This document shows positions 1 through 64,000 of a stretch of 64,000 nt of DNA, piece after piece. The translations under genes were made by a program, and so were the position numbers. Numbering within the stretch: position 1 is the first letter of the stretch; every line of letters begins with the position of its first letter. The notes below the pieces were generated by a model that saw only the letters and a list, made by a program, of their open reading frames with translations, was not told the origin of the DNA and made no database searches. The stretch is taken from positions 41-64,040 of the forward strand of contig CAMDGB010000009.1 of the NCBI GenBank assembly GCA_945897915.1. The letters are read 5' to 3'. The stretch comes from Chryseobacterium gleum (GTDB lineage Bacteria; Bacteroidota; Bacteroidia; Flavobacteriales; Flavobacteriaceae).

Positions 1-9
1 AGCAAAACT

Positions 10-1134
10 TTAAATTAATTTTATTGTTTTTTTATCTACAGTTATTTCTTTCCTACCTATTTGAATATATAACCATAGAGAAACAAACAATACTAAATAA
101 TTATCAAAAAAATTATGATTTGTGAGCATAAACATAAACAATGAGAATGAGACGAAAAAAATTAAAGGGTCTTCTTTAAATAATTTAATCCCTCTTACAA
201 TAAACCCACAATAAATCCATGTAAAAAAAATAAAAACAAAAAAACCAGCTTCACCCAAAATCATTAAAAAAGTATTATGAACCCCTTGTATTGAATAAGA
301 GTTATCACCCGTCCCAAAAGTTTTCCCGCTAAAACTTAAATATCCATTACCAAATAATGGACTAGCATAAATCCTGTCATAATATGCCTCCCATGTCTCC
401 GTTCTAGAACCTTCTTCTAATCCCTCGCTAACTTTACCGTCCAAAATTGATGAAAAAGCCTCAAATCTTCTTACATTAAAATCAAATTTATTCCCCAAAG
501 AAAGAAAGAAACTAAAAAGTAGTACACCAGCAACAATCTTAAAAACATTTTTATAACTAATTAACAATGAAAACATATTAATCAATATCCAAACCAACAG
601 AAAAGTTCTAGAAAAAGTAAGAAAACCAGCAAAAGAAAACAAAATTTGTCCCAATGCATTAATTTTTTTATTTTTATTAATCATACTAAAGCAAAATCCA
701 ATTAAACAAGCAAATCCTGCTCCATTTGGATTCAAATAAAAACCTCCAAATCTCCCAACCAAATTATCTCCAAATACAGATTCATATACAATACTTAAAG
801 ACCCTAATAATAACAAAAAAAATATTTCAACTTTTTTCGTGTCTTTTATAAAAGATAATCCTAAAATTATAAAAATGAAATATTTAAGAATAACCGGTAA
901 AATACTTTCTGTATTTATAGGATCAATTAAAGGAGAAATTAAAAAATATAAAATTCCAATTATAATAAAAGGTGAAAATAATTGCTCTTTTTTATTTATA
1001 AAATAATATAAGATAATAAATAAAAATGAACATAAACTCAGAATTGCCCCTTCAGAAGAACCAAATGATTGCTTTGCAAAACTGGGGATATTACATAATA
1101 TTAAAAACAGTATTACAATTCTAAGATATCTCAT
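10..1134 (-). CDS. wzy: O-antigen polymerase/ligase family membrane protein (Wzy-like)
   Basis: Multi-TM hydrophobic ORF with GRFGGFYLNPNGAG, TFSRT and GVHNTFLMILGEAG motifs typical of Wzy_C/O-antigen ligase proteins; downstream of flippase and GTs. ORF track starts at 1161; ATG at 1134 (MRYLR) looks more likely. Confidence 0.75.
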   Translation of the reverse strand: MRYLRIVILFLILCNIPSFAKQSFGSSEGAILSLCSFLFIILYYFINKKEQLFSPFIIIGILYFLISPLIDPINTESILPVILKYFIFIILGLSFIKDTKKVEIFFLLLLGSLSIVYESVFGDNLVGRFGGFYLNPNGAGFACLIGFCFSMINKNKKINALGQILFSFAGFLTFSRTFLLVWILINMFSLLISYKNVFKIVAGVLLFSFFLSLGNKFDFNVRRFEAFSSILDGKVSEGLEEGSRTETWEAYYDRIYASPLFGNGYLSFSGKTFGTGDNSYSIQGVHNTFLMILGEAGFFVFIFFTWIYCGFIVRGIKLFKEDPLIFFVSFSLFMFMLTNHNFFDNYLVLFVSLWLYIQIGRKEITVDKKTIKLI

Positions 1135-2467
1135 TAATTTGTTTTTTTTGATAATAAACAATTATGTATAAGACTACGAAATTAATAATTGAAACTGATG
1201 TTGTTGCAATTGCTAATCCGTAAATTCCATACAGCTTAGCTAGACTATAATTTAATACTAAATTCAAAACTAAATTAAGGATTGAAGTATAAAGCATAAA
1301 AACATTTCTATTTATGCTTGTTAAAAATTTATTTAGTATAACGCCTGAAATATAGAAAGGAACAAACAAAAATAAAATTCTTTGGATTTGAGAAACAACA
1401 ATAGTGTCCTTACTAGTAAAATTATCTTTTTCAAATAAGAAACCAATTATTGTTTCAGAAAAAAAGAAAAAACTACCAACTACAATTACTGAGCCTAAAA
1501 AAACATACGCTATTAATTTAAACAAAACTTGGAAAGCTTTTTTTTTATCATCAAATACCATATTTGAAAAATATGGTAAAATAACATTTCCTATGGCAAC
1601 TGCCATAATTGACACCAAGAATGACGGTATTTTTAATCCGTAATTAAACGATGCCAGTGAACCAACTAATAATTGTGCTGCAAAAAACTGATTAACAAAG
1701 CCCGTAGATCCAGATAAAAATCCTGCGCCAATTTTTGAAGGAAATTGCCTAAACAATTCTCTTATGTTTGCTGATTTAAAATTAGGCCTTCCTAATACAA
1801 TCGTTTTCTTTAAAAAACATAAAATTAATAAATAGCAAAATTCAAATATACTTCCAAACAGTAAGCCAAAAGCTAAAAGATAAACACTGAATTGTTCTTT
1901 AAAGAAAAACAAAAGAATTAAAGTAATAATTGATGTAATAACAGTATATATAGCTGTGTAATGAAACAACCCTTTAATTTCTAATAAACCTGCTAATAAT
2001 GAAGAAAATGCCCAAAATAAAATACAGGGCAACAAAATATAAAATTGCATCCTGATTAAATGATAATAAGCTGCTGAATGCCCTTTATAAAACTGCTCTA
2101 AATAAATATCAGTTATTAAATATGAAAATAAAATAAGTAAAATGCTTAAACATAGAGTTATCAAAAAACAAGCACTTTGAAAACCTGCAACATTTGCATT
2201 TTGCCTTTGTTCTGAAATGTAATTAGGAATAAATAAGTTTTGAAAAGAAACCATAAAAACATTATTCACAAAACCAGGTATTAATGACGCTATCAAGAAT
2301 GTATCTAATAATTCTGAAAGTCCAAAAGTTTGTCCAACTTCCATCTCCTTAAAAAAACCAAGACCTTTTACTAATATAGTTATTATTGCAACAATTGCTA
2401 CATTAATTAAAAAAGCACTTTGAAAAAGAGAACTAAATTTGTCTCTCAATTTTATTATGATCTTCAT
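1121..2467 (-). CDS. MurJ/MviN-like (MOP superfamily) polysaccharide flippase
   Basis: 448 aa, many TM segments, N-terminal LGFFKEMEVGQTFGLSELLDTFLIA resembles MurJ; lies within glycan locus. Confidence 0.75.
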   Translation of the reverse strand: MKIIIKLRDKFSSLFQSAFLINVAIVAIITILVKGLGFFKEMEVGQTFGLSELLDTFLIASLIPGFVNNVFMVSFQNLFIPNYISEQRQNANVAGFQSACFLITLCLSILLILFSYLITDIYLEQFYKGHSAAYYHLIRMQFYILLPCILFWAFSSLLAGLLEIKGLFHYTAIYTVITSIITLILLFFFKEQFSVYLLAFGLLFGSIFEFCYLLILCFLKKTIVLGRPNFKSANIRELFRQFPSKIGAGFLSGSTGFVNQFFAAQLLVGSLASFNYGLKIPSFLVSIMAVAIGNVILPYFSNMVFDDKKKAFQVLFKLIAYVFLGSVIVVGSFFFFSETIIGFLFEKDNFTSKDTIVVSQIQRILFLFVPFYISGVILNKFLTSINRNVFMLYTSILNLVLNLVLNYSLAKLYGIYGLAIATTSVSIINFVVLYIIVYYQKKQINEIS

Positions 2468-2474
2468 TAAGCGT

Positions 2475-3569
2475 TTATAAAAAATTTTGAATTTGAAATT
2501 CCCATAATTTTTTTACCTCAACCATATTGAACTTACAGGTTGTTGATATTGCATTTTGACTAAATTGATCACAAATTGCTGGATTGTTAATAAGTTTAGA
2601 CAGCCTGTCCTCTAATTGCTTTCTGTTATTTACTTCAATCAGATAACCATTTTCATCATTGGTAATGATTTCAGATGGCCCAGATGGACAGTCAGTTGAA
2701 ATACAAGGCAACCCAAAAGACATTGCTTCAAGCAAAGCATTAGGAAATCCTTCAGAATTAGAGGTGAAAGCAAAAATTTTAGCTTGATTATAATAATCCC
2801 AAACATTCTGTACATTTCCTATAAACTCAATTTTATCAGCAATCCCTAAAGACGCTGTTAATTTTTCGTATTCTTCTCTTAAAACACCATCACCGGCAAT
2901 TACCAACTTCCAATTACCATTATTTAAATTAGCAAATGCTTCAATCAATAATCTTTGATTTTTATTAGCGTCTAAACGCCCTACCGTCAAAATAACATTT
3001 TCCCTTTCGCTATAATCTTTCCTTGCAGAAAGCATAATTTCATCAATAGGATTGGGAATAATTTTGATTTTATTCTCCTGGATGGTCTTTTGATAAAATC
3101 CCTTAATAAGCTCCGTTTGAACGATTAATCCATTTGTAAAAGGATAGCAAAAATTTCTCAAAATTCTCCAAAAAGTATTGGGCACATAGACTTCTGGATT
3201 ATTTCGTTCACTAATCAAAGTTGGTATCTTTATAAAAAAAGAACTTATAACCGCAATTATATTCACAGAAGTGGTAAAACTTATTAATATATTAATATGA
3301 TTAATTTTAATAATTTTAATAATTTTTTTCAAATAACTCAGATTGTTAATTCCCGCTTGAAAAAAAGACGAACTAGGAGTGTATTTTTCTTGTAAATAAA
3401 TTAAATTAACTTTTTCATTAACGCTATAAATTGTATCAGTTTTGTATAAAACAATCAAAAAAACGTCAAAATTAACAACAAATTCATTAGCGAGTAACAC
3501 AACTACACGTTCAGCTCCACCAGGTGACAAACTAGGAATTATAAAAGCAATTTTCTTTTTATTAAACAT
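2475..3569 (-). CDS. Glycosyltransferase family 4
   Basis: GGAERV N-terminal motif; VGRLDANKNQ and EGFPNALLEAMSFG (EX7E) GT-B motifs. Confidence 0.92.
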   Translation of the reverse strand: MFNKKKIAFIIPSLSPGGAERVVVLLANEFVVNFDVFLIVLYKTDTIYSVNEKVNLIYLQEKYTPSSSFFQAGINNLSYLKKIIKIIKINHINILISFTTSVNIIAVISSFFIKIPTLISERNNPEVYVPNTFWRILRNFCYPFTNGLIVQTELIKGFYQKTIQENKIKIIPNPIDEIMLSARKDYSERENVILTVGRLDANKNQRLLIEAFANLNNGNWKLVIAGDGVLREEYEKLTASLGIADKIEFIGNVQNVWDYYNQAKIFAFTSNSEGFPNALLEAMSFGLPCISTDCPSGPSEIITNDENGYLIEVNNRKQLEDRLSKLINNPAICDQFSQNAISTTCKFNMVEVKKLWEFQIQNFL

Positions 3570-3654
3570 AAATTTTATTAAACACTTACTGAAATCACTA
3601 TGTTAAAATAAAATCAGAATACAACAATTTAATAATTGTACAAGTTGGTGAAAT

Positions 3655-4533
3655 TTAATTTTTTTTTATAATTAAATTCTTTACAACCCTTAAAACTCCA
3701 ATATTTAAAAAATCATATTTCATTACCTTTAGAGCTTGGTAAATACCTGTTTTTTTATTCCCTAAGATGATGTTTAAAATGGATTGTTCATATAAATAGG
3801 AAAAGTATACTTTTCTATTAAATTGATATAAATCATCACTAAAATCTTCCAGCAAAATAGCAATAGATTTTAATTGATTTTCATAATAGGACTTTCCTCT
3901 ATTACTATGCCGAGTTAATCCTTCGTTATCTATATGGTAAATTCTCACCACAGATTCATCAAAATAAACATTTTCAGTTTTTGACAACCTCATATAGGCA
4001 ATAGATTCGCTACTATTAACCCGCTCTTCATATAAAAACCCACCTTCCATGACCTCCCTTTTTAGAGTAACTACCCACTCCCCACAATTATCAATTATGG
4101 AAATATATCTTTCAAAATTTGCAACTGAATTTATTAGGTCAAGATTACAAACCGTTTTACCATTTTTAAAAATTACGGGAAATCTAAAATAATTAATACC
4201 TTTTTCTCTCTTTATAGCATTTAACATATTTTCAAGAGCATCATGGCAAAACTCATCATCACTATCTAAAAAAGTTATCCAATCAGAATCTTGAGCAATG
4301 TTTCTTATACCGATATTCCGCGCCTTATTTACACCTCCATTCTGAGTTGCTTTAACATATCTAATTCGCGTATCATATAAATACTTCGAAACTATTTCAT
4401 CTGTATTGTCAGTAGATCCATCATCTACAATAATCATTTCAAAATTTTGATATGATTGATTCAGTATTGATTTGATAGCCCTTTCAATTAAATTAGCCCT
4501 ATTATAAGTGGGTGTAATTATACTAAACTTCAT
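3655..4533 (-). CDS. Glycosyltransferase family 2
   Basis: FSIITPTYNRA, IVDDGSTD, FLDSDD (DxD) motifs. Confidence 0.92.
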   Translation of the reverse strand: MKFSIITPTYNRANLIERAIKSILNQSYQNFEMIIVDDGSTDNTDEIVSKYLYDTRIRYVKATQNGGVNKARNIGIRNIAQDSDWITFLDSDDEFCHDALENMLNAIKREKGINYFRFPVIFKNGKTVCNLDLINSVANFERYISIIDNCGEWVVTLKREVMEGGFLYEERVNSSESIAYMRLSKTENVYFDESVVRIYHIDNEGLTRHSNRGKSYYENQLKSIAILLEDFSDDLYQFNRKVYFSYLYEQSILNIILGNKKTGIYQALKVMKYDFLNIGVLRVVKNLIIKKN

Positions 4534-4539
4534 TTATTT

Positions 4540-5817
4540 CTACAATTTCCCGTCTACGACAATTCCTAAAACCCCCTTTACATCAAACAAAACACTATTC
4601 TCCTTTTGCAAAGCTGCAAAATCTAAATCTAGAAATGCAGTATGCGCCACCCCCAAAACTACCGAATCAAATTTATGGCTCGGTAAGGATACCGTAGTCT
4701 CCAATCCATATTCGCGTTTTACTTCGTCCGGATTAGCCCAAGGGTCAAAAATGGTAACCTGAATTCCATAATCGGCTAGAGCCGCAATTACATCCACAAT
4801 TTTGGTGTTACGAACATCGGGGCAGTTTTCCTTAAAAGTAATTCCCAACATTAACAAACTGGCTCCGTTAACAGTGATTCCTTTTTTTATCATTAATTTA
4901 ACCACTTGAGAAGCCACATATTCGCCCATGCTGTCGTTCAATCGGCGACCTGCTAAAATAATCTCAGGATGATAGCCAAACTCTTGGGCTCTTTGTGCTA
5001 AATAATAAGGGTCAACACCAATACAGTGTCCCCCAACTAATCCTGGCTTGAAAGGTAAAAAATTCCATTTTGTTCCCGCTGCTTCCAAAACCGCATGAGT
5101 ATCAATATCCATTAAATTGAAGATTTTAGCCAACTCATTTACGAACGCAATATTGATGTCGCGCTGCGAATTCTCGATGACTTTAGCCGCTTCGGCCACT
5201 TTAATGGTAGGGGCTAAATGCGTTCCTGCAGTAATGACACTATTGTATAAGGTGTCGACTTGTTTTCCTATTTCGGGAGTAGAACCTGAGGTCACTTTTA
5301 AAATTTTCTCTACGGTATGTTCTTTATCGCCTGGATTGATTCGTTCTGGGGAATACCCCGCAAAAAAGTCTTCATTGAATTTTAATCCCGATACTTTTTC
5401 TAAAACAGGGATGCATTCTTCTTCGGTTGCTCCGGGGTATACGGTTGATTCATAAATGACGATGTCTCCTTTTTTCAACACTTTACCAACCGTTTCACTC
5501 GCTTTGTACAAAGGGGTCAAATCGGGACGGTTGTTTTTGTCTACGGGTGTTGGAACGGTTACAATGTAATAATTGCAGTCAGCTATATCATCTAACGTGG
5601 AAGAACACAATAAACCGTTTTCATTATTTTTGAATTCATATACCAATACTTTCTGCAAAACTTCATCAGATACTTCCAAAGTACTATCTGTACCTGAGCA
5701 TAACTCTTTAATTCGTTTTTGATTGATGTCAAATCCTATTACTTGGTATTTTGTAGCAAATAATCTGGCTAATGGTAGGCCTACGTAACCTAATCCGATG
5801 ATGGCGATTTTATCCAT
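4540..5817 (-). CDS. UDP-N-acetylhexosamine/nucleotide-sugar 6-dehydrogenase (WbpO/TviB/WecC-like)
   Basis: GLGYVG Rossmann motif, TVPTP, ESTVYPG, SPER, catalytic GGHCIGVDP. Confidence 0.92.
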   Translation of the reverse strand: MDKIAIIGLGYVGLPLARLFATKYQVIGFDINQKRIKELCSGTDSTLEVSDEVLQKVLVYEFKNNENGLLCSSTLDDIADCNYYIVTVPTPVDKNNRPDLTPLYKASETVGKVLKKGDIVIYESTVYPGATEEECIPVLEKVSGLKFNEDFFAGYSPERINPGDKEHTVEKILKVTSGSTPEIGKQVDTLYNSVITAGTHLAPTIKVAEAAKVIENSQRDINIAFVNELAKIFNLMDIDTHAVLEAAGTKWNFLPFKPGLVGGHCIGVDPYYLAQRAQEFGYHPEIILAGRRLNDSMGEYVASQVVKLMIKKGITVNGASLLMLGITFKENCPDVRNTKIVDVIAALADYGIQVTIFDPWANPDEVKREYGLETTVSLPSHKFDSVVLGVAHTAFLDLDFAALQKENSVLFDVKGVLGIVVDGKL

Positions 5818-5823
5818 GAAATA

Positions 5824-6792
5824 TTATTTTAAATTATGAAAGTACCAAGAAACTGCTTCTTTTATTCCGGCTTCTATTGAAAATTTAGGATTGTATCCTA
5901 ATTTACTTTTTGCTTTTTCAATACTTGCTAAAGAATGAGGTATATCTCCCGCTCTGTTAGGACCATGAATTACTTCTAATTGGGCAATTTTAGGGTCAAA
6001 CTGTGCTAAATTATCTTTTAACAATTTCACTAATTGCGTAAGGGTTGTTCTGTCTCCATAAGCCGTATTGTAAACCGTATTAATGGCTTCTGGATTCTTT
6101 GTTAGCATCGCTAATTCGTTCATTTGAATAACATTATCAATGTATGTAAAATCTCTTGAGAAGTTCCCATTACCATTAATCAAAGGGCTTTCATAGTTCA
6201 TGAACTGCATCACAAATTTAGGTATTACTGCAGCATATGCGCCATTAGGATCTTGCTTGCGACCAAAGACGTTGAAATAACGTAGTCCTATAGTTTCTAT
6301 ACCATAGGCTTTACTAAAAATATCAGCGTATAACTCGTTTACGTATTTTGTAATGGCATAAGGAGAAAGCGGCTTACCAATTACGTCTTCCACCTTAGGT
6401 AATCCCTCCGAATCTCCATAAGTAGAGGAACTAGCAGCATAGATAAAACGTTTCACTTTAGCATCTCTTGCAGCTGTCAACATATTCAAAAAACCTGTAA
6501 CATTTACATCATTAGTAGTAATAGGGTCATTAATAGAGCGCGGTACAGAACCCAAAGCCGCTTGATGTAAGACATAATCAACTCCTTTTGTTGCTTTTTG
6601 ACAATCTTCTAAATTTCGAATATCGCCTTCTACTAACGTGAAATTTTTATTTTCTAAAAATAGAGCAATGTTATGACGGTGCCCGGTAGAGAAATTATCT
6701 AGACAAACAATTTGATTTCCTTTGTTTAAAAAGTATTCGCATAAATTGGACCCTATAAATCCGGCTCCTCCTGTGATTAATATTTTATTCAT
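5824..6792 (-). CDS. UDP-GlcNAc(A) 4-epimerase-type extended SDR (WbpP/TviC-like)
   Basis: TGGAGFIG, HQAALGSVPRS, YAITK (YxxxK), LRYFNVFG; paired with the dehydrogenase. Confidence 0.9.
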   Translation of the reverse strand: MNKILITGGAGFIGSNLCEYFLNKGNQIVCLDNFSTGHRHNIALFLENKNFTLVEGDIRNLEDCQKATKGVDYVLHQAALGSVPRSINDPITTNDVNVTGFLNMLTAARDAKVKRFIYAASSSTYGDSEGLPKVEDVIGKPLSPYAITKYVNELYADIFSKAYGIETIGLRYFNVFGRKQDPNGAYAAVIPKFVMQFMNYESPLINGNGNFSRDFTYIDNVIQMNELAMLTKNPEAINTVYNTAYGDRTTLTQLVKLLKDNLAQFDPKIAQLEVIHGPNRAGDIPHSLASIEKAKSKLGYNPKFSIEAGIKEAVSWYFHNLK

Positions 6793-6806
6793 TTATTTGT
6801 GTGTGT

Positions 6807-7223
6807 TTATTTCAGCAACCAACTTGAAGATTGTATTTTGTCCCCTAGCCCATCTAATAACTGAATTCCTAAAGCTTGACAAACTGGTACTTCTGGAATT
6901 GAATTATTATTTTGGTCGCCTCCATTAGCAAAAACTAATTGGAAATCGGTATTTAATTGTTCGTATATAAATTGTATGGTTGCGCAAACGGTACGGTCTT
7001 CATCAATTGATAGAAACACTTGGTCTACACTTTTGATATTTGACACGATGAACACGCGTTCGTCTTCTTTTTGAAATTCTTTACTGCCTTTTAAAGCCCT
7101 CTGTTTGTCATTGTTTACAATAACAATAAGTGCGTCGCCCAACGCTTTGGCATTATTAAAATACTCAATATGCCCTTTATGAATGGGGTTAAAATATCCG
7201 CTTACAATGATTGCTTTTTTCAT
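6807..7223 (-). CDS. Cytidylyltransferase-family (HxGH) nucleotidyltransferase
   Basis: VSGYFNPIHKGH motif, 138 aa, standalone. Confidence 0.85.
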   Translation of the reverse strand: MKKAIIVSGYFNPIHKGHIEYFNNAKALGDALIVIVNNDKQRALKGSKEFQKEDERVFIVSNIKSVDQVFLSIDEDRTVCATIQFIYEQLNTDFQLVFANGGDQNNNSIPEVPVCQALGIQLLDGLGDKIQSSSWLLK

Positions 7224-7230
7224 TTTTTTT

Positions 7231-7265
7231 GGGTATAGGGTGTGTGGTTTTGGGTAAAGGGGTTT
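7231..7265. repeat. Degenerate period-7 G-rich tandem array
   Basis: GGGTATA GGGTGTG TGGTTTT GGGTAAA GGGGTTT read directly. Confidence 0.6.
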
Positions 7266-7276
7266 TAAATTAAAAA

Positions 7277-7303
7277 TTACGATTTACGATTTACGATTTA
7301 CGA
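7277..7303. repeat. Heptamer tandem repeat (TTACGAT)x3 + TTACGA
   Basis: Perfect repeat read directly. Confidence 0.95.
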
Positions 7304-7410
7304 ATATTTAAATTGGGTAATTTTAACTATATAAGGCATATAAGTTAGTTTAAGGTTTGGGGAATGGGGTTTTAAATTATGAGTTGTTTATTTTCATTTG
7401 AATTTTTTAC

Positions 7411-7435
7411 ACCCCTAAAGTCCCCTCAAGGGGAC
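7411..7435. repeat. GC-rich palindrome ACCCCTAAA-GTCCCCT-CA-AGGGGAC (REP-like)
   Basis: Perfect 7-bp inverted repeat 7420-7426/7429-7435 in AT-rich intergenic DNA. Confidence 0.7.
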
Positions 7436-7457
7436 AATTCCTGCTATTGACTTTTTT

Positions 7458-7488
7458 ACTCATTGACTCATTGACTCATTGACTCATT
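7458..7488. repeat. Octamer tandem repeat (ACTCATTG)x3 + ACTCATT
   Basis: Perfect repeat read directly. Confidence 0.95.
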
Positions 7489-7559
7489 ACTTCCACGGCT
7501 TCGCCTGGTCAGTCCCGTTTTTGGGCCAACAATTTTTATTATAAACCTAGTTGGTTTAT

Positions 7560-8066
7560 TTATTCTTGTTGAAAAACCAATACGCCATCGCCTTCATACA
7601 ACTTGGTAATATGAAACGTGATGGTTTTTTGAATTTCGGTTTCAATTTTTGGTTTCAACTGTGCTAGGTACAATTGGTCAACTTCATCGCCTTCAATCAC
7701 TACATCTATTTGGCCCGAATCGATGCCTTTTGCGTAATCGCCTATTAAAAAAACACGGTCGATTGAACCAATTCTATCTACAATTGATTCAATAATATCA
7801 TCTAACCCAATGTGTTTTCTCACTATTTGTTGCAATAATGAGAAAAAAGGGTGTTGCTTATTTGCTTTATAAATAACTTTTGCTTCTTGCTCCTTGCGAA
7901 TAATAAACCCTGCTTCGGTCAGGTTGTTCAATTCTTTACGGATGGCGTTGGTGTTTTCGTGCATTTCTGTAGCTAGTCCTCTCAAATAGCCGTCATTTGC
8001 AGTATTAATGAAAAACTTCACTAATAAGCGCAATCTGGTTTTTGAGGTAATTAAATTCGCTAACAT
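7560..8066 (-). CDS. wHTH (ArsR-like) regulator fused to a minimal-nucleotidyltransferase-like domain
   Basis: N-terminal SKTRLRLL...YLRGLA...NAIRKELNNLTEAGFI wHTH; C-terminal VFLIGDYAKGIDSGQIDVVIEG resembles the MNT G[SD]xAxG...DxD motif. Confidence 0.7.
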   Translation of the reverse strand: MLANLITSKTRLRLLVKFFINTANDGYLRGLATEMHENTNAIRKELNNLTEAGFIIRKEQEAKVIYKANKQHPFFSLLQQIVRKHIGLDDIIESIVDRIGSIDRVFLIGDYAKGIDSGQIDVVIEGDEVDQLYLAQLKPKIETEIQKTITFHITKLYEGDGVLVFQQE

Positions 8067-8085
8067 ACATATTGGTTTTGAACAA

Positions 8086-8093
8086 CAAAAGTA
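8086..8093 (-). promoter_or_regulatory. Bacteroidota -7 promoter element (TACTTTTG)
   Basis: Matches TAnnTTTG, 19 nt upstream of the ATG at 8066. Confidence 0.6.
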
Positions 8094-8150
8094 CTCGTTT
8101 TTTTATATTAAAAAAAGATTTTACTAAAAATTAGATTCGTTTTCTAAATG

Positions 8151-8423
8151 TTAATTGATGGTGTTTTGGTTTTTAAGCCTTTTATTGAAGTTTTTTATGT
8201 GTTGTTTTAACATGTTTTTGTCTTCTATAGACAGCCTAACTCTTTTTATAGTTAGATTTTTATAGGTCACTTTTAGATAAAAGGTCCGGTACCATTTTTT
8301 AGTTACGCCTATTCGTTTTAAAAAATAAGTATCTTTAAACTCAATTGCTGTTTTACTAATGGTTGGCCAAAGTAGAATTGGTATACATTTTTTAAATATA
8401 ACAAATACTTCTTCTTCTGTCAT
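8151..8423 (-). CDS. Hypothetical basic protein, 90 aa
   Basis: ATG start with a TATATTTG -7 box at 8452-8459 on the same strand; no family recognised. Confidence 0.4.
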   Translation of the reverse strand: MTEEEVFVIFKKCIPILLWPTISKTAIEFKDTYFLKRIGVTKKWYRTFYLKVTYKNLTIKRVRLSIEDKNMLKQHIKNFNKRLKNQNTIN

Positions 8424-8659
8424 TTTGTAAATTTATGTGGGTTTATATCTACAAATATAAAAAAAAATAGTAGGCTATGCCGGTTATGTTAGGCCATCTT
8501 TAGCCCATCTATACTTTGGTTTTTACTTGTTACTGCGCCAAACGGCCCTAATTGACTTCAAATCAATACTTTAAATGTTTTAGGAATGTTTTATTTCGTA
8601 TAAAAAAGTTTGTTTTGCTTTCGCCTCTAAGAAAATTCAATTTATTTCAATATTCCTAA

Positions 8660-9141
8660 TCTTTCTCAGGAACAATTTACCTTGCTGGTTATAATGTAAC
8701 GCAAAACCGGGGCGTAATTTATGGGTTCGTCAAATGGAAGCGGGTTGCAATACTTCCTGAAACTTGTTAAATCAAAGAGTATTATAATTTAATAAGCAAA
8801 GAATTGGCTTCAAGTTTTGGCGTTACCAAAAATATTGATGCAAAAGTATAGGATATAAAAATTGAAATTGCCAATCTATTGATCTCGTTCATTAAAAACC
8901 ACCCCTGGTATCCTTCGCAAAAGATTACGAAAGAAAAAAACCACTATTCCCTACATTTTACCAGTGGCATCAATAGAAAATTGGTTGGTTAGGCTTGTGG
9001 AGGTGCAACATTAAAATAATTTATCCGGCCATTTTGCAAGAGTATTACAAAAAACCCCTGCGAAAAATACAATTAATTTTAATAAATCAAATCCGCTTAG
9101 TGTTCCGCAATATATTTGTAAATGCATCGGAAGAAATATAA
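8660..9141 (+). pseudogene. Degraded WYL/WCX-domain transcriptional regulator
   Basis: Manual translation gives GTIYLAGYNV...SFGVTKNIDAKV*DIKIEI...KNHPWYPSQKIT...GINRKLVG/WLGLWRCNIKIIYPAILQEYY, resembling the WYL C-terminal extension. Stops at 8768 and 8849 and a frameshift at 8981-8992. Confidence 0.6.
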
Positions 9142-9270
9142 TTTTTGAATTAAAATAAAAGATAAACTAAAAAAAACAGGACTATGTGTAAAATCAATGC
9201 CAATAATGTTTACTTTTAACTTCATTTTTAACCTGTGTACCCTAAAGTACTAGCTCAAAAATATTGAATT

Positions 9271-9996
9271 ATGTTTTGGATTTCAAAAAAAACTGTATCC
9301 TATAGTGAAGTATGGAAAGAGGGTTTTGTAGACCTACACAACCATTTATTACCCGGCATTGATGATGGAGCAAAAACCATAGCCGATACGCTTGACATGA
9401 TAGAAGCCATGCAAGAACTAGGTATTACTGAAGCCATTGCCACGCCGCACTCGTATCCGGGGATGTGGGCCAACACAAAAACCACCATCACCGAAGCCTA
9501 TGCAACAGTACCCCATGACTTTATTACCGGTTGCAGCAGTGAGTATTTTGCCGATAGTTCCTTAGTAGATCTGATGAACAACAAGGAATTATTGCCCTTA
9601 CCAAACAACCATTTACTGATTGAGTTTAGCATGATGAGCGCGCCCGTTTCGGGTTTGATGGATGTGCTTTTTACCTTAAAATTGAAAGGCTACCGTCTGA
9701 TTTTGGCTCACCCAGAGCGTTATTTGTACTGGGATACTAATTTGGTCATGTTTGAAGAATTGAAATCGTTTGATTTGGAATTCCAAATGAACGCGCTTTC
9801 TTTATTAGGCTTTTATGGCGATCGTTGCAAAAAAGTAGCCGAACATTTATTATCCGAAAATTACTACGGCTATCTGGGAACCGATTTCCACAACCTGCAC
9901 CACATTCACTACGCTAAAAATCATGCGTTTGCAGAAAAACACTTGAAAAACGTGATGCACTTGGTACAAGCCAATCAAACGTTTAGCTTAAAATAA
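9271..9996 (+). CDS. wzb: PHP-family tyrosine-protein phosphatase (CpsB/CapC/YwqE type)
   Basis: DLHNHLLPGIDDG, ATPH, LAHPERY, GTDFH motifs; adjacent to wzc. Confidence 0.92.
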   Translation: MFWISKKTVSYSEVWKEGFVDLHNHLLPGIDDGAKTIADTLDMIEAMQELGITEAIATPHSYPGMWANTKTTITEAYATVPHDFITGCSSEYFADSSLVDLMNNKELLPLPNNHLLIEFSMMSAPVSGLMDVLFTLKLKGYRLILAHPERYLYWDTNLVMFEELKSFDLEFQMNALSLLGFYGDRCKKVAEHLLSENYYGYLGTDFHNLHHIHYAKNHAFAEKHLKNVMHLVQANQTFSLK

Positions 9997-10010
9997 CACC
10001 CTTATACCAC

Positions 10011-10058
10011 AACAAAGAGCTACTATTGATCATCATGATCGCATAGTAGCTCTTTGTT
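10011..10058. terminator. Bidirectional intrinsic terminator between phosphatase and wzc
   Basis: 16-bp perfect inverted repeat AACAAAGAGCTACTAT / ATAGTAGCTCTTTGTT between convergent genes. Confidence 0.85.
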
Positions 10059-10070
10059 TTTTATAGTATA

Positions 10071-12467
10071 TTACGCCTTTTTAAACCATTTTTTTATGGT
10101 AGACCAAATACTTCTTTTATGACGTCTTTTGGTTTGATCTGCACCATAGCCATACCCGTAACCGTAGTTGTATTTGTAACTGTAGGAATAGCCATAGCCG
10201 TATTTATAACCATACCTTTTTTGCTGTCCTATATTGTTCAACACAATCCCTGCATTTTTGATTTTCTTCAAGGCTTGTAATTCGTTGATGAAGTGCAGCA
10301 AGTTCTTTTCAGTATGGTTGGCGCGGATCACAAAAACCATCATATCCGACAAGTTGGCAATCAAAGTGGTATCGGTTACCAATAAGGTTGGTGCGGTATC
10401 AACTAAAACATAGTCGTACTCTTTTTTCAATTCTTCCAGCAACAACTCAAAACGACCGTTGGACAACAACTCAGCCGGATTGGGCGGAATGGTTCCCGAA
10501 AAAATAAAATCCAATTTCAAATTATACTTCGCCCCTTTTTCGATGATATCGTCGAGTTGGGTCACCGTATCATGCAAATAATTGGTCACCCCTTTTTGGT
10601 GTCTGGAGATGTTCAACATCTTGTGCAACTGCGGATTTCTTAAATCGGCTCCTACCAAGATTACTTTTTTACCCAAGGTAGAAAATGTGATGGCCAAATT
10701 CATCGATACAAAGGTCTTCCCTTCCCCTTTGATGGTGGATGTGGTAAAGATGACTTGCGAAGCTTTGTTGTCTTTTATTAAGTAATTCAAATTGGTACGT
10801 AACATTCGGAACGCTTCGGATAAAACCGAACGGTCCAAATATTTGACCATTTTTTCGTCATCCGTAATGTGCGGAATCTCTGCAATCACCGGAATCTCTT
10901 TCACTACCGCTTGTACGTCTTTTTTACTGTGGATTTTAGTATCCATCATAAAATAGATATAAATAATTCCTAAAGGAATCCCTATCCCTAACAATAATGC
11001 GGCTAAATAAATAATGGCGTGTTTTGGACTGATGGGCACATCCACTGATTTGGCAAAATCCACCATCTTAATCGATGGATTGATGATCGCCAAGTTCACG
11101 GCAGCTTCTTCGCGTTTTTGCAATAAAATGATGTACAATGCTTCTTTTATTTCTTGTTGCCGCTCGATGGAACGAATGGCCTTTTCTTGAAACGGTAAGG
11201 CGGCATATTGTTGCGATTGCCCCAAACTGATCTGGCTGATGGCCGCAATTTTAGATTGCAACACTTTCATGTAAGTAGCTAAGGAAACCTTAATGTTTTT
11301 TTTGAGTTCCTTTTGGGTCTCTTTCAATTCCAACACGGCCGGGTGGTTTTCTCCTACCGATTGTAACAATTTCTGTTGTTTCAACACCAATTCGTTGTAT
11401 TGATCGATGATGGTAGCTACTTCCACTTGTTCTAATCCAATATTAGCAGGTAGCAGGTCATTGGATTTGGTTTTCCCCAAGGTTTCAATTAAGATTTCAC
11501 TCAATACCGCTTGGGTTTTGGCGGCATTCAATTCGCCTTTGGTGCCCGATTTTGAGGCCAAAAGCACTCCGGCATCGGCTTGAAAATTGGCCAAATTTTC
11601 TTTTTGCTTGTAATTGGCTTTATCTTTTTCTATCGAATCCAATTCTTTGAATAAAAATCCAAAACGTTCGTTGACAAAATTCACTGTTTTTTGGTGCACC
11701 AATCGGCGGTCATTAACCCCGTCTTGGTCAAATACTGCCGCCAGCATGTTGGCAATATCGGCGGCTTTTTTAGGATGGTTTGCCGAAACCGACAAGCGCA
11801 ACAATTCACTTTGCTTACCTACTGGCGTTACCGTTAATTGTGATTTCACCATTTGTATGGCGCGTTCTTTCTTTATTTTGACAATTTTATAATCGCCCAC
11901 TATTTTTTTAGCGGCAACTTCTTTTAAAAGTACGTAAAAGGGATGTCTTTTATAGGTGTACGTTGTTCCATAGCTTTTTAATTCTTTACTCCCTTCTATA
12001 TAGTATCCTTTTGGTGTCAATTCAAGGGAGAAGCCAATTCCTATTTCATTCACCTTTTCTGGTAGTTCGGTCCAATGTAGGGTAAACGGTGCCGTAGCGC
12101 CTATTTCAGTTTCCTTTATGTTCCCTTTGGTATAATATAGATTTTGAAGATCTAGGGTGTCCACTACTTTTTCAATCAACAAGGAAGATTGCAAGACCTC
12201 GGTTTCGTTTTCTAAATTAATTTTTCCTTTAGAAAAAAACGACATGGCATCCGTAGGCATTTTAAACCCTGAATTGTTGTTGTCTAATATTTTAACCACA
12301 TTGGAAGCTTGGTACACTTCTTGTGAATAGCGCAGGTAGAAGAAAGCAATCGTAAATGATAATATCGCGCCTAAAACAATCCAATGTAAAAAAGCGAGGT
12401 ATTTAAATATAAGCTCTTTAATATCTATCGAAGTAGACTGATTTTCTTGAAATTCTGATGACTGCAT
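10071..12467 (-). CDS. wzc: BY-kinase/polysaccharide co-polymerase Wzc
   Basis: Two TMs flanking a coiled-coil periplasmic region, Walker A GEGKT, VGADLR, VDTAP, C-terminal Tyr cluster. Confidence 0.95.
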   Translation of the reverse strand: MQSSEFQENQSTSIDIKELIFKYLAFLHWIVLGAILSFTIAFFYLRYSQEVYQASNVVKILDNNNSGFKMPTDAMSFFSKGKINLENETEVLQSSLLIEKVVDTLDLQNLYYTKGNIKETEIGATAPFTLHWTELPEKVNEIGIGFSLELTPKGYYIEGSKELKSYGTTYTYKRHPFYVLLKEVAAKKIVGDYKIVKIKKERAIQMVKSQLTVTPVGKQSELLRLSVSANHPKKAADIANMLAAVFDQDGVNDRRLVHQKTVNFVNERFGFLFKELDSIEKDKANYKQKENLANFQADAGVLLASKSGTKGELNAAKTQAVLSEILIETLGKTKSNDLLPANIGLEQVEVATIIDQYNELVLKQQKLLQSVGENHPAVLELKETQKELKKNIKVSLATYMKVLQSKIAAISQISLGQSQQYAALPFQEKAIRSIERQQEIKEALYIILLQKREEAAVNLAIINPSIKMVDFAKSVDVPISPKHAIIYLAALLLGIGIPLGIIYIYFMMDTKIHSKKDVQAVVKEIPVIAEIPHITDDEKMVKYLDRSVLSEAFRMLRTNLNYLIKDNKASQVIFTTSTIKGEGKTFVSMNLAITFSTLGKKVILVGADLRNPQLHKMLNISRHQKGVTNYLHDTVTQLDDIIEKGAKYNLKLDFIFSGTIPPNPAELLSNGRFELLLEELKKEYDYVLVDTAPTLLVTDTTLIANLSDMMVFVIRANHTEKNLLHFINELQALKKIKNAGIVLNNIGQQKRYGYKYGYGYSYSYKYNYGYGYGYGADQTKRRHKRSIWSTIKKWFKKA

Positions 12468-12473
12468 AAAAGC

Positions 12474-13253
12474 TTATAGTGATTTAATAATTAAGAAACT
12501 GGACAACAAAACGGATATTACAGAAATTAAATTTCCGGGATTTCCGATCAACCCCGCTGATTTTACTTTTGCAGTATTTGGGTCTATAATGATTACATCG
12601 TTTGGTTTTACAAAATAGTAAGGTGAAGCCAACCAATCATTTTTAGTTAAATCTACGGTGCCAAAAGTTTGTTTTCCATTTTCAGTTCGGATGATAGTAA
12701 TTTTTTTTCTAACACCGTTAATCGTTAAGTCTCCTGCTAAACCAAGGGCTTGCAACAACGTTAGATTGTTTTCATAAAAAGTAAATGTTCCTGGAGACGC
12801 TACTTCGCCTAAAACCGTAAATTTTGCATTTAATAACCTACAAACCACCACTGGATTTTTTAAAAAACCTTTGGTAACTAAAGCCTCTTGTATTTGTTTT
12901 TCTGCTTGTTCTAAGGTCAAACCAGCCATTTTTTGTACCCCCAAAACAGGAATGTTAATGTCGCCCTGGTTGCTTACCAAATAGCCTTGCAACTGCATTT
13001 GTGCGCCTTGCCCGTTATTTTGCAGTAGAGGATTTGTAATATTGTATGCTACCGCCAATTCGGGCACCTCGGTGGTTACTTTTACACTAATAATATCGTT
13101 GGGTTGAATATACATTTCAGACCATTTGAAGGGTAACGAGGTAGAAGGCGCACCTCCATTCAAATACAATAGGTCTTTTTTAGTGGCACATGAGGTTAAA
13201 CTCATGATAAAAACAACTATAAAAACAACGGGTATGAATTTTTTTAATTTCAC
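12474..13253 (-). CDS. wza: Polysaccharide export lipoprotein Wza
   Basis: Lipobox LTSC, IQPNDII, GYLV...GDINIPVLG, SLBB-like VLGEVASPG. Track start (TTG 13277) overlaps a TATATTTG box at 13275-13282, so GTG 13253 is preferred. Confidence 0.92.
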   Translation of the reverse strand: MKLKKFIPVVFIVVFIMSLTSCATKKDLLYLNGGAPSTSLPFKWSEMYIQPNDIISVKVTTEVPELAVAYNITNPLLQNNGQGAQMQLQGYLVSNQGDINIPVLGVQKMAGLTLEQAEKQIQEALVTKGFLKNPVVVCRLLNAKFTVLGEVASPGTFTFYENNLTLLQALGLAGDLTINGVRKKITIIRTENGKQTFGTVDLTKNDWLASPYYFVKPNDVIIIDPNTAKVKSAGLIGNPGNLISVISVLLSSFLIIKSL

Positions 13254-13459
13254 TTTAAAATAAATTTGGTATTGCAAATATAGTTTTTTAATTTAAAACT
13301 AAAAACTATTAATTTTGAATGCTTTACCAATTTTTTTTTAAAAGAAATTCGAATAAACTGTTTTTTTGGAGCGCTTTTAAGATTTTAGCAAAGAATAAAA
13401 TTGCTATTGTGCAGAGTAAATTCTAGAAATATTAAATTGAAACACTTGAAAACGCAAAA

Positions 13460-14368
13460 TTATATTTTTATTGAATCATAATACTCAATTGTTTTTTGCA
13501 CCGCCGTTTCTGTATCAAAAGGCATTTTATTCATTTCAAGGGCATTTTTAATTTTAGCTCCATTTATGATTCTGGAATGAGAAATTTCAATAAGTTTTTT
13601 AGAATTAAATTCCCATTTAAACATATCGCCTATTTTGGCAAAAAGACTCAATATTCCTTTAGGTACTTTAATAATTTTAGCTTTTTTGTCGAAAACGGCC
13701 GCAATCCAATTGACCAATTGTGTAGTTACAATTGGTTCGTTGTCTGTAACATTATAAATTCCTGATGGTACCGCTGTTTTTTCTGAAATTTGAGCAATAA
13801 TTTCCGTAAGGTTGTCGATATAGCAAAAAGATTGTTTCGTATCAAAAACACCAAAAAACCAAGGAAATTTTTTACAGAAACTAAACGTGTCGTATAGCAA
13901 GCTTTTGGTTTCTCTGCCATAAACTGGAGCCACACGCAATATAATGGCTCTTTTCCCTTCTGGCAAAACTTGCTTCAAAATAAATTGCTCCGCATCAAAT
14001 TTTGATTGAAGGAAAGGATTTGTAGAATTTTCGTTGGCGTCTTCAGGAATTTCTGAAATTTGTTTGTCTATTAATTCTGTCGTGCTTAAAAAGATAAACG
14101 TTTTGGCGTTTGAACTTAAAAAATATCTAAATAATTTAGACGTAAGTTCTGTATTTACTCTAAAATACTCTTCGTCAAAAGCGCTGTCTTGAGGATTTAG
14201 ATTAATTGCCGCCAAATGAATAATAGTTTCCGTTTCTAAAGGCATCATTTTGTGCCAATTTTGAAATCGAAGGGAAATTGACTTGTTTTTTTTTGATTTT
14301 GAATTGAAATATTTGGTAAGATTTTGTCCGATATATCCTGTTGTCCCCGTTAATACAATTAGACTCAT
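13460..14368 (-). CDS. Atypical NAD-dependent epimerase/dehydratase (SDR)
   Basis: GTTGYIG Rossmann motif; the expected YxxxK reads FLQSK. Confidence 0.75.
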   Translation of the reverse strand: MSLIVLTGTTGYIGQNLTKYFNSKSKKNKSISLRFQNWHKMMPLETETIIHLAAINLNPQDSAFDEEYFRVNTELTSKLFRYFLSSNAKTFIFLSTTELIDKQISEIPEDANENSTNPFLQSKFDAEQFILKQVLPEGKRAIILRVAPVYGRETKSLLYDTFSFCKKFPWFFGVFDTKQSFCYIDNLTEIIAQISEKTAVPSGIYNVTDNEPIVTTQLVNWIAAVFDKKAKIIKVPKGILSLFAKIGDMFKWEFNSKKLIEISHSRIINGAKIKNALEMNKMPFDTETAVQKTIEYYDSIKI

Positions 14369-14519
14369 ATTTATTTTTAATTAAGAATGCGAAAGTACAA
14401 AATAATTTATGCCTAAAATGGTTTTCAGTGTCATATTGTTTTATAAACTATTTTATTTAAAAAAAATTCAGTATTTTGAAGTAGTAATTAATAAAAATTC
14501 AAGGTTTTAAATTAAGTAT

Positions 14520-14978
14520 TTAACGATTTATAATTAATCGGATTCCTAAAGATTTTATTATTAAAGTTACTTTGTTTGTTGAAACTTTATCCACTACTGC
14601 CATTTGGTTTTTAAATGGCCCTTCATTAATTTGAATTTGCGCATTGGTCGTCCAGGTTTCTATGTCAACTTTTACTACCGGCGTGGCCAATTGTGTTTTT
14701 AATGCCTCTATTTCTTGGGATTTAATTATTGCTGGTTTGCCTAACCAAAACACATATTGCACTACACCAGCTACTTGAAATACGTCCTTTCGATTTGCTT
14801 CCTCAATTTTTACAAATACATAAGAAGGAATTAGGGGTGATTCTACCTTTTTTTTTCGATCAGACCATTGTTTAAGGGTGGTTACTATCGGACAATATAC
14901 CTCTATACCAATAGCAGCAAGGTTTTCAGCCACCTTTTTTTCATTACGTGGTTTTGTATATAAAGCAAACCATTCCAT
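14520..14978 (-). CDS. upxY: UpxY-family (NusG-like) antiterminator
   Basis: WFALYTKPRNEKK NGN start, VESPLIPSYVFV, C-terminal KOW-like INEGPFKN; heads the glycan locus. ATG 14978 preferred over track start 15005. Confidence 0.92.
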   Translation of the reverse strand: MEWFALYTKPRNEKKVAENLAAIGIEVYCPIVTTLKQWSDRKKKVESPLIPSYVFVKIEEANRKDVFQVAGVVQYVFWLGKPAIIKSQEIEALKTQLATPVVKVDIETWTTNAQIQINEGPFKNQMAVVDKVSTNKVTLIIKSLGIRLIINR

Positions 14979-15042
14979 CTTGAATACATTTAATAAAATA
15001 AGCACCTGGTAAAGCTGCTTTTCATTTTTATTGTTTATACTA

Positions 15043-15059
15043 CAAAGATATCAAATATA
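15043..15059 (-). promoter_or_regulatory. Two tandem -7 boxes upstream of upxY (TATCTTTG, TATATTTG)
   Basis: + strand CAAAGATA 15043-15050 and CAAATATA 15052-15059. Confidence 0.55.
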
Positions 15060-15189
15060 TAGAATAACTGAAAAAAATAGGCGCGTTTTACTTGTCATTG
15101 GTGTTAATTGTCAGTTAATTTAATAGCAAATAGTTATATCTTTATCAATAATTAAGAAATACTTATTATTTTTATAAAAAATATCGAAA

Positions 15190-16059
15190 ATGTCTATTCA
15201 TACATCATCTATAATTGCCGGCACAATGAATTGGGGCAAATGGGGAAGAAATTTCAACAAAACTGCTATCCAACAAGTTATAGAAACTTTCATTACAGAA
15301 AAAATCACCACGTTTGACCATGCAGATATTTATGGTGGTTATACTACGGAAGCCGATTTTGGAAACGCTTGGTCAGCCATGAATATTGACAGAAATCAAG
15401 TGCAATTTATTACCAAATGTGGTATAAAAATGGTTTGTGAAGAAAGAGATTACTCCGTCAAACATTACGATTATACAAAAGAACACATTATTTGGAGCGT
15501 AGAAAATTCATTAAAAAATTTACAAACCGATTATATTGATGTGCTTTTATTACATAGGCCAAGTCCGCTTATGGAAACAGATGTAATAGCTGAAGCTGTT
15601 TCTGAACTTAAAAATTCAGGTAAAATACGGGCTTTTGGCTTGTCCAACTTTACGCCTAGCCAAACCGATTTAATTAAAAAATATAGTTCCGTCTGCTGCA
15701 ATCAAATTCAGTTTTCCGCTACGCATTTACAACCTATGTTAAATGGTGAATTGGATTATATGATGCAGCACAACATTCAGCCTATGGCATGGAATCCTTT
15801 AGGGTCAGTATATAAAGAAGTTATTCCACAAACCATTCGATTAAGAGATTTACTTCAAAAATTAACTAAAAAATATGGTGTTTCTGATGATTTGCTCCTT
15901 TTGGCTTGGGTTTCAAAACATCCTGCAAATATTCAACCAGTTGTAGGCACTACACAAATTGATCGCATCAAAAACTTGAAAAAATTAAAGGGTTTTGAAT
16001 TGGAATTAGAAGATTGGTTTGCCGTTTGGACCGAAAGTATTGGAACAAAAATTCCATAA
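15190..16059 (+). CDS. Aldo/keto reductase (YdhF-like)
   Basis: FDHADIYGGY, ITKCGI, LQTDYIDVLLLHRP, GLSNF motifs. Confidence 0.92.
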   Translation: MSIHTSSIIAGTMNWGKWGRNFNKTAIQQVIETFITEKITTFDHADIYGGYTTEADFGNAWSAMNIDRNQVQFITKCGIKMVCEERDYSVKHYDYTKEHIIWSVENSLKNLQTDYIDVLLLHRPSPLMETDVIAEAVSELKNSGKIRAFGLSNFTPSQTDLIKKYSSVCCNQIQFSATHLQPMLNGELDYMMQHNIQPMAWNPLGSVYKEVIPQTIRLRDLLQKLTKKYGVSDDLLLLAWVSKHPANIQPVVGTTQIDRIKNLKKLKGFELELEDWFAVWTESIGTKIP

Positions 16060-16062
16060 ATT

Positions 16063-17193
16063 ATGATTAATAAACGGCTTCTTGTTAAAAACCTGTTGGC
16101 TCATAATAACGAAAATAGTTTTTATGATAAAAAACGCCAATTAAATTTACATACTAAAGAAGGAAAAGGTAAGTTTTTAAAACATATTTGCGCCTTATCC
16201 AATTCTAACCCGTTTAATAATTCGTATATTGTAGTTGGTGTAGAAGATGATGATAATGAAATAGTTGGAGATGATTTTTTTGATGATAGCCGGATTCAAA
16301 ATCTTGTAAATGCCTATTTAGAAAATCCGCCTAAAATTACTTATGACAATATCTCTTTCCCTAATTTACCTAAAGAAAGAGTAGTTGGTTTGGTGACTAT
16401 TAAACCGAAAAATAAAATCTCCTTTTTTAAAAAAAATATTTATACGATTTTACTTAATAGTACTTTTATTAGAATTGGAAGTAACACAGTGCCGACTGAG
16501 GAAAAAATTGCTTTTTCAAAATCAAATGCAGCTGCAGTTATTAGTATTGAAAATAATTCTAGAAACAGTATAGCACACACCTTAGAAAGTGTGTTGGATT
16601 TTATTACGGTACGACACAAAGATTTGGATAATCAATATCAGGTGTTTAAAGAGAATTTTGTGGTGTGTTGGGCTGGAAAAAAACATATTGTCCGAAACGA
16701 AACGTATTATTCGCGCGTAGCTATTGAGTTGATGAACGAACAAATTAAGCTGTTTTATTCCAACCAAGATGAAGTAATTATTCAATATGATGAAGATCGT
16801 TTTACGATTACAGAATATGTAAAGTTGGGTTTAAATGACGCCACGAGTTATTATCCATTGGAACGTTTAACCTTCCATTTTTACGATAACGGCTATTATA
16901 AAATGGAGACTGAAATGCTATTTGAACCTCCACAATATAATAAAAAACTACTTTTTCATATTTACAATTCTGTTAAAAATACTATTGAGAAATTAGAAAA
17001 AAACAAAGTGGTATTAGAAGAAGACGTTTTAAGAATCGCGCCTACATTAATGATTTGTTATTTAAACGGATTCACCGAAGCGAAACAAAAGCTTATAGAA
17101 GCAAAAAGTGTATTAAAAGCTTATCCAAATCCCTTAGTTTTCCTGAGCTTTAAACACAGTCTGAGAATTTTAAGAAAGATGAAATACAATTAA
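16063..17193 (+). CDS. Schlafen/AlbA_2-domain protein with uncharacterised C-terminus
   Basis: ENSFYDKK...FLKHICALSNSN...YIVVGVEDD matches the AlbA_2 pattern; no NTPase motif seen. Confidence 0.75.
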   Translation: MINKRLLVKNLLAHNNENSFYDKKRQLNLHTKEGKGKFLKHICALSNSNPFNNSYIVVGVEDDDNEIVGDDFFDDSRIQNLVNAYLENPPKITYDNISFPNLPKERVVGLVTIKPKNKISFFKKNIYTILLNSTFIRIGSNTVPTEEKIAFSKSNAAAVISIENNSRNSIAHTLESVLDFITVRHKDLDNQYQVFKENFVVCWAGKKHIVRNETYYSRVAIELMNEQIKLFYSNQDEVIIQYDEDRFTITEYVKLGLNDATSYYPLERLTFHFYDNGYYKMETEMLFEPPQYNKKLLFHIYNSVKNTIEKLEKNKVVLEEDVLRIAPTLMICYLNGFTEAKQKLIEAKSVLKAYPNPLVFLSFKHSLRILRKMKYN

Positions 17194-17864
17194 TCTTTCT
17201 CAGACAAAAACTCAATATCTTCTAGTAATTGCGTTAGATTTTTTTCGCCTTTTACAGTTTTATCGATGTTTAATCCGTTGTAAAACCCTCTAATTCTGCC
17301 TTTTTGGTCTACTAAAACAAAGTTTTCGGTGTGCACCATGTCGTATAATTCTTCCGGTTTTCCTGTTTTTACTACTAAATACGATTGTCGGGCAATTTTG
17401 TAAATTCCCTTTTGATCTCCTGTAACTAGATTCCATTTTGCATCAAGTACCCCTTTTTCTTTGGCATATTTTTTCAAAACCTCAACGGTATCCTCATTTG
17501 GGAAAACAGTATGAGAAAGCAATTTCACTTTCGGATTGTCTTTGATTTTGTCTTGCAACCAAACCATGTTGTCGGTCATTTTTGGACAAATGGTTTGGCA
17601 AGTCGTGAAAAAGAAATCGGCTACATAAATTTTACCCTCATAATCTTTATTTGTAACCTTATTCCCGTTTTGATTGGTAAACGCAAATGGCGCTATTTTA
17701 TGCTTGTAGCCAACATGTTGTACTAAAGAATCTACCAATTCCGGATTTACCTCTCGAGGGGTGATTATGGGAAGTGTTTTTCTGTTTAATAAGGTATAAA
17801 TAGCTATAAAAATCACTAGAAGCAACCCTATAAAAAAGACAGATAGTTTTTTATATTTAAACAT
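17190..17864 (-). CDS. SCO family copper-binding protein
   Basis: FFFTTCQTICP (CxxxC) and MVHTENFVLVD (His ligand); N-terminal TM. Confidence 0.92.
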   Translation of the reverse strand: MFKYKKLSVFFIGLLLVIFIAIYTLLNRKTLPIITPREVNPELVDSLVQHVGYKHKIAPFAFTNQNGNKVTNKDYEGKIYVADFFFTTCQTICPKMTDNMVWLQDKIKDNPKVKLLSHTVFPNEDTVEVLKKYAKEKGVLDAKWNLVTGDQKGIYKIARQSYLVVKTGKPEELYDMVHTENFVLVDQKGRIRGFYNGLNIDKTVKGEKNLTQLLEDIEFLSEKD

Positions 17865-18008
17865 TTGAAGGCTATTTTTTACAAAAATAACACTATTTTA
17901 TATTATCACGAACGTATTTAACATTTGTATTTCTGAATAATTCTAGTTTTTTTAATAGATTTGTAATTCGCATACAATAAAAAAACCAACCTTTTAAAAA
18001 ATTATAAA

Positions 18009-20117
18009 ATGAAAAACAAAACCCTACTTGCTAGTTTAGCAATTGCGTCGGTTACTTTTTTTCAAAGTTGCTCTGTAACTATTGGAAAAGATGGGCAACC
18101 AGGAAAAATCGGATCATCTGCTGATGCCGTTGTTTCAAAATCAGAAAAATTCGGAATTCGTACTGAGTTTATGGACACTTCTGTTGCGCCAAATGAAGAT
18201 TTTTTTAGATATGTAAACGGAACGTGGTTAGACAAAACTGAAATTCCCGCAGATAGAACACGTTGGGGAAGTTTTGACGAATTAAGAAAAAACACCGATG
18301 ATGATGTAATGGCTATTTTAAACGAAGCCGTGGCCAATAAAAACTTAGATCTAAAATCAGACCAAGCCAAAGCGGTCAATTTATACAAATCGATTTTAGA
18401 TACAATTTCTAGAAATAAATTAGGTATTACGCCTATTCAACCTTATCTAGAAAAGATAAATGCGGTAAAAAACAGCGCTGATTTAATGAATCTTTTAGTT
18501 GAAACAAAAGCTGATGCTGGCCTAGGTTTTTTTGGTTCTTTTGTTGGTGCAGATGCTAAAAATAGCAACAAAAACGTAGTATATGTAGGAACAGGAAGCT
18601 TGGGTTTACCTGATAAAGATTATTACATGTCTGACAAACCAGATACAAAAGAAAAAAGAGAAAAATATGTGTTACACATTGCAAAAATGTTTGGCTATTT
18701 AGGCATGGATGCAAAAACTGCTTCTGAAAAAGCGGCGCGTGTATTGGCTTTCGAAATCTCTTTATCTGAACCAACTTTAGACCGAGTAGAAAGACGTGAC
18801 CGAAGAAAAACTTACAACCCAATGTCGGTTGCCGATTTACAAAAAATAGCACCATCTAACAATTGGGCTTCTTATTTTGAAAAAGCTGGATTTAGTAAAT
18901 TGGATTCCGTAGTGGTGTCGCAACCGAAATACCTTACTAAATTAGACGCAATTATTAAAGAAAATAAAGTAGACGATTGGAAAGCATATATGACTTGGAC
19001 GCTTTTACGTTCTAATGCTGACGAATTAACAACTGAAATTGAAAAAACAGATTGGGATTTTTACAGCAAAACTTTATCTGGAGCCGTAAAACAAAGACCT
19101 GCGACTGAAAGAGCATTGGCTACCGTAAATGGCGTTTTGGGTGAAGCTCTAGGAAAATTATATATTGAGAAAAAGTTTCCGGCAGCGGCAAAATTAAAGG
19201 CAGAAGCTATGATAGCCAACGTTTTTAAAGCGTACGAAAACCGAATAAACAATTTGCCTTGGATGACACCAGCAACAAGAGCAAATGCTATTGTAAAACT
19301 TAAAAAGTTTAGAGTAAAAATTGGGTATCCTGACACTTGGAAAGATTACAGCGGGTTACAAATAAAAAGTCCAGAACAAGGTGGCACATTACAAGAAAAC
19401 TCATTAGCAATCAGCCGTTGGAGCAACAAAGAAAATGTTTCAAAACTTGGAAAACCAGTTAATAAAGAAGAATGGGGCATGTCGCCACAAACGGTAAATG
19501 CTTATTATAGCCCAACCAATAACGAAATTGTGTTCCCAGCCGCTATCTTACAACCGCCTTTTTACGATTACAGAGCAGATGAAGCGGTAAATTATGGTGG
19601 AATTGGTGGTGTAATTGGTCATGAAATTTCACACGGATTTGACGATTCAGGCTCAAGATACAATGCAGAAGGAAATCTAATTAACTGGTGGAGCGATGAA
19701 GATTTAAAACAATTCACCACATTAGGAACGGCATTAGCAGATCAATATTCGGCTTTACAACCGTTACCAGGAATTTATGTGGATGGAAAATTCACTTTAG
19801 GTGAAAATATTGGCGATTTAGGTGGTGTAAACGCCGCTTATGACGGATTACAAATTTACCTTAAAGAAAAAGGAAACCCAGGATTAATTGATGGTTTTAC
19901 ACCAGAACAACGTTTTTTCCTTTCTTGGTCTACCATTTGGAGAAGTAAAATGCGCGATGAAGCTATTAAAAATCAAGTAAAAACCGACACGCACTCGCCT
20001 GGACAATACCGAGCATACGTGCCGCTGCAAAACATTGAATCTTTTTATCAAGCGTTTAATATTAAGACAGGAGATAAAATGTATATCGCTCCAGATAAAA
20101 GAGTGAAAATTTGGTAA
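18009..20117 (+). CDS. M13 (neprilysin/PepO-like) metallopeptidase, lipoprotein
   Basis: Lipobox FQSC, VNAYY, HEISH, GENIGD, THSP motifs. Confidence 0.95.
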   Translation: MKNKTLLASLAIASVTFFQSCSVTIGKDGQPGKIGSSADAVVSKSEKFGIRTEFMDTSVAPNEDFFRYVNGTWLDKTEIPADRTRWGSFDELRKNTDDDVMAILNEAVANKNLDLKSDQAKAVNLYKSILDTISRNKLGITPIQPYLEKINAVKNSADLMNLLVETKADAGLGFFGSFVGADAKNSNKNVVYVGTGSLGLPDKDYYMSDKPDTKEKREKYVLHIAKMFGYLGMDAKTASEKAARVLAFEISLSEPTLDRVERRDRRKTYNPMSVADLQKIAPSNNWASYFEKAGFSKLDSVVVSQPKYLTKLDAIIKENKVDDWKAYMTWTLLRSNADELTTEIEKTDWDFYSKTLSGAVKQRPATERALATVNGVLGEALGKLYIEKKFPAAAKLKAEAMIANVFKAYENRINNLPWMTPATRANAIVKLKKFRVKIGYPDTWKDYSGLQIKSPEQGGTLQENSLAISRWSNKENVSKLGKPVNKEEWGMSPQTVNAYYSPTNNEIVFPAAILQPPFYDYRADEAVNYGGIGGVIGHEISHGFDDSGSRYNAEGNLINWWSDEDLKQFTTLGTALADQYSALQPLPGIYVDGKFTLGENIGDLGGVNAAYDGLQIYLKEKGNPGLIDGFTPEQRFFLSWSTIWRSKMRDEAIKNQVKTDTHSPGQYRAYVPLQNIESFYQAFNIKTGDKMYIAPDKRVKIW

Positions 20118-20126
20118 CGAGAAACC

Positions 20127-20150
20127 TGTCAATCTTAACTTGTTTCTGAT
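20127..20150 (+). repeat. REP-like palindrome copy
   Basis: TGTCAATCTTAACTTGTTTCTGAT; 2 mismatches to the 41098-41122 copy. Confidence 0.65.
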
Positions 20151-20164
20151 ATTAAAAAGTATTG

Positions 20165-20204
20165 AAAACCTGTGATGCTGAACTAAATTCAGAATCACAG
20201 GTTT
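20165..20204 (+). terminator. Intrinsic terminator built around a REP-like core
   Basis: AAAACCTGTGATGCTGAA-CTAAA-TTCAGAATCACAGGTTTT after the M13 gene. Confidence 0.8.
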
Positions 20205-20231
20205 TCTCTTTTTATACCGTTTCATTTTTTA

Positions 20232-20239
20232 TACATTTG
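20232..20239 (+). promoter_or_regulatory. -7 box (TACATTTG) 4 nt before rnpA ATG
   Basis: TAnnTTTG match. Confidence 0.6.
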
Positions 20240-20243
20240 CGTC

Positions 20244-20618
20244 ATGTCATTTTCTTATCCAAATAACGAAAAACTAAAAAGCCATAAAACAATTGACCTT
20301 TTGTTTTCTGAAGGAAAATCTATATCTAAATATCCGTTACGATTGGTTTATGTTGAGAATACAGATGTAAACAATTCAGAAAAAGTGTTGATGGGCGTTT
20401 CTGTTTCTAAAAAATATTTTAAACGAGCCGTTGACCGAAATTACTTCAAACGCGTTTTAAGAGAATGTTATCGTTTAAATCAAAACATATTGAAAGAAAA
20501 CATCAACAAGCCCTACGCTTTTATGTTTTTTTACCAAACAAAAGAAAAATTATCCTATCAAGAAATTGAAGAAAAAACCATACAATTATTTCAAAAATTT
20601 AACGAAGCGGTAAAGTAA
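20244..20618 (+). CDS. rnpA: Ribonuclease P protein component
   Basis: EKLKS...LF, GVSVSKKYFKRAVDRNYFKRVLRE (RNR motif region). Confidence 0.95.
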   Translation: MSFSYPNNEKLKSHKTIDLLFSEGKSISKYPLRLVYVENTDVNNSEKVLMGVSVSKKYFKRAVDRNYFKRVLRECYRLNQNILKENINKPYAFMFFYQTKEKLSYQEIEEKTIQLFQKFNEAVK

Positions 20619-20682
20619 ATTCTGAATATTTAATCGGTTTCAACTATTTTAATTAAATTAGTAAAATATTATAACACGTCTC

Positions 20683-22317
20683 ATGAGTTTTTTTAACAAA
20701 AGAAAAGTAATAATTCCCACACTTGTCGCTGGATTTTTATTTGTTGCCGTAAGTTTTCAAAACGATTTTTTTGCCTTAGCCAAACAAATTGATATTTTTA
20801 CAAATCTATATAAAATTGTCAACCAAAATTATGTAGACGAAACCAATCCCGGAAACCTAATGGATGTGGCTATAAAAAGCATGCTAAATGAATTGGATCC
20901 ATATACTGTATATTTTGACGAGCAAGATGTACTAAAATTTAAAATAAATAATACGGGTGAATATACCGGAATTGGCGCCATTATTACCCGAAAAGATGAT
21001 AAAATAATTTTAAAAGAAGTATACGAAAATATGCCCGCCGACAAAGGAGGTTTTAAAGCTGGAGATGTCATTACCCAAATCGGAGATGTGTTGCTAAAAG
21101 ATTTTAAAGACGACGCTTCTCAGCTACTAAAAGGTGCAAAAAACACTAAAATTGACATCGTATATTTCCGTCAAGGAGTTGAAAAAAAAGGACAAATTAT
21201 TTTGGATGAAGTAGAAATAAAAGCGGTTCCTTATTTCAAATTATTAAGCGATAAAACAGGTTATATTGTACTTCAAAAATTTAACGAAAAAGCTTCGTCT
21301 GAAACCAAGGCGGCGCTACTAACTTTAAAAGAACAAGGCGCTACAAAAATTATTTTGGACCTAAGAGACAACCCAGGCGGGTTGTTACACGAAGCGGTTA
21401 ATATTTGTAATTTATTTGTGCCAAAAGAAGAAGTCATTACCACAACAAAATCGCAAAACAAAATACATAACCATATTTATAAAACGAAGAACGAACCCGT
21501 TGATACTGAAATTCCACTAGCAATTATTGTAAACGACAGAAGTGCTTCGGCTTCTGAAATTGTGTCTGGCGCATTACAAGATTTGGACAGAGCAGTAATT
21601 GTGGGAAATAGAAGTTTTGGAAAAGGATTGGTGCAACGCCCATTTAATTTAACGTACGGAACACAAGTAAAAGTTACTATTTCAAAATATTACACGCCTT
21701 CTGGGCGTTGCATTCAAGCTACTGATTACAGTAAAAAAGATGCCAACGGAAAAGCAATTAAAACCTCTGAAAAAGAATATAACGCTTTTAAAACCAAAGG
21801 CGGAAGAACGGTATACGATGGCGGCGGAGTTTTACCAGATGTAGAAATTGCTGACATGAAAAAAAGCGCCACCAGCTTAAGTATTGCTAATTCAGATGCT
21901 GTTTTTGAATTTGCAAACTTATTGTATTACAGAAATCCAAACGCAAAAAACGTAACCAACATTTCAGAAGCAGCATACAACGAATTTAAAGCGTTTTTAA
22001 AGAAAGAAAAGGTTGAAATTAACGGTTATAGCGACAAGTCATTAAAAAACCTGTTAGAAGCCGCTAAAAAAGATAAAATTGATGCCGACATACAAGTAGA
22101 AATCAAACAATTGGAAGCCGCAATTGAAAAAACAAAAGACAAAGAATTAGATAAAAACAAAGAAGAAATTAAACGCCTTCTTTTACAAGAATTATTATTA
22201 AGATATGGCTATCGTAACGCTTTTTACGATTATGTTTCTAGTAATTATTCGGATGTACTAAAAGCGCAAAAAATATTAAATAATCCAGCAGAATACAAAC
22301 AAATATTAAAAAAATAA
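20683..22317 (+). CDS. S41 C-terminal processing peptidase
   Basis: LDPYT, PDZ GIGA, LDLRDNPGG, SASASEI, GKG motifs. Confidence 0.95.
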   Translation: MSFFNKRKVIIPTLVAGFLFVAVSFQNDFFALAKQIDIFTNLYKIVNQNYVDETNPGNLMDVAIKSMLNELDPYTVYFDEQDVLKFKINNTGEYTGIGAIITRKDDKIILKEVYENMPADKGGFKAGDVITQIGDVLLKDFKDDASQLLKGAKNTKIDIVYFRQGVEKKGQIILDEVEIKAVPYFKLLSDKTGYIVLQKFNEKASSETKAALLTLKEQGATKIILDLRDNPGGLLHEAVNICNLFVPKEEVITTTKSQNKIHNHIYKTKNEPVDTEIPLAIIVNDRSASASEIVSGALQDLDRAVIVGNRSFGKGLVQRPFNLTYGTQVKVTISKYYTPSGRCIQATDYSKKDANGKAIKTSEKEYNAFKTKGGRTVYDGGGVLPDVEIADMKKSATSLSIANSDAVFEFANLLYYRNPNAKNVTNISEAAYNEFKAFLKKEKVEINGYSDKSLKNLLEAAKKDKIDADIQVEIKQLEAAIEKTKDKELDKNKEEIKRLLLQELLLRYGYRNAFYDYVSSNYSDVLKAQKILNNPAEYKQILKK

Positions 22318-23139
22318 ATGAAGAAAATAGCGCTGTTCCTGTTTTTAACAACTTCTTTTCTTGGGTTTTCTCAAGAAGAAACCGTGCATTCCATCTATTT
22401 TGATACCGATGTGCGTGAACTAAAGCCTTTACAAGCAGAAGCGGTGGTGTATTTTTTAAGTTTGATTGATACGACCCGACTTCAAAGTGTTTCTATTTAT
22501 GGATATTGCGATGATGTGGGGAAAATAAATTACAATTACAAATTATCACAAGACCGCGCCAATAGCGTCAAAAACATGTTGGTGAAAAAAGGAGTGAAAT
22601 ATAAAATTATTGTAAAAATTGAAGGAAAAGGAAAAGTACTTATTGATGAAGATTTAGAAGAAGACATTCCCGAAGCCAGGGCTAAAAATCGCCGCGTAGA
22701 CGTGGTTTTAAATTTTAAACCTTTAGTGGTTGAGGAATTAAATATTCCCGGATTGTACAAAACCATTAGAAAAAATGCATTAGTAGGCGATAGGGTTTAT
22801 CTAGATAAATTACTTTTTGATAGTGGCAGCAGCAGACTTAAACAAAGCGCTATTAAACAACTCGAAACGATTGTTGTTTTACTAAAAAGATATCCCAACA
22901 TTCAAATTGAAATTCAAGGTCATGTATGCTGTACGCCTTCATTTCATAAAGATGCTGTTGACATAGAGACGCGGAAAAGAGAACTATCAAAAAACAGAGC
23001 AGAAAGGGTATATAAATTTCTTCACAGCCGGGGTATTGGTAAAGTCCGTATGGCTTTTAAAGGATACGGAAACACACAACCTATTGGCAAAGATGAGCAA
23101 TTTGACAGAAGAGTAGAATTGGTAATTACGAAGATTTAA
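22318..23139 (+). CDS. OmpA-family protein with two OmpA-like PG-binding domains
   Basis: Two repeats of the OmpA_C pattern (GYCD...LSQDRA...NRRVD and GHVCC...LSKNRA...DRRVE). Confidence 0.85.
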   Translation: MKKIALFLFLTTSFLGFSQEETVHSIYFDTDVRELKPLQAEAVVYFLSLIDTTRLQSVSIYGYCDDVGKINYNYKLSQDRANSVKNMLVKKGVKYKIIVKIEGKGKVLIDEDLEEDIPEARAKNRRVDVVLNFKPLVVEELNIPGLYKTIRKNALVGDRVYLDKLLFDSGSSRLKQSAIKQLETIVVLLKRYPNIQIEIQGHVCCTPSFHKDAVDIETRKRELSKNRAERVYKFLHSRGIGKVRMAFKGYGNTQPIGKDEQFDRRVELVITKI

Positions 23140-23150
23140 ACACGAAAAAA

Positions 23151-23594
23151 CTACTCGCTTTTCATTTCAATATGTGGAATATCATCTTCTAAATAACTTT
23201 CGCCAACTACAATAAAACCATGACTTTCATAAAATTTTTGCAAATAAAATTGGGCAGAAATAGTAATTTTTGTTTCCTGAAAAAGTGTGGTAATTGCATC
23301 TATGGAAACCCGCATTAATTTGTGACCCAGTTTTTTATCTCTGTGGGAAGCTTTCACAATAACTCGGCCAATTGAGGAATATTCAAAATAATCTTTCGGT
23401 TTAAAAAGCCGTGAATAAGCAACTAAAATACCATCAGAATACCCTAAAACATGAATGGCTTTTTGGTCTTTGCCGTCAATGTCTTGATAGGCGCAGTTTT
23501 GCTCCACTACAAACACTTCGGAGCGCAATTGCAACATTTCATATAGCTCGTTTGGAGAAAGTTCAGAAAATGGCTTTGTTTTAAATTGAATCAT
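23151..23594 (-). CDS. GNAT acetyltransferase, ElaA-like
   Basis: LRSEVFVVEQNCAYQDID, SIGRV, ISAQ...FYES...YLEDDIPH. Confidence 0.92.
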   Translation of the reverse strand: MIQFKTKPFSELSPNELYEMLQLRSEVFVVEQNCAYQDIDGKDQKAIHVLGYSDGILVAYSRLFKPKDYFEYSSIGRVIVKASHRDKKLGHKLMRVSIDAITTLFQETKITISAQFYLQKFYESHGFIVVGESYLEDDIPHIEMKSE

Positions 23595-23711
23595 TTTGTT
23601 TTTAATAGATTTACAAAACTAAAACTTTTTTACTTGTTGAAACAAAAAACCTTTGTAAATCATTTAAATAATTAAACTTTTACAAAGGCATTGTTGTGAT
23701 AAAAAATACGT

Positions 23712-25439
23712 TTATCCTTGAATTTTTAATTTCATTCCAGGCTGAATATTGTCTGTTTTTAAATCATTTTTCTTTTTTAAATCGTCGGCAGTTAAGTTTG
23801 GAAACTTTTTAGTGATTGAAAAAATGGAATCTCCTTTTTGTACGATATAGTAATCTTCTTTGATTTCAATTTTACTTTTAGCTGAAGAATATTTGTTTTC
23901 AGTTGGTTTTTCAATGTTTTCAGCTACTGCATTTTCAACTGCTGGTTCAATTATTTCGTTTTTTGGTTTCAGTTTTTTGACGACTTCGTTGACCGTGATT
24001 TTTTTAGTAGTTTGAATCACTAAACTTTGTCCGGCATTAATATTGCTTCCTTTTATGTTGTTCCATTTTCTTAAGTTAATGATACTAACTTTATTTTTAT
24101 CAGCAATTTCACTAAGCGTTTCTCCTTTTTTCACTTTGTGATAATCTTTACTTACCACTTCTTTCGTGCGTTTTTTTATAACTTCTTCGTATTCCGAAGT
24201 ATCACTGTTTTTATCTATAAGATTTGCTGTAATAGCTAAAGAATCTTGTTTGGCAATACTATCGCGTTTTTTGGCTTGTAATGCCAATTGGATTTTATTG
24301 ATTTTTTCTTGTTCTAAATACGCTAAATACCCATAAATTTTTTCTTCGTTAGAAACAAAAATCCCGATTTTATTTTTCGGTAATCGTAAATAAAAATATT
24401 CATTGTTAATAGAAGGAATGTATTTTGCTTTATAAATTGGATTTAAATATTCCAATTGTGCCTCAGAAATATCTAATAAATCTGATATTTGTTTGAACGT
24501 CATGGCTTGTTTCACCATAACCGTGTCTGTTTCCGCATACTTCATTTCTGCTTTGTGTGCTACTAAACCATGCTCTTTTTTAAACTCATAAATGTACATA
24601 GTGGCTAAAAAAGCCGGCAAATAATTAGCGGTTTCTCTTGGTAAATATTTTCTAATTTCCCAATAATCTGTTTTCCCGCCTGAACGTCTGATGGCTTTGG
24701 AAACATTACCTGGTCCGCAATTGTAAGAAGCTAAAACCAAGCTCCAATCGCCAAAAATTTCGTACATATTCAGCATATAATGACAAGCTGCTTCAGTTGA
24801 TTTTATTGGATCGTGACGCTCGTCAACGTAAGTTGTAATGTTTAATTTGTATTGTCTGCCTGTTTCCGGCATAAATTGCCATAAACCACCGGCACCAACT
24901 TTAGATTTTGCTTTGGGCTGTAAAGCCGATTCTACAATGGCTAAATATTTGATTTCTAAAGGTAAATTGTATTTTGATAATTTTTCTTCAAACAAAGGAA
25001 AATAATATTCTGCAATAGCCATTTGTCTTTCAAAACTTTTAGACCTGTTTTTTAAGAACGATTTGATTACGTTTTCCAAAGCTGGATTGTATTCTATTAC
25101 AAATGGAGATTGTACGTCTAGTTTGTGTAATCTTTTCTTTAGTAATTCTGTGTCTAAATTGTAGGATACTTTCTCATCAATATTCATGTTTTCAATATCA
25201 AAAAACATTTCGTTTGATAACGAAGCGTCAGCTATTTGTTTCAACCATCTTTCATCGATACAATTGCTCGTGCTGTGGTTTGAAAAAGTGGCTTTAAGAG
25301 AATCTAAATAAGATATTTTTGGTGTAAAAAGTGTGGGTGTTACCTGCTGACTTTCTTGAGCAAACAAAGTGTTTGACAAAAAAAGACCAAGGGTTACGAG
25401 AACTATTTTTTTCATGCTTTTTATGTGTTTTTGCTCCAT
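23712..25439 (-). CDS. mltD: Lytic transglycosylase with LysM domains (MltD-like)
   Basis: LAIVESAL, AGGLWQFMP, ASYNCG SLT motifs; two LysM repeats. Start may be ATG 25415. Confidence 0.9.
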   Translation of the reverse strand: MEQKHIKSMKKIVLVTLGLFLSNTLFAQESQQVTPTLFTPKISYLDSLKATFSNHSTSNCIDERWLKQIADASLSNEMFFDIENMNIDEKVSYNLDTELLKKRLHKLDVQSPFVIEYNPALENVIKSFLKNRSKSFERQMAIAEYYFPLFEEKLSKYNLPLEIKYLAIVESALQPKAKSKVGAGGLWQFMPETGRQYKLNITTYVDERHDPIKSTEAACHYMLNMYEIFGDWSLVLASYNCGPGNVSKAIRRSGGKTDYWEIRKYLPRETANYLPAFLATMYIYEFKKEHGLVAHKAEMKYAETDTVMVKQAMTFKQISDLLDISEAQLEYLNPIYKAKYIPSINNEYFYLRLPKNKIGIFVSNEEKIYGYLAYLEQEKINKIQLALQAKKRDSIAKQDSLAITANLIDKNSDTSEYEEVIKKRTKEVVSKDYHKVKKGETLSEIADKNKVSIINLRKWNNIKGSNINAGQSLVIQTTKKITVNEVVKKLKPKNEIIEPAVENAVAENIEKPTENKYSSAKSKIEIKEDYYIVQKGDSIFSITKKFPNLTADDLKKKNDLKTDNIQPGMKLKIQG

Positions 25440-25598
25440 AAATTCCGGAGCATTTTGTCTAAATCATTAATATACAATTACTTGTATAAAGGCAAATATA
25501 TTTTATTTATTGCTAAGTACCCAACTTTTAACATTTAAATTTTACGTTTTAACGTTTATTTATGGTTTTTGTCGGTGATTTAGATGGGTTGCGATTTT

Positions 25599-26786
25599 CT
25601 ACTTCAAAATAGCGGCAATTCCCGGTAAGGTTTTTCCTTCTAACATTTCCAACATGGCACCACCGCCGGTTGAAACGTAGCTCATTTTGTCTTCTAAACC
25701 AAATTGTTTTACTGCTGCCACACTATCGCCGCCGCCCACTAAAGAGAAACAGCCGTTTTTAGTAGATTCGGCAATAAAGTCTCCTAAAGTAATGGTTCCG
25801 TTGGCAAAAGTTGGCAATTCAAATACACCAATTGGTCCGTTCCAAAGTATGGTTTTACTGTTTAAAACCACGTCTTTTAACATTTCTAAAGTTTTCGGAC
25901 CTGCGTCTAAACCTTGCCATCCAGACGGAATTTCAGCTACATTTACAATTTGCGTATTGGCTTCATTTGAAAAAGCATCAGCCGCTAAAACATCAATTGG
26001 TAAATGAATTTTTACACCTTTTGCCGTGGCTTGTTTCATGATGTCTAAAGCCAAATCCATTTTGTAGTCTTCACAAATGGAATTTCCAATATTGCCGCCC
26101 ATTGCTTTAATGAAAGTAAACGTCATTCCGCCACCAATAATCATGTGATCAACTTTGTCTAAAATATTTTCAATAATGGTAATTTTAGAGGATACTTTGC
26201 TTCCTCCAAGTATAGCCGTAACTGGCTTTTCAGAGTTTTTTAATACTTTATTGATGCTTTCAATTTCTTTAGCTAATAATGCTCCGAAACATTTATCATT
26301 TGGAAATTCGTTGGCAATAATTGTAGTTGAAGCGTGTGCCCTGTGTGCTGTTCCGAAAGCGTCGTTTACATACACGTCGCCCAAACTTGCTAATTCTTCA
26401 GAAAAACCTGTATCGCCAGCTTCTTCTTCGGCATAAAAACGTAAATTTTCCAATACTAATATTTCGCCGTTTTGAAGATTTGCAGCGGCTTCTTTGGAAA
26501 TTTTACCTCTACAATCTGCAGCAAATTTTACTTTTTTTCCTAAAACTTCTTCAATTTTATATATAATATGACTAAGTGAATATTTTTCTTCTTTGCCTTT
26601 TGGTCTTCCTAAATGCGACATTAAAATTACCGAACCGCCGTCGTTTAAAATTTTATCAATAGTTGGTTTTGCAGCTTCAATTCGGTTGGCGTCTGTTACT
26701 TTAAAATTTTCATCTAAAGGCACATTAAAATCTACACGGATTAAAGCTTTTTTGTTGTTAAAATTGATGTCGAAAATAGTTTTCAT
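25599..26786 (-). CDS. pgk: Phosphoglycerate kinase
   Basis: [38 protein letters not shown]. Confidence 0.98.
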
Positions 26787-26878
26787 AGGTTTTTGATTTG
26801 TTGTTTTTAGTTTAATGTTGTGTCTTTATGATATTTGCAAATATAAAATTTTGATTTTAAACCAAGATAAAAATCACT

Positions 26879-26886
26879 TATATTTG
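26879..26886 (+). promoter_or_regulatory. -7 box (TATATTTG) 4 nt before holB ATG
   Basis: TAnnTTTG match; divergent pgk box at 26838-26845 on minus strand. Confidence 0.6.
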
Positions 26887-26890
26887 CTAC

Positions 26891-28048
26891 ATGCTATTTA
26901 AAGACATCCTTGGTCAAGACCATATTAAAAACTTTTTAATTACTACTGCCAACACAGGAAGGGTGCCGCATGCACAATTGTTTATTGGTCCTGAGGGTTC
27001 GGGAACGTTGCCAATGGCCATAGCTTATGCGCAATATATTTTGTGTAATAATTCTGGTGGTGAGAACAACTCTGGAAATGCTGCATGTAATTTAAAATTT
27101 GACCATTATTCGCATCCAGATATGCATTTTGTGTATCCAATTACAACTACAGAAGATGTAAAAGGTGATAATGTAGTAAGTACAAATTTTTTAGAGCAAT
27201 GGCGCAGTTTTGTCAAAGAAAACCCGTATGGTAGTTTGTTTGACTGGTACAAAAAATTAGAAATTCCTAAAAAACAAGGCATTATTAGTGTTAAAGAATC
27301 GGCAGCAATTAATAAAAATTTATCATTAAAAGCATACGAAGGTGGTTATAAGGTGATGATTATTTGGATGGCCGATAAAATGAGAACAGACGCAGCAAAT
27401 AAATTACTGAAATTATTAGAAGAACCGCCAGAAAAAACGGTTTTTATTTTAATTTCTGAAAGTATTGACGATTTATTACAAACGATTATTTCTCGTTGTC
27501 AAGTAGTTGATTTTTTAACTTTACCAGAACAAATTATTACCGAAAAGTTAATTTACAGTCATCAAGTTGAGGCAAATTTGGCAAAAAAAATAGCACATCA
27601 ATGTGAAGGTAATTACAACAAAGCGTTACATTTATTACGCCAAGATGGTGATGATTCTGTATTTGAAGAATGGTTTATAAACTGGGTTCGCGCAGCATTT
27701 AAAGCTAAAGGGAACGCAAGCGTAATTGCCGATTTAATTTCTTGGAGTAGTACTATTTCAAAAGAAGGAAGAGAAACTCAAAAAAACTTTTTACAATTTT
27801 GTATTCAATTTTTTAGGCAAGCGTTGTTGTTAAATTATCAAGCTACTGATTTGGTGTATTTAGCGCCTAATTTTGAGAATTTTAAACTGGAAAAATTTGC
27901 TCCTTTTGTTCACGGAAATAATATTATGCCAATTTTTAAAGAACTAGAAGACGCTATTTATCATATTGAAAGAAACGGAAATAGTAATATTATTTTAACC
28001 GATTTATCGATAAAATTAACAAGATTGTTGCATCAAAAAGAAGACTAA
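26891..28048 (+). CDS. holB: DNA polymerase III delta-prime subunit
   Basis: HAQLFIGPEGSG, HPDMHF, NKLLKLLEEPP, TIISRCQ. Confidence 0.92.
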   Translation: MLFKDILGQDHIKNFLITTANTGRVPHAQLFIGPEGSGTLPMAIAYAQYILCNNSGGENNSGNAACNLKFDHYSHPDMHFVYPITTTEDVKGDNVVSTNFLEQWRSFVKENPYGSLFDWYKKLEIPKKQGIISVKESAAINKNLSLKAYEGGYKVMIIWMADKMRTDAANKLLKLLEEPPEKTVFILISESIDDLLQTIISRCQVVDFLTLPEQIITEKLIYSHQVEANLAKKIAHQCEGNYNKALHLLRQDGDDSVFEEWFINWVRAAFKAKGNASVIADLISWSSTISKEGRETQKNFLQFCIQFFRQALLLNYQATDLVYLAPNFENFKLEKFAPFVHGNNIMPIFKELEDAIYHIERNGNSNIILTDLSIKLTRLLHQKED

Positions 28049-28071
28049 AAACAAACCAAAAAACAAAAACT

Positions 28072-28449
28072 ATGAATGAATTTGCACTACTATTACTAGC
28101 TTTTTTAGCGATTACTTTTTTACAATCAGGATACGATAAAATTGCCGATTGGAACGGAAATGTAAGTTGGTTGAAAGGTCATTTTTCTCAAACTTTTTTA
28201 AAAAACCAAGTACCTGCAGCTTTGTTAACTGTTTTGGCTTTAGAAATTGTAGCCGGCGTTTTGTCGATTATGGGATTTGCTGAGAATATTATGAGCGGCA
28301 GAACCATTATGGGCGATTATGCTTGTATGGTTTCCTGTATAACGCTTTTGTTATTGCTTTTTGGACAAAGAATTGCGAAAGATTATGATGGCGCCAGAAC
28401 AATTGTTATTTATTTAATTCCTGCATTGTTGGGCGTGTATTGGCTATAA
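28072..28449 (+). CDS. DoxX-family membrane protein
   Basis: FLQSGYDK, hydrophobic helices, LLFGQRIAKDY. Confidence 0.75.
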   Translation: MNEFALLLLAFLAITFLQSGYDKIADWNGNVSWLKGHFSQTFLKNQVPAALLTVLALEIVAGVLSIMGFAENIMSGRTIMGDYACMVSCITLLLLLFGQRIAKDYDGARTIVIYLIPALLGVYWL

Positions 28450-28455
28450 ATAAAA

Positions 28456-28476
28456 CTACGATTTGGGATTTACGAA
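28456..28476. repeat. Short degenerate heptamer array CTACGAT TTGGGAT TTACGAA
   Basis: Same unit family as 7277 and 32659. Confidence 0.5.
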
Positions 28477-28479
28477 TTA

Positions 28480-28505
28480 AAAAACTCAGACTTTTCTGAG
28501 TTTTT
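28480..28505. terminator. Bidirectional terminator
   Basis: AAAAACTCAGA-CTTT-TCTGAGTTTTT between convergent genes. Confidence 0.85.
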
Positions 28506-28507
28506 TA

Positions 28508-30784
28508 TTAATACAAGCTTACATTAAACAAACGCAGTTCTTCCCAAGTGAATTGATTACCGTATTTTTCTTTTAAAACTCCCAAACCTTCTCCTTTATA
28601 ATCCTTAAAAACTTCTTGCAAGGTTGCAATTTTTTCGTCGGACATTACATCTGAGATGGTTAAGGCTTCCATTTGAATTAGCTTGATAAAATGTAAATAA
28701 ATTGTGCCAATTGTAACTTTACGCTTGGCCGCAATTTCCTCAATTGATAAATTTTCTTTCCAAAGATCTAAAGTGATTTCTATAGTTGCCTTTTTTGGTT
28801 CTATTGATTTGGCTTTTTTAGCTTTGGTTTTCTTACTAAATGTTTCCGAATAATCTTTGGCTACAAAGCCGTCAATTTCCTTGAATTTTTCAGATAATGA
28901 CGCTATTTTATTAATTTTATAATACTTCATTTCATCAGACGACATTGTGTTTTTATTGAATTCAATTCCGTTGACTAGATTTTTAACCAACAACATTGAT
29001 TTTTTCAATTGCAAAACCGTTTTTAATTGAATTTCCTCTAATTCTAATAGTTCATCGTGAAACATATTAGATTTTTTAAGGTTGCTAACTTCTGCAATTT
29101 TCAAAAGCAAGTCGGTTATCTGATAATCTAATGTTTTATAATAATATTGATAAGCCGCTTCGCATCTTTCCGCTAAAAACGGAATATCTATAGCATCTTG
29201 ATAACAAATTTTCTGAATTTGGTTACTAAATTTTTGTGATGAATCTAATAAAGCGCCTAGTATACTTTCGTTTTGTTGTGCCCAAATTCGGTATTTTGAT
29301 TTTGTTGAATTGGCTACTTCGTCATTATACGAAAATAAATGATTGCGCCATTGTTGTGCCAATTGTCTGAAATCGAAACTTTTACATAATTCTAATCGTA
29401 AAAAATGCTTCGTTTCTAATTCTAACGATTTCTCTAAAACAATTTCATCCGCTTTATTGTTGGCATAATTTAAAACTTCTGTGTCAGAAGAAATGCCATT
29501 TAATTGTATAGGAGAAAGTAAAATTAATCCTTTTAATGAACGAAGTCGGGATAAAGCAACATAGGCTTGTCCGGGCGCAAATACACGTGAAACATCTAAT
29601 ACGGCGTTATCAAAAGTTAAACCTTGACTCTTATGAACCGTAATTGCCCAAGCTAATTTTAAAGGATAATGACTAAATGTTCCAACAACCGTTTCCTCAA
29701 TCTCTTTTGTATTTGGATTTACCGAATATTTTATATTTTCCCAAGTGTATAAATCTACTTCCACTATTTTGTTTTCATCTTCAAAATAAACCAAAATTTC
29801 TTTTTCTTCTAATGAAGTAATTTTACCAATTTTTCCATTAAAATAATTTTTTTCAAAAGAGGTGTCGTTTTTAATAAACATGACTTGGGCGCCAACTTTT
29901 AAATCCATTTTTGGATCAATAGGATAAATTTTCTCTGGAAAATCTTCTACAATTTCGGGAAAGTAAGAAAGCGTTTTGGTTTTTAATTCTGCTAAAGCTT
30001 CTTTATTAATTTCGTCTGCTTTTGCGTTATGTGTGGTAACAATGATACAACCGTTATGGTCTTTTATATTAAATTTTGGGTTTACATATTGATTTAAAAT
30101 AGCAATATTCTCTTTGGTGATTTTGTTGTTTCGAAGGTTGTTTAAAATAGAGATGAACACTTCGTCATCTTGACGATAAATTTTATCTAATTCAATATAT
30201 AAAGGCGGATTTTGTTTTATTACTTGCGAATGAAAAAAGAACATGCCTTGGTAATAATGTTTTAATTCATACCATTCTTCTTGCTTAATTACGGGCGGTA
30301 ATTGCAATAAATCGCCTATAAAAAGTACTTGAACACCACCAAAAGGCGCATCAATTCGACGCACTTTTTGAAGCATAAAATCAATCGCATCCAACACGTC
30401 TGGACGAAGCATAGACACTTCATCAATAATTAGCAATTCTAAATTTACCAGCACTTGTTTTTTAGTGCCATTCATTCGGAAATGTTTAGTAATCGTGCTT
30501 TTAGTTTCAAATTTATATTGCTGCGAGTTGGAATAAACTTCCTTAAAATCAGGAATAAAAGCTGCAAAAGGCAGCTGAAACATTGAATGAATGGTAACGC
30601 CACCAGCATTAAGCGCAGCAATTCCGGTAGGAGCAACCACAACTGTGTTTTTATGTGAAGTGGCAATAATTTCTTTAAGAAGTGTGGTTTTTCCAGTTCC
30701 TGCTTTACCTGTTAAAAAAACAGATTTATTGGTTTGGTTGATAAATTGCAGGGTGTACTGAGCGGCTTTTGATAGATTTTTCAT
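28508..30784 (-). CDS. PIF1/RecD-like SF1B helicase with C-terminal HTH
   Basis: GKAGTGKT, DEVSM, GDLLQLPP, HKSQG, GQAYVALSR; C-terminal SIEEIAAKRKVTIGTIYLH HTH. Confidence 0.9.
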   Translation of the reverse strand: MKNLSKAAQYTLQFINQTNKSVFLTGKAGTGKTTLLKEIIATSHKNTVVVAPTGIAALNAGGVTIHSMFQLPFAAFIPDFKEVYSNSQQYKFETKSTITKHFRMNGTKKQVLVNLELLIIDEVSMLRPDVLDAIDFMLQKVRRIDAPFGGVQVLFIGDLLQLPPVIKQEEWYELKHYYQGMFFFHSQVIKQNPPLYIELDKIYRQDDEVFISILNNLRNNKITKENIAILNQYVNPKFNIKDHNGCIIVTTHNAKADEINKEALAELKTKTLSYFPEIVEDFPEKIYPIDPKMDLKVGAQVMFIKNDTSFEKNYFNGKIGKITSLEEKEILVYFEDENKIVEVDLYTWENIKYSVNPNTKEIEETVVGTFSHYPLKLAWAITVHKSQGLTFDNAVLDVSRVFAPGQAYVALSRLRSLKGLILLSPIQLNGISSDTEVLNYANNKADEIVLEKSLELETKHFLRLELCKSFDFRQLAQQWRNHLFSYNDEVANSTKSKYRIWAQQNESILGALLDSSQKFSNQIQKICYQDAIDIPFLAERCEAAYQYYYKTLDYQITDLLLKIAEVSNLKKSNMFHDELLELEEIQLKTVLQLKKSMLLVKNLVNGIEFNKNTMSSDEMKYYKINKIASLSEKFKEIDGFVAKDYSETFSKKTKAKKAKSIEPKKATIEITLDLWKENLSIEEIAAKRKVTIGTIYLHFIKLIQMEALTISDVMSDEKIATLQEVFKDYKGEGLGVLKEKYGNQFTWEELRLFNVSLY

Positions 30785-30872
30785 TTGGCGGATAGTTTTG
30801 ATATAAAGTTAAAGGCAAATAATCAATGGTGTTTTATTGTTCGTTGACAAACAAATTTAATTGAAAAAAGTT

Positions 30873-30891
30873 TCTGAAACAAGTTCCGCAT
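30873..30891 (-). repeat. REP-like palindrome copy (partial)
   Basis: Reverse complement ATGCGGAACTTGTTTCAGA. Confidence 0.6.
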
Positions 30892-30931
30892 AATAAAATA
30901 AAAAAAGCCCTGATTTCTCAAGGCTTATTAA

Positions 30932-31480
30932 TTATTTCTTTTGGTTTGTTGTTTTGTATTGTTCGTTTAGTTCTTTCAGCAACTTATCTGTTAAGTTGTA
31001 CGAATCTTTTGCATAAATTACTGAAGGCGCATCTTCAGAAGTTGTAAAAATATAATCGAATTTTTGTTTTTTACCAAAGTCTCTAATGTATTTTTTTACT
31101 TGTTGAATTAAGGTGTCTTGTAACTTTCCGCCTTCTGTTTGAATTTGAGCTAAAACTTGATCTCTCTCTTGTAAAATTTGTTGTTCTCTTTGTTGCAATT
31201 CGGCATATTTTTGTTGGGCCCAAGCTTGTCCGTTGGCTTGTGCATTGCGTTGAAAAGCATCTTTTTCTGCCTGTAATTGTCTGCCTTTAGTTTCTAATGG
31301 TCTGCCTATTTCTTCAGATTTAACTTTAAACTTTTCGTTTTCATCTTTAAACTTTTCGTATTTTTCTAATAGAACAGAGGTATCAATATATCCTGTTTTA
31401 AATTCTGTTTTTGAAGTTGTCGTTTGTTGACAAGAGATTAATGTTACACATACTGCAACAATGCTTAGTAATTTTTTCAT
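30932..31480 (-). CDS. OmpH/Skp family chaperone (lipoprotein)
   Basis: Lipobox LISC, GYIDT, coiled coil, YDYIF-like FDYIF, NLTDKLLKELN. Confidence 0.88.
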   Translation of the reverse strand: MKKLLSIVAVCVTLISCQQTTTSKTEFKTGYIDTSVLLEKYEKFKDENEKFKVKSEEIGRPLETKGRQLQAEKDAFQRNAQANGQAWAQQKYAELQQREQQILQERDQVLAQIQTEGGKLQDTLIQQVKKYIRDFGKKQKFDYIFTTSEDAPSVIYAKDSYNLTDKLLKELNEQYKTTNQKK

Positions 31481-31757
31481 TTTTTATATAGTATGATTAT
31501 TTAATAGGAAATCCTTTATGGAAATCGATTTTTTAATTTTGGTAAAAATAATAGGTTTCTTTTAATTTTTAATTATTTTTTTAAAATAAATTATAAAACA
31601 ATAACTATAAGAAAATCTTATGTATAATTTAATTTGTAATAAGAAATTACTATTGAAAACTGCTTGTTTAAACCAATGTTAGAATAAATATCTTTTTTTT
31701 TAAAGCCAAGAAGGTGTTTTTGTAATAAAATGGCGTTAAAACGAGTTTATTTGCGTT

Positions 31758-32606
31758 TTACTTGTTTTTTATGATATAAATATGCGATGAAAACTCGTTT
31801 TTAAAGCATCCTGATACATTTGAAACAAAACCGACTAAAAATCCTTTTACGAAACTCATTTTACCGTTTTTGTATTTTTCTGATAATAAGGAAACATAAA
31901 AACTATCAAACCACATGGGTTTTACTTTTTTCAATTCCATACCAACATCCGAAAATAATCTTTTTATGCTGTTTTTTGAAAAATGCCATAAATGACGAGG
32001 AGCATCATACGCTGCCCAAAAACGATTATAATATTTTGCATCGTAAGATTTATAATTTGGTACAGCAATAATTATGGTTCCGTTTGGCTTAACAATCCGT
32101 TTTAAATTAGTTATGTATTCTGTTAAATTTGGCACGTGTTCTAAAACGTGCCACATAGTAACCACATCAAAAGTGTTTTCTGGTAAAGTAAAAATATCTT
32201 CTGTAAACAAAACGCCTTTTTGATTTGCTAATGCTTTTGCGTCGGAATTAGGCTCGAAACCCAAAATAGTCCAACCTTGGTTTTTGGCTTCCACTAAAAA
32301 ATCACCTGTGCCGCAACCAATATCTAATAAACGCCCTTTGTTATTTTGTTGTTTTGTGATTAAGGCAACCTTGCCTTTAATTGCATTTCGTTTTACTAAA
32401 TGGTATATTTTTTCAAATACTGTTCTTTTGCCATCTGTATGTGAAATATAATCTTCGCTTTCATAATACTTTGGTAAAACAGCTAACGATGGAGTAGGAT
32501 GTGTTTTTAAAATATCATATTCTTTGTTGTATAACAGTGAAAACGTTTCTTTTGAAACGGAATAGTCTTTAACTAATATGAATTGGTTTTCTTCTAAAAA
32601 TTTCAT
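31758..32606 (-). CDS. Class I SAM-dependent methyltransferase
   Basis: LLDIGCGTG, FDVVTMWHVLEHV, IAVPN. Confidence 0.9.
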   Translation of the reverse strand: MKFLEENQFILVKDYSVSKETFSLLYNKEYDILKTHPTPSLAVLPKYYESEDYISHTDGKRTVFEKIYHLVKRNAIKGKVALITKQQNNKGRLLDIGCGTGDFLVEAKNQGWTILGFEPNSDAKALANQKGVLFTEDIFTLPENTFDVVTMWHVLEHVPNLTEYITNLKRIVKPNGTIIIAVPNYKSYDAKYYNRFWAAYDAPRHLWHFSKNSIKRLFSDVGMELKKVKPMWFDSFYVSLLSEKYKNGKMSFVKGFLVGFVSNVSGCFKNEFSSHIYIIKNK

Positions 32607-32636
32607 TTATTCTTTATTTATTGACTTTAACAAAGT

Positions 32637-32652
32637 TGTTTCACGTGGAACC
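32637..32652. promoter_or_regulatory. parS site (TGTTTCACGTGGAACC)
   Basis: 15/16 to the 34607 site read on the reverse strand. Confidence 0.85.
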
Positions 32653-32658
32653 TGAAAA

Positions 32659-32722
32659 TTACGATTTTTGATTTTTGATTTACGAAACGTTTAAATCTCA
32701 AATCCAAAATCTCAAATCGTAA
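32659..32722. repeat. Inverted pair of heptamer arrays
   Basis: TTACGAT TTTTGAT TTTTGAT TTACGAA, 8-nt spacer, ATCTCAA ATCCAAA ATCTCAA ATCGTAA. Confidence 0.85.
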
Positions 32723-32728
32723 ATACAT

Positions 32729-34600
32729 TTATCTTCCCATATGAATTAGTAGCACCGAAACATCACTTGGCGACACGCCGCTAATTCTAGAAGCTTGCGC
32801 AATAGTTGCTGGTCTTATTTTTGTTAGTTTTTGACGTGCTTCAATAGAAATCGCTTTAATTTTATCGAAATCATAGTTGTCTGGAATGCGAACATCTTCA
32901 AGACGTTGCAATTTATCTGCATGGTTTTTTTCTTTTTCTATATATCCAGAATATTTCACTTGAATTTCGGCTTGTTCAATAACCTCCTGATCTAAATTGT
33001 TTTCTGAAATATAATCTGTTACTGCTTTAAATTTTAAAATATCGATTAAATCAATTTGTGGGCGTGAAAAAACTTTAAACATTTTATCGCCTTGCGTCAT
33101 CAAGCTTGATCCTTTTGCTTCTAAAATTGGATTTGCAATTTCGGCTTTAATACTTGTTTCTTTGAAGAAAGTAACGAATTTATCTGATGCGTCTAATTTA
33201 TATTCCATTCGTTTTAAACGATCTGCTTTAGCTAAACCAATAGAAAATCCTTTCGGAGTTAATCTTAAATCGGCATTATCTTGTCGTAATAAAGTTCTAT
33301 ATTCTGCACGAGAAGTAAACATTCTATATGGCTCTTCTGTTCCTTTAGTAATTAAATCATCTATCAGAACGCCAATATAAGCTTCATCTCTTTTTAATAT
33401 TAAAGGTTCTTTTTCTTGAACTTTAAGCGCTGCATTAATTCCAGCCATTAAACCTTGAGAAGCGGCTTCTTCATAACCGGTTGTGCCGTTAATTTGTCCC
33501 GCAAAATACAAACCTTGAATTAATTTGGTTTCTAAAGTGTGTTTTAATTGTGTAGGTGGAAAGTAATCGTACTCGATAGCATATCCAGGGCGAAAAAATT
33601 TTACCTTTTCAAAACCTACTACGGAGCGTAAAGCTTTAAATTGAACATCTTCTGGCAAGGAAGTTGAGAAGCCGTTTACATATACTTCACATGTTTTCCA
33701 ACCTTCAGGTTCAATAAACAGTTGATGGCGTTCTTTATCTGCAAATCGGTTTATTTTGTCCTCGATAGATGGGCAATATCTTGGTCCGATAGATTTAATT
33801 CTGCCATTAAACATTGGGCTTCTGTCAAATCCTTCGCGTAATAAATCATGAACAACCTCGGAAGTATAGGTCATAAAACAAGAGCGTTGTTTCGTTAAAG
33901 GCTTGGTAACATCAGAATACGAAAATTTTGAAGGGTTTAAATCGCCCGGTTGTTCAATCATTTTTGAATAATCTAAAGAACGACCATCTACTCGAGGCGG
34001 CGTACCTGTTTTCATTCTGCCAGATTCAAAACCTAATTTTAGTAAATCTTCTGTAATTCCAAAAGAAGCACTTTCGCCGGCACGACCTCCTCCAAATTGT
34101 TTGTCGCCAATATGAATTAAACCATTTAAAAAGGTGCCATTTGTAAGTACAACAGTTTTGGCTATAATCTCTAATCCAAGAGAAGTTTTGATGCCTTTAA
34201 TTTGATTTTCTTCTGTTATAATCCCGGAAACCATTTCTTGATAGAAATCTAAATTGGGCGTGCCTTCTAACATCATTCTCCATTCTTCAGCAAAACGCAT
34301 CCTGTCTGATTGGCATCGGGGCGACCACATAGCCGGTCCCTTAGAAAGATTAAGCATTTTAAATTGTATGGCCGTGTTGTCAGAAACAATTCCTGAATAT
34401 CCTCCCAAAGCGTCAATTTCACGAACAATTTGACCTTTTGCGATACCTCCCATAGCTGGATTACAAGACATTTGGGCAATGTTTTGCAAATTCATAGTAA
34501 CCAGTAACGTACTGCAGCCCATGTTAGCCGCAGCCGCAGCGGCCTCACAGCCTGCATGTCCGGCGCCTACAACAATTACATCATATTTTTCTTGAAACAT
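32729..34600 (-). CDS. mnmG: tRNA uridine 5-carboxymethylaminomethyl modification enzyme MnmG (GidA)
   Basis: VVGAGHAGCEAA, MSCNPAMGG, GPRYCPSIEDK, FAGQINGTTGYEEAA. Confidence 0.98.
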   Translation of the reverse strand: MFQEKYDVIVVGAGHAGCEAAAAAANMGCSTLLVTMNLQNIAQMSCNPAMGGIAKGQIVREIDALGGYSGIVSDNTAIQFKMLNLSKGPAMWSPRCQSDRMRFAEEWRMMLEGTPNLDFYQEMVSGIITEENQIKGIKTSLGLEIIAKTVVLTNGTFLNGLIHIGDKQFGGGRAGESASFGITEDLLKLGFESGRMKTGTPPRVDGRSLDYSKMIEQPGDLNPSKFSYSDVTKPLTKQRSCFMTYTSEVVHDLLREGFDRSPMFNGRIKSIGPRYCPSIEDKINRFADKERHQLFIEPEGWKTCEVYVNGFSTSLPEDVQFKALRSVVGFEKVKFFRPGYAIEYDYFPPTQLKHTLETKLIQGLYFAGQINGTTGYEEAASQGLMAGINAALKVQEKEPLILKRDEAYIGVLIDDLITKGTEEPYRMFTSRAEYRTLLRQDNADLRLTPKGFSIGLAKADRLKRMEYKLDASDKFVTFFKETSIKAEIANPILEAKGSSLMTQGDKMFKVFSRPQIDLIDILKFKAVTDYISENNLDQEVIEQAEIQVKYSGYIEKEKNHADKLQRLEDVRIPDNYDFDKIKAISIEARQKLTKIRPATIAQASRISGVSPSDVSVLLIHMGR

Positions 34601-34606
34601 ATTTTT

Positions 34607-34622
34607 TGTTCCACGTGAAACA
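34607..34622. promoter_or_regulatory. parS site (TGTTCCACGTGAAACA)
   Basis: Matches the canonical ParB-binding consensus TGTTNCACGTGAAACA; just upstream of the mnmG start. Confidence 0.9.
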
Positions 34623-34646
34623 CGTGGATAATTTTAAAAGTTTTTT

Positions 34647-34662
34647 TGTTCCACATGGAACA
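34647..34662. promoter_or_regulatory. parS site (TGTTCCACATGGAACA)
   Basis: Near-palindromic consensus match. Confidence 0.8.
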
Positions 34663-34680
34663 AAATAACAAATTATTATA

Positions 34681-35100
34681 CTATAGTTCCACGTGGAACA
34701 AACTTATTTTTTCGTTTTCTTTTGTGCGCATTTCTAATGCTTCTGTGTCTGATTTATCTTTGTATCCACAATAATGCAAAACACCGTGTGCTAAAACTCG
34801 CTTTAATTCATCTTCAAAAGAAACCATATACTCATTTGCATTGTATTTAACTCTTTCAACAGAGATAAAAATATCCCCACTAATTATATCACCTTCTGAG
34901 TAATCAAAACTAATAATGTCTGTAAACGTGTCGTGTTTTAAATATTGAAGGTTAATAGCGTGTAAATAATTGTCGTCACAAAAAATATAAGAAATCTCTC
35001 CTAAAGTTTTGTTTTCAGACGTTACAATAGTTTCTATCCAAGAAGCGAAACGCTCTTCGTGATCTAAAATAAAATCAGATTCGTAATTAAAACTAATCAT
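34681..35100 (-). CDS. ybeY: rRNA maturation endoribonuclease YbeY
   Basis: TDIISF and HGVLHYCGYKD (HxxxH..G.D) motif. Confidence 0.95.
   Translation of the reverse strand: MISFNYESDFILDHEERFASWIETIVTSENKTLGEISYIFCDDNYLHAINLQYLKHDTFTDIISFDYSEGDIISGDIFISVERVKYNANEYMVSFEDELKRVLAHGVLHYCGYKDKSDTEALEMRTKENEKISLFHVEL
34685..34700. promoter_or_regulatory. parS site inside ybeY 3' end (AGTTCCACGTGGAACA)
   Basis: Near-consensus; encodes the terminal FHVEL of YbeY on the minus strand. Confidence 0.85.
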
Positions 35101-38100
35101 TGCTTTTAAAATATTGTTGCACTTTGGTATTAAAATTGGGTTGCAAAGGTAAGCTTTGTCTGTTTAATATTTCTACACTTTTTAAATAATTTATTAAGGC
35201 GGGAGGAAGAGGTTTGTTGCTTCCTAAAAAATCCATTGTATTGGTGTTCGATTCTCTTTTAGTGTCTTGTCCTTGTTGTTTTATTGCAGATTCTAGTTTT
35301 AACAATTCGTGATTAATTTGTAACGCGCGATTAATATTGTCTTGTGTAAGACCTTTATTAATTAATTGCTTCTCTAGCTCTTTCATTTGTTTTACAGCGT
35401 TTTGACCATTCCCTCCCATGCCATTTTTTTCTAATTCGTTTTGCAGCGATTCGCGGAGTGCTTGTTGTTCTTTTATTATTTCTAATAGTTTTCCAGCGTC
35501 GCCTTCGCCATCTTTTCCTTCGTTTCCTTGAGAACCGCCTTCACCTTCTTGGCTTCCTTTTTTACCCTGCCCTGGTTTAGGTTTACCGTCTTTCATTTTG
35601 TCGCCCAACCCTTTTTGTTTAGAAATAATGTCCGATAATTGGCCGCCTTTTCCTTTACCGGGTTTGGGCTTTCCACTTCCGCCAGATGACGACATACTCA
35701 TGCTCATTTCGCTTTGCACGTTACTAAGAAAATCGGCTAATTTGTTAGCAGAAGATAATGTAAATTGTTGGTGTGAAATTCCTTTTGCGCGATTAGTAGA
35801 AACTAAATTTTCAATAGATTTATCTAGGTTATAATGTATTTCTTCTACTTCCTTTAGAACCAAATCAGAAAGTTTTGGTTGACGCAAAGATAAAGCAAAC
35901 AAACTGTCGTCAACATGCTTGAATTGTGTTTTTAAATCTTGCTGGTTTTTTAATAACGCGCTTACGTTAGATTTTGAACTAGAAACCGACTTAAATTGCT
36001 TCATTAATTTTTCTTGATCAAATGAAAAAGACAATAAATTATCTAAAATTTGACGTAATACTTTTGCGTCTTCGGCGTTATCTTCCATTTCCCCAGATGA
36101 CATTGAGTCGGACATTTTTTGACTCATTTCTTTCATTTTTTGAGCCGCCGATTTTTGATTCTTCTTTGCTTGTTTTTGTTCTTTCTTTTCTATGTTGTCT
36201 TCTGCTTTTTGCTGTTCTTGGCCTACGTCATTTTGATCGCCTTTATCGTTTGGAATATCCATAGGCGACTTCAAGTCTTTATTTTCTTTTTCTAATGCAT
36301 CCAACTCTTTTTTTAAATCATCAAACTCTTTTGAAAGCTTTTCTTGTTCCTCTTTAGTTGGGTTTTCTTTATCGGAAAGTTTATCTTGTTTCGAAGCCAG
36401 CTTATCTAATTTATCAGCTAATTGGGCTGCTTTTTGTTCAACATAATATCTTTTTGTAAGTTCCACCAATTGCTCTAAAGATTTTTGTTGCGTTTTTGCT
36501 TGTTGTTTTAATTTGTCTACTTTATCAAATAATTCTTCTTTCTCTAATTTTTTTGCCAACTCTTCAAGTTCCTTTAAAAGCTTTTCGTTTTTCGCAGCTT
36601 GTTTTTCGTTTTTTTCTAAACGATTTAAAAGTTCTTGTTTCATTTCATCTTTTTGTTCGGGCTTAAATTGTTCTAGATTTTCCTTTATTTTTTCAGAAAA
36701 TTCTTTCATCATTTCGTCTTGTTGTTTTTGACGATTAATAAAATCTTGGATTTTCTTTTGATCTTTATAATCTAAGTTGTCTTTTTGTTTGTCTAGTTTT
36801 TTTAGTTTGTCTAGAGCTTCAAATTGCTTGTCTTGATTGTCTAAAGCTTTTTGCAAACTATTGATGTTTGATTGTTGTTCTTTTAAGGATTTTTGCTCTT
36901 TTTGCTCATTTGTCAATTCAGAATGAGAAAAAACAGCTGATTTTGACGATTTAAAGCCGTTAACTACGTCATTATCAAACACTTCGAAATAATATTCGTA
37001 ATTAATTCCAGGCTGTAAAGTAATTCTGTCAGGGAAAGCATATACAAATTGGTCAACAACTTTATTTTTTAATACCAGCCCTTTTCGGAAAAGAACCGAG
37101 GGTTTGTTTTTATCGTAAAACACCACTTGTAATTTAGACATCCCGTAATCGTCAGATACTTGTCCTATAATTACTTTTTGTGTTAATTTTAAATTATCCG
37201 GGGTTTCAGAAACTGAAATGCTTGGAAACTGATCTTTTAAAACGGTGAATTTATATTGAAGCTTTTCATAGTTTTTTAACTGAGAATTCGAAATTGAAAT
37301 TACATAATCCGTTGTGGTTACAATTCGTTTTGTGTAAAAAAATTGATTCTCTTTTTTGCTAAATAAATCAGAATTTGATTCTTTTTTAAAAGCCACTTCA
37401 GTAGTAGCAAATGCATTTATTTTCCAAGTAATCATTGTCCCTTCTGGAATAACAGCATTTCCTGTGCCTTGAATAATTTCTGGTTTTTTCCCTAAATAAT
37501 TTGGAAAATTTAATTGCATGACAAAGGATGAAATGGTAGGCACATTAACAACATTTAAAACATAATCTGCAGAAGTAATGTTATTCGATTTTAGATGAAA
37601 TGTAATGTCTTTCTGAACATTATCAAATTGATAAATAAATTTTCCAGGCGCTGTTTTTTCTAAAAAATATTCTTCGTTATTAATTAAAATTGAAGCGTTT
37701 TCTGGAATGACGGTTCCAATCGTTTTTACAATTAATTTAAACGATTTATTTTGTTCCACGTTTAAAGTAGTAGAAATAATTTCAAACTTAAAAGCGGCTG
37801 GTCTTTCAAAGTTAGTATCGTATTGAAGTACTCTGGCAAAACTTTTAGAAATCACTTCCGAATTTCCCGAAACATAAAAGAATAAAATAAACAATAACGG
37901 GATAAGCGCAAAAGGTAAATATTTTTTATTGCCGTTAAAGTTTATAGCGTTTGCAAACGGAATGGGTTGTAAGTTTTTTGCTTTTTGTTCAATAGAAGCC
38001 AATACCAACTCTGAAGGTTCTGTTGTGTTGGCTAATTGTAAGAAATTAAGTAATTTATCTTGAACTTCATCAAAATGAATTCCGATAATTTTTGAGGCTT

Positions 38101-38422
38101 CGGTATAATTTAAACCTTTCTGAATTTTAAATAATTTCGTTAAGGGGAAAATAATAAATTTAGACAACAAAAACGCCTCTACAAACAAAAACAACCCAAA
38201 CAAAATAGTTCTTCCTTGGGTAGAAAACCATAAAAAATATTCTATTAAAAAAGTAAAAATAAAATACAATAAGCCAATGGTAATAAATAGAAGTATTCCT
38301 TTTATCAACTCATTGGTGTAAAATTTCTTGATAAATCCTTCCAGTTTATTATAAATTACTGCTTTTTTATCCAAAATATTCCCTCGTTTATTTATGACTG
38401 ATAAATCTACAAAAAAAATCAA
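35093..38422 (-). CDS. Large membrane-anchored coiled-coil protein (DUF4175-like)
   Basis: N-terminal TMs, Ig-like middle with DDYG and VFDND, long Q/K/E coiled coil and G/S-rich linker. Start uncertain (TTG 38374 plausible). Confidence 0.7.
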   Translation of the reverse strand: MIFFVDLSVINKRGNILDKKAVIYNKLEGFIKKFYTNELIKGILLFITIGLLYFIFTFLIEYFLWFSTQGRTILFGLFLFVEAFLLSKFIIFPLTKLFKIQKGLNYTEASKIIGIHFDEVQDKLLNFLQLANTTEPSELVLASIEQKAKNLQPIPFANAINFNGNKKYLPFALIPLLFILFFYVSGNSEVISKSFARVLQYDTNFERPAAFKFEIISTTLNVEQNKSFKLIVKTIGTVIPENASILINNEEYFLEKTAPGKFIYQFDNVQKDITFHLKSNNITSADYVLNVVNVPTISSFVMQLNFPNYLGKKPEIIQGTGNAVIPEGTMITWKINAFATTEVAFKKESNSDLFSKKENQFFYTKRIVTTTDYVISISNSQLKNYEKLQYKFTVLKDQFPSISVSETPDNLKLTQKVIIGQVSDDYGMSKLQVVFYDKNKPSVLFRKGLVLKNKVVDQFVYAFPDRITLQPGINYEYYFEVFDNDVVNGFKSSKSAVFSHSELTNEQKEQKSLKEQQSNINSLQKALDNQDKQFEALDKLKKLDKQKDNLDYKDQKKIQDFINRQKQQDEMMKEFSEKIKENLEQFKPEQKDEMKQELLNRLEKNEKQAAKNEKLLKELEELAKKLEKEELFDKVDKLKQQAKTQQKSLEQLVELTKRYYVEQKAAQLADKLDKLASKQDKLSDKENPTKEEQEKLSKEFDDLKKELDALEKENKDLKSPMDIPNDKGDQNDVGQEQQKAEDNIEKKEQKQAKKNQKSAAQKMKEMSQKMSDSMSSGEMEDNAEDAKVLRQILDNLLSFSFDQEKLMKQFKSVSSSKSNVSALLKNQQDLKTQFKHVDDSLFALSLRQPKLSDLVLKEVEEIHYNLDKSIENLVSTNRAKGISHQQFTLSSANKLADFLSNVQSEMSMSMSSSGGSGKPKPGKGKGGQLSDIISKQKGLGDKMKDGKPKPGQGKKGSQEGEGGSQGNEGKDGEGDAGKLLEIIKEQQALRESLQNELEKNGMGGNGQNAVKQMKELEKQLINKGLTQDNINRALQINHELLKLESAIKQQGQDTKRESNTNTMDFLGSNKPLPPALINYLKSVEILNRQSLPLQPNFNTKVQQYFKSND

Positions 38423-38439
38423 TGATAAAAAAAATCCTT

Positions 38440-38505
38440 TTTAAAATTCAAATTTCCAAATTTTGATGTATTTGGAATTTGGAATTTTACATTTGGAATT
38501 TTAAA
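38440..38505. repeat. Inverted pair of TTTGGAA-type heptamer arrays
   Basis: TTTAAAA TTCAAA T TTCCAAA ... TTTGGAA TTTGGAA TTTTACA TTTGGAA TTTTAAA. Confidence 0.7.
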
Positions 38506-38532
38506 ATAGTATCTTTGACAAAAATTATTGTG

Positions 38533-40035
38533 ATGAACAAACCCGTTAGAGTACGATTTGCTCCTAGTCCAACAGGACCTTTACATATTGGTGGGGTAAG
38601 AACCGCGCTTTTTAATTATTTATTTGCCAAAAAACATGGCGGAACATTCTATATCAGAATAGAAGACACCGACCAAGCCCGTTTTGTAGCGGAAGCGGAA
38701 GATTATATTTTTGAAGCATTAGAATGGTTGGGAATTTCTCCAGATGAAACGATTGGAAAAAACGAAAAATTTGGACCATACAGACAGTCTGATAGAAAAG
38801 AAATTTACAAGCAATATGCTGATGAATTAATTCAATCTGGTTGGGCATATTATGCTTTTGATACGCCTGAGAAATTGGACGAACTTCGTAAAAATGCTGA
38901 AACGGAAGGAAAAACATTTATATACAATCATACCGTTAGAGAAAAATTAGATACTTCTTTAAATTTTTCTGACGAAATTGTAAAAACCCGAATTGCAAAT
39001 GGAGAACATTTCGTAATTCGTTTTAAAACACCTGTTAACGAAACCTTGCATTTACAAGATATTATTCGTGGCGAAGTACATTTTGATACTAATTTACTTG
39101 ACGATAAAGTCTTGTTTAAATCAGATGGAATGCCAACGTATCATTTGGCAAATATTGTAGATGATCATTTAATGGAAACCTCGCATGTAATAAGAGGTGA
39201 AGAATGGTTGCCTTCTATGCCTTTACACGTGATGCTATACAAGGCGTTTGGTTGGGAAGCTCCAGAATTCGCGCATTTGCCTTTAATTTTAAAACCTATT
39301 GGAAACGGAAAATTAAGCAAACGTGATGGAGATAAATTAGGATTTCCAGTATTCCCTTTAGAATGGAAAACAGCGGAAGGAACCTCGAAAGGGTACAAAG
39401 AAACAGGATTTTTCCCTGAAGCCGTAATTAACTTTTTGGCATTATTGGGTTGGAATGACGGAACAGAACAAGAAATATTTAGTTTAGAAGAACTTATTGA
39501 AAAATTCGATTTAAAACGAATTCATAAATCAGGTGCAAAATTTGATCCAGAAAAAAACAAGTGGTTTAATCATCAATACTTACAAAAACAAACAGATGAA
39601 AGTTTAGCCGAAGCGTTTAAAGTAATCTTAGAAGAAAAAGAAATTTCAACTTCTTTAGATGTTACAAGAGTAGTTACTTCAATTAAAGAACGCGCTAATT
39701 TTATAACAGAGTTATGGGATTTAGCCGATTATTTCTTTATTGCGCCAACGTCTTACGATGAAAAAGCAGCTAAAAACTGGAAAGAAGAAACGCCAGAAAT
39801 AATGAAACAAGTAATTAAGCAATTACAAAATATAGAAGGTTTTACATCAACAAATATTGAAACCCTTTTAAAAGACTGGATGACAACAAATGAAATTGGA
39901 ATGGGTAAAGTAATGCAACCGTTACGATTGAGTTTGGTTGGTGCTTTAAAAGGACCGCATTTGTTTGATATTATAGAATTAATTGGAAAAGAAGAAACAA
40001 CAAGCAGAATTGAAAAAGCAATTGCTTCTTTATAA
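38533..40035 (+). CDS. gltX: Glutamate--tRNA ligase
   Basis: RVRFAPSPTGPLHIGG (HIGH), KLSKR (KMSKS). ATG 38533 follows a TATCTTTG box at 38510-38517; the track's extension from 38479 runs through the repeat array. Confidence 0.97.
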   Translation: MNKPVRVRFAPSPTGPLHIGGVRTALFNYLFAKKHGGTFYIRIEDTDQARFVAEAEDYIFEALEWLGISPDETIGKNEKFGPYRQSDRKEIYKQYADELIQSGWAYYAFDTPEKLDELRKNAETEGKTFIYNHTVREKLDTSLNFSDEIVKTRIANGEHFVIRFKTPVNETLHLQDIIRGEVHFDTNLLDDKVLFKSDGMPTYHLANIVDDHLMETSHVIRGEEWLPSMPLHVMLYKAFGWEAPEFAHLPLILKPIGNGKLSKRDGDKLGFPVFPLEWKTAEGTSKGYKETGFFPEAVINFLALLGWNDGTEQEIFSLEELIEKFDLKRIHKSGAKFDPEKNKWFNHQYLQKQTDESLAEAFKVILEEKEISTSLDVTRVVTSIKERANFITELWDLADYFFIAPTSYDEKAAKNWKEETPEIMKQVIKQLQNIEGFTSTNIETLLKDWMTTNEIGMGKVMQPLRLSLVGALKGPHLFDIIELIGKEETTSRIEKAIASL

Positions 40036-40112
40036 ACAACAATAATAATTGTGCTTCTTGTAACTTTTGCCTAAAAGGCACGTATAACTAGTATAACTTA
40101 AAATTATCACTT

Positions 40113-41087
40113 ATGTCTCCAATTATCATTTCCGTCCTATTTTTAGGATTTTTTGTCTTACTAAGTTCTTTTTTTACCGTAAAGCAACAAACCGCAGTTG
40201 TTATTGAGCGATTTGGAAAATTTACAAGCATTAGAAGTTCGGGGTTGCAATTAAAAATTCCAGTAATAGATAGAATTGCAGGAAGAGTAAACCTCAGAAT
40301 TCAACAATTAGACGTTATTATTGAAACCAAAACAAAAGACAATGTTTTTATTAAAATGAAAGTTTCTGTTCAATTTAATGTAATTCAAAGTAAAGTTTAC
40401 GAAGCGTTTTACAAGCTAGAATATCCTCACGATCAAATTACAGCTTATGTATTTGATGTGGTTCGTGCCGAGGTTCCAAAATTAATTTTAGATGATGTGT
40501 TTTTGAGAAAAGACGACATTGCTATTGCGGTAAAACGTGAATTGAACGAATCGATGACTACTTACGGATACGATATTATCAATACTTTAGTAACGGATAT
40601 TGATCCAGATATTCAAGTAAAAAATGCTATGAATAGAATTAATGCTGCTGATAGAGAAAAAACGGCCGCAGAATTTGAATCTGAAGCACAACGTATCAGA
40701 ATTGTGGCCAAAGCAAAAGCGGAAGCAGAAAGTAAAAAATTACAAGGACAAGGTATTGCAGACCAACGAAGAGAAATTGCGCGTGGTTTGGTAGAAAGTG
40801 TTGAAGTATTAAACAATGTTGGGATCAATTCGCAAGAAGCTTCGGCTTTGATTGTAGTTACGCAACATTATGATACTTTACAAGCTATTGGCGCCGATAC
40901 AAATAGTAACTTAATTTTATTACCAAACTCTCCACAAGCAGGAAGCGATATGTTAAATAATATGGTAGCAAGTTTTACAGCAAGTAACCAAATTGGAGAA
41001 ACCATGAAAAATCAACCAAAACGAATTAAGAAAAAAACCGATCATACATCAACGGATTATAATCCAAGTGATACTAGCGAAGCATAA
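40113..41087 (+). CDS. SPFH/band 7 domain protein
   Basis: N-terminal TM, VIERFGKF, TKTKDNV, coiled-coil AEAE region. Confidence 0.92.
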   Translation: MSPIIISVLFLGFFVLLSSFFTVKQQTAVVIERFGKFTSIRSSGLQLKIPVIDRIAGRVNLRIQQLDVIIETKTKDNVFIKMKVSVQFNVIQSKVYEAFYKLEYPHDQITAYVFDVVRAEVPKLILDDVFLRKDDIAIAVKRELNESMTTYGYDIINTLVTDIDPDIQVKNAMNRINAADREKTAAEFESEAQRIRIVAKAKAEAESKKLQGQGIADQRREIARGLVESVEVLNNVGINSQEASALIVVTQHYDTLQAIGADTNSNLILLPNSPQAGSDMLNNMVASFTASNQIGETMKNQPKRIKKKTDHTSTDYNPSDTSEA

Positions 41088-41097
41088 TAAATGTTAG

Positions 41098-41122
41098 AAT
41101 CTGAAACAAGTTCAGATTGACA
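41098..41122 (-). repeat. REP-like palindrome copy
   Basis: Reverse complement TGTCAATCTGAACTTGTTTCAGATT. Confidence 0.8.
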
Positions 41123-41188
41123 AAACCAAACCATCAATTTTTTAATTGGTGGTTTTTTTATGATGCAAAAACAAAAAAAGAAATAAAA

Positions 41189-41219
41189 AAACCTGCAAGG
41201 AAAAATACTTGCAGGTTTT
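41189..41219. terminator. Hairpin/terminator between SPFH gene and glnS
   Basis: AAACCTGCAAG-GAAAAATA-CTTGCAGGTTT; a second hairpin lies at about 41129-41157. Confidence 0.75.
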
Positions 41220-41230
41220 AAGACTTATTA

Positions 41231-41256
41231 AGATGCTGAAAAAGTTCAGCAAGACA
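41231..41256 (-). repeat. REP-like palindrome copy
   Basis: Reverse complement TGTCTTGCTGAACTTTTTCAGCATCT. Confidence 0.75.
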
Positions 41257-41262
41257 AATGGT

Positions 41263-42945
41263 TTATTGTTCGCTGACTTTTGCCCAAGTATCTCTTAATC
41301 CAACTGTTTTATTAAAAACTAATTTTTCAGCAGAGGAATCTCTGTCTACACAAAAATAACCTAAGCGTTGAAATTGAAAATGTTCTAATTCTTTTGCGGT
41401 TTGTAAACTAGGTTCAACATAACCTGTAATCACTTTTAAAGATTCTGGATTGATGTATTCTTTAAAATCAACCTCTTTGTTGCCGTCTGGGTTTTCGTGA
41501 GTAAAAAGACGGTCGTATAACCTAACTTCCGCTTCAATAGCGTGCGGAATAGAAACCCAATGAATTACTCCTTTTACTTTTCTATTACTAGCTTCTGTGC
41601 CGCTACCTGATTTAGAATCTACATCGTAAGTGCAATGAATTTCGGTAATATTTCCATCGGCGTCTTTTACAACCGATTCTCCTTTTATGATATAGGCGTT
41701 TTTTAAACGTACTTCGGTTCCAAGGGTTAAACGAAAAAATTTATTGTGTGCTTCTTCTTGAAAATCTTCTCTTTCAATATATAATTCTTTAGAAAAAGGC
41801 ACTTCTCTGTATGTCATCACTTCTTCTTCCGGATTATTTTCAGCAGTTAGCCACTCTTCTTTTCCATCGGGATAATTTGTAATAACTAATTTTATTGGAT
41901 TTAAAACCGCCATCACACGAGGTGCTATTTTATTTAAATCTTCACGAATACAGAAATCTAAAAGCGATACATCAATTAAATTGGTTCGTTTTGCAATTCC
42001 GATTGTATTAGCAAAGTTTCGAATTGCTGTAGCTGTTATGCCGCGTCTTCTCATTCCAGAAATAGTACTCATTCTTGGGTCGTCCCAAGAAGATACGAGT
42101 TTTTCTTCTACTAATTGTAATAACTTACGTTTAGAAACAACTGTGTGAGATAAATTTCTACGAGCAAATTCTCTTTGTTTTGGTCGTATTTTGGTTTCAT
42201 CATAAATTTGATTTAGAAACCAATCGTATAATTCTCTATGTGGTAAAAATTCTAACGTACAAAAAGAGTGAGAAATTTGTTCTAAATAATCACTTTCTCC
42301 GTGTGCCCAATCGTACATTGGATAAATACACCAGTCATTGCCAGTACGATGATGGTGCGCATGCATGATACGATAAATAATAGGATCTCGCATTAACATA
42401 TTATTAGCTTTCATACTAATTTTAGCACGTAAAACATGGGTTCCTTTTTCGAATTCACCATTTTTCATGCGTGTAAATAAGTCTAAATTTTCTTCTATAG
42501 AACGCGTTCTAAAAGGCGAATCTGTTCCTGGTGAAGTAGGTGTTCCTTTTTGAATAGCCATATCTTCAGAAGATTGACTGTCAATATAAGCTTTATCTTT
42601 TTTAATTAATTCTACTGCCCAATCGTATAATTGTTGGAAATAATCGGAAGCATAACATTCTTTGTCCCATTTAAAACCCAACCATTCAATATCCTTTTTA
42701 ATAGCGTCAACAAACTCTTGTTCTTCTTTTGAAGGGTTGGTGTCGTCAAAACGCAAATTAACAGGCGCTTTATAATCTATACCTAAACCAAAATTAAGGC
42801 AAATAGCGCTTGCGTGCCCAACATGTAAATATCCGTTAGGTTCTGGAGGAAAACGAAAACGTAATTTATCTGGTGATAAACCGTTTTTTAAATCGTCTTC
42901 TATAATTTGTTCAATAAAATTTAAAGATTTTTCTTCTGCAGACAT
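41263..42945 (-). CDS. glnS: Glutamine--tRNA ligase
   Basis: RFPPEPNGYLHVGH, RFDDTNP, YPMYD, SHSFCTLEF, VSKRKL, FQFQRLGYF. Confidence 0.97.
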   Translation of the reverse strand: MSAEEKSLNFIEQIIEDDLKNGLSPDKLRFRFPPEPNGYLHVGHASAICLNFGLGIDYKAPVNLRFDDTNPSKEEQEFVDAIKKDIEWLGFKWDKECYASDYFQQLYDWAVELIKKDKAYIDSQSSEDMAIQKGTPTSPGTDSPFRTRSIEENLDLFTRMKNGEFEKGTHVLRAKISMKANNMLMRDPIIYRIMHAHHHRTGNDWCIYPMYDWAHGESDYLEQISHSFCTLEFLPHRELYDWFLNQIYDETKIRPKQREFARRNLSHTVVSKRKLLQLVEEKLVSSWDDPRMSTISGMRRRGITATAIRNFANTIGIAKRTNLIDVSLLDFCIREDLNKIAPRVMAVLNPIKLVITNYPDGKEEWLTAENNPEEEVMTYREVPFSKELYIEREDFQEEAHNKFFRLTLGTEVRLKNAYIIKGESVVKDADGNITEIHCTYDVDSKSGSGTEASNRKVKGVIHWVSIPHAIEAEVRLYDRLFTHENPDGNKEVDFKEYINPESLKVITGYVEPSLQTAKELEHFQFQRLGYFCVDRDSSAEKLVFNKTVGLRDTWAKVSEQ

Positions 42946-43036
42946 TGTTTTTTTTTACTTTTGACAAAGATAAAAAAGTTTATGGTTAATAGTTAAATGT
43001 TGACGCAACTTTTATAAAACAATAAACAGATTAATT

Positions 43037-43399
43037 ATGGGAATCATAAAATTAACTAATATTAGAACATTTTCATACCACGGATGTTTGGAAGAAGAAG
43101 CAAAAATTGGAAGTAATTATAGGGTAGATTTAACTATTAAAACTAATTTAAAAACATCTGCACAAACTGACGAACTTCATGATACGGTAGATTATGTAGA
43201 TTTAAATAGAATTGTGGTAGAAGAAATGGCAATACGCGCCAAACTTTTGGAACATGTGGCGCAAAGAATTATAAACAGGGTTTTAAAAGAATTACTTTCT
43301 GTTTTAAAAATTGAAATTCAAATTACTAAATTAAACCCTCCAATTGGTGGCGATGTTGAAGGCGTTACTATAATTATGAATGAAAAAAGAAAGTTTTAA
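43037..43399 (+). CDS. folB: Dihydroneopterin aldolase
   Basis: YHGCLEEE, TVDY, LLEHVA, KLNPPI. Confidence 0.95.
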   Translation: MGIIKLTNIRTFSYHGCLEEEAKIGSNYRVDLTIKTNLKTSAQTDELHDTVDYVDLNRIVVEEMAIRAKLLEHVAQRIINRVLKELLSVLKIEIQITKLNPPIGGDVEGVTIIMNEKRKF

Positions 43400-43432
43400 G
43401 AAAAAAGATAATAGAATTTAAACTATTTGGGT

Positions 43433-43464
43433 TTTGCGTTTTGAAGTTTTTATATCTATATTTG
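43433..43464 (+). promoter_or_regulatory. Bacteroidota sigma-70 promoter for tRNA-Cys
   Basis: TTTG (43433-43436) N20 TATATTTG (43457-43464). Confidence 0.75.
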
Positions 43465-43476
43465 CAATCCAATGAT

Positions 43477-43547
43477 GGCGTCGTGGCCGAGCGGCTAGGC
43501 ACCGGTCTGCAAAACCGTCTACTCCGGTTCGAATCCGGACGATGCCT
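43477..43547 (+). tRNA. tRNA-Cys (GCA)
   Basis: Acceptor stem GGCGTCG/CGATGCC, anticodon loop CTGCAAA, T-loop GGTTCGAATCC; CCA not encoded. Confidence 0.95.
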
Positions 43548-43550
43548 CTG

Positions 43551-43584
43551 AAAGAGTTACTTGAAAAAGTAGCTCTTTTTTTTT
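43551..43584 (+). terminator. tRNA-Cys terminator
   Basis: AAAGAGTTAC-TTGAAAAA-GTAGCTCTTT plus T run. Confidence 0.85.
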
Positions 43585-43614
43585 AAAAATTTAAAAAAAG
43601 TAAGTAAAGTTATA

Positions 43615-43657
43615 GTTCGAATCCGCTGGGAATTAAAAAAGAGTTACTTGAAAAAGT
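43615..43657 (+). repeat. Degenerate direct repeat of tRNA-Cys T-arm and terminator 5' arm
   Basis: GTTCGAATCCG (43527/43615) and AAAGAGTTACTTGAAAAAGT (43551/43638) both recur with near-identical spacing. Confidence 0.75.
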
Positions 43658-43678
43658 TTTTTTGTGGTTTTAGTGTAA

Positions 43679-44365
43679 TTACTTCACTACTTGTTCTATT
43701 CCTAATTTTTTATTTACAATATTTTTGCTTTTTGGAAAAAGCCCTTGTAAGATAAAAAACACGCCAAAAATTAAAATTACAATACTTATAATTCTTTTAA
43801 TTTTATAGATGTTATTTGGAGTTAATTTATTTTTTAATTGCTTAGCTAATAGTATTTTATAAATATCAATTAGTAAATAAAACACTAAAACTGAAGTAAA
43901 AAAAACAAAAATTCGCAACGGATTCATATCTAGTTTTGGCCCATGAGTAATAATAATCATCATCCAAAAACCCAGAACTCCAATATTAATAATATTTAAA
44001 AAAATACCTTTAAAAAACAGCCCTAAATAATTATTTCTCTGAATATCTTCATCTTCATCATCTTCAATTTTTTCATTATATTTTTTCTTTAGTTGAATAT
44101 AAGAAATCAATCCATAAATAGACATTATAATTCCTCCAATAATATATAAAACAGGATTATCTTTTAATTGTGAAAGTATTTGATTGGTAGCAAAATAAGC
44201 AATTAGTATAAAAATAATATCACTAAAAACAATTCCTAAATCTAAAGTAAAAGCGGCTTTAAATCCTTTTGTAATACTGGTTTCAAGTATCATAAAAAAA
44301 CCAGGACCTATTGAAATGGCTAATAAAAATGCCCAAGGAATAGCTAATAATATATCGTGAATCAT
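43679..44365 (-). CDS. LysE-family translocator
   Basis: SIGPGFF, GFKAAF...GIVFSD, multi-TM. Confidence 0.85.
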   Translation of the reverse strand: MIHDILLAIPWAFLLAISIGPGFFMILETSITKGFKAAFTLDLGIVFSDIIFILIAYFATNQILSQLKDNPVLYIIGGIIMSIYGLISYIQLKKKYNEKIEDDEDEDIQRNNYLGLFFKGIFLNIINIGVLGFWMMIIITHGPKLDMNPLRIFVFFTSVLVFYLLIDIYKILLAKQLKNKLTPNNIYKIKRIISIVILIFGVFFILQGLFPKSKNIVNKKLGIEQVVK

Positions 44366-44457
44366 TAATTTTTTATAATTTTATAAGGATTGGTAAACGA
44401 ACTATCTTAAATGTAAAAATACAAATTTAAAAATTCATAAAAAACTTGTAACTAAAT

Positions 44458-45126
44458 TTATTTTGCTTGAATAATTTTTCCGCCAGCAACCGTTTTTTGA
44501 TTGGTTTGTTTTGGATTACCGTAAATAGTAATTGATCCGCCTGCTCGGGTTTTGGCATCAACTATATCTGTAGCGTTTACATTTGCAATTCCGCCGGCGT
44601 TTACAGTAACTGACGTTTGTTGCGTAATACAGTCCTGCCCGTCATATTTAGCGCCAGAATTAGCTAAAATATCCTGGTTTTTTACCGTTCCTTTCACGGT
44701 AATAATACTTCCAGCATCACAACGAACTTTTAATTTATCTGCTATAAGATTATTTAAAACAATTTCTGCGCCTTCTTTGGTAATAATATCAAAACCAATC
44801 GCGTTAATTTCCGTATCACAAGAAATTCTACTACCTTCATTGGCTTCTAAAGCATTTAATTTTTTATAATAAACCGTTGCTGAAACATCGTCACCAGCTA
44901 ATATTTTATCAAAAGGTAAACGTAGTTTTAACTCACCGTTATTGTTTATTAATTCTACTTCTTCAGAATTAGCGCCTTTTAAAATTACTTTATTTTCAGC
45001 ACCTGAAATCAACACTACTTCTATTTTATCAAAAGACGTCACTTTATTGAAATCTCCAATAAATCTTTCTGTTTGTGCGAAAGTTATTGTACTGATTAAC
45101 AATAAGGAATAAATTATTTTTTTCAT
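44458..45126 (-). CDS. GIN/DUF2807 beta-helix secreted protein
   Basis: Signal peptide, GDFNKV, repetitive G/A/S-rich beta-strands, YGNP near the C-terminus. Confidence 0.8.
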   Translation of the reverse strand: MKKIIYSLLLISTITFAQTERFIGDFNKVTSFDKIEVVLISGAENKVILKGANSEEVELINNNGELKLRLPFDKILAGDDVSATVYYKKLNALEANEGSRISCDTEINAIGFDIITKEGAEIVLNNLIADKLKVRCDAGSIITVKGTVKNQDILANSGAKYDGQDCITQQTSVTVNAGGIANVNATDIVDAKTRAGGSITIYGNPKQTNQKTVAGGKIIQAK

Positions 45127-45133
45127 AATTTTT

Positions 45134-47311
45134 TTATTTATTTTCTCTTACAAAATGAAAATCCAATTGTTTTTTTACTAAATCGGCGTTTTTTACTTTA
45201 ACGTAAACTTCGTCTCCTAATTGTATTAAATTTTTAGAAACTTCACCAACAAGTGCATATTGTTTATCATCAAAAATATAATAATCGTCTTTAATTTCTC
45301 TAATTCGCACCATCCCTTCACATTTATTTTCTATAATTTCTACATAAATTCCCCATTCGGTAACGCCAGAAACTACACCTAAAAATTCTTGATCTTTATG
45401 GTCTTGCATGTATTTCACTTGCATATATTTTACAGAATCTCTTTCTGCTTTTGCGGCTAAAATTTCTCTGTCAGACGAATGCATACATTTTTCTTCAAAA
45501 ACTTCTTCGCTTACACTTTTACCTCCATCTAAATAAAATTGTAGTAACCGGTGTGCCATCACATCTGGATAACGACGAATTGGTGAAGTAAAATGGGAAT
45601 AATAATCAAATGCTAAGCCGTAATGACCAATATTATCTGTAGAATATACAGCTTTACTCATACAACGAATGGTAAGTGTGTCTACCATATTTTGTTCTTT
45701 TTTTCCTTGAACGTCTTCTAATAATTTATTCAACGAAGTGGAAATATCTTGTTTAGATTTTAAATTTAAACTGTATCCGAACTTAGAAATTACATTTTGT
45801 AAACCAAATAATTTATCTTCATTTGGTTCATCATGAATTCTGTAAATAAAAGTTTTCTTTTGTTTTCCTATAAATTCAGCCACTTTTCTATTGGCTAATA
45901 ACATAAATTCTTCAATTAAATAATTAGCATCTTTGCTTTGCTTAAAATACACACCAACAGGTTCAGCGTTTTCATTTAAATTGAATTTAACTTCTACTTT
46001 ATCAAAAGAAATAGCACCGGCATTCATTCTTTTTCTTCGAAGAATTTTTGCTAATTCTTGCATTTGTAAAGTAGCTGCTACAATTGGTTTTGGTGCATGA
46101 TATTCTTTTCCGGTTAATGAAATATGCGATGGAATTATATCTGATTTACTTTCTATAATTTCTTGTGCTTCTTCATAAGAAAATCGTTGATCTGAATATA
46201 TTATAGTTCTTCCAAACCAAGAATCAACAACTTCTGCTTTATTATTTAATTGAAAAATAGCGGAAAATGTATATTTTTCTTCATTTGGTCGAAGTGAACA
46301 CGCAAAATTTGATAATACTTCTGGTAACATAGGTACAACTCTATCCACTAAATATACAGAAGTAGCTCTATCATAAGCTTCATTATCTAAAATTGTACCT
46401 TCTTGTAAATAATGAGAAACATCAGCAATATGTACACCAATTTCAAAATTTCCATTTGGTAATACTTGAAAGGACAGAGCATCATCAAAATCTTTTGCAT
46501 CTTTTGGATCAATTGTAAATGTTAAGATATTTCGCATATCTCTTCGTTTTGCAATTTCTTCTTCTGTAATTGAAGTATCTATTTGATTTGCATAAGTTTC
46601 TACTTCGATAGGAAAATCGTATGGTAAACCATATTCAGCTAAAATAGCATGAATTTCTGTATTATGTTCTCCAGGTTTTCCTAAAACTTTAATTACTTTT
46701 CCAAATGGGGAATCGGCTTTTTTTGGCCAATCGACCATCGAAACCAACACTACATCACCATGTTCTGCATCAAGAATTTCATTTTTAGGAATAAAAATAT
46801 CTGTGTACATTTTAGCATTTGTCGTGGTAACAAAACCAAAATTTTTCTGAATATCAATAACCCCAACAAATTCTGTTTTAGCTCTTTCTAAAATTTCTAA
46901 AACTTCTGCTTCTGGTTTTCTAGAACTTCTTCTATTGTAAATATAACACCTTACTTTATCGCCATCTAAAGCATGATTTAAATTTATAAAAGGAATATAT
47001 ACATCATCTTCCAATTCAGAACAAACAAAATATCCAGATTTACGAGTTGTCATATCTACAGTTCCTTCGTAATATTCTGCTTTTGAAATTATCTTGAATT
47101 TACCGCGTTCGGTTTCTTCAATTTTACCCGCTTTTTCTAAAATTTTTAATTCTTTAATTATTTCATTTCTACTTTGTGTATCATTAACTTCAATTATTGC
47201 AGCAATTTGTTTGTAATTAAAGTCTTTTGTAGGTTCCTTTGATAGTATTTTATATACGTGAGCCGAAAAATCTTTGGCTTTTTTTGTCATTTTTCTAAAA
47301 TTGTTTTTCAT
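45134..47311 (-). CDS. rnr: Ribonuclease R
   Basis: TFTIDPKDAKDFDDALS, HFTSPIRRYPD, CSD and S1 domains. Confidence 0.97.
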   Translation of the reverse strand: MKNNFRKMTKKAKDFSAHVYKILSKEPTKDFNYKQIAAIIEVNDTQSRNEIIKELKILEKAGKIEETERGKFKIISKAEYYEGTVDMTTRKSGYFVCSELEDDVYIPFINLNHALDGDKVRCYIYNRRSSRKPEAEVLEILERAKTEFVGVIDIQKNFGFVTTTNAKMYTDIFIPKNEILDAEHGDVVLVSMVDWPKKADSPFGKVIKVLGKPGEHNTEIHAILAEYGLPYDFPIEVETYANQIDTSITEEEIAKRRDMRNILTFTIDPKDAKDFDDALSFQVLPNGNFEIGVHIADVSHYLQEGTILDNEAYDRATSVYLVDRVVPMLPEVLSNFACSLRPNEEKYTFSAIFQLNNKAEVVDSWFGRTIIYSDQRFSYEEAQEIIESKSDIIPSHISLTGKEYHAPKPIVAATLQMQELAKILRRKRMNAGAISFDKVEVKFNLNENAEPVGVYFKQSKDANYLIEEFMLLANRKVAEFIGKQKKTFIYRIHDEPNEDKLFGLQNVISKFGYSLNLKSKQDISTSLNKLLEDVQGKKEQNMVDTLTIRCMSKAVYSTDNIGHYGLAFDYYSHFTSPIRRYPDVMAHRLLQFYLDGGKSVSEEVFEEKCMHSSDREILAAKAERDSVKYMQVKYMQDHKDQEFLGVVSGVTEWGIYVEIIENKCEGMVRIREIKDDYYIFDDKQYALVGEVSKNLIQLGDEVYVKVKNADLVKKQLDFHFVRENK

Positions 47312-47995
47312 TTTTATTCTTAATATTCATTAAAAGTACAAAGAAGAAATTAGAAATAAGAATTAAGTAGTAAGATTTAATAAAATTTTAATATTCTATA
47401 AAAACAATAGTTTTCAACATATATTAAAAACAACAAAAAAAGATTTTAATTAAATTTAAATTATTGATGGTTATTATAGCGTGTTAATATGTAGTATAAT
47501 ATTATTTTTAAATATTGTTTTTAAAATTTATAGATAGTTATACAAAGTAATAAACAATGTAAATTTATTGTAAAGTATTCTTTTCTAATGCTTTTAAATT
47601 TTATTTTTAAATATTATCAACACATGTTAAAATCTGAATCTAATAGTTTTTTGTACATAACTAAGTTTTGCTTTTTTGTTGATAACCTTTAAAAAACTAT
47701 TCATAAAAAAACAATAAGATGTAATAACTAAATTTTGATTTTAAATTTAAGATTTGCATTACGTTTTTTGTTTTTATAAAAAAAAAAACTTGTTATTTTC
47801 TATCTTTAGTTATGAACAAGTAATATTAAATTAACATTAACTGATTATCAATCAATTACATTATTTTATTAACATTGGTGTTTTTTGCATTAATTACATA
47901 GCAAAAAAGAAAAAATAATAATTACAAATTTACTTTACGAAACGCTACATATTGATTATTTTTGTAAAACGATATTAACAACTCAATACACAATT
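47312..47995. other. Candidate chromosomal replication origin (oriC)
   Basis: 684-bp gene-free, very AT-rich interval with TTATCAACA at 47614 and its reverse at 47677, TTATGAACA 47810, TTATTAACA 47866, TTTTCAACA 47411; gene orientation switches here; parS cluster and mnmG 13-15 kb away. Confidence 0.65.
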
Positions 47996-48427
47996 ATGAC
48001 AATCTCAATTGGTAATGACCACGCGGGTCCAGATTATAAAACAGCAATAGTCGACTACTTAGAGTCTAACGGACATGTAGTTATTAACCACGGAACAAAT
48101 ACTTTTGAAAGTGTAGATTATCCAGATTTTGGTCATGCTGTTGCTTATGATGTTGAAAGTAAAAAAGCTGATTTTGGAATTGTAATTTGTGGCTCTGGAA
48201 ACGGAATTGCCATGACAGTAAACAAACACCAAGATGTTCGTGCCGCTTTATGTTGGACTAAAGAAATTGCTACTTTAGCGCGTCAGCATAACGATGCGAA
48301 TATTATTTCTATTCCGGCGCGTTATACATCTATTCAACAAGCAGCGGAAATGGTTACTACTTTCTTAGATACAAAATTTGAAGGCGGAAGACACGCAAAT
48401 AGAGTTAATAAAATCGCTTGTAAATAA
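47996..48427 (+). CDS. rpiB: Ribose-5-phosphate isomerase B
   Basis: GNDHAG, SVDYPD, ICGSGNG, ARQHNDAN, FEGGRH. Confidence 0.96.
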   Translation: MTISIGNDHAGPDYKTAIVDYLESNGHVVINHGTNTFESVDYPDFGHAVAYDVESKKADFGIVICGSGNGIAMTVNKHQDVRAALCWTKEIATLARQHNDANIISIPARYTSIQQAAEMVTTFLDTKFEGGRHANRVNKIACK

Positions 48428-48451
48428 TATTTTTAAAACATTACTTTTATG

Positions 48452-48475
48452 AATTCCGTCACCAGTGGCGGAATT
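48452..48475 (+). terminator. Hairpin after rpiB
   Basis: AATTCCGTCAC-CA-GTGGCGGAATT. Confidence 0.7.
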
Positions 48476-48498
48476 TATATTTTATATTAGTTTTCACA

Positions 48499-50631
48499 AT
48501 GACCACAATCCAATTCATACAAAATCAAACCAATATTGCTGTAAAAAGCATTGAAGTTACCATACAATTACTTTCGGAAGATTGTACAATTCCGTTTATT
48601 TCTCGTTACCGAAAAGACCAGACAGGAAATTTAGATGAGGTGCAAATTGAAACCATTTCAAAATTAAACAAGCAGTTTATAGAAATTGTCAAAAGAAAAG
48701 AAAGTGTTTTAAAATCTATTGAAGAACAAAACGCACTTTCGCCAGAATTGAAATCTAAAATTAATGCTAGTTTTGATTTACAAGAAATAGAAGATTGGTA
48801 TTTACCCTACAAAAAGAAGAAAAAATCCAAAGCCGACACCGCTCGTGAAAACGGATTGGAACCTTTGGCTAAAATAATAATGTCTCAAAAAAATGATGAT
48901 ATTGAGTTTTTGGCCTCAAAATACTTAAACGAAAAAGTCACTAACGAAGACGAAGCTCTTCAAGGCGCTCGCGATATTATTGCCGAATGGATAAACGAAA
49001 ATATTTTCATTCGCAAATCTTTACGAAGAACCTTTCAGCGTAAAGCTGAAATTACTACTAAAGTTATCAAAACCAAAAAAGATGAAGAAGCCGCTCAAAA
49101 ATTTTCCCAATATTTTGATTGGTCAGAAAATGCTGTGAAAACGCCATCACACAGATTATTAGCGATGTTGCGTGCTGAAGCCGAAGGTTTTATCAAATTG
49201 AAGCTAGGATTAAATGAGGAAGACAAAAGCGAAGTTATTCGTTTTATAGAGGACAACTTAATCAAAACCAATAACGAAAGCGGCGAACAAATTGAAAAAG
49301 CGATAAAAGACAGTTATAAAAGATTGTTAGAACCTGCCATTTCAAACGAAACCTTACAAGAAGCCAAAACCAAAGCCGATATAAAAGCTATTGATGTTTT
49401 TGCAGAAAATTTACGACAGTTGTTATTGGCGCCACCATTAGGTGAAAAACGTATTTTGGCAATCGATCCAGGTTATAAAAGTGGTTGCAAATTGGTTTGT
49501 TTGGATGAAAAAGGCGATTTACTAAACAACGAAACCGTTTATCCGCACGCACCACAAAACGATAGCGCTATGGCGATGAAAAAAATCCGTTCTATGGTTA
49601 ATGCTTACAATATTGAAGCGATTTCTATTGGTAACGGAACGGCATCTCGCGAAACGGAGTTTTTCATTAAAAAAATTGCTTTTGATAAACCCGTTCAGGT
49701 TTTTGTGGTTTCAGAAGCAGGTGCATCGGTGTACTCGGCTAGTAAAATTGCGCGTGATGAATTTCCAAATTTCGATGTAACGGTGCGAGGTTCGGTTTCT
49801 ATTGGAAGACGCTTGTCTGATCCGTTGGCGGAATTGGTAAAAATCGATCCAAAATCCATTGGAGTTGGACAATACCAACACGATGTGGATCAAAATAAAT
49901 TAAAAGAACAATTAGATACTGTGGTAATGAGTTGTGTAAACGCGGTTGGCATTAACGTCAATACTGCTAGTAAATCGTTGTTGAGTTATGTTTCTGGAAT
50001 TGGTGAAAAAATGGCAGAAAACATAATAGCGTATCGTTCAGAAAACGGCCCTTTTGAAGACAGAAAACAACTAAAAAAAGTGCCGCGTTTGGGTGAAAAA
50101 GCGTACCAACAAGCCGCAGCATTTATTCGTATTAAAGACGGAAAAAACCCGTTAGATAATTCGGCTGTGCACCCAGAAGCCTATGCAGTTGTTGAAAAAA
50201 TGGCTAAAGATTTAGGTATAAAAACAAATGAATTAGTAGCGAATAAAGAAAAAATATCACAAATTTCTCCTGAAAAATACATTACTTCAGAAATTGGAAT
50301 TTTAACACTTAAAGATGTTTTAAAAGAATTAGAAAAACCAGGTTTAGACCCAAGAAAATCCGCTAAAGTTTTTGAATTTGACCCGAATGTTCGCACGATA
50401 AAAGATTTAAAAACCGGCATGATTTTACCAGGAATAGTAAATAACATTACCGCTTTTGGCTGTTTTGTGGATATCGGAACTAAAGAAAGCGGTTTGGTTC
50501 ATATTTCGCAATTAAAAGCAGGTTTTGTTTCCGATGTCAACGAAGTGGTAAAACTACACCAACACGTGCAAGTCAAAGTTGTTGAGGTAGATGAAGCCAG
50601 AAAAAGAATACAATTGACGATGGTATTGTAA
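48499..50631 (+). CDS. tex: Tex family RNA-binding protein
   Basis: TIPFISRYRK, YqgF-like AIDPG, SEAGASVYSAS, IGVGQYQHD, HhH and C-terminal S1. Confidence 0.95.
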   Translation: MTTIQFIQNQTNIAVKSIEVTIQLLSEDCTIPFISRYRKDQTGNLDEVQIETISKLNKQFIEIVKRKESVLKSIEEQNALSPELKSKINASFDLQEIEDWYLPYKKKKKSKADTARENGLEPLAKIIMSQKNDDIEFLASKYLNEKVTNEDEALQGARDIIAEWINENIFIRKSLRRTFQRKAEITTKVIKTKKDEEAAQKFSQYFDWSENAVKTPSHRLLAMLRAEAEGFIKLKLGLNEEDKSEVIRFIEDNLIKTNNESGEQIEKAIKDSYKRLLEPAISNETLQEAKTKADIKAIDVFAENLRQLLLAPPLGEKRILAIDPGYKSGCKLVCLDEKGDLLNNETVYPHAPQNDSAMAMKKIRSMVNAYNIEAISIGNGTASRETEFFIKKIAFDKPVQVFVVSEAGASVYSASKIARDEFPNFDVTVRGSVSIGRRLSDPLAELVKIDPKSIGVGQYQHDVDQNKLKEQLDTVVMSCVNAVGINVNTASKSLLSYVSGIGEKMAENIIAYRSENGPFEDRKQLKKVPRLGEKAYQQAAAFIRIKDGKNPLDNSAVHPEAYAVVEKMAKDLGIKTNELVANKEKISQISPEKYITSEIGILTLKDVLKELEKPGLDPRKSAKVFEFDPNVRTIKDLKTGMILPGIVNNITAFGCFVDIGTKESGLVHISQLKAGFVSDVNEVVKLHQHVQVKVVEVDEARKRIQLTMVL

Positions 50632-50671
50632 TTTGTTCTATATTTGAAAAAAAACTAAAAAAAATAAAAAT

Positions 50672-51016
50672 ATGGCAGTTTCTGAATTAATATTAATTTT
50701 AATAATAATAGTTCCAATAATAATAAGCTTTTGGAAACTTTTTGAAAAAGCAGGTAAACCAGGATGGGCAATTTTATTGCCTTTTTACAATATTATTGTT
50801 CAATTAGAAATAATAAGAAAACCGTGGTGGTGGGTATTATTAATATGTATTCCGTTTATAGGTTTTATTTGGCATATTTGGACATTAAATTTATTTGTAA
50901 AAAGCTACGGTAAAAAAGAAGGATTTACATTAGGGTGTCTTTTTCTTCCGTTTATCTTTTTACCTATTTTAGCTTTTGATAAATCATCAAAATATATTTA
51001 TGATTTGAATTCCTAA
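50672..51016 (+). CDS. DUF5684-like small membrane protein
   Basis: WKLFEKAGKPGWA..LPFYN pattern, four hydrophobic segments. Confidence 0.75.
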   Translation: MAVSELILILIIIVPIIISFWKLFEKAGKPGWAILLPFYNIIVQLEIIRKPWWWVLLICIPFIGFIWHIWTLNLFVKSYGKKEGFTLGCLFLPFIFLPILAFDKSSKYIYDLNS

Positions 51017-51067
51017 ATAGATGAAAATTAAATAAAAAATCTAAAAAAAAATTTCTAAATTTAAAAT

Positions 51068-51099
51068 AAAAATGTCCCGAAAGATATCGGGACATTTTT
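51068..51099. terminator. Bidirectional terminator with TCCCGA/TCGGGA core
   Basis: AAAAATGTCCCGA-AAGATA-TCGGGACATTTTT between convergent genes. Confidence 0.85.
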
Positions 51100-51289
51100 A
51101 TTTTTTATCATTTTCTAAATCATCTTCTTTTTTAGTTGCTGCAGCTTCATCCTCTCCTTTAGCTGCTTTTTTAAATTCTTTTATGCCGCTTCCTAAACCT
51201 TTCATTAACTCTGGAATTTTTTTTCCTCCAAACATTAACAAAATAAAGGAAACAATCAATATCATTTCGAACGGTCCTATTCTTCCCAT
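51098..51289 (-). CDS. tatA: Twin-arginine translocase subunit TatA/E
   Basis: TM helix, [23 protein letters not shown]. Confidence 0.95.
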
Positions 51290-51374
51290 AACAATTAATT
51301 ATTAATTTATACTACAAAGGTACATAAAAAATCAAAACACAAATAAAATTATTCTTTTTTATTGATATAACTTG

Positions 51375-51420
51375 TCCCGAATCTCGGGATTTACTAATTG
51401 GCACATTGACTAATTGTATT
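51375..51420. repeat. TCCCGA-ATC-TCGGGA palindrome followed by ATTG octamer array
   Basis: Palindrome 51375-51389; ATTGGCAC ATTGACTA ATTGTATT 51397-51420. Confidence 0.65.
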
Positions 51421-51443
51421 ATATTTGTATAAAATCAGGCGAT

Positions 51444-51923
51444 ATGTCTCAAAAAAGGTTAAAATTTCAGGCGCTAAAGCAAAAATTAGTAAGCAAAAGA
51501 CGTTTCATTATTTATAATGAAGACACTTTAGAAGAATCATTTTCATTAAAACTGACCTTAATGAATGTATTTGTTGCGTCTTCTTTAAGTGCAATTTTAA
51601 TTGTTTTTGTCACCACATTTATTATTGCTTTTACACCTTTACGTGAATATATTCCAGGTTATGCCTCTACACAATTAAAAAAACAAGCTGCGGCTTTGAC
51701 CATAAAATCAGATTCGTTATTGAAGGTCACAAAAGCGAATAACGCCTATATTCAATCTGTTAAATCTGTTTTAAATGGCGATTTAGAATATGCCAAATTA
51801 AACAAAGATTCCATTAAAGTGGCAGCAAACGCTACAGAAAAAGTTGATGTAAAAGTTTCAGAAAAAGAGTTGCGACTTAGAAATGAAGTACAAAAACTCA
51901 CTCAAAAAAAAGCTAAAAAATAA
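51444..51923 (+). CDS. Membrane protein resembling the N-terminal part of Bacteroidota M23 peptidases; no catalytic domain
   Basis: NEDTLEE..SLKLTLMNV, TM, AFTPLREYIPGY, coiled coil; no HxGxD or HxH motifs. ATG 51444 follows a TATATTTG box at 51420-51427. Confidence 0.6.
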   Translation: MSQKRLKFQALKQKLVSKRRFIIYNEDTLEESFSLKLTLMNVFVASSLSAILIVFVTTFIIAFTPLREYIPGYASTQLKKQAAALTIKSDSLLKVTKANNAYIQSVKSVLNGDLEYAKLNKDSIKVAANATEKVDVKVSEKELRLRNEVQKLTQKKAKK

Positions 51924-51934
51924 ATCCGACTATT

Positions 51935-53419
51935 ATGTCAATAAAAGCATTTGCAGCTAAAATACTTGCCAAATACTCGCACTTACAAACTCAAAAATGG
52001 GCAAATTCTCCTGTTGCTACTCAAGAAAAAGTTTTTCAATCTTTATTAAGTAAAGCGAAAAACACGCAATTTGGAAAAGATCATGATTTTTCAAATATCA
52101 AATCATTTAAAGATTTTGCCAAACAAGTTCCAGTTCGAGATTACGAACAATTGAAGTCGTACATTGATAAAGTTGTAGCTGGCGAATCGGATATTTTATG
52201 GATTGGAAAACCATTGTATTTTGCCAAAACATCTGGAACTACATCGGGCGCTAAATATATTCCGCTCACAGCAGCATCAATGCCGTTTCATATTCAAGCT
52301 GCAAAAAATGCTATTTTAAGTTACATTCACGAAACAGGAAACGCTGATTTTGTTGACGGAAAAATGATTTTTTTACAAGGAAGTCCAGAAATGGAAGAAA
52401 AAAGCGGAATCAAATTAGGCAGACTTTCTGGAATTGTAGCGCATTATGTGCCCAAATATTTACAAAAAAACCGATTACCAAGTTGGAAAACCAATTGCAT
52501 TGAAGATTGGGAAACCAAAGTCGATGCCATTGTAGAAGAAACCATTCATCAAAATATGACGGTGATTTCAGGCATTCCAAGTTGGGTGCAAATGTATTTC
52601 GAAAAATTAAAAACAAAATCTAATTTGCCTGTTGGCGATTTATTTAAAGATTTCAATTTATTTATTTATGGCGGGGTGAATTATGAACCTTATCGAGCTA
52701 AATTTGAACAATTAATTGGCAGAAAAGTAGATTCGATTGAATTATTTCCTGCTTCCGAAGGGTTTTTTGCCTATCAAGATTCGCAAACCGAAAAAGGAAT
52801 GTTATTACTTCTGAATTCTGGTATTTTTTATGAATTTATTAAAGCAGATGATTTTTTCACCGAAAAACCTAAACGACTGACAATTAGCGAAGTAGAAATT
52901 AACGTAAGTTATGTTTTAATTATTTCTACCAACGCCGGACTTTGGGCATACAATATTGGCGACACAATTGCGTTTACTTCTACAAAACCGTACAGAATTA
53001 TTGTTACAGGAAGAATCAAACACTACATCTCCGCTTTTGGCGAACATGTGATTGGAAAAGAAGCGGAAAACGCCCTTCAAATTGCTATTTTAGGAACAAA
53101 TATAAGTGTAAATGAGTTTACTGTCGCCCCACAAATTAATCCAAAAAGCGGTTTGCCTTATCACGAATGGTTTATAGAATTTGATTCGGAGCCAGAAGAT
53201 TTAGAAGCTTTTGCATTAAAAATTGATACAACAATGCGCCAACAAAATGTGTATTACGACGATTTGATAAAAGGCAACGTGTTGCAAACTATTCTAATTA
53301 CGAAAGTGGCAAAAAATGGTTTTCAAGAGTATATGAAATCTATCGGAAAATTAGGCGGACAAAACAAATTACCCAGATTAAGTAACGATAGAAAAATTGC
53401 TGATTTTTTAACGATGTAA
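51935..53419 (+). CDS. GH3 auxin-responsive-promoter family acyl-acid amido synthetase-like protein
   Basis: TSGTTSGAKYIP (ANL P-loop), PVRDYEQL, ASEGFF, YNIGDT, QNKLPRL. Confidence 0.9.
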   Translation: MSIKAFAAKILAKYSHLQTQKWANSPVATQEKVFQSLLSKAKNTQFGKDHDFSNIKSFKDFAKQVPVRDYEQLKSYIDKVVAGESDILWIGKPLYFAKTSGTTSGAKYIPLTAASMPFHIQAAKNAILSYIHETGNADFVDGKMIFLQGSPEMEEKSGIKLGRLSGIVAHYVPKYLQKNRLPSWKTNCIEDWETKVDAIVEETIHQNMTVISGIPSWVQMYFEKLKTKSNLPVGDLFKDFNLFIYGGVNYEPYRAKFEQLIGRKVDSIELFPASEGFFAYQDSQTEKGMLLLLNSGIFYEFIKADDFFTEKPKRLTISEVEINVSYVLIISTNAGLWAYNIGDTIAFTSTKPYRIIVTGRIKHYISAFGEHVIGKEAENALQIAILGTNISVNEFTVAPQINPKSGLPYHEWFIEFDSEPEDLEAFALKIDTTMRQQNVYYDDLIKGNVLQTILITKVAKNGFQEYMKSIGKLGGQNKLPRLSNDRKIADFLTM

Positions 53420-53513
53420 ATGAAGAATTTATTAACTTTCTATACACAAAAAGCGAACGAAAACGGACTAAAGAATAAATTTATTACCTTTGTAGGTGAT
53501 ATAATAAAAATTA

Positions 53514-55199
53514 ATGAGAGACATTAAAAACATTTCGCGTTCTCGGGCGCAAGAATCGTCGGCAGCTATCGAACGATTGTACATTACTATGCGACACCTA
53601 TTTAACAGAGGTTTTTACAAACCAATGGGTGTTTCAGGCGAAACCTTACGTGAAGCTTTATTATCTTTACGACCAGAAATTTATGGTTCTATCGCAGAAG
53701 AAAAAGTAGAGTTAAACGGATTATTATACGTCATTGAGCGTTTACCAGTAGGAATCGAGCAGTGTCGTTATATTAATTTAACTTCGGATGAAGGGTATGC
53801 GAATTCGCACTTTAAAGCCATTGTTCCGCCAAAAAGAAGAAGAAATTGTTATCGTATAGATGACGAGCAAATGAATATTGAAATTACCCGTGGCCGTTCA
53901 GATATTTACGATATTTTAACGCATTTAACGTTTATTTTCATAGAATCGCACAAAATTAAAGACCGTGTTTTAATTGACGATGAAGGTTTGGTGTCTCGCG
54001 ATTGGGAAAAACTTGCACAATTTGCACTTCAAACTAAAAAATTATCACCAGTAGATAGAGAAATTGCGATGTCTCATGCAGCTAATGTATTGGGAAGAAC
54101 CTTTTCAGAAGTTCAAGACATTTATGAAAGCTTTGCTACAACAGAAGCACCAGAACGTTTTTTACAAATTGTATATTGGTTAGGAAAAATTGCAATTGAA
54201 GAAATTGTAGATAATAACAAACGCACCATTACTTTTAGTCCGATTTTAAGAGAACGATTAGGCCATCATATTTATGGTGAAATTTGGGCCAACAACATCA
54301 AAGAAACGCTTAGCAAAAACAATTTATTAGAAAGACCCATTCATGTGATTAGTGCAAATATGCATAGTGTGATGAATTCGATTTTTGCACCTGCAGTTTT
54401 AGCGACAAAATACAAAGAGAAAGAAGCATTTCAAATTTATGAAGATTTAAGTTCGTCGGCACATAAAGACTTACGAAAAAAAGTAGAGGATGTGGCTTTA
54501 CAAAACGGCATGATTTCATTGCCAGACACTTCAGGAACCAATATTGACGTACAAATTTTTGATACTGCAAAATTCGATTGGAAAAAAACAGCCTTTCCTT
54601 CGGTTACTACAAAAGACAAACCGGTTCTTATTGTTATGGATTATGCTTTTGGCGAACAAGCTTACGAAACTATTGATGAACTTTTAAAACCTTATAAAGT
54701 AGATAAAACCAAAATATTATTAAATGTTGAATCGGTTTCTATAATGGGTAAAGCCGGAATTTTAGAAGGCGGCAAAGGCGACATTATGATTCCTAACGCA
54801 CACGTAAATGAAGGCACAGCAGATAATTATCATTTCCAAAACGAACTTACAAAAGAAATGTTCGAAGGAAATGGAATACCCGTTTTTTCAGGCCCAATGA
54901 TTACAGTTTTAGGAACGTCTTTACAAAATAGAGATTTACTTAAATTTTTCCACGAATCCACCTGGGAAGCCATTGGTTTAGAAATGGAAGGATCGTATTA
55001 TCAAAAAGCCATTCAATCCGCTTCAAGAATTAGAAAAAGTATAAACACAAATGTAAAAGTAAGATATGCCTATTATGCCTCAGACAACCCTTTAGAAACA
55101 GGAAGCACATTAGCTTCTGGAGGTTTAGGAACCACTGGTGTAAAACCAACGTATTTAATTACTATTAAAATATTAGAACAAATTTTTAACGTAAACTAA
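53514..55199 (+). CDS. Uncharacterised protein (DUF6909-like) with C-terminal nucleoside phosphorylase/AMP nucleosidase-like fold
   Basis: IMGKAGILEGGKGDIMIP, AIGLEMEG, YASDNPL resemble PNP/Amn motifs; own TACCTTTG box at 53485-53492. Confidence 0.6.
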   Translation: MRDIKNISRSRAQESSAAIERLYITMRHLFNRGFYKPMGVSGETLREALLSLRPEIYGSIAEEKVELNGLLYVIERLPVGIEQCRYINLTSDEGYANSHFKAIVPPKRRRNCYRIDDEQMNIEITRGRSDIYDILTHLTFIFIESHKIKDRVLIDDEGLVSRDWEKLAQFALQTKKLSPVDREIAMSHAANVLGRTFSEVQDIYESFATTEAPERFLQIVYWLGKIAIEEIVDNNKRTITFSPILRERLGHHIYGEIWANNIKETLSKNNLLERPIHVISANMHSVMNSIFAPAVLATKYKEKEAFQIYEDLSSSAHKDLRKKVEDVALQNGMISLPDTSGTNIDVQIFDTAKFDWKKTAFPSVTTKDKPVLIVMDYAFGEQAYETIDELLKPYKVDKTKILLNVESVSIMGKAGILEGGKGDIMIPNAHVNEGTADNYHFQNELTKEMFEGNGIPVFSGPMITVLGTSLQNRDLLKFFHESTWEAIGLEMEGSYYQKAIQSASRIRKSINTNVKVRYAYYASDNPLETGSTLASGGLGTTGVKPTYLITIKILEQIFNVN

Positions 55200-55203
55200 G
55201 AAC

Positions 55204-56160
55204 ATGAGCACAAATTCTCAAGAGCAGGAAATTGATTTAAGCCAAATCGGTAAAAGTATTTCAAAAGGGTTTAAAAAAGGAATAAATAAGTGTTTCGATT
55301 TGTTGTTTTTTATACAAAAGAAACTAGTAATTGTGTTTGTTTTATTGGTTTTTGGAGGCGGTTTAGGTTTTTATGTAGACAAAGAACCAAATTACACTAA
55401 TGACATTACTGTTTTTCCAAATTTTGGGAGTAACGAGTATTTGTACGATAAAATAAATTTAATTTCTTTAAAATTAAAAGAAAAAGACGAAGCGTTTTTT
55501 ACTAAAATAGGAATTAAAAACATTAAAGATTTTATTTCTATTGAAATTCAACCCGTAAACGGAATTTATAATTTTATAAATTCGGAAAGTCAAAAAAACA
55601 ATTTTGAACTGGTTAAATTAATGGCTGAGGATGGTGATTTAGAAAAAATAATTCAGGATCAAACTACCAGTAAAAACTACTATTTACACGGCATAAATAT
55701 TAAAACAGCCATAGCTTATCAACAAAAAGACTTAATAGACCCTATATTAAACTATTTACAGCAGTCGGAATATTTTATTAAACTTCAGAAAATTCAACAA
55801 AATAATTTAGAAGAAAAATTAGTAGCTAATAAGTTATTAATTACTCAGATTGATCAAATTGTTTCAAGTTTAAGTCAAAATAAAATAGGAAGCAGTGTTT
55901 CAATATCAGAAAACACAGGTATAAATGATCTTATTCAAAAAAAGGACAATTTAATTTTTGAAAACCAAAAATTAGCCACCAACCGATTAGAGTTTGAAAA
56001 AATAATTAAAGACCAAGATATAGTATCAAACCAAATGAATACAAGCGGAGCAAACAACAAAGTGAAATTTATTTTACCGTTATTATTTGTTTTATTTTAT
56101 TTATTATGGTATTGGTTTTCAAAAGTATATAAACAACAAAAACAACGCATTCAAGCATAA
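55204..56160 (+). CDS. Wzz-like chain-length determinant
   Basis: EIDL N-terminal motif, one TM near each terminus, coiled-coil periplasmic region; stop overlaps rfbB start. Confidence 0.55.
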   Translation: MSTNSQEQEIDLSQIGKSISKGFKKGINKCFDLLFFIQKKLVIVFVLLVFGGGLGFYVDKEPNYTNDITVFPNFGSNEYLYDKINLISLKLKEKDEAFFTKIGIKNIKDFISIEIQPVNGIYNFINSESQKNNFELVKLMAEDGDLEKIIQDQTTSKNYYLHGINIKTAIAYQQKDLIDPILNYLQQSEYFIKLQKIQQNNLEEKLVANKLLITQIDQIVSSLSQNKIGSSVSISENTGINDLIQKKDNLIFENQKLATNRLEFEKIIKDQDIVSNQMNTSGANNKVKFILPLLFVLFYLLWYWFSKVYKQQKQRIQA

Positions 56161-57167
56161 TGAAAAATATTTTAGTTACTGGCGGAGCCGGGTTTATTGG
56201 CGCGAACTTTGTTCCTTATTTTATAGTAAATAATCCTGATTATCATTTAATAAATTTAGACGCATTAACTTATGCAGGAAATTTAGAAAACATATCAGAA
56301 GTGGAAAATCATGAACGTTATACCTTTGTAAAAGGTGATATTGTAGATGGAGAATTCATAAAAAACCTATTCGAAAAATATCAATTTCATGATGTAATTC
56401 ATTTTGCCGCAGAAAGTCATGTTGATAATTCTATTTCTGGTCCAGAAGCGTTTATTAAAACCAATGTTTTAGGAACTTTTAATTTATTAGATACCGCCAG
56501 AAAACTTTGGATGACAGCACCTAATCAATACAAACCAGAATTTATAAATGCCCGTTTTCATCATGTTTCTACTGATGAGGTTTATGGAACATTAGGCGAA
56601 ACAGGTTTATTTGAAGAAACTACGCCTTATGCGCCAAACAGCCCATATTCAGCATCAAAAGCAGGTTCAGACATGATTGTTCGAAGCTATTTTCATACCT
56701 ACGGCATGAATGTGGTTACCTCAAATTGTTCCAATAATTACGGTCCAAAACAACATAACGAAAAGTTAATCCCTACTATAATTCGTAAAGCATTAACTGG
56801 AGAAAACATTCCAATTTATGGTGACGGAAAGAATGTACGTGATTGGTTATATGTTTTAGACCATTGTAAAGGAATTGAATTGGCTTTTAAAACCGGTAAA
56901 TCTGGTGAAACATACAATATTGGAGGAAGAAACGAACGTAATAATTTACAAATTGTAGATACCGTTTGTATCATCTTAAACCAATTAAAACCAAAAGCAA
57001 CAGGTAAGTACCAAGACCAAATTACCTTTGTAAAAGACCGCCCTGGTCACGATTTAAGATATGCTATTGACGCTACTAAAATCGAAATAGAACTAGGTTG
57101 GAAAGCAGATGAAAATTTCGAAACAGGAATTAAAAAAACAATTGAATGGTATATTAATAAGTTTTAA
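56160..57167 (+). CDS. rfbB: dTDP-glucose 4,6-dehydratase
   Basis: TGGAGFIG, HFAAESHVDNS, VSTDEVYG, YSASK, DRPGHDLRY. Confidence 0.97.
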   Translation: MKNILVTGGAGFIGANFVPYFIVNNPDYHLINLDALTYAGNLENISEVENHERYTFVKGDIVDGEFIKNLFEKYQFHDVIHFAAESHVDNSISGPEAFIKTNVLGTFNLLDTARKLWMTAPNQYKPEFINARFHHVSTDEVYGTLGETGLFEETTPYAPNSPYSASKAGSDMIVRSYFHTYGMNVVTSNCSNNYGPKQHNEKLIPTIIRKALTGENIPIYGDGKNVRDWLYVLDHCKGIELAFKTGKSGETYNIGGRNERNNLQIVDTVCIILNQLKPKATGKYQDQITFVKDRPGHDLRYAIDATKIEIELGWKADENFETGIKKTIEWYINKF

Positions 57168-57173
57168 GCTAGG

Positions 57174-57226
57174 AGTTAATAGTTGATAGTTCAACTTTTC
57201 ACTTTTCACTTTTCACTTTTCACTTT
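57174..57226. repeat. Head-to-head heptamer arrays (AGTTRAT)x2-AGTT / (ACTTTTC)x4-ACTTT
   Basis: Read directly between the rfbB stop and rfbA start. Confidence 0.9.
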
Positions 57227-57233
57227 AAAATTT

Positions 57234-58091
57234 ATGAAAGGAATTATACTAGCCGGTGGCTCAGGAACACGTTTACATCCTTTAACTTTAGCGGTAAGTA
57301 AACAATTAATGCCAATTTACGACAAACCCATGATTTATTATCCATTATCAACTTTGATGTGGGCAGGAATCAACGAAATATTAATTATTTCTACACCGCA
57401 CGATTTGCCTTTATTCCAACATTTATTAGGCGACGGAAGTAGTTTAGGATGTAAATTTGAATACGCAGTACAAGAGCATCCGAACGGATTGGCCGAAGCA
57501 TTTATTATTGGAAAAGAATTTGTAGGTAACGACAAAGTTGCTTTAGTTTTAGGCGACAATATTTTTTACGGAACAGGATTGGCCGAATTATTACAAGCAA
57601 ACAATAATCCAGACGGTGGAATTGTTTACGCTTATCATGTACACGATCCTGAACGTTACGGCGTAGTAGAATTTGACACAACCGGAAAAGTGCTTTCAAT
57701 TGAAGAAAAGCCAACAAGGGCAAAATCAAATTATGCAGTTCCGGGGATTTATTTCTACGATAATTCTGTAATAGAAATTGCGGCAAATATACAACCAAGT
57801 CACCGCGGCGAATTAGAGATTACCGATATCAACAAAGCTTATCTAGAACAAGGAAAATTAAAAGTAAGTATTTTAGACAGAGGAACTGCGTGGTTAGACA
57901 CCGGAACATTTCAATCGTTAATGCAAGCCGGACAGTTTGTTCAGGTAATTGAAGAACGCCAAGGATTAAAAATCGGAGCCATTGAAGAAGCGGCATACAA
58001 AATGGGTTTCATCAATGCAGACCAGTTGAAAAAACTAGCCGAACCTTTATTGAAAAGCGGTTACGGAACACATTTAATAAGTATTATTTAA
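57234..58091 (+). CDS. rfbA: Glucose-1-phosphate thymidylyltransferase
   Basis: [44 protein letters not shown]. The track's 17-codon extension is the repeat array. Confidence 0.97.
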
Positions 58092-58096
58092 AATTA

Positions 58097-58128
58097 ATTG
58101 GCACATTGCCACATTGTCAAATTGAATA
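58097..58128. repeat. Octamer array ATTGGCAC ATTGCCAC ATTGTCAA ATTGAATA
   Basis: Fills most of the rfbA-rfbC gap; 14 nt identical to 51395-51408. Confidence 0.75.
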
Positions 58129-58129
58129 A

Positions 58130-58681
58130 ATGAATTTTATAGAGACAAAATTAAAAGGCTGTTTTATTTTAGAGCCAAAAGTAATACAAGATGACCGCGG
58201 TTATTTTATGGAAAGTTTCAACGAAAACACTTTTTCTGAAGGCGTAGGACAAAAAGTAACTTTTGTACAAGACAATCAGTCGTTTTCTTCAAAAGGCGTT
58301 TTACGTGGTTTACATTATCAAACAAGGGAACATGCACAAGCAAAATTAGTACGCGTTTTACAAGGAGAAGTATTAGATATTGCGGTTGATTTAAGACCTA
58401 ATTCACCGACTTTTGGACAATACGAAACGGTACTTTTAACAGCTGAAAATCAAACTCAATTTTTTATTCCAAGAGGTTTTGCCCACGGGTTTTTAGTGTT
58501 GAGCGATACAGCAACTTTCTTTTATAAATGTGATAATTTCTACAATAAAGAAAGTGAAGGCGGATTGATTTATAATGATGCATCTGTAAATATTGATTGG
58601 AATTTTCCAATTGAACAACTGATTATTTCAGAAAAAGATCAAATATTACCCACTTTAGACAACGCAAAAAAAGCATGGTAG
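58130..58681 (+). CDS. rfbC: dTDP-4-dehydrorhamnose 3,5-epimerase
   Basis: DDRGYFME, VQDNQS, LRGLHYQ, GFAHGF. Confidence 0.97.
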   Translation: MNFIETKLKGCFILEPKVIQDDRGYFMESFNENTFSEGVGQKVTFVQDNQSFSSKGVLRGLHYQTREHAQAKLVRVLQGEVLDIAVDLRPNSPTFGQYETVLLTAENQTQFFIPRGFAHGFLVLSDTATFFYKCDNFYNKESEGGLIYNDASVNIDWNFPIEQLIISEKDQILPTLDNAKKAW

Positions 58682-59532
58682 TTTTAGTAACAGGCGCAAA
58701 CGGACAATTAGGACAAGCTATCCGGTCGGTTGTAGGAAATTATCCTTCAATCGATTTTGTATTTTGTTCTTCATCAGAGTTAAATATTACAGATTCGTCA
58801 AATTGCGAGTCTGTTTTTGAAAAATATAAACCTCAATTTTGCATTAATGCAGCTGCTTATACAGCTGTTGACAAAGCGGAAACGGAATCAGAAAAAGCAT
58901 ACGCTATAAATGTTACAGGAGCGCAAAATTTAGCTTCAGTTTGTAAAGCGCACAACACCGTTTTATTGCATGTTTCAACCGATTTTGTTTTCGACGGCTT
59001 AGCAACACAACCTTATTCAGAAGGCGCTGTTCCAAATCCAACAGGTGTTTATGGAGTAACCAAATTACAAGGCGAACAAGCCATACAAAACACTTGGGAA
59101 AAGCATTTTATCATAAGAGCCTCTTGGGTATATTCGCAATTTGCCAATAATTTTATGAAAACCATGTTGCGATTGGCATCGGAAAGAGACAGTATATCTG
59201 TGGTTTCAGATCAAATCGGAACACCTACAAATGCTATAGACTTAGCGGAAACTTTAGTAAAAATAATACAATATTGTCATGCTGAACTTGTTTCAGCATC
59301 TAACTACGGAATTTACAACTTTAGTAACGAAGGACACTGTTCTTGGTACGATTTTACCAAAGAAATATTTAAAGTAAATAACATTTCCATAAATTTACAA
59401 CCTATACCAACATCCGCATATCCCACACCCGCAAAAAGACCAGCGTATAGTGTTTTGGATAAAAGTAAGATTAAAAAGGTTTTTGGTGTTGAGGTGAAAG
59501 ATTGGAAGGAAAGTTTAATAAAAGTAAAATGA
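58675..59532 (+). CDS. rfbD: dTDP-4-dehydrorhamnose reductase
   Basis: TGANGQLG, NAAAYTAVDKAE, STDFVFDG, YGVTK, DQIGTPT. Confidence 0.96.
   Translation: MVVLVTGANGQLGQAIRSVVGNYPSIDFVFCSSSELNITDSSNCESVFEKYKPQFCINAAAYTAVDKAETESEKAYAINVTGAQNLASVCKAHNTVLLHVSTDFVFDGLATQPYSEGAVPNPTGVYGVTKLQGEQAIQNTWEKHFIIRASWVYSQFANNFMKTMLRLASERDSISVVSDQIGTPTNAIDLAETLVKIIQYCHAELVSASNYGIYNFSNEGHCSWYDFTKEIFKVNNISINLQPIPTSAYPTPAKRPAYSVLDKSKIKKVFGVEVKDWKESLIKVK
59275..59301 (+). repeat. REP-like palindrome embedded in frame in rfbD
   Basis: TGTCATGCTGAACTTGTTTCAGCATCT encodes CHAELVSAS; same family as intergenic copies at 20127, 30873, 41098, 41231. Confidence 0.8.
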
Positions 59533-60590
59533 AAATAGTAGTAACAGGAGGAGCAGGCTTTGTAGGTTCTACATTATGTTTGCAGTTAAGAGAGAAATAT
59601 CCACATTACGAAATTGTGGCTTTTGACAACTTAAAAAGAAGAGGTTCAGAACTAAATTTAATTGATTTTCAAAAAAATGCGATTGATTTTATTCATGGAG
59701 ATATTAGAAACAACGAAGATTTGCACGCTTTGGGAAGTTTTGATGTTTTAATTGAAGCTTCCGCAGAGCCATCTGTTACGGCAGGATTGGATTCGGACCC
59801 AACTTATGTTATTAATAATAATTTATATGGTTCCATTAATTGTTTTAATGCTTGTATAAAAAATAAAGCAAAATTAATTTTTCTATCTACAAGCCGAGTG
59901 TATCCAATTGAAACGATTGAAAATGCGCTTTTTAATGAAGAAGCAACTAAATTTTTATTTAAAGATAGTCAAATAATAAAAGGTATTTCTTCCAAAGGTA
60001 TTTCTGAAGAATTATCTCTTGAAGGCGCACGTTCTTTTTATGGAACAACCAAATTAAGCTCAGAATTATTTATACATGAATACGCCACATTTTATGGTTT
60101 AAAAGCAGCCGTAACTAGATTTGGAGTGATTGCTGGCCCAAGACAAATGGGCAAAACAGACCAAGGCGTTGTTACATTATGGATGGCAAAACATTATTGG
60201 AAACAATCGTTAAAACATATTGGGTATGGAGGCAAGGGCAAACAAGTTAGAGATTTATTACATGTGGATGATTTGGTAGAGCTGATAGATTTTCAAATTC
60301 ATAACATTGAAAAATTTGTTGGAAAAGTTTATAATGTAGGTGGCGGATTACAAAACAGTGCTTCTTTACAAGAAATGACAGCAATTTGTGAAAAAATCAC
60401 AGGGAATAAAATTCAAATTGACGAAGTTGCCGAAACCAGAACCGCAGATTTAAGAATTTTTATCACAGATAATACAAAAATAGAAACTGAAATTGGCTGG
60501 AAACCAAAAAAATCAGTGGAAACTATTTTTAAAGACATTTATCTTTGGATTCAAGAAAATGAAAAACAGTTAGAATCAATTTTGAAGTAA
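59529..60590 (+). CDS. RfbE/CDP-paratose-2-epimerase-like extended SDR (copy 1)
   Basis: TGGAGFVG, FDNLKRRGSELN, YGTTK, GKQVRDLLH; ATGA overlap with rfbD stop gives start 59529. Confidence 0.8.
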   Translation: MKIVVTGGAGFVGSTLCLQLREKYPHYEIVAFDNLKRRGSELNLIDFQKNAIDFIHGDIRNNEDLHALGSFDVLIEASAEPSVTAGLDSDPTYVINNNLYGSINCFNACIKNKAKLIFLSTSRVYPIETIENALFNEEATKFLFKDSQIIKGISSKGISEELSLEGARSFYGTTKLSSELFIHEYATFYGLKAAVTRFGVIAGPRQMGKTDQGVVTLWMAKHYWKQSLKHIGYGGKGKQVRDLLHVDDLVELIDFQIHNIEKFVGKVYNVGGGLQNSASLQEMTAICEKITGNKIQIDEVAETRTADLRIFITDNTKIETEIGWKPKKSVETIFKDIYLWIQENEKQLESILK

Positions 60591-60591
60591 G

Positions 60592-62286
60592 ATGAAAATA
60601 GGCAATAAAAAATTATTAATAATTGATTCCTTTTTATCAATTTCCTTGATTATATATTTCTTTTATACATTCTTTTCAACCACTTCTAATATTCCAATTA
60701 ATGATGATTATTCAGTATTGGACAACTTTACCGATATTGTAAATGCCGATTCTTTTTTTGAAAAAATAAAACTGTTTTTTAAACAGCATAATGAGCACAG
60801 AATTTTATATGATAAATTATGGTTTTTTATCGATTATAAATCATCTCAACAAGTAAATTTCAATCATTTGTCATTAATTGGTAATTTATCATTATTGGGT
60901 ATTTTTATTTTCTTTCTACTTAAATTTAAAGAAAAAGCTGATAACACAATTTATTTGTTTCCATTAGCGGTTTTTATTTTTAATTTTTCTTTTCATGAGA
61001 ATATTACTTTTGCAATGGCAAATTTATCCAATTTTACAGTTGTATTATTCTCATTACTATCTCTACATTTTATAACTAAACCCAACATTACTAAAAAGAA
61101 TTTTATCTTAACTATTTTATTTTTAATACTTGCTATTTTTACTCAAGGCGCTGGTTTGTTTCTTATTTTAATTTTGTCAGTCATATTGTTTTTAAATAAA
61201 GAGAAAAAATATTTATTTCAGTTTCTAATTATTTCGTCAATATTAATTGTAATTTATTTTATCGATTACCAAAAGCCACCTAATAGTCCAGAAATAATAG
61301 AAACTTTAAGAAATTTTAAGTTCAGATCTTTTTTATTCTCATTTTCATTTTTAGGTAACATCTTCGCCAAAAATTTAATTTTCACTAATGATATTAACGA
61401 ATCATTGATGATTTCTACTGGTGTAGGCTTTTTGTTTTTTGTTTTTTATCTTTACTTGATTAAAATAAAATACTTTAGAAAAAACCTTTTTGTTTTTTCA
61501 GTAATGTCTTTATTTATTTTGATTTCATTTGTTACAGGAATAACTAGATCTCAGCTAGGTATTGATATGTCTATAGCTTCAAGATACAGAATAAATAGCT
61601 GTATTTTTTTAATTTGCATGATTTTCTTTTTTATTGAAAATACTCCAAAAATGAAGATTAATTTATGGTACTTAAATTCGGTTTTATTAGTATTTACTAC
61701 TGGATATTTTTTCGCAATGAGCTTTCCACAGCAAGAATATTTAGAATTTAGAAAAAAGCAGAATTATTATGGAGTGTTAAGTTACTATAACGGGAATCAC
61801 AAAAATTTAAATGGTTTTGAACAAGATTATTATAAAAACGTATTATTAAAAGCTAATGCTTCAGAAACTTATTTTTTACCAACTGAAGATTTAGTAAATA
61901 AAGAAATAAATTATTCTAATAAAATAGATGTAGACCTAAATAATTATGAAAGCAATTCTGTTTCGGGGAATATTGATAAAATTGAAAAATTACAAAACTC
62001 AGTTTATATTGAAGGGTGGGCTTTCATTGATGGTTTAAACACCAAAGACCAAGAAATAACCTTAGCTATTGAAGATACCATTCAAAACAGAAAAATATTT
62101 TTTAAAGGACAAAAATTTAAACGATATGATTTGAACCCATATTTTAAGAAAGCTAATTTAGAAAGTGCCGGATGTATTTTCAGGATTAAAAACCAAGATT
62201 TACCAGTTAACTATAATAAACTATATTTGCTTGTAGATAATAAAGGAAAAAAAAGAATTTTTAATTCAAAAAAAATTACACAATAA
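60592..62286 (+). CDS. Polytopic membrane protein, GT-C-like glycosyltransferase candidate with C-terminal soluble domain
   Basis: Acidic PINDDY motif after the first TM, QHNEHR, about 10 or more hydrophobic segments, ASRY, C-terminal IEGWAF beta-rich domain. Confidence 0.5.
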
Positions 62287-63350
62287 TGAATATTTGTATC
62301 ATCACCGGTTCTTCTGGTTTAATTGGAAGCGAATCTGTAAGTTTTTTTGCAGAAAAATTTGACAAAGTTATTGGAATAGACAATAACATGAGAGCCAAAT
62401 TTTTTGGCGAAGACGCTTCAACGGAATGGAATACAAAAAGATTAATTGACACCATTCCTAATTTTGAACATCACCACGCAGATATTCGTAACATTGATGA
62501 ACTAGAAAATATTTTTTCAAAATACAATTCTGATATCAAATTGGTGGTTCACACCGCCGCACAACCCAGTCATGACTGGGCCGCAAATGAACCAATTACC
62601 GATTTTACCGTAAATGCAAACGGAACGTTGAATTTGTTAGAAACGACCAGATTGCATTGCGAAAAAGCAGTTTTTATTTTTACGTCCACTAATAAAGTAT
62701 ATGGTGACACACCAAATTATTTACCTTTAATTGAGTTAAACAAACGTTGGGAAATTGATGAAAATCACCCTTATTTTAAAGAAGGAATCGATGAAAACAT
62801 GAGTATAGATCACACGAAACATTCCTTATTTGGCGCTTCAAAAGTAGCTGCTGATGTGTTGGTACAAGAATATGGTAAATATTTTGGAATGAATACGGGG
62901 GTTTTCAGAGGTGGCTGTTTAACTGGGCCAAACCATTCAGGAACACAGTTACATGGTTTTCTTTCTTATTTAATGAAATGTGCTATTACAGGAGATAAAT
63001 ATACCGTTTTTGGATACAAAGGCAAACAAGTTAGAGATAACATTCACAGTTGGGATTTAGTAAACATGTTTTGGCATTTTTATCAAAACCCACAACAAGG
63101 GGAAGTCTATAATGCAGGAGGCGGAAGACACTCTAACTGTTCTATGGCAGAAGCCATTGAAATGTGCGAAAAAATTACAGGAAAACCAATGAATTATGAA
63201 TATTCTGAAACCAACAGAATTGGAGATCACATTTGGTGGGTAAGCGATGTAAGTAAATTCAAATCACATTATCCAGGATGGAATTGGAAGTATGATATTA
63301 ATGATATTTTAACTCAGATATACGAAAATATGTCTAAAAGAAATCATTAG
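62286..63350 (+). CDS. RfbE/CDP-paratose-2-epimerase-like extended SDR (copy 2)
   Basis: [40 protein letters not shown]. Confidence 0.8.
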
Positions 63351-63353
63351 TCT

Positions 63354-64000
63354 ATGAAACTAAGTATTGTAATACCTGCGTACAATGAAGAAGAATCGAT
63401 TTCTGAAACTATAGAACAAATTGAAGCGGCCTTTTCAAAAGTAACTATTGAGCATGAAATTTTTATAGTTAATGACAATTCGAAAGATGGAACTTTAAAA
63501 GTTTTAGAAGCATTAGCACAAAAATATCCTGCAGTTAAATACGAAACCAATTTAGGACCCAATGGTTTTGGATATGCCGTTCGTTATGGACTGGAACGGT
63601 TTTCTGGGGACTGTGTGGCAGTTATGATGGCGGATTTATCCGATTCTCCAAATGATTTAATACTATATTATAACACAATGGTAGAAGGAAATTATGATTG
63701 TGTGTTTGGAAGTCGATTTATAAAGGGCGGTAAAGTAATTGATTATCCATGGGTTAAAAAAATTATAAACAGAATTGCTAATTTTATAATCAGAATGGTA
63801 ATGCGAATTAAGTATAACGATACCACAAACGCATTTAAATTATATAAAAGAGAAGTGATTGAAGGCGTAAAACCTATTTTATCACCTCATTTTAACTTAA
63901 CAATAGAGTTGCCTTTAAAAGCAATAATTAGAGGGTATTCATACACCGTTGTTCCTAATTCATGGACCAATAGAAAATATGGAGAATCCAAACTTAAAAT
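63354..64000 (+). CDS. DPM1/GtrB-like GT2 (polyprenol-phosphate glycosyltransferase), partial
   Basis: Not in ORF track because it runs off the window. Manual translation MKLSIVIPAYNEEESI...VNDNSKDGT...GFGYAV...MMADLSDSP...GSRF. Confidence 0.85.
   Translation, partial: MKLSIVIPAYNEEESISETIEQIEAAFSKVTIEHEIFIVNDNSKDGTLKVLEALAQKYPAVKYETNLGPNGFGYAVRYGLERFSGDCVAVMMADLSDSPNDLILYYNTMVEGNYDCVFGSRFIKGGKVIDYPWVKKIINRIANFIIRMVMRIKYNDTTNAFKLYKREVIEGVKPILSPHFNLTIELPLKAIIRGYSYTVVPNSWTNRKYGESKLK

Follow-up and report, generated by a model that had tools for sequence, protein, structure and literature searches.

Tandem arrays of seven- and eight-base words at flavobacterial gene junctions: candidate arms of junction stems and single leader arrays

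The short intergenic spacers of the stretch of DNA analysed here (the window, 64,000 nucleotides) carry tandem arrays of 7- and 8-base words that differ from one gene junction to the next, which raises the question of whether these arrays mark places where small genes enter and leave, form a structure of their own, or are by-products of replication. Heptamer over-representation in bacterial spacers has been known since 2007, with no agreed role. The genome to which the window belongs (G000) is 99.9% complete and 2.14 Mb long, with AT-rich spacers (intergenic GC 25%) and, on a crude ORF map, a non-coding share of about 9%. Its closest sampled relative, G040, is 80–86% identical at the nucleotide level and is syntenic with the window over 16061–59523. 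Arrays were called with Tandem Repeats Finder (TRF) and by direct reading of the letters, and are collected in the table below.

The 7- and 8-base tandem repeats between genes are real and occur far above chance frequency. In the whole genome, perfect arrays of at least three copies number 23 at period 7 and five at period 8, against none of either in five 5th-order Markov shuffles, while at a TRF score of at least 36 there are 89 period-7 arrays against 7–13 in shuffles. A preliminary description of the window had proposed a genome-wide scan for periods 7 and 8 against a matched shuffle, and the excess proved clear in spacers alone: with the expectation taken from a 3rd-order Markov model trained on the intergenic DNA itself, and hence AT-matched, we found 80 period-7 arrays where 6.3 were expected (maximum 14) and 15 period-8 arrays where 1.2 were expected. 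The enrichment is limited to these two periods, with period 6 (62 vs 35.5) and period 5 (230 vs 206) both at most 1.7-fold. The genome holds about 90–150 arrays in total, written in dozens of distinct words, the commonest family being ATTTACG/AAATCGT, to which the array at 7277–7303 belongs; on the crude ORF map, about three quarters (115/152) lie outside coding sequence. Words and arrays turn over fast between species, with six junctions bearing arrays in both G000 and G040, 13 in G000 only and 18 in G040 only.

Table. Arrays and adjoining features of the window
Position	Strand	Feature	Setting or call
7231–7266		degenerate 7/8-base words rich in G (GGGTNNN type); in the sense of the cytidylyltransferase gene 6807–7223 (−) they are C-rich	just upstream of the gene's start; direct reading, no TRF call
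7277–7303		perfect heptamer array TTACGAT x3.9	TRF and direct reading
7420–7488		G+C hairpin GTCCCC...GGGGAC (7420–7435), then octamer array ATTGACTC x5.4 (7446–7488)	
28456–28506		weak heptamer tract (28456–28476), three units about 60–70% alike, then hairpin (28479–28506)	
32638–32651		near-palindromic box GTTTCACGTGGAAC	adjoins the next hairpin, upstream of methyltransferase gene
32657–32728	−	hairpin of two facing heptamer arrays, GATTTTT vs AAATCTC	between mnmG stop and methyltransferase gene
38440–38505		two heptamer arrays face to face, the first of AAATTYC words and the second of ATTTGGA words	TRF and direct reading
51375–51416	+	hairpin TCCCGA...TCGGGA (51375–51389), then about 2.5 ATTG octamers including TAATTGGCACATTG (51395–51416)	
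57174–57226	+	AGTTRAT words (57174–57193), then perfect ACTTTTC x4.7 (57194–57226)	
58095–58124	+	ATTG-anchored octamers (TAATTGGCACATTGCCACATTGTCAAATTG), x3.5 at 58097–58124	TRF and direct reading

The preliminary description had listed at least eight arrays, and those at 7277, 7446–7488, 32659–32724, 38440–38505, 57174–57226 and 58097–58124 are as it said, while those at 7231, 28456 and 51395 are weaker than described. It saw arrays facing each other at three loci; two loci clearly fold in this way: 32657–32728, whose arms at 32692–32724 and 32659–32684 give −20.1 kcal/mol on the sense strand (z = −4.3) and −15.6 on the antisense strand, and 38423–38534 (z = −1.8 on the plus and −2.6 on the minus strand), which lies where a 1109-aa ORF (−) and gltX (+) diverge. 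The segment 57168–57233 forms only a short partial hairpin (z = −2.2); its arrays occupy the rfbB–rfbA gap, leaving 7 bases between their end and the rfbA ATG (57234). Between a DoxX-like gene and a convergent RecD-like helicase gene, the hairpin 28479–28506 is strong and resembles a bidirectional terminator (−15.5 kcal/mol, z = −5.0). The arrays at 7277, 7446, 51395 and 58097 are without structure. In the sense of the cytidylyltransferase gene the first of these reads ATCGTAA; it lies 53 bases upstream of that gene's start, in a leader (7224–7345, minus strand) that is itself unstructured (z = −0.76). The last fills the rfbA–rfbC gap just upstream of the rfbC ATG, where the relative L007 shows the same word family. 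In the fold of 7420–7488 the hairpin is present and the array part adds nothing to it; the same hairpin-plus-ATTG layout is seen at 51375–51416. The unit said to be identical at 51395 and 58095 is indeed so, as the 14-mer TAATTGGCACATTG. A special link to glycan operons did not hold, as arrays also adjoin housekeeping genes at the mnmG/methyltransferase and large ORF/gltX junctions.

What such arrays can build is seen most clearly around two unrelated families of small genes, the four-helix-bundle (4HB, PF05635) genes, which are homologous to Avd (PMC10053308), and the GxxExxY genes. Both had been named in the preliminary description as neighbours of such arrays, and this is correct for the genus: across it they lie between complementary arrays of 7/8-base words, and the words co-vary across the two arms. 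For 4HB genes the duplexes formed by the flanks have a median of −34.3 kcal/mol (z = −2.6), compared with −21.9 (z = 0.08) for neighbouring genes (p = 1.4e-6, although kinship among the compared Flavobacterium genomes makes p-values overstate the evidence). In 10/28 loci no arm pairs better than the cognate one, and in 16/28 it ranks among the top three, the median energies being −27.7 (cognate) and −14.7 (non-cognate); for GxxExxY arms the median z is −2.7 and the cognate arm is in the top three in 15/28. At one orthologous 4HB locus both arms shift together, from CTAAG/CTTAG to CAAAG/CTTTG. The cassettes are single, dispersed and mostly at housekeeping junctions such as groES–groEL and sufC–sufD. 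No PF05635 gene lies inside the window; G000 carries two elsewhere, both bracketed by complementary arms, while a search of its genome found neither GxxExxY nor DUF559 genes. With regard to empty alleles, the gene-less groES–groEL spacer of G000, outside the window, is homologous to the 4HB cassette arms of four relatives (5′ arm 18/21, 3′ arm 34/45 alike), and is the only empty spacer whose alignment to cassette arms exceeds non-orthologous controls. This homology suggests that the spacer is probably a deletion remnant of a 4HB cassette. Filled alleles are scattered on the groEL tree, a single-gene tree too weak to polarize insertion and deletion. Eight junctions lack a gene in G000 but carry a 4HB gene in relatives, and two of them pass array/hairpin criteria (z <= −2.5); by eye 6–7 seemed to bear arrays, an impression to which we give no weight.

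Several known systems resemble parts of this picture. Intergenic heptamers forming long simple-sequence repeats are known as the cyanobacterial STRR, the TAACTGA repeats (MacGregor, 2015; PMC4679880) and the GGGAATC/GGGGAYT repeats of Xanthomonas and Nostoc (Rehm, 2015; PMC4692102). Some 70 inverted pairs in Xanthomonas are convergent and able to form stem-loops (PMC4692102), and two flavobacteria, Gramella and Aequorivita, have other heptamer repeats in their spacers (PMC4679880). The arrays of G000 share with this class the 7-base unit, tandem in at least about three copies and over-represented, a strongly intergenic location and a frequent position just upstream of starts. However, the class has one characteristic word per lineage (TAACTGA, GGGAATC, CCCCAGT), whereas here there are dozens of words and octamers as well, with those three words absent among the listed G000 arrays. 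The words here also lack the richness in G that would lead one to expect a quadruplex, and arms enclosing small genes, as in the relatives here, are unreported in either study (PMC4679880; PMC4692102). A likeness to such enclosed genes is found in 23S rRNA intervening sequences, where a PF05635 (23S_rRNA_IVP) ORF sits in the loop of a long stem made by flanking inverted repeats, as it does in the relatives' cassettes and the two G000 4HB loci; the host here is instead a spacer between protein-coding genes at all loci examined, and the arms are tandem 7/8-base words. REP/BIME elements are short palindromes in intergenic spacers, often after stops inside operons, with a proposed influence on how stable mRNAs are and where they terminate. 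Their copies share one consensus per genome, whereas arm words here differ by locus, and their cognate Y1 (RAYT) transposase has no PF01797 match in the 99.9%-complete G000 genome. Integron cassettes (attC) are likewise small, mostly promoterless genes with imperfect inverted repeats able to fold and with presence or absence varying between relatives, but the cassettes here are single and scattered over housekeeping junctions, with tandem words as repeats on both sides of the gene. Finally, a diversity-generating retroelement pairs Avd with a reverse transcriptase, while G000 has no RVT_1 match in its genome and its 4HB genes have housekeeping neighbours.

We consider it moderately probable that the arrays are a variant form of the intergenic heptamer repeats already known, made up of fast-evolving arms of junction stems together with single leader arrays. 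In the first form, two arrays in inverted orientation would pair as the arms of a junction stem, closing either a short loop to give a gene-less hairpin (32657–32728, 38440–38505) or a loop of roughly 0.35–0.5 kb with one small accessory gene, which in relatives and at the two G000 loci is an Avd-like 4HB or a GxxExxY gene. In the second, single unstructured arrays end a few bases before a start codon (rfbA, rfbC). Replication slippage may grow and alter the arms, and changes may be copied or selected between them such that pairing is kept; the predicted stems could act on the transcript, by processing, termination or insulation, or on single-stranded DNA. A streamlined G000 may have deleted most passenger genes, leaving some gene-less arrays as remnants, with others never having borne a gene; a few of the arrays are probably empty leftovers of small-gene cassettes. 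It is conceivable, if rather improbable, that the stems are an mRNA counterpart of rRNA intervening sequences, in which the arms would zip up over a selfish small gene of the Avd-like 4HB or GxxExxY kind. The insert would then stand out from the operon transcript as a loop, perhaps to be removed by RNase III, sparing the housekeeping neighbours. RNase III is the enzyme that excises rRNA intervening sequences. By analogy, gene-less hairpins would be what is left after deletion, maybe still serving as processing sites, and tandem words would allow distant arms to pair in any register.

The reading first offered for the window sees in the arrays the footprints or targets of an active insertion/excision or repeat-writing system, independent of any transposase, that diversifies glycan operons, with filled and empty alleles expected at orthologous junctions. 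Such alleles do exist, as G040 carries a small gene at 2/6 testable flagged junctions: a 121-aa PF05635 gene at rfbB/rfbA and a 102-aa GIY-YIG gene at the counterpart of 28449–28508. The former is flanked by ATTG octamers, including TAATTGGCACATTG, which borders two empty window junctions as well, and a second ATTG array after the gene, in the same orientation as the one before it, resembles a duplicated array. The junction upstream of rfbA is occupied by 4HB genes in three genomes (G010, G036, G040) and by GxxExxY genes in two (G006, G011). Since the 4HB of G040 is no ortholog of the ones in G010 and G036, at least two separate occupations took place here. Against this, filled and empty alleles have no words in common at rfbB/rfbA or 28449–28508, and small-gene fills are not significantly commoner at array junctions (2/19) than at others (15/274; p = 0.30) among 293 junctions syntenic between G000 and G040. 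GIY-YIG cassettes bring their own, non-array inverted repeats, and cassettes in general favour housekeeping junctions. The rfbA/rfbC gap spans 0–93 bases in 22 relatives and is never gene-bearing, no 4HB or GIY-YIG gene was found there or at mnmG/methyltransferase in 22–23 relatives, and when a metagenome scan was made for rfbA-junction alleles of the same species, the one contig obtained was unrelated. In the 4HB protein tree, clusters follow the locus across species (support 0.97–1.0), which implies vertical inheritance with loss and moves that are rare and old; this points to 4HB genes as old residents undergoing loss, not active insertion. Arm words that vary between loci inside one genome misfit a sequence-specific recombinase, and G000, with its roughly 100 arrays, has neither reverse transcriptase nor Y1 transposase. 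At groES–groEL both arms are shared with 4HB cassettes, but nothing in the data shows an active insertion system, and we regard one as distinctly unlikely.

A rather unlikely alternative is that the arrays are a neutral by-product, slippage-prone long simple-sequence repeats arising from a mutational bias to 7–8-base units in AT-rich spacers, functionless and only incidentally paired with small genes. The quick gain, loss and word turnover between G000 and G040, the many relatives that lack any spacer at the flagged junctions and the heptamer over-representation in distant phyla (PMC4692102; PMC4679880) would all fit. So would the indifference to strand in G000, where G-type and C-type words show no polarity (14 vs 10 in the first 40% of co-directional spacers, 10 vs 10 in the last 40%) and there is no sense fold advantage or G-U bias marking RNA-level selection (hairpin spacers 81 vs 70); 4HB arms fold better antisense in 22/29, as ordinary spacers also do. 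Slippage alone, however, cannot yield complementary arrays hundreds of bases apart, nor coordinated two-arm word changes at vertically inherited loci, and the hairpin at the mnmG junction persists while its words change: most relatives have it in other words, and that of G040 is a diverged homologue with the same loop. At the 1109-aa ORF/gltX junction, G040 likewise uses different words (AGTTRGA). It seems to us highly doubtful that the single arrays close to starts (ACTTTTC at rfbA; ATTG octamers at rfbC and further sites) serve as repeated sites at which a regulator of translation or transcription binds RNA or DNA, a role like that proposed for TAACTGA repeats. These arrays are unstructured, and TTGGCACATTG, the core of TAATTGGCACATTG, has ten copies in G000 and three on a single G040 contig, most of them within ATTG-phased arrays that stop 5–25 bases short of an ATG, the position also held by the repeats of Beggiatoaceae (PMC4679880). 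But ATTG-phased triplets as a pattern are barely above chance (8 vs 2–6 in shuffles), most arrays consist of unrelated words that no single factor could read, and an Rfam scan of the window matched a tRNA alone and no array. A sigma-54 promoter reading of TTGGCAC...TTGC was rejected on inspection, the −24/−12 spacing being wrong.

For one genus, the data tie heptamer repeats to a defined architecture, in which co-varying arms bracket two unrelated small accessory gene families, and turn a vague statistical oddity into a testable structure, a predicted stem at the RNA or DNA level whose pairing can be probed. The arms suggest how standalone Avd-like genes may persist inside essential operons, and for annotation they would account for many of the short spacers left unannotated, and of the junctions that vary in length, among Flavobacterium genomes. 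At the mnmG/methyltransferase junction the variable segment has a fixed end, marked by the box GTTTCACGTGGAAC, which lies outside the arrays and is kept there genus-wide as well as in further families of the order. Similar boxes are found at 34610–34628 and 34686–34699.

The window is AT-rich (GC ~0.32), and its source genome, from a Flavobacterium-type genus, measures 2.14 Mb and is 99.9% complete. The period-7 and period-8 arrays flagged in the preliminary description were checked by Tandem Repeats Finder (TRF) and by direct reading of the sequence, which confirmed the six window arrays listed in the table, while the tracts at 7231-7266, 28456-28476 and 51395-51416 are weaker than had been claimed. 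The adjoining genes are not confined to a glycan set (a cytidylyltransferase gene, rfbB, rfbA and rfbC); mnmG, a methyltransferase gene, ybeY and gltX are among them too.

Repeat arrays in the genome under study (window positions unless a contig is named)
Feature	Position	Basis or location
TTACGAT x3.9, perfect	7277-7303	TRF and reading
ATTGACTC x5.4	7446-7488	TRF and reading
Facing heptamer arrays	32659-32724	TRF and reading
Facing heptamer arrays	38440-38505	TRF and reading
ACTTTTC x4.7, perfect	57194-57226	TRF and reading
ATTG-anchored octamers	58097-58124	TRF and reading
21-base-period array	C8:19772-19961	outside window
21-base-period array	C1:10806-11045	outside window
21-base-period array	C45:6634-6703	outside window

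The arrays exceed chance, and this excess is specific to periods 7 and 8. Over the whole genome there are 23 perfect arrays with three or more copies at period 7 and 5 at period 8, with none in five 5th-order Markov shuffles; TRF reports 89 arrays at period 7, compared with 7-13 in shuffles. By a crude ORF map ~9% of the genome is non-coding, and this portion contains about three quarters of the arrays. The AT-matched background that the preliminary description had proposed was built from intergenic DNA alone (256 kb, GC 25%), with a 3rd-order Markov model trained on the same DNA. Here, 80 arrays are observed at period 7 where 6.3 are expected (maximum 14) and 15 at period 8 where 1.2 are expected; the corresponding values are 230 and 206 at period 5, 62 and 35.5 at period 6, and 2 and 0.2 at period 9. 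The array words are many, the commonest family being ATTTACG/ATTTGGG/ATTTGAG and its complement. Intergenic heptamer repeats are over-represented in many bacteria, forming convergent inverted pairs in Xanthomonas, sitting just before start codons in Beggiatoaceae, and occurring in various forms in the spacers of Gramella and Aequorivita (PMC4692102; PMC4679880).

Folding divides the flagged sites into hairpins and unstructured arrays. The segment at 32657-32728 folds as a hairpin (sense -20.1 kcal/mol, z = -4.3), as does 38423-38534 (z = -1.8 and -2.6), with a partial hairpin at 57168-57233 (z = -2.2) and a classic terminator hairpin (z = -5.0) next to the weak 28456 tract. Four arrays (7277, 7446, 51395 and 58097) are unstructured and lie upstream of start codons. 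The ACTTTTC array stops 7 bases short of the rfbA ATG, ATG-proximal ATTG arrays stop 5-25 bases short of one, and a core, TTGGCACATTG, with 10 copies genome-wide and 3 on a single contig from a relative, sits mostly 5-25 bases before an ATG. Such single arrays beside start codons would represent a second kind, possibly with a translational role.

According to the preliminary description, arrays of this type often flank small genes in Bacteroidota, and the genus bears this out for two families. Genes for Avd-like four-helix-bundle (4HB) proteins (PF05635/TIGR02436) are present in 41 of 41 sampled genomes, at 1-10 each, with two in the genome under study. The PF05635 family was originally noticed in 23S rRNA intervening sequences, and its members are homologous to Avd from diversity-generating retroelements (PMC10053308). 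At 29 4HB loci, the 110 bases before the gene were paired with the 110 after it, using the flanks of neighbouring genes as the control. Median duplex energies are -34.3 kcal/mol (z = -2.6) for the 4HB flanks and -21.9 kcal/mol (z = 0.08) for the control (Mann-Whitney p = 1.4e-6, which overstates the evidence given the relatedness of the genomes). Ranked as partners of a 5′ arm, cognate 3′ arms come first at 10 of 28 loci and within the top three at 16, and at one orthologous locus, shared by the genome under study and seven relatives, the arms shift jointly from CTAAG/CTTAG to CAAAG/CTTTG. GxxExxY genes, found in 31 of the 41 genomes, are bracketed by arms in the same manner, CGCAAAG and CACAGAT being among the words used. 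This paired-arm architecture makes the preliminary description correct for these two families; the genome under study contains neither a GxxExxY nor a DUF559 gene. A full-text search on the protein family names, in a literature of incomplete coverage, returned no paper linking them to such arrays.

Whether arrays without a gene are the empty partners of filled junctions was addressed in relatives. The closest sampled relative, G040, is syntenic with window positions 16061-59523 at 80-86% identity, and twelve junctions differ. Its rfbB/rfbA gap holds a 121-aa PF05635 4HB gene with ATTG octamers on its flanks, and its gap at 28449-28508 holds a 102-aa GIY-YIG gene within its own 15-base inverted repeat. 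A third GIY-YIG gene lies at a junction where the genome under study has no array, and the remaining inserts consist of ordinary genes or of array blocks without a gene. At groES-groEL, a 4HB gene is present in four relatives, where its arms consist of AAGC-based words. In the genome under study the spacer at this junction is 97 bases long; it matches the relatives' 5′ arm at 18/21 and their 3′ arm at 34/45 positions and retains a short stretch matching the final part of the 4HB ORF; against a control with non-orthologous arms, this was the sole junction to stand out. Judged by sequence, the spacer is a genuine empty allele, and would most simply be a deletion remnant. Filled and empty alleles do exist at these three junctions, but the general claim gains no support from an unbiased test: across 293 junctions syntenic with a 623-kb G040 contig, small genes in G040 fill 2 of the 19 that carry a strict array in the genome under study and 15 of the 274 others (p = 0.30), a conservative result because the strict detector misses degenerate arrays. 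The rfbA/rfbC gap (0-93 bases) contains no gene in any of 22 relatives, with ATTG octamers in some, other words in some and no spacer in many. No relative has a 4HB or GIY-YIG gene at the mnmG/methyltransferase junction, where the segment from the mnmG stop to a near-palindromic box (GTTCCACGTGAAAC), conserved across the order, forms a hairpin with differing heptamer words in most species of the genus and is missing as a spacer in others.

Plain slippage would leave arrays varying only in copy number, yet turnover exceeds this: arrays occur at 6 junctions in both the genome under study and G040, at 13 in the former only and at 18 in G040 only, and the words of common arrays are kept in some and changed in others (e.g., gltX). 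The repeat-writing process suggested previously finds no support in its retroelement form, nor does REP-type spreading, since the genome under study has neither a reverse transcriptase nor a Y1 transposase. As for gene insertion, 4HB proteins group by locus in their tree (supports 0.97-1.0), and the genes are therefore old residents, vertically inherited and sometimes lost. The exception is the highly divergent G040 rfbB/rfbA gene; it is not related to the 4HB genes upstream of rfbA in two other relatives (G010 and G036), so this junction was filled on more than one occasion. A metagenome scan yielded no conspecific allele. Sense and antisense folding are about equal in hairpin spacers (81 vs 70), and 4HB arms fold better antisense at 22 of 29 loci, the same bias as ordinary spacers. 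The array words follow no rule of strand polarity in the genome under study. Ordinary co-directional spacers fold better antisense in 374 cases vs 203 sense, which fits selection against structure in the leaders of a bacterium lacking Shine-Dalgarno sites. In the best account, the arrays would be arms of junction stems, their complementarity held by selection and their words reshaped by slippage, with the loops of some stems housing small accessory genes, most of which would have been lost in the streamlined genome under study.

Further features were observed at these and other junctions. Copies of a near-palindromic box, GTTYCACGTGRAAC, flank mnmG (32638-32651; also 34610-34628 and 34686-34699). 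The one preceding the methyltransferase gene is conserved in place throughout the genus and in other families of the order, and the box looks like a candidate regulator binding site. At 50631-51120, the genome under study is the filled partner, with a DUF5684 gene (50672-51016) where G040 has a 73-base terminator-like hairpin (AAATCCCAAATTCTAA/TTAGAATTTGGGATTT). On G040 contig C35 (loci L096-L122), small gene pairs occupy many junctions that are empty in the genome under study (e.g., 547760-548307, 350855-351487 and 352501-353191); they lack 7/8-base arms and, by eye, resemble ParE/RelE-type toxin-antitoxin modules. Another dispersed hairpin family recurs in spacers, in forms that include GATTGCTTCGTTCCTCGCAATGAC and GTCATCCTGAA...TTCAGGATC, and often adjoins GIY-YIG genes; it was seen in the groES-groEL spacer of relatives L128, L133 and L142 and at four G040 junctions. 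The sole small GIY-YIG gene of the genome under study (C8:75161-75485, outside the window) lies between two copies of a tRNA gene 3′ end plus terminator, a hallmark of target-duplicating integration into a tRNA gene. Within the window, 8424-9270 is an 850-base stretch with no ORF of at least 70 aa and no Rfam match, bounded by a small ORF on one side and the gene at 9271 on the other. The 21-base-period arrays, of TTGGGGTTC/AACCCCAA-type units in up to 9 copies, are a class distinct from the heptamers. Also outside the window, at C24:9949-11255, a module running from CAGCTGTTAGC through AAATCCC/AAATCGT heptamers (up to 17 units) to a terminator hairpin occurs in three copies surrounding a small HU-like gene.

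Follow-up and report, generated by a model that had tools for sequence, protein, structure and literature searches.

Short tandem arrays of 7- or 8-nucleotide units recur at gene junctions in a 64,000-nucleotide window (the whole stretch of DNA analysed) of a Flavobacterium genome. What are these arrays, and how do they relate to the small genes that, according to a preliminary description of this DNA, such arrays often flank in Bacteroidota? In our view, they probably form one repeat system and correspond to the arms at the ends of small foldback cassettes. The arrays of the window resemble gene-less or residual copies of cassettes whose small selfish genes are of a type first seen inside 23S rRNA. 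All the arrays cited in the preliminary description were found in the window sequence, and the features are as follows.

7231-7264, no strand: weak G-rich heptamers (GGGTATA GGGTGTG TGGTTTT GGGTAAA GGGG), from the sequence, without open reading frame (ORF).
7277-7303, no strand: solo heptamer array, TTACGAT x3.9 (TRF).
7354-7369, no strand: another G-rich stretch, GGTTTGGGGAATGGGG, similar in type to 7231-7264 (sequence).
7409-7435, no strand: C-rich arm-like hairpin, ACACCCCTAAAGTCCCCTCAAGGGGAC (sequence; hairpin in the predicted fold).
7446-7488, no strand: solo octamer array, ATTGACTC x5.4 (TRF).
28456-28479, no strand: three degenerate heptamers, ACTACGA TTTGGGA TTTACGA, at a convergent junction (sequence).
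28479-28507, strand +: ordinary intrinsic-terminator hairpin adjoining the preceding array (fold -15.5 kcal/mol, z = -5.0).
32659-32724, strand -: ORF-less foldback 3' of mnmG (sequence, fold).
38443-38503, no strand: ORF-less foldback, AAATTCAAATTTCCAAATT opposing ATTTGGA x4 (sequence; fold z = -2.5, -3.2).
51395-51419, no strand: ATTG-anchored octamers TAATTGGC ACATTGAC TAATTGTA, 5' of a -7-like box.
57174-57226, strand +: solo heptamer arrays, AGTTNAT x3 then ACTTTTC x4.7 (TRF; weak fold).
58095-58124, strand +: ATTG-anchored octamers ATTGGCAC ATTGCCAC ATTGTCAA ATTGAATA, at the rmlA-rmlC junction.

The hairpin at 28479-28507 is an ordinary terminator and does not belong to the repeat system. 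Facing arrays had been described at three loci, and two of these are the only clear inverted pairs of the window. At 32659-32724, TTACGA/TTTTTGA heptamers (32659-32685) oppose TCTCAAA/TCGTAAA heptamers (32693-32724) across a 7-nt loop, and the sense RNA folds with -20.1 kcal/mol (z = -3.6). At 38443-38503, the two arrays span about 38443-38464 and 38470-38503, lie within the divergent DUF4175/gltX promoter region, and adjoin a -7 box (GTATCTTTG, 38509-38517). The third candidate pair, made up of the G-rich stretch at 7231 and the C-rich stretch at 7409, is weak. Within 1.5 kb, no inverted partner was found for the TTACGAT array at 7277-7303, the fold of which is not significant, or for the octamer array at 7446-7488. 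The window contains no complete cassette.

Arrays of period 7 or 8 are present in about 10% of the intergenic regions of this genome. The genome-wide scan against shuffled sequence that the preliminary description called for gave strong enrichment, with other periods at chance. Exact arrays of at least three copies number 23 for period 7 and 6 for period 8, against 0 in block shuffles; when mismatches are tolerated, the counts are 49 vs. 1 and 11 vs. 0.5, respectively. Among 1204 intergenic regions, scored by at least 17 self-matches out of 24 at a given period, 90 passed for period 7 (11 when shuffled), 31 for period 8 (7), and 26 for period 14 (8), and the remaining periods (3-6 and 9-13) stayed near expectation. 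That enrichment is confined to periods 7, 8, and 14 speaks against one alternative explanation, namely plain microsatellites, in which replication slippage on AT-rich spacers gives rise to 7-8-nt arrays and lengthens them independently at each site, and small genes share the same permissive spacers. Many arrays are indeed solo and perfect, very long expansions exist (L049, L052, L020), arrays occur at every junction type, and Coxiella strains differ in heptamer number (PMC4990558). Nevertheless, slippage alone accounts poorly for units, and a 14-mer, that recur across loci and in the cassette arms of relatives, for anchors that are conserved while spacer bases vary, or for inverted pairs of fixed polarity associated with specific gene families in many phyla. 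We consider this explanation unlikely. Between four conspecific contigs no change in copy number was seen, a weak test since the segment is nearly identical in all of them.

The cassettes themselves are found in relatives. A complete cassette consists of an ORF of 110-135 aa between two inverted arms, and lies in the gap that follows a host gene's stop codon and precedes the start codon of the next gene, oriented like both neighbours (ORF co-oriented in 27/27, 25/28, and 63/75 cases). The ORF belongs to one of four families: the TIGR02436/PF05635 four-helix-bundle proteins (4HB, S23p/Avd-like), the GxxExxY PD-(D/E)xK nucleases, DUF559, and the GIY-YIG nucleases. In the genus, arms have about 3-5 tandem units of 7-10 nt each, with about 4-5 units of 7-8 nt beside 4HB genes and about 3 units of 8-10 nt beside GxxExxY genes; each unit keeps a short conserved anchor while its other bases vary. 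Inverted periodic arms bracket nearly all of the 31 4HB and 30 GxxExxY genes inspected in the genus. The link of inverted arrays with TIGR02436, GxxExxY, and small DUF559 genes, as given in the preliminary description, holds in the genus. An arm-pair score of at least 14 was reached by 21/31 true pairs for 4HB and 22/30 for GxxExxY, vs. 1/31 and 1/30 mismatched pairs; among 80 loci from many phyla, the figures are 44/80 and 0/80. Period 7 applies to 56/75 arms (median copy number, 4.4), and the arms are polar, the 5' arm being G-rich (28/34) and the 3' arm C-rich (35/41). Heptamer arms accompany the 4HB family in 10 or more phyla; in one cyanobacterium, they are STRR-like arrays. Arm type follows the protein lineage, not the junction: the arms of L051 and L052, which encode sister proteins, are similar although the junctions differ, and relatives of the 4HB protein of G056 occupy another junction with unchanged arm type. 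At one junction, the ORF has a dN/dS of 0.16 with dS about 1.4 and the arms are still periodic and inverted, a long residence that we count in favour of the cassette reading.

The solo arrays of the window use the same unit vocabulary as cassette arms. The heptamers at 7231-7264 are similar to the G-rich arms seen in DUF559-type cassettes (arms ...GGGGTTGGGGGTGTGT), and the hairpin at 7409-7435 closely matches the 3' arms of DUF559 cassettes in relatives (3' flanks of L281, L285, and L286); we read it as a putative ORF-less relic. The TTACGAT unit also builds arrays at at least six further loci of the genome, and the units of 38443-38503 also make the arms of 4HB cassettes L251-L253. At G000 C1:129545-129760, octamers of the 51395-51419 type are arranged as an inverted pair, and they also make up the arms of the G056 cassette. 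The 14-mer TAATTGGCACATTG is the same at 51395 and 58095, and is included in the 3' arm of the cassette found at rmlB-rmlA in G056.

Comparison of orthologous junctions, also proposed in the preliminary description, shows filled and unfilled alleles. The rmlB-rmlA junction is occupied here by the arrays at 57174-57226 only. The closest relative (G056) has a 4HB cassette there (TIGR02436, 5e-28), and G010 a cassette of a different 4HB lineage; in G006 and G011, the insert is a GxxExxY gene, and in G022 the junction is tight. Cassettes of at least three lineages have colonised it independently. In both G056 and G022, a GIY-YIG gene (PF01541, 8.7e-16) occupies the orthologue of the 28450 junction. 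At rmlA-rmlC, G019 has a homologous octamer array, G056 a GTTTCAA foldback, and six species including G022 a tight junction of 5-12 nt. An array frequency at background level, or orthologous junctions devoid of inserts, would have spoken against the preliminary description; we found enrichment and inserts. Loss of the ORF leaving both arms behind is also seen. At groES-groEL in this genome, the ORF is gone and both arms are kept. The spacer aligns with both arms of filled alleles and with the sequence that follows their ORF, which favours loss over a virgin site. At sufC-sufD, a solo array has the unit that the filled allele carries in its 5' arm. Filled, tight, and ORF-less alleles occur at one and the same junction. 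We read the ORF-less foldbacks and solo arrays of the window as gene-less derivatives or arm relics.

The arrays had previously been called footprints or targets of an insertion process, an interpretation that is supported in part; a role as targets finds no support. If arrays, and inverted pairs above all, were landing pads for cassettes or insertion sequences, the repeated colonisation of rmlB-rmlA would be explained, as would the IS110- and IS481-family elements lying at fixed distance from paired octamer sites in Geobacter (PMC2700814). However, a cassette brings its own arm type to a new junction, tight junctions without arrays (5-12 nt) are common in sister species, and the ORF-less groES-groEL allele contains post-ORF sequence. 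Moreover, the ACTTTTC units of the unfilled rmlB-rmlA junction bear no relation to the arms found in filled alleles; they differ in type from those of G056, so that the array is not simply the remainder of that cassette either, a point against the cassette reading. Target sites are thus very unlikely. The idea that the process diversifies surface-glycan operons also finds no support: arrays are found at mnmG, gltX, groES-EL, hemB, and sufCD as well, and 8/35 junctions are flagged on the contig of the window vs. about 12% genome-wide.

The make-up and placement of the arrays also count against the cassette reading. Most well-formed arrays of the genome are solo, without inverted partner within 1.5 kb and without fold. 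Also, arrays are about as frequent at divergent (11.7%) and convergent (11.2%) junctions as at co-directional ones (12.7%), whereas complete cassettes prefer co-directional pairs.

Could the arrays serve the host genes? Directly 3' of the mnmG stop codon, visual reading of 30 species showed a species-specific foldback in about 24, a solo array in one, and neither in five; the position is retained while the sequence has turned over completely between species. This retention, together with a sense fold stronger than the antisense one, would suit RNA-level housekeeping hairpins, i.e., terminators, attenuators, or REP-like mRNA-stabilising stem-loops unrelated to selfish genes. But the foldback is missing in the five species, the stems are long and AT-rich, without the GC stem and U-tract seen in the terminator at 28479-28507, and solo arrays, promoter-region arrays, and ORF-bearing versions are left unexplained. 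We give this reading little credence. A protein-binding role, as iterated sites for a chromosomal or regulatory protein or as promoter-upstream elements, is somewhat better placed, though still doubtful. At gltX, the -7 box (GTATCTTTGC) is conserved and arrays stand immediately 5' of it in most of the 30 species, with ACTTCTA units common to six; the octamers at 51395-51419 also precede a -7-like box. Anchor positions are conserved, and the modal 4-5 units per arm would suit a pentameric S23p. Geobacter has inverted pairs at gene junctions (24, 21, and 8 are listed), each made of 3-5 tandem 7-9-mers, and these were proposed as sites for IHF/HU or an unknown global regulator (PMC2700814). Against this, units vary from locus to locus within a genome, and at a given locus from species to species, so no single sequence-specific protein fits; arrays also lie at convergent junctions and within operons, and this genome has only two 4HB genes, one truncated, for roughly 100 arrays.

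Returning to the cassette reading, the closest known relatives are the 23S rRNA intervening sequences (IVS) excised by RNase III, as in Leptospira, Coxiella, Xanthomonas, and Brucella. They share a PF05635/TIGR02436 ORF (match to PDB 2gsc, 6.7e-22) in sense orientation to the host transcript, and terminal inverted repeats that form a stem no shorter than about 28 bp. In Coxiella, the IVS carries an S23p ORF and a 28-bp stem for which RNase III cleavage is established experimentally, and its arm includes tandem heptamers in strain-variable number (PMC4990558). In contrast to IVS, which sit in 23S helices, the present elements lie between protein-coding genes, have arms made wholly of tandem 7-8-mers, and include GxxExxY, DUF559, and GIY-YIG cargo as well as ORF-less and solo forms. 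By analogy, one may propose that a cassette is transcribed with its host operon, that its arms would base-pair over about 30-40 bp with the ORF looped out, and that RNase III, the gene of which is present in this genome, would cleave the stem; with such cutting, the host could tolerate the insert. In modelled whole cassettes, the outer arms are paired in both MFE and centroid structures (z = -3.4 and -3.0). Against the cassette reading, arm mismatches show no G:U excess on the sense strand (61 sense vs. 104 antisense), and arm complementarity within a cassette (0.75) barely exceeds arm similarity between species (0.68), so that strict compensatory covariation is not demonstrated. Spread would be rare, with ORF and arms moving as a unit, perhaps by nuclease-triggered copying, and unit number could change by replication slippage. 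We looked for target-site duplications, a transposase, and a reverse transcriptase, and found none, which also counts against the cassette reading. The data are compatible with the transposase-independent process suggested earlier; the proposed repeat-writing finds no support, the genome having no reverse transcriptase.

Other systems resemble the cassettes in part. Like cyanobacterial STRR, the arrays are intergenic tandem heptamers with several unit families per genome; they differ by including octamers and by AT-rich units. STRR arrays are defined in heterocystous cyanobacteria by specific units. The literature searched contained no link between STRR and S23p-type genes; in a Microcoleaceae genome, we find inverted arrays flanking 4HB genes, e.g., GAACAGG x5 opposing CCCTGTT x4. 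The multicopy sequences of Geobacter metallireducens (classes 1-3) share inverted pairs at variable distance, solo four-heptamer elements (H4) beside paired sites, and positions 3' of one gene, 5' of the next, and within operons; the excerpt of PMC2700814 from which this is taken mentions no ORF cargo and has insertion sequences landing beside sites. REP/BIME, RAYT, and MITEs are also short intergenic palindromic multicopy repeats, often in operons, with non-autonomous forms. However, a Y1/RAYT transposase is absent from this genome, target-site duplication is not seen, and what the copies have in common is their unit vocabulary, not the sequence of the whole element; their arms are internally tandem. 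Free-standing homing endonuclease genes are likewise small GIY-YIG or PD-(D/E)xK ORFs between conserved genes, present or absent between relatives and with junction-specific lineages, but here inverted tandem-repeat arms flank the genes, the nuclease cargo is putative, and the 4HB protein, which is the most frequent cargo, cannot be recognised as a nuclease. Finally, the 4HB cargo is distantly homologous to Avd of diversity-generating retroelements (NF033474 1.3e-5, PF22296 2.5e-7, both below cut-offs), a homology noted too in PMC10053308; a reverse transcriptase, a template repeat, and a variable repeat are all absent from this genome.

The draft genome that carries the window comprises 2.14 Mb (31.5% G+C, 99.9% complete). 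All arrays cited in the preliminary description are present in the sequence, and the excess of periods 7 and 8 over a shuffled background, on which its reading turned, is found genome-wide in exact, mismatch-tolerant and intergenic scans. Counting exact arrays with three or more copies gives 23 for period 7 and 6 for period 8, with none in block shuffles. When mismatches are tolerated, the counts for genome and shuffle are 49 vs. 1 (period 7) and 11 vs. 0.5 (period 8). The intergenic scan covered 1204 regions with a window of 24 self-comparisons and retained the best period at a score of at least 17/24. Periods 7, 8, and 14 are best in 90, 31, and 26 of these regions, vs. 11, 7, and 8 after shuffling; periods 3–6 and 9–13 show no excess over expectation in the same 1204 regions. 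Therefore, about one intergenic region in ten carries such an array, which matters for annotation, as does the overlap of some arrays with promoters or gene ends. Rates are 12.7% at co-directional, 11.7% at divergent, and 11.2% at convergent junctions. On the contig of the window, 8 of 35 junctions are flagged, which is no convincing excess, and the proposed link to glycan operons is not seen: flagged junctions include those of mnmG, gltX, and other housekeeping genes. STRR arrays, the heptamer arrays of cyanobacteria, are known, and their hallmark (intergenic heptanucleotide tandem arrays, with several unit families per genome) is found in this genome. However, the STRR host is a filamentous cyanobacterium with canonical units, whereas the present host is a Flavobacterium whose units differ from these and are rich in AT.

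Tandem arrays in the window (positions in nucleotides)
7231: weak array
7277-7303: clean array of TTACGAT, 3.9 copies
7446-7488: clean array of ATTGACTC, 5.4 copies
28456: weak array
32659-32685 and 32693-32724: facing pair
about 38443-38464 and 38470-38503: facing pair
51395-51419: ATTG-anchored octamers
57194-57226: clean array of ACTTTTC, 4.7 copies, with three copies of AGTTNAT directly before it
58095-58124: ATTG-anchored octamers

The octamer arrays at 51395-51419 and 58095-58124 have an exact 14-mer, TAATTGGCACATTG, in common. Facing inverted arrays had been described at three loci; the pairs at 32659 and 38443 are genuine, and the arrays at 7231 and 28456 are weak. Fold prediction shows that 32659-32724 and 38443-38503 are inverted repeats able to form a long stem. 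No long-stem inverted repeats were found by partner search and folding for the solo arrays, those devoid of an inverted partner, at 7277, 7446, 57194, and 58095. The foldbacks do not have the form of intrinsic terminators, made of a short GC-rich stem and a U-tract, as their stems are long, AT-rich, and built of repeat units; among the tested elements, only 28479-28507 fits that description. Inspection of the window arrays for a loop ORF of the S23p/PF05635/TIGR02436 family showed that none of them encloses an ORF, and the window also lacks nuclease ORFs of the GxxExxY or GIY-YIG kind. Because no array encloses an ORF, the window loci are ORF-less derivatives and not full cassettes, a cassette being a small ORF flanked by two inverted arms of tandem 7-10-nt units between host genes. 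Only gene-less forms are present in the window.

Orthologous junctions with and without inserts, which the preliminary description had anticipated, are indeed seen among related genomes, for example between rmlB and rmlA. In the closest genome sampled (G056), which is about 82-86% identical to the window and syntenic with it over 16-59.5 kb, this junction holds a 528-nt insert encoding a 121-aa TIGR02436 protein (5e-28) between octamer arms, and the 14-mer TAATTGGCACATTG lies in the 3' arm. This protein belongs to the four-helix-bundle S23p/Avd-like family (4HB). A different 4HB lineage occupies the junction in G010, with an arm made of nine copies of CAGTTATG, and GxxExxY genes occupy it in G006 and G011. 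In G016 the junction carries other arrays and in G021 a plain hairpin, whereas in G022 it is as short as 7 nt. The ACTTTTC array of this genome is unrelated to the cassette arms found at this junction in relatives. Between rmlA and rmlC, a homologous array of ATTG octamers is found in G019 and a GTTTCAA foldback in G056, and the junction is reduced to 5-12 nt in six species, G022 included. At the convergent junction 28450-28507, a GIY-YIG gene (102-103 aa) with inverted flanks is present in G056 (C35:205958-206263) and G022 and absent here. Downstream of mnmG, reading of the junction sequences shows a foldback in about 24 of 30 species, none in 5, and a solo array in 1; these foldbacks are made of species-specific units and lie between the stop codon and a conserved palindrome.

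For the cytidylyltransferase gene at 6807-7223, a search of 60 other genomes of the genus gave no match at the DNA level, which makes orthologue comparison of the adjoining junction (7224-7559) impossible, and synteny with the closest relative begins only at about 16 kb. Positions 1-16000 are therefore a strain-specific polysaccharide locus. Four conspecific contigs carry identical arrays, and the segment is 100% identical even in a strain of 95% identity, since it lies within a recombination tract, so that the comparison has no power for unit-number variation, be it slippage or that of a phase-variable contingency locus. Over window positions 57120-58180, conspecific contig L300 is 95.4% identical, with all 101 mismatches in rmlB and rmlC; the stretch that spans rmlA and the two array-bearing spacers has 100% identity and is a recombination tract, with ends about 50 nt beyond the two array junctions.

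The statement that such arrays flank TIGR02436-like, GxxExxY, and DUF559 genes is borne out in the genus, where the flanks are inverted arrays of period-7/8 type. The TIGR02436 family is present in 41/41 genomes of the genus, with 1-10 copies each. Each of the two copies of this genome, both outside the window, lies between inverted, anchored arrays of period 8/9. Visual inspection of the flanks of 31 4HB genes showed, in essentially every case, two complementary arms (5' and 3'), each of 3-5 tandem 7-9-mers. The 5' arm begins at most a few bases from the upstream stop codon and the 3' arm finishes equally close to the downstream ATG. The same layout is found for 30 GxxExxY genes (PF13366, PD-(D/E)xK) and for seven small DUF559 genes, the arms of the latter being GC-rich; the GIY-YIG gene likewise has inverted arms. 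Arm complementarity was scored with mismatched 5'/3' arm pairs as the control. At a score of at least 14, 21/31 true 4HB pairs were retained vs. 1/31 mismatched pairs, and 22/30 vs. 1/30 for GxxExxY. In 27/27 (4HB) and 25/28 (GxxExxY) cases, the ORF runs in the same direction as the genes on either side.

Some junctions that carry a cassette ORF in other species lack it here. The groES-groEL spacer aligns to both outer arms and to the post-stop sequence of filled alleles, which indicates that the ORF was lost and the arms were retained. Between sufC and sufD, a solo array of four AAAGTCN units is built from the unit that G048 uses in the 5' arm of its filled allele. As this array (C6:82640-82670, outside the window) encodes the last eight SufC residues, arrays can reach into reading frames. 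In the window, 7409-7435 matches a DUF559 cassette 3' arm almost base for base. The second 4HB gene of this genome (L032, C27:21846-22413) is N-terminally truncated (85 aa); it retains an array of 12 TCTAA-anchored units at one end and, at the other, a short arm anchored on TTAGA, and looks like a cassette in decay. Separately, an ORF-less inverted pair of AATTGGCAC-type octamers, 174 nt apart, was noticed at C1:129545-129760. Its interior holds a TCCCGAAATTCGGGA hairpin, whose only other copy in the genome is at 51375-51389, beside a window array.

The 4HB tree groups proteins by junction, with a nine-row clade (99/98 support) and further 4-row and 3-row clades alike; residence is therefore mostly vertical. 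At the nine-row junction, dN/dS is 0.16 with a saturated dS of about 1.4, and the arms are still periodic and inverted. An exception is L052, sister to L051, which sits at another junction with similar arms. Moreover, in at least seven species, proteins 60-67% identical to that of the G056 rml cassette occupy another junction, and they keep AATTAGNN/AATGTGCC arms, as in G056. In more distant relatives the arms are of ATTTGRAA/TTTCCAAAT type, a vocabulary also found in the window foldback 38443-38503. In these cases, the arms travel with the protein.

These features recall the intervening sequences (IVS) of 23S rRNA, which have a sense-oriented S23p ORF and a terminal stem, parts shared by the cassettes described here. 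In Coxiella, the IVS carries a sense S23p ORF, a 28-bp terminal stem cut by RNase III, and tandem heptamers whose number varies between strains (PMC4990558); RNase III excision has been demonstrated by experiment in Coxiella and in other hosts. Here, an S23p-family loop ORF is present at two other loci of this genome and at rmlB-rmlA of G056. However, 23S IVS sit inside a 23S rRNA helix, whereas all loci here are between protein-coding genes. In whole cassettes, the outer arms pair in both the MFE and the centroid structure (z = -3.4 and -3.0), with a stem of roughly 30-40 bp as judged from dot-bracket output, and the genome has an RNase III gene (rnc). From this folding, the rnc gene, and the parts shared with homologous 23S IVS, we infer that the elements are IVS-type cassettes residing in mRNA spacers. 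The stem would insulate the insert or remove it at the RNA level, possibly by RNase III excision as in rRNA, and inserts would be tolerated for this reason. This suggests a way for bacteria to tolerate inserts in essential operons (groES-groEL, sufCD). What is new here is that an element of IVS type lies outside rRNA, that its arms consist of tandem repeats, and that its cargo varies in kind.

The mnmG foldback is predicted at -20.1 kcal/mol as sense RNA vs. -15.6 antisense. The G:U asymmetry (61 sense vs. 104 antisense wobble pairs) gives no support for an RNA-level stem, in a test made noisy by alignments that ran into coding sequence. At one junction compared in 17 species, where all arms are CWRAG-anchored octamers, complementarity within cassettes (0.75) vs. 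similarity across species (0.68) is too weak a difference for compensatory change. The account is further weakened in that most high-identity arrays of this genome are solo and without a fold, and solo arrays also occur outside transcribed co-directional spacers. For these reasons, and since the ACTTTTC array does not match the cassette arms of its junction, slippage, protein binding, and target-site roles are live explanations for the solo arrays.

The observation of the preliminary description is thus confirmed and its interpretation supported in part. As to mobility, its repeat-writing or retro-element idea is rejected, there being no RVT_1 gene in the genome. Y1/RAYT transposases, IS110 transposases, and reverse transcriptases were sought in this nearly complete draft and none was found. 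Mobilisation by RAYT or IS110 was thus rejected, and the cognate transposase expected of a MITE/REP-RAYT system is missing as far as Y1/RAYT is concerned. Comparison of tight with filled junctions, where both were available, revealed no target-site duplication, and array copies share units and one 14-mer, not whole-element identity. The nuclease cargo of relatives' cassettes (GxxExxY, PF13366, 4.4e-39; GIY-YIG, PF01541, 8.7e-16) suggests homing-like copying, with putative cleavage of the empty allele. As with free-standing homing endonuclease genes, the nuclease ORF is present or absent between conserved genes of related genomes.

Literature searches returned no paper linking the arrays to S23p or GxxExxY cassettes in general. 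A cas-gene survey found PF05635 genes between cas genes (PMC3936711), and homology of the 4HB cargo to Avd has been noted (PMC10053308). The genome paper of Geobacter metallireducens describes 49 four-heptamer elements at gene junctions, together with inverted pairs formed by 3-5 tandem 7-9-mers, and its authors read them as regulator or IHF sites (PMC2700814). In that genome, IS110- and IS481-family ISs adjoin many paired tandem-octamer sites (supplement 5), at a fixed distance according to the authors. This placement hints that such arms may serve other mobile elements as landing sites.

A scan restricted to a single genome for each species yielded 80 loci, distributed over Bacteroidota, Acidobacteriota, Firmicutes, Chloroflexota, Planctomycetota, Cyanobacteria, Desulfobacterota, Elusimicrobiota, Ignavibacteriae, Verrucomicrobiota, Actinobacteria, and Betaproteobacteria. 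The inverted-arm architecture recurs across them, mostly with heptamers (facing units such as GGTCAGT-type/CTGATCA-type, GGTTNAC/ACCGTGA, and TGTTAGC/CTAATTG), and arm pairs exceed the score threshold at 44/80 loci vs. 0/80 for mismatched pairs. Detected arms have period 7 in 56/75 cases, with a median of 4.4 units and a mode of 4-5. Polarity is consistent, as 28/34 of the 5' arms are rich in G and 35/41 of the 3' arms are rich in C. One cyanobacterium of the Microcoleaceae has STRR-like arrays on either side of its 4HB genes, for example GAACAGG x5 facing CCCTGTT x4. A rather unlikely extension is that all tandem heptamer/octamer arrays, including STRR and the Geobacter paired sites, would derive from a single ancient class of foldback cassettes found throughout bacteria, whose arms they would be; a pentameric S23p/Avd-like protein would read the modal 4-5 units of an arm, one per subunit, and solo arrays would be footprints. 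If so, recognition of repeats by a protein, with no conventional transposase involved, would drive the maintenance of cassettes, their mobility, or RNA processing. The foldback-cassette reading would bring together STRR arrays, Coxiella IVS heptamers, Geobacter paired “regulator sites,” and the unexplained multi-copy TIGR02436/GxxExxY genes as one object, a small hairpin-armed cassette between genes in many phyla, and it gives the old question of the nature of STRR-type arrays a concrete, testable handle.

Finally, some features beside the arrays deserve mention. The DUF5684 gene at 50672-51016 (114 aa), missing at the syntenic position in G056 and G022, has no periodic arms but only a terminator (51063-51104), and is therefore not a cassette of this kind. 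Two arrays end directly at Bacteroidetes-type -7 promoter boxes, 38509-38517 (GTATCTTTG, upstream of gltX and kept in most of 30 species) and 51420-51427 (TATATTTG), and thus take up the -33 region of these promoters; upstream of gltX, arrays adjoin the conserved box in most of the 30 species. A near-palindrome, GTTTCACGTGGAAC (32638-32651, CACGTG core), lies in the interval from the mnmG foldback to the methyltransferase gene downstream. Reading of the 30 junctions shows it kept in nearly all species, including those without the foldback, and it probably serves as a regulator site or as a processing signal.

Follow-up and report, generated by a model that had tools for sequence, protein, structure and literature searches.

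The window, the whole 64,000-nt stretch of DNA analyzed here, belongs to a genome of 2.14 Mb (G000), and its arrays were examined with Tandem Repeats Finder (TRF, score 30) and by direct reading. At its left end, a degenerate G-rich heptamer-like run recognized by reading (7231–7265) lies directly 5′ of the start codon of a minus-strand gene (6807–7223), and a similar ACCC-type run precedes a start codon elsewhere in the genome (C13:46715). TRF detected a perfect heptamer array of the AAATCGT family close by (TTACGAT, 3.9 copies, 7277–7303), as well as an octamer array (ATTGACTC, 5.4 copies, 7446–7488) adjoined by a GC-rich hairpin (GTCCCCTCAAGGGGAC, 7420–7435). This hairpin looks like the palindromes found on either side of DUF559 genes in relatives. 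No remnant of a gene for a small four-helix-bundle protein (4HB; TIGR02436/PF05635, Avd/S23p-like) was detectable between 7224 and 7559. Two convergent genes are separated by a weak array with 3 units of the AAATCGT/AAATCCC family (28456–28479, found by reading), which is followed by a terminator-like hairpin and was linked by BLAST to arrays on C24, C27 and C37. Two gene-less inverted heptamer-array pairs were identified by TRF and reading. The first (32659–32724, minus strand; left arm 32659–32685, right arm 32692–32724) separates the co-directional methyltransferase (31758–32606) and gidA-like (32729–34600) genes, both on the minus strand, in a spacer of the same length in 6 strain-level contigs, and its sense strand has an RNA fold of −20.1 kcal/mol (z −3.6). 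In the second, AAATTCC units (38440–38466) face GGAATTT units (38470–38505) between divergent genes, with an RNA fold of −18.0 kcal/mol (z −3.0).

Three further elements lie to the right. Between tatA (minus strand) and a gene for a 159-aa product (plus strand), reading showed a GC-rich hairpin (TCCCGAATCTCGGGA, 51375–51389) and a short ATTG-anchored octamer array (51395–51416); this spacer too has the same length in strain-level contigs, and an akin composite element occurs at C1:129531–129763. The rmlB-rmlA spacer contains a compound array (57174–57226, plus strand; TRF and reading), in which TAGTTGA/TAGTTCA units are followed by a perfect ACTTTTC array of 4.7 copies (57194–57226, TRF), and which is 97% identical to G016:C3:60422–60459. 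The rmlA-rmlC spacer carries an ATTG-anchored octamer array of the ATTGCCAC type (58095–58124, plus strand; 3.5 copies, TRF array 58097–58124) that has AATTGGCACATTG in common with the right arm of a 4HB cassette in another genome (G040). All members in the window are gene-less; they comprise two array hairpins besides arrays of the solo and the compound type. Units recur between loci, as had been claimed: the TTACGAT/AAATCGT unit is common to the arrays at 7277, 28456 and 32659 and to 8 high-confidence loci genome-wide, and TAATTGGCACATTG is identical at 51395–51408 and 58095–58108. Most sites named in the preliminary description were confirmed; those at 7231–7265, 28456–28479 and 51395–51416 are weak, having 2 to 3 degenerate units each and escaping TRF at score 30. 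Two of its three facing pairs, at 32659–32724 and 38440–38505, are real hairpins, and the one at 57174–57226 is a small palindrome beside a direct array.

The recurrence of period-7 and period-8 arrays at gene junctions, which the TRF and direct reading bore out in the window, extends to the whole genome. Exact arrays of at least 3 copies numbered 23 for period 7 and 5 for period 8, where order-3 Markov simulations gave 0.0; the whole genome had none at periods 9–14. When TRF counts in the intergenic fraction (7.9% of the genome) were compared with the expectation from separate coding and intergenic Markov models, 59 arrays were observed against 6.4 expected for period 7, 26 against 6.6 for period 8, and 6 against 0.2 for period 14; periods 4–6 and 9–13 were near background. 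The period-7/8 arrays at gene junctions are therefore real and far above chance. Of 82 high-confidence arrays, 64 are intergenic; they represent more than 25 canonical units, their median length is 4.25 units (4–5 units in 44/64), and a strict inverted partner was found for only 10/82. The STRR-type feature was present in all 60 sampled genomes of the genus, and the host shows Bacteroidota traits (UpxY antiterminator). The genome also has a separate, true REP-like family of 30-nt palindromes.

The preliminary description had linked such arrays to small four-helix-bundle genes, and this tie proved real and strong. Both 4HB loci of G000 (one intact gene and one frameshifted, on C6 and C27, against the 64 high-confidence intergenic arrays) are bracketed by inverted octamer arrays, and in the genus sample 30/30 TIGR02436 genes lie between arrays of 7–9-base units. 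In these cassettes, a left arm of typically 3–5 tandem units of 7–9 bases (occasionally 20 or more) is followed by a gene of approximately 350 bases and a right arm consisting of the same units inverted. The arm pairs were clearly inverted at 25 of the 30 genus loci and direct at 2, and arm-to-arm complementarity reached a median z of 6.3 in the inverted sense and −0.15 in the direct one. Among 59 flanks, 48 (81%) had 7 or 8 as their best period, whereas in a control of 170 other small G000 genes only 25% of the flanks had these periods, and z for inverted complementarity was 0.18. Both arms had the same period in 38/58 cassettes, and the period (7, 8 or 9) follows cassette lineage within one host genus; its retention within a lineage could reflect simple descent. 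The comparison shows that both cassette arms change together over time. In 24/31 loci the cassette gene points the same way as the genes on either side, and every copy examined is flanked by protein-coding genes, none being in a 23S rRNA helix. Because cassettes also occur between groES and groEL, between accB and accC, beside a hemE-like gene and elsewhere, a restriction to glycan operons is not supported.

The association extends beyond the genus. We picked 10 distant genomes only for the presence of a GGGGATT x4 array (Nostoc, Oscillatoria, Caldilineaceae, Chitinophaga, Xanthomonas, Stenotrophomonas, Oceanimonas, Akkermansiaceae, Vicinamibacterales and Thermoguttaceae). TIGR02436 genes were present in 10/10 of them versus 1/14 control genomes, and nearly all those with readable flanks were bracketed by inverted heptamers. 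Altogether, arrays of the 7/8-base type bracket, as inverted pairs, nearly every sampled 4HB gene in at least 7 bacterial phyla. The same arrays had also been expected around GxxExxY or DUF559 genes, and this expectation failed: period-7/8 arrays were absent around GxxExxY and stand-alone DUF559 genes. The GxxExxY flanks carry another inverted-array class (period approximately 10–12) with a conserved CRCARAG anchor, and stand-alone DUF559 genes have GC-rich palindromes at their flanks. The pattern suggests a cognate repeat class for every one of these small-gene families (4HB, GxxExxY, DUF559), much as RAYT has REP.

Orthologous junctions were then compared across genomes. Junction J1 was fetched for 53 of 61 genus genomes and read in approximately 50 (approximately 55 with unfetched matches); approximately 20 alleles were cassettes, approximately 20 were gene-less array hairpins of 82–128 nt, 2 were decayed cassettes and a few were bare. 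The rmlB-rmlA junction is a bare 8 nt in L007 and L027, array-only elsewhere, and occupied in L004 by a 4HB cassette whose gene was confirmed as TIGR02436 (97 bits). The rmlA-rmlC junction measures 3–12 nt in 11 relatives and is array-bearing in approximately 11. The filled, array-only and bare alleles that the preliminary description proposed to look for thus exist, and one and the same junction may have or lack an array block or a cassette, depending on the genome or strain. Its reading of the arrays as empty sites or footprints was not supported, because the unit types of array-only J1 alleles are unrelated to the cassette arms at J1 and no target-site duplication was visible between filled and bare alleles. 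Arrays also change by whole-unit slippage: L105 and L111 have 1 extra 7-base unit at the window's 7277 array, and L106, L108 and L109 have 1 extra 8-base unit and a unit variant at the 7446 array. Plain slippage, named beforehand as the outcome that would speak against an insertion system, is therefore part of the picture, but strain-level contigs differ not only by exactly one unit but also by a 275-nt array block and by cassettes, the latter next to a gene that encodes a protein 100% identical to its counterpart in the window. In one strain-level case, a glycan-gene module has been swapped and arrays lie at its boundary; on the strength of this single case, the arrays may play a part in operon shuffling.

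We lean towards the view that the window arrays belong to a genome-wide STRR-like class tied to TIGR02436/PF05635 4HB cassettes and constrained by a pentamer. For the fixed period we favour unit slippage combined with constraint by a pentameric 4HB protein. The gene-less arrays would be relatives or derivatives of cassette arms, and those in the window would descend from cassettes, although unit sequences of gene-less G000 arrays matched cassette arms no better than shuffled units did. Blocks would move by homologous recombination and horizontal transfer and not by a transposase. The pentameric 4HB barrel, a putative binder, would keep the arms periodic and complementary, and the arms would be bound as RNA or as a single-stranded DNA hairpin by geometry over sequence. 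One 4HB protomer would engage each array unit, resembling Avd gripping a stem-loop with 5 protomers; the PDB relatives 2GSC and 2RLD have 5 chains each. Several results weigh against this reading or limit it. G000 has just one intact and one frameshifted 4HB gene beside its 64 high-confidence intergenic arrays, strict inverted partners are confined to 10/82 arrays, and the window shows no 4HB remnant at 7224–7559. Approximately 78% of aligned arm positions are Watson-Crick pairs, and no G:U excess was found on the sense strand in cassette arm pairing; therefore, an RNA-level stem is not specifically supported. Protein similarity did not correlate with arm words across hosts (rho 0.001), making sequence-specific recognition unlikely, and arms of 13–22 units at some cassettes argue against a strict five-unit limit.

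A bolder version, to which we give a low probability, is that the heptamer and octamer arrays seen in Cyanobacteria, Bacteroidota, Chloroflexota, Planctomycetota, Verrucomicrobiota, Acidobacteriota and Xanthomonadaceae serve stand-alone Avd-like pentamers as nucleic-acid ligands and are possibly also made by them. The spacing of the barrel protomers would set the 7–9-base step, and binding to hairpin, single-stranded DNA or RNA would promote unit-wise slippage and keep the arms in register, so that the protein might 'write' and maintain periodic repeats by geometry and not by sequence, at its own gene and, in trans, at further junctions.

The arrays could instead be ordinary slippage-prone microsatellites with no functional tie to 4HB, in which heptamers are favoured by the DNA length held in the replicative polymerase and the inverted repeats that cassettes happen to carry slip as well. 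That close strains are exactly one unit apart fits this account, as do the free drift of unit sequences and the prevalence in G000 of solo direct arrays with neither gene nor partner. A heptamer excess is also found in many bacteria and has been explained in this way, the polymerase hypothesis being attributed to Mrazek et al. 2007 (PMC4692102). However, microsatellites alone leave unexplained why period 7/8 marks 81% of 4HB flanks versus 25% of control flanks, why the arms are inverted copies, and why, within a single host genus, different cassette lineages retain period 7, 8 or 9. The gene family was moreover found in all 10 array-selected genomes, from 7 phyla, versus 1 of 14 controls, and the GxxExxY and DUF559 genes of the same hosts carry other repeat classes. 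We consider this account unlikely.

Slightly less probable still is that the arrays are host cis-elements (mRNA-stabilizing or terminator hairpins, or sites for Csp/S1-type single-strand-binding proteins) at which 4HB cassettes preferentially insert or persist, the arrays then being targets and not products. Their position in spacers of co-directional genes, often just 5′ of start codons, agrees with this, and so do the stable folds of the two window pairs, the J1 hairpins with units unrelated to the cassette arms there, and the binding of heptamer repeats by Csp with one protein per unit (PMC4679880). But orthologous junctions are frequently bare (3–21 nt), and thus no host function is required there; unit sequences vary between loci and are not conserved, no strand bias relative to transcription was detected among the arrays (23 versus 19), and the G:U signature is missing. 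Insertion into a pre-existing direct array would also not yield mirror-copy arms. Finally, accumulated 7–8-base target-site duplications left by a transposable element that repeatedly inserted and excised would produce a fixed period with arbitrary unit sequence and could account for the compound arrays with abutting unit types, but this is very improbable because cassette arms are inverted and not direct, junction sequence is not duplicated between filled and bare alleles, no transposase is associated, and slippage is a better account of arrays with 10–22 identical units.

Heptamer tandem repeats (STRR, 'long SSRs'), known since 1990, serve in strain typing, and we know of no accepted origin or function for them. 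The TIGR02436/S23p 4HB family is widespread and has, to our knowledge, no known catalytic activity and no known role outside DGRs. As shown here, the repeats and the gene family occur together in at least 7 phyla, in an architecture like that of the 23S intervening sequence. Two open questions therefore become one, namely whether the periodic arms are bound or shaped by the pentamer. Operon junctions such as groES-groEL, accB-accC and those of the rml genes emerge as places where small selfish cassettes land repeatedly, and annotators gain a simple rule for recognizing 4HB cassettes.

Several known systems resemble these elements in part. A transposon footprint or MITE does not match, since the arms are inverted and no target-site duplication separates filled from bare alleles. 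Like integron attC cassettes, the 4HB cassettes are co-directional, with small promoter-poor ORFs and imperfect palindromes conserved in structure and not in sequence; unlike them, they involve neither an integrase nor a cassette array platform, their gene has repeats on either side, and their sites are scattered through core operons. DGRs share the homologous pentameric four-helix-bundle barrel, and the Avd pentamer contacts one RNA stem-loop via all 5 protomers, binding structured nucleic acid with the same residues of successive protomers (10.1101/2023.10.23.563531). In G000, however, 4HB genes stand alone, with no template/variable repeat pair and no reverse transcriptase. A reverse-transcriptase 'writer' of the repeats is unlikely there because this genome, 99.9% complete, has no RVT_1 (PF00078) match. 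REP/RAYT (REPIN) systems likewise consist of short dispersed intergenic repeats, often inverted doublets, that flank a small gene in inverted orientation, but the gene here is TIGR02436 and not an IS200/IS605-like Y1 transposase, and the repeat is defined by its period, with units differing from locus to locus. Copy-number variation between strains, as in contingency loci, was found at two of the window's arrays (+7 bases at the 7277 array and +8 at the 7446 array).

The 23S rRNA intervening sequence with its S23p ORF (Coxiella burnetii, Leptospira; approximately 430–540 nt; PMC4990558) matches the cassettes in size and layout. Both have stem-capable terminal inverted repeats around an ORF and are inserted in sense orientation in a transcribed region. 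A PF05635/TIGR02436 ORF lies in the loop of the cassettes in G000 (C6, C27) and relatives, although not in the window's own gene-less arrays. The cassettes differ by lying in mRNA spacers between protein genes instead of 23S helices and by arms of 7–9-base tandem units with slippage turnover, and gene-less versions here far outnumber gene-bearing ones. The arrays themselves correspond to STRR or 'long SSRs' such as Nostoc GGGGA(C/T)T, Xanthomonas GGGAATC and Beggiatoaceae TAACTGA, which are tandem heptamers located between genes, falling into several unit families within each genome, mostly of approximately 4 units, some as inverted pairs, and with copy number varying among relatives (PMC4692102, PMC4679880). 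G000 likewise has over-represented, intergenic 7-base tandem units in multiple families; it differs in that octamers are enriched too and in that the host is a member of the Bacteroidota and not a filamentous cyanobacterium, as in the original definition. Heptamer arrays were not connected to 4HB genes in those studies (PMC4692102, PMC4679880); here, the 4HB genes of Nostoc, Oscillatoria and Xanthomonas are shown to be bracketed by STRR-like arrays.

Tandem arrays of 7- and 8-base units are real and period-specific in the genome to which the window belongs (2.14 Mb, 57 contigs). The window spans positions 41–64040 of contig C9. Arrays with three or more exact copies of a unit occurred 23 times at period 7 and 5 times at period 8, against 0.0 in order-3 Markov simulations, and none occurred in this genome at periods 9–14. 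Intergenic arrays were also counted with Tandem Repeats Finder (TRF) against Markov models built separately for coding and intergenic DNA. In this count the periods noted in the preliminary description exceeded a composition-matched null (59 observed versus 6.4 expected at period 7, and 26 versus 6.6 at period 8), as did period 14 (6 versus 0.2), and the remaining periods lay near background. Among high-confidence arrays, 64 of 82 were intergenic, 42 of these between co-directional, 13 between convergent, and 7 between divergent neighbors. Their median size was 4.25 units, with 4 to 5 units in 44 of the 64; array strand was not biased relative to transcription (23 versus 19), and the sense strand showed no A/T preference. 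Neighboring arrays of unlike units frequently abut, and certain units recur across loci (AAATCGT at 8). The longest array of the genome, on contig C24 (9949–10125) and called as a spurious 192-nt ORF, joins three kinds of unit end to end: AATTAGAT, AGCTNNN, and then approximately 17 AAATCGT/AAATCCC units.

Most window arrays listed in the preliminary description were confirmed by TRF and direct reading, whereas the sites at 7231, 28456, and 51395 proved weak on direct reading, with 2 to 3 degenerate units each. Robust by both approaches were the heptamer arrays of TTACGAT (7277–7303, 3.9 units) and ACTTTTC (57194–57226, 4.7 units), the octamer array of ATTGACTC (7446–7488, 5.4 units), and an ATTG-anchored octamer array (58097–58124, 3.5 units). 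Inverted array pairs at 32659–32724 and 38440–38505 had predicted folds of -20.1 kcal/mol (z -3.6 versus shuffles) and -18.0 kcal/mol (z -3.0), respectively. The identity reported between 51395 and 58095 was borne out by a shared 14-mer, TAATTGGCACATTG. The first arrays lie in a typical Bacteroidota capsule/glycan locus with genes for a CpsB-like phosphatase (9271–9996, +), a Wzz/tyrosine-kinase-like protein (10071–12467, -), and an UpxY-family antiterminator (14520–15005, -). A 684-nt intergenic region of approximately 25% GC (47312–47995) holds several low-complexity tandem repeats (AAATAAG x5, 13-mers). Unrelated to the 7/8-mer arrays is a REP-like palindromic family of approximately 30 nt with the core GAATCTGAAACAAGTTCAGATTGACAA, often present in inverted doublets, as REPINs. 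Its copy at 41088–41125 gave 20 BLAST hits in approximately 19 other intergenic regions, with two hits in some of them, and copies were also seen at C16:37990–38089, C19:41806–41973, C19:25821–25966, C2:100697–100865, and C29:16735–16921.

The preliminary description had proposed a tie between such arrays and small genes, and for the four-helix-bundle (4HB, TIGR02436-like) family this proved sound. The genome encodes one intact TIGR02436 gene (C6:14913–15236) and one frameshifted copy (C27:21915–22360, HMM positions 1–34 and 35–116 in different frames), the latter keeping long TCTAA-type arrays on each side; inverted octamer arrays bracket both loci. 4HB genes number 1 to 14 in every one of the 61 genus genomes sampled. 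Of 59 flanks at 30 4HB loci, 48 had 7 or 8 as their strongest period (approximately 20% in shuffles), and the two flanks matched as inverted copies (median z 6.3) and not in direct orientation (z -0.15). As a control, 170 other small genes of the window's genome gave an inverted z of 0.18 and period 7/8 in 25% of flanks. The gene of the cassette, as we call a 4HB gene between two array arms, had the same orientation as both neighbors in 24 of 31 loci. Cassettes were seen in tightly coupled, highly expressed core operons, between groES and groEL (L053 in G007, L056 in G044, both from relatives) and, in Xanthomonas (L238) and Stenotrophomonas (L298), at one common junction, apparently accB-accC.

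For the other two families named, GxxExxY and DUF559, the tie to period 7/8 failed: different repeats were found there instead. GxxExxY genes occur in 49 of the 61 genus genomes and are bracketed by inverted arrays of approximately 10- to 12-nt units with a conserved CRCARAG anchor (L258–L281, median z 12), and GC-rich palindromes flank stand-alone DUF559 genes. The repeat class therefore differs from family to family, and period 7–9 arrays go only with the 4HB family among the three. The window's genome has no GxxExxY gene, DUF559 gene, or reverse transcriptase, and showed no clear excess at periods of approximately 10–12 (6 versus 2.0, 1 versus 0.8, and 2 versus 0.6; small counts). Several GxxExxY genes occupy the rmlB-rmlA junction (G006, G011, G053). 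Small GC-rich hairpins (GTCCCCTCAAGGGGAC at 7420–7435, TCCCGAATCTCGGGA at 51375–51389) adjoin ATTG-type octamer arrays in the window, and contig C1 carries a 233-nt composite element (129531–129763) that combines ATTG arms with a GC-rich hairpin and has a direct repeat of approximately 60 nt in its interior; these hairpins look like the palindromes around relatives' DUF559 genes. A TACGCCA motif was shared upstream by cassette genes in 3 of 30 4HB loci only; TA(T/C)ACGCCA(A/T)AA-like sequences lie 10–25 nt before the start codon of 4HB (L034, L035, L052) and GxxExxY genes (L260, L266, L268, L273), and may be an expression signal shared by both families.

In many phyla, the arrays are the inverted arms of 4HB cassettes, which occur as presence/absence alleles at fixed junctions. 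A pattern scan for GGGGATT x4 matched genomes of many phyla, and family searches in ten chosen from among them (Nostoc, Oscillatoria, Caldilineaceae, Chitinophaga, Xanthomonas, Stenotrophomonas, Oceanimonas, Akkermansiaceae, Vicinamibacterales, and Thermoguttaceae) detected TIGR02436 genes in all ten, versus 1 of 14 control genomes. Inverted heptamer arrays, with units varying by locus, bracket nearly all distant 4HB genes with readable flanks, the exceptions showing one arm or none (L235, L238, L246, L250, L251). In a tree of 58 4HB proteins the phyla interleaved; both arms had the same period in 38 of 58 cassettes, and within one host genus the period went with cassette lineage (8, 9, or mostly 7). 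Filled and empty alleles, as anticipated in the preliminary description, were found at two orthologous junctions. The rmlB-rmlA spacer, which holds the window array at 57174–57226, is 8 nt in two relatives, 15 nt in one, and array-bearing in others; in G040 it reaches 529 nt and contains, between ATTG-type octamer arms, a gene scoring 97 bits against TIGR02436. The junction of the genome's own cassette matched in all 61 genomes (53 loci fetched, approximately 50 junctions read). It held a cassette in approximately 20, a count that takes in five further genomes on contiguous matches alone and includes two whose 4HB gene belongs to another lineage and has GTTTAAA arms. Approximately 20 genomes had gene-less array hairpins (82–128 nt, heptamer-periodic stem of approximately 20 bp), two had decayed remnants, and a few had short unrelated spacers. 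The unit anchor of these orthologous cassettes varies by genome (CTAAG, CAAAG, CTGAG), both arms changing jointly. The rmlA-rmlC spacer is 3–12 nt in 11 relatives and carries arrays in approximately 11.

Arrays slip by whole units. In metagenome contigs whose product is 100% identical to that of the window gene 6807–7223 (-), differences included an octamer array longer by one 8-base unit and a heptamer array longer by one 7-base unit. On the opposite side of the gene, some had a spacer of 14 nt as in the window, and others a block of 275 nt containing approximately 22 AACGACC-type units. Hairpin-flanked 4HB genes were also seen on these contigs. Strain-level look-ups revealed no length polymorphism at 32607–32728, 51017–51443, or either rml spacer. 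In one arrangement the epimerase downstream, next to the array, is a different one, which is consistent with recombination between arrays. L106, L108, L109, and L110 share with window 5824–7223 an identical cytidylyltransferase; the glycan module downstream of it varies (322-aa versus 354-aa epimerase). The breakpoint falls at an AACGACC-type array or a 4HB cassette, which suggests that arrays mediate the exchange of modules.

As the cause of the fixed period we favor unit slippage, which would act together with a constraint from the pentameric 4HB protein. Plain slippage alone is a live alternative and would account for the whole-unit changes between strains; that the arrays are host cis-elements is another. 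That the gene-less arrays of the window descend from 4HB cassettes, or depend on them, is our inference. The genome also provides evidence against a plain relic model: it has many more gene-less arrays than 4HB genes, and those arrays seldom have an inverted partner. Descent from the arms of sampled cassettes was rejected, unit matches being no better than with shuffled units. A hidden 4HB pseudogene at window 7224–7559, or many remnants in the genome, was likewise rejected: apart from marginal matches at E >1, a purpose-built HMM with filters off detected nothing beyond the intact gene on C6 and the frameshifted copy on C27. Target-site duplication was rejected on the inverted arms and a comparison of filled and bare rml alleles. 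An RNA-level stem under selection was discarded, and we make no claim of RNA-level pairing, because G:U did not exceed A:C in arm pairing (21 versus 48 in cassettes, 24 versus 26 in gene-less hairpins). A "one protein, one array" code failed across hosts (rho 0.001 between protein identity and shared arm words, reached in 236 of 500 permutations), although unit types were common to three sister pairs (L004/L256, L067/L254, L237/L248); since arm sequence cannot be predicted from the similarity of the proteins, any binding must be geometric. A reverse-transcriptase "repeat writer" was dismissed, as the genome has no RVT_1 domain.

Heptamer excess and the STRR heptamer arrays of cyanobacteria have been described with a polymerase-slippage hypothesis and, in these papers, no link to a gene family (PMC4692102, PMC4679880). 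We found no publication tying 7/8-mer arrays to 4HB genes in a literature coverage that is incomplete, so that an earlier notice is possible. In Coxiella, the intervening sequence with an S23p ORF is a selfish element of 428 nt; it has a 28-bp terminal stem, and RNase III cuts the element (PMC4990558). The Avd protein forms a pentameric barrel in which all five protomers touch one RNA stem-loop (10.1101/2023.10.23.563531), and the PDB relatives of the genome's 4HB protein, 2GSC and 2RLD, have five chains each.

What the first reader, a model, noticed from the sequence alone, without database searches (positions are those of the whole stretch)
59275..59301. REP-like element inserted in frame inside rfbD, adding the peptide CHAELVSAS
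Seen: a 27-nt (9-codon) copy of the intergenic palindrome family, with an intact 8-bp stem (ATGCTGAA/TTCAGCAT), between KIIQY and NYGIYNFS; frame and catalytic motifs are intact. Established: palindromic elements inserted in coding sequence are known from Rickettsia (RPE). Inference: a permissive surface loop of RfbD captures repeats, so selfish DNA is contributing protein sequence; the intact stem suggests a recent event.
Basis: partly seen in the sequence, partly recalled or inferred. Interest (0 to 1): 0.65.

Follow-up and report, generated by a model that had tools for sequence, protein, structure and literature searches.

The report
Hairpin repeat translated inside RmlD loop
A 27-base hairpin repeat that normally sits just after genes in this freshwater Flavobacterium lies in frame in a tolerant loop of the rhamnose-pathway enzyme RmlD; this kind of event is already known, but here related species fill the same loop with other short repeats.

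Summary
Window 59275-59301 is a consensus-perfect copy of a 27-nt family, TGTCA-NN-CTGAACTTGTTTCAG-N'N'-TCT. The 2.1-Mb genome holds 37-49 copies, depending on the mismatches allowed, and the reversed-pattern control finds none.

Copies between genes behave like REPs. They lie 7-50 nt after stop codons, mostly between convergent genes and never between divergent ones, often as inverted doublets, and the NN stem pair covaries.

The rmlD copy is read as CHAELVSAS at the end of a helix and in the loop leading to the next strand. Six more copies lie in frame in other conserved genes: Kdo transferase, YggS, an IcmF-like mutase, an SDR-like protein, a flavin oxidoreductase fusion and a radical-SAM protein.

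Across Flavobacterium the same RmlD loop holds this hairpin, related hairpins, or four tandem heptamers of varying unit. KdtA, YggS, IcmF and MnmE loops behave the same way, and elements nest inside one another.

The "recent event" inference is not supported. Orthologues whose DNA differs by 13-33% carry the same element. Third-codon identity is 0.91 inside the element and 0.56 in the rest of the gene.

No RAYT was found, and the way the element spreads is unknown. It is a new member of a known kind (RPE-like or intragenic REP). The scan has found similar cases in other flavobacteria.

The parts
59275..59301 (+). 27-nt hairpin element (here called PAL1), sense orientation, translated as CHAELVSAS (RmlD residues 201-209)
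   Evidence: exact match to the family consensus TGTCA-TG-CTGAACTTGTTTCAG-CA-TCT
59279..59286 (+). left stem arm ATGCTGAA
59292..59299 (+). right stem arm TTCAGCAT
58675..59532 (+). rmlD (rfbD), dTDP-4-dehydrorhamnose reductase, 285 aa, intact
   Evidence: AF2 model with an alignment has mean pLDDT 95.
41096..41122 (-). intergenic PAL1 copy (variant with AT/AT stem pair) between convergent genes
20127..20153 (+). decayed PAL1-like copy: 2 mismatches in the core and the 3' TCT lost
20164..20206 (+). 19-bp-stem terminator-like hairpin followed by a T run; its tip (20172-20198) is PAL1-like with changed flanks

Best explanation
The 27 nt are a true copy of a lineage-specific REP-like hairpin family whose normal place is the 3' untranslated end of genes. 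In rmlD the copy is a translated passenger. It extends helix 187-202 by two residues and forms the loop that leads to strand 212-215, a place where RmlD from other bacteria has about eight fewer residues. This loop has carried short genomic repeats through most of the genus Flavobacterium, and the occupant turns over. It can be this hairpin, sister hairpin families with the same TGTCA and TCT ends, or arrays of four tandem heptamers. New repeats land in or beside old ones, recombination between rmlD alleles moves the cassettes about, and selection keeps only stop-free frames and a modest loop length.

Shown: family membership, the REP-like placement between genes, in-frame copies in seven genes, alternative occupants at the same site in five further genes, nesting of elements, and nucleotide-level conservation of the element.

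Inferred: that the peptide is functionally neutral, that old repeats attract new ones, and how the element moves. No RAYT or other dedicated enzyme was identified.
For: Family: 25 hits against 0 in the control. 48 copies have at most 1 change in the 15-nt core, with a covarying NN stem pair and conserved flanks. 37 hits against 0 in the control, and the family is present in 23 of 101 genus genomes, about twelve of them with 8-42 copies.

Placement: of 42 intergenic copies, 30 lie between convergent genes, which make up 15% of intergenic bases. Nine lie in the gene's orientation 7-49 nt after a stop, and none lie between divergent genes.

Coding copies: seven lie in long conserved ORFs, using only 2 of the 3 stop-free frames. 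Only 6 of 49 copies are coding, in a genome that is about 87% coding.

rmlD loop: all 120 closest homologues (80-92% identical) carry a repeat-type loop: 73 TTCGACW heptamers, 29 CAACACC-like heptamers, 14 PAL1, and 4 other hairpins. The DNA of 59 orthologues shows the same. Distant orthologues and PDB 1VL0 lack about 8 residues here.

Other loops: the same-site pattern appears in KdtA, which has a clean +21 nt case and four other palindromes, in YggS, in IcmF and an SDR-like protein, and in MnmE, which has heptamers only.

Nesting: a clean 30-nt insertion lies inside another element, and PAL1 sits next to remnants of the heptamer array that sister lineages carry.

Conservation and structure: third-codon identity is 0.91 in the element and 0.56 in the gene. 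In the model the insert residues lie at the helix end and in the loop, and their 10-residue block has pLDDT 87.
Against: No enzyme or mechanism for spread was found. The genome is 99.9% complete and has no PF01797 match, and a small GIY-YIG gene does not track the family.

Net length changes of 0 to +8 codons do not fit a simple fixed-size cut-and-paste.

The rmlD gene is a recombination mosaic. The scatter of loop types on the gene tree therefore cannot be counted as independent insertions.

The strong conservation of the element at synonymous sites could mean it has a function rather than being a passenger.

Confidence: 0.72

Rival explanations
1. The intragenic hairpin is functional at the RNA or DNA level, for example as a pause site, a processing or attenuation site in the rfb operon, or a binding site for the factor that uses the 3'-UTR copies. 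On this reading, selection keeps it intact.
For: All nine third-codon positions are identical in 8 of 10 orthologues that carry the element, while the gene's third positions are 56% identical. In G023 the stem is kept through a compensatory G>T / C>A pair. The rmlD copy has the same orientation on the mRNA as the 3'-UTR copies.
Against: Alleles 85-90% identical in DNA carry unrelated heptamer arrays in the same place. Coding copies in other genes are antisense as often as sense. The G023 variant is simply another common family variant, so it may be a different copy rather than a compensated one. Translating ribosomes would melt an 8-bp, AT-rich stem of -8.7 kcal/mol.
Confidence: 0.13
2. The loop is a contingency (phase-variation) site. 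Tandem heptamers slip, shift the frame and switch rhamnose synthesis off and on, and the hairpin is just one non-switching allele.
For: The period of 7 is not a multiple of 3. Array units change in concert, for example ACATTCG against ACTTTCG in all units, which implies frequent slippage. The gene serves a surface polysaccharide. Period-7 arrays are over-represented in the genome: 23, against 7 of period 6 and 5 of period 8.
Against: Arrays have only about four units. Among the roughly 180 orthologues examined, every loop is in frame. The same arrays sit in the housekeeping gene mnmE. The window's own allele has no heptamers.
Confidence: 0.07
3. The insertion is recent and specific to this strain.
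For: The stem is perfect and the match to the consensus is exact.
Against: The identical 27 nt sit at the same codon position in L062, L063 and L072. Near-identical copies are in L028, L069, L082, L088, L098 and L109. The rmlD DNA of these orthologues is only 67-87% identical to the window's.
Confidence: 0.05
4. The resemblance arose by chance in an ordinary homologous loop.
For: None beyond the short length of the element.
Against: The match is 27 of 27 positions to a family with 0 control hits. Synonymous sites are conserved rather than diverged.
Confidence: 0.01

Closest known systems
Intragenic REPs (Di Nocera, De Gregorio and Rocco 2013, PMC3733652) and REPs in general
   Same: Both are short (20-40 nt) stem-loops present in tens of copies. 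Both lie mostly downstream of genes, between convergent or co-directional genes, often as inverted dimers. In both, a minority of copies is read in frame inside known genes.
   Different: There is no GTAG or CGTC tag; the ends are TGTCA and TCT. The stem is AT-rich. No RAYT gene is present in the genome. Di Nocera et al. do not cover the genus; the word Flavobacter does not occur in the paper.
Rickettsia palindromic elements (RPE; Ogata et al. 2000, as cited in PMC3733652)
   Same: In both, palindromic repeats are inserted in frame into many unrelated conserved genes and the proteins appear to remain functional.
   Different: RPEs are about 100-150 bp and add 30-50 residues. This element is 27 nt and adds 9 residues. 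It has a clear home at 3' gene ends, and the host is a free-living bacterium.
Small dispersed repeats (SDR, 21-27 nt) and tandem heptamers (STRR) of Nostocaceae (Elhai et al. 2008, Genome Res 18:1484). The paper is not held in the library. It is described here from memory and from citations in PMC5861425, PMC2884548 and PMC3116915.
   Same: Both are very small (21-27 nt) hairpin-forming dispersed repeats. Both occur in genomes that are also rich in tandem heptamers, and in both the elements are found inside other repeats and occasionally in genes.
   Different: The phylum and the sequences differ. The details of Elhai's evidence could not be checked here.
REPINs with RAYT (Bertels and Rainey 2011, PMC3116915)
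   Same: Both form inverted doublets, here about 35-45 nt from start to start. Eight loci in this genome hold a doublet, one of them two pairs.
   Different: No RAYT is present. Single copies are as common as doublets.
Over-representation of heptameric simple repeats in bacteria (Mrazek et al. 2007, as summarised in PMC4692102 and PMC4679880)
   Same: Both show an excess of period-7 tandem arrays, mostly between genes.
   Different: Here arrays of 3-4 units also lie in frame in conserved enzymes. A shared set of units recurs across species, and the arrays alternate with hairpin elements at one codon position.

Membership tests
REP (repetitive extragenic palindrome) | Short (about 14-40 nt) stem-loop sequence | tested here: met
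   The element is 27 nt, with an 8-bp stem and a 5-nt loop
REP (repetitive extragenic palindrome) | Many copies per genome sharing a consensus | tested here: met
   37-49 copies against 0 in the control
REP (repetitive extragenic palindrome) | Mostly extragenic, at 3' gene ends, between convergent or co-directional genes | tested here: met
   30 copies are convergent, 12 co-directional and 0 divergent; 6 of 49 are coding (using crude gene calls)
REP (GTAG/CGTC super-families of Di Nocera 2013) | GTAG or CGTC tetranucleotide at one end | tested here: not met
   The conserved ends are TGTCA and TCT
REP/REPIN with RAYT | A cognate Y1 (IS200-like) transposase gene in the genome | tested here: not met
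   PF01797 has no match in a 99.9% complete genome, while the control genomes do match
REPIN | Inverted doublets as the replicating unit | tested here: inconclusive
   Eight loci hold inverted pairs, but most copies are single
Rickettsia palindromic elements | In-frame copies in several unrelated conserved ORFs | tested here: met
   Seven ORFs carry copies
Rickettsia palindromic elements | Element length about 100-150 bp and sequence families of Rickettsia | tested here: not met
   The element is 27 nt and the host is a Flavobacterium
Mobile element (any) | Filled and empty orthologous sites | tested here: met
   In KdtA, three species are +21 nt while most are short. In YggS, L158 differs from L157 by a clean 30-nt insertion.
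Mobile element (any) | Constant insert size, target-site duplication, or an identified enzyme | tested here: not met
   The net change varies from 0 to +8 codons, no duplication is seen and no enzyme was found
Contingency (phase-variable) locus | Out-of-frame length variants of the repeat tract among relatives or reads | tested here: not met
   Every loop examined is in frame. Read-level data could not be obtained.
RmlD (TIGR01214) | Equivalog score above the cut-off and the catalytic T/Y/K residues present | tested here: met
   322 bits against a cut-off of 224; T102, Y126 and K130 are invariant

The most novel reading that the evidence does not exclude
Hairpin elements and four-unit heptamer arrays may be two products of one undescribed process in Flavobacterium. 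This process would write cassettes of about 27-30 nt into existing repeats, drawing on a shared set of heptamer units; the arm of this hairpin, GTTTCAG, is close to one such unit, GTTTCAA. It would rewrite the same protein loops again and again, faster than the surrounding gene diverges. No known transposase would be involved.
Probability: 0.2. Interest if true: 0.8.

Novelty: new member of a known kind. Interest (0 to 1): 0.5.

Why it matters
The case shows that in a free-living bacterium with a small genome, 3'-UTR hairpin repeats and heptamer arrays routinely become part of housekeeping enzymes. A few structurally tolerant loops act as long-lived landing pads whose content changes faster than the gene.

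This has three practical consequences:
- Such loops mislead alignments and trees, and spurious peptides such as ELVSAS and LKQVQHD recur across unrelated proteins.
- The loops mark positions where enzymes tolerate insertions.
- They offer a defined set of sites (rmlD, kdtA, yggS, icmF, mnmE) for measuring how very small repeats spread when no known transposase is present.

Tried and rejected
- **RAYT.** A search for a RAYT gene (PF01797) found none.
- **GIY-YIG nuclease, a lead from earlier scan notes.** The genome has UvrC, an exonuclease fusion and one 107-aa GIY-YIG gene lodged in a duplicated tRNA 3' end. Homologues of the small gene occur in 37 of 101 genus genomes, and in only about half of the PAL1-rich ones, so there is no association.
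- **Rfam.** At gathering threshold over the window, Rfam matches only a tRNA.
- **Single-sequence AF2 fold.** It failed, with pLDDT 33. It was redone with an alignment and reached pLDDT 95.
- **Tree mapping of loop types**. This was at first read as recurrent insertion. The weight was reduced after the gene proved to be a recombination mosaic.
- **Literature.** The element's DNA and peptide strings appear in no paper of the library. Elhai 2008 could not be read.
- **Sequencing-run look-up.** The look-up for read-level polymorphism was unavailable.
- **30-nt nested element.** A pattern for it was too strict to census that family; it gave 3 hits in each of two genomes.

Full report
**Observation.** Window 59275-59301 is TGT CAT GCT GAA CTT GTT TCA GCA TCT, in frame in the ORF 58675-59532 (+). 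It is read as CHAELVSAS between KIIQY and NYGIYNFS. The arms 59279-59286 and 59292-59299 form a perfect 8-bp stem with a 5-nt loop. As RNA the hairpin folds at -8.7 kcal/mol (z = -2.0), so it is a real but modest hairpin. The ORF is rmlD: TIGR01214 scores 322 bits against a cut-off of 224. It is the last gene of an rfbB-rfbA-rfbC-rfbD run.

**The family.** The window lies in a 2.14-Mb, 57-contig, 31.5% G+C genome, 99.9% complete. Its nearest rmlD relatives are freshwater Flavobacterium MAGs.
- The 23-nt core of the rmlD copy occurs 25 times at up to 3 mismatches, and the reversed pattern occurs 0 times.
- 48 sites have at most one change in the 15-nt core. Aligned, they give TGTCA-NN-CTGAACTTGTTTCAG-N'N'-TCT.
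- The NN pair covaries (TG/CA, TT/AA, AT/AT, AG/CT, AA/TT). A sub-variant has CCGAA/TTCGG arms.
- The rmlD copy equals this consensus at all 27 positions.
- In 101 sampled genomes of the genus the family occurs in 23. About twelve of these have 8-42 copies, and they include the closest relatives of this genome. The control is 0 in every genome.

**Where the copies sit.** These figures use crude gene calls with 87% coding.
- Of 49 copies, 42 are intergenic: 30 between convergent genes, which hold only 15% of intergenic bases.
- Nine lie in the orientation of a co-directional upstream gene, 7-49 nt after its stop. Three are in the opposite orientation.
- None lie between divergent genes.
- Eight loci hold inverted doublets about 35-45 nt from start to start.

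This is the classical REP pattern of a transcribed 3'-end stem-loop. No Rfam family matches.

**Coding copies.** Seven copies lie deep inside long conserved ORFs.

| Gene | Peptide read from the element |
|---|---|
| rmlD | CHAELVSAS |
| FAD/Old-Yellow-Enzyme fusion | CNVELVSAS, at the domain linker |
| B12/radical-SAM protein | SHSQLVSEP |
| Kdo transferase | EMLKQVQQD (other strand) |
| SDR-like NAD-binding protein | EMLNQVQHD (other strand) |
| YggS | EILKQVQHE (other strand) |
| IcmF-like mutase | EILKQVQND, in the MeaB-mutase linker (other strand) |

Reading the sequence directly, three of the six frames of the element contain a stop. The coding copies use two of the three open frames.

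**The RmlD loop in relatives.** Distant orthologues (at most 51% identical) and the solved C. acetobutylicum enzyme 1VL0 lack about eight residues exactly here, at query residues 200-207. Within Flavobacterium the loop is almost always long and made of repeats.
- Among the 120 closest homologues (80-92% identical), 73 read DxRxSTFD. That is four tandem TTCGACA or TTCGACT units.
- 29 read HPTPNTQH-like, which is CAACACC four times. 14 carry PAL1 and 4 carry related hairpins.
- DNA of 59 orthologues shows PAL1 in ten. It also shows sister hairpins with the same TGTCA and TCT ends but other cores.
- The heptamer units seen there are CAACACC, TTCGACW, CTACAAC, CTCACAA, CAACAAC, GTTTCAA, CATCACC and AAATCCC. 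All units of an array change together.

On a tree built with the loop masked, loop type is not clustered at all. However, sliding identity shows that the gene is a recombination mosaic, and that PAL1 travels with an upstream ETLVKII haplotype in the closest clade. Allele shuffling therefore explains part of the scatter.

Among the ten PAL1-bearing orthologues, third-codon identity is 0.91 inside the element and 0.56 elsewhere. One orthologue (G023) keeps the stem through a G>T / C>A pair. The element is thus kept or renewed as nucleotide sequence, and it is not a strain-specific novelty.

**Other genes show the same rule.**
- KdtA: most species are short. G000, G061 and G023 carry antisense PAL1 (+21 nt). 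Four other species carry four different perfect palindromes at the same place.
- YggS, IcmF and the SDR-like protein: one site each holds PAL1 or other TGTCA-type elements, in either orientation, with a net change of only +2 to +5 codons. The SDR-like site is the structural equivalent of the RmlD site, a helix followed by the last Rossmann strand.
- Nesting: a 30-nt element sits cleanly inside another element in YggS of G046 (L158 against L157), and similarly in IcmF, the SDR-like protein and an rmlD heptamer array. PAL1 in L088 and L082 abuts remnants of the heptamer arrays carried by sister lineages.

**Heptamers.**
- The genome has 23 exact arrays of period 7 with at least three units. It has 7 of period 6 and 5 of period 8.
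- Seven of 46 shorter-threshold arrays lie in long ORFs. One is (TTTCGAC)4 in mnmE, read as VSTFDFRLST.
- In mnmE orthologues that loop is either empty or holds three to four units of TTCGACT, CTTGAAA, TTATCCA or CAACAAC.
- Three unit classes are shared between this genome's arrays and the rmlD loops of other species, where 0.2 would be expected by chance.

**Structure.** With a 43-sequence alignment the AF2 model has mean pLDDT 95. The helix spans 187-202, residues 203-211 form a loop with a short turn, and the strand spans 212-215. The 201-210 block has pLDDT 87.

**Interpretation.** The element is a REP-like 3'-UTR hairpin that has become a translated passenger in a tolerant loop. Such loops are long-lived landing pads where repeats succeed one another. 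How the repeats move is not known. There is no RAYT, and a tRNA-lodged GIY-YIG gene does not track the family. A function of the intragenic hairpin and phase variation by heptamer slippage remain minority possibilities.

**Relation to what is known.** Intragenic REPs and RPEs are described in PMC3733652. Heptamer excess is described in PMC4692102 and PMC4679880. The cyanobacterial SDRs of Elhai 2008 could not be read here. No paper in the library holds these element or peptide strings. Earlier notes of this scan report similar in-frame hairpins in other flavobacteria, so this is a further member of a recurring class.

**Limits.**
- Read-level data were unavailable.
- Gene calls for the census are crude.
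- Genomes other than G000 were sampled, not exhaustively searched.

Noticed in passing
window 57194-57226 and 7277-7303: Perfect heptamer arrays: (ACTTTTC)x4.7 ending 7 nt before the rfbA ATG, and (TTACGAT)x4. They are two of the 23 exact period-7 arrays in the genome. The unit TTACGAT, equivalent to AAATCGT on the other strand, recurs at three further loci.
   Followed up: partly
G000:C36:1170-1198 (L265:1170-1198): (TTTCGAC)x4 lies in frame in the G domain of mnmE, read as VSTFDFRLST. Orthologues have this loop empty or filled with other heptamer arrays.
   Followed up: yes
rmlD residues about 108-112 (window about 58996-59010) in relatives L034, L087, L092, L096, L097, L032, L089: A second loop of RmlD, after STDFVFDG, holds TGTCA-type hairpin elements in either orientation in other species. 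It is empty in this window. Another clade has a conserved 17-residue insert there.
   Followed up: partly
G000:C8:75165-75485 (L262:1390-1713, minus strand): A 107-aa GIY-YIG gene sits between two direct copies of a tRNA 3' end plus a hairpin. This matches the tRNA-lodged unit noted earlier in the scan. Tandem runs of 5-6 such genes occur in G013 and G060.
   Followed up: partly
L158, L222 (G046); L034, L244 (G017): A 30-nt element (CGAGGC..GCC-GAAC.G.GCGAAG) is found only nested inside other repeats, and it adds 10 residues to YggS, IcmF, RmlD and an SDR-like protein. A strict pattern found 3 hits in each of these two genomes (two of the six are the nested copies in YggS of G046 and in the SDR-like protein of G017) and none in G000 or G023.
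   Followed up: partly
YggS orthologues L152 (G019), L154 (G023): The 'empty' YggS site reads ATTCTGAATTC (L152 continues ATTCTGAATTCAGAA), that is the two PAL1 arms without the loop. This is either a collapsed element or a chance proto-site.
   Followed up: no
window 20127-20206: A decayed PAL1 copy is followed by a 19-bp-stem terminator-like hairpin whose tip is PAL1-like. Both are preceded by GAAAACCTGT-like words.
   Followed up: no
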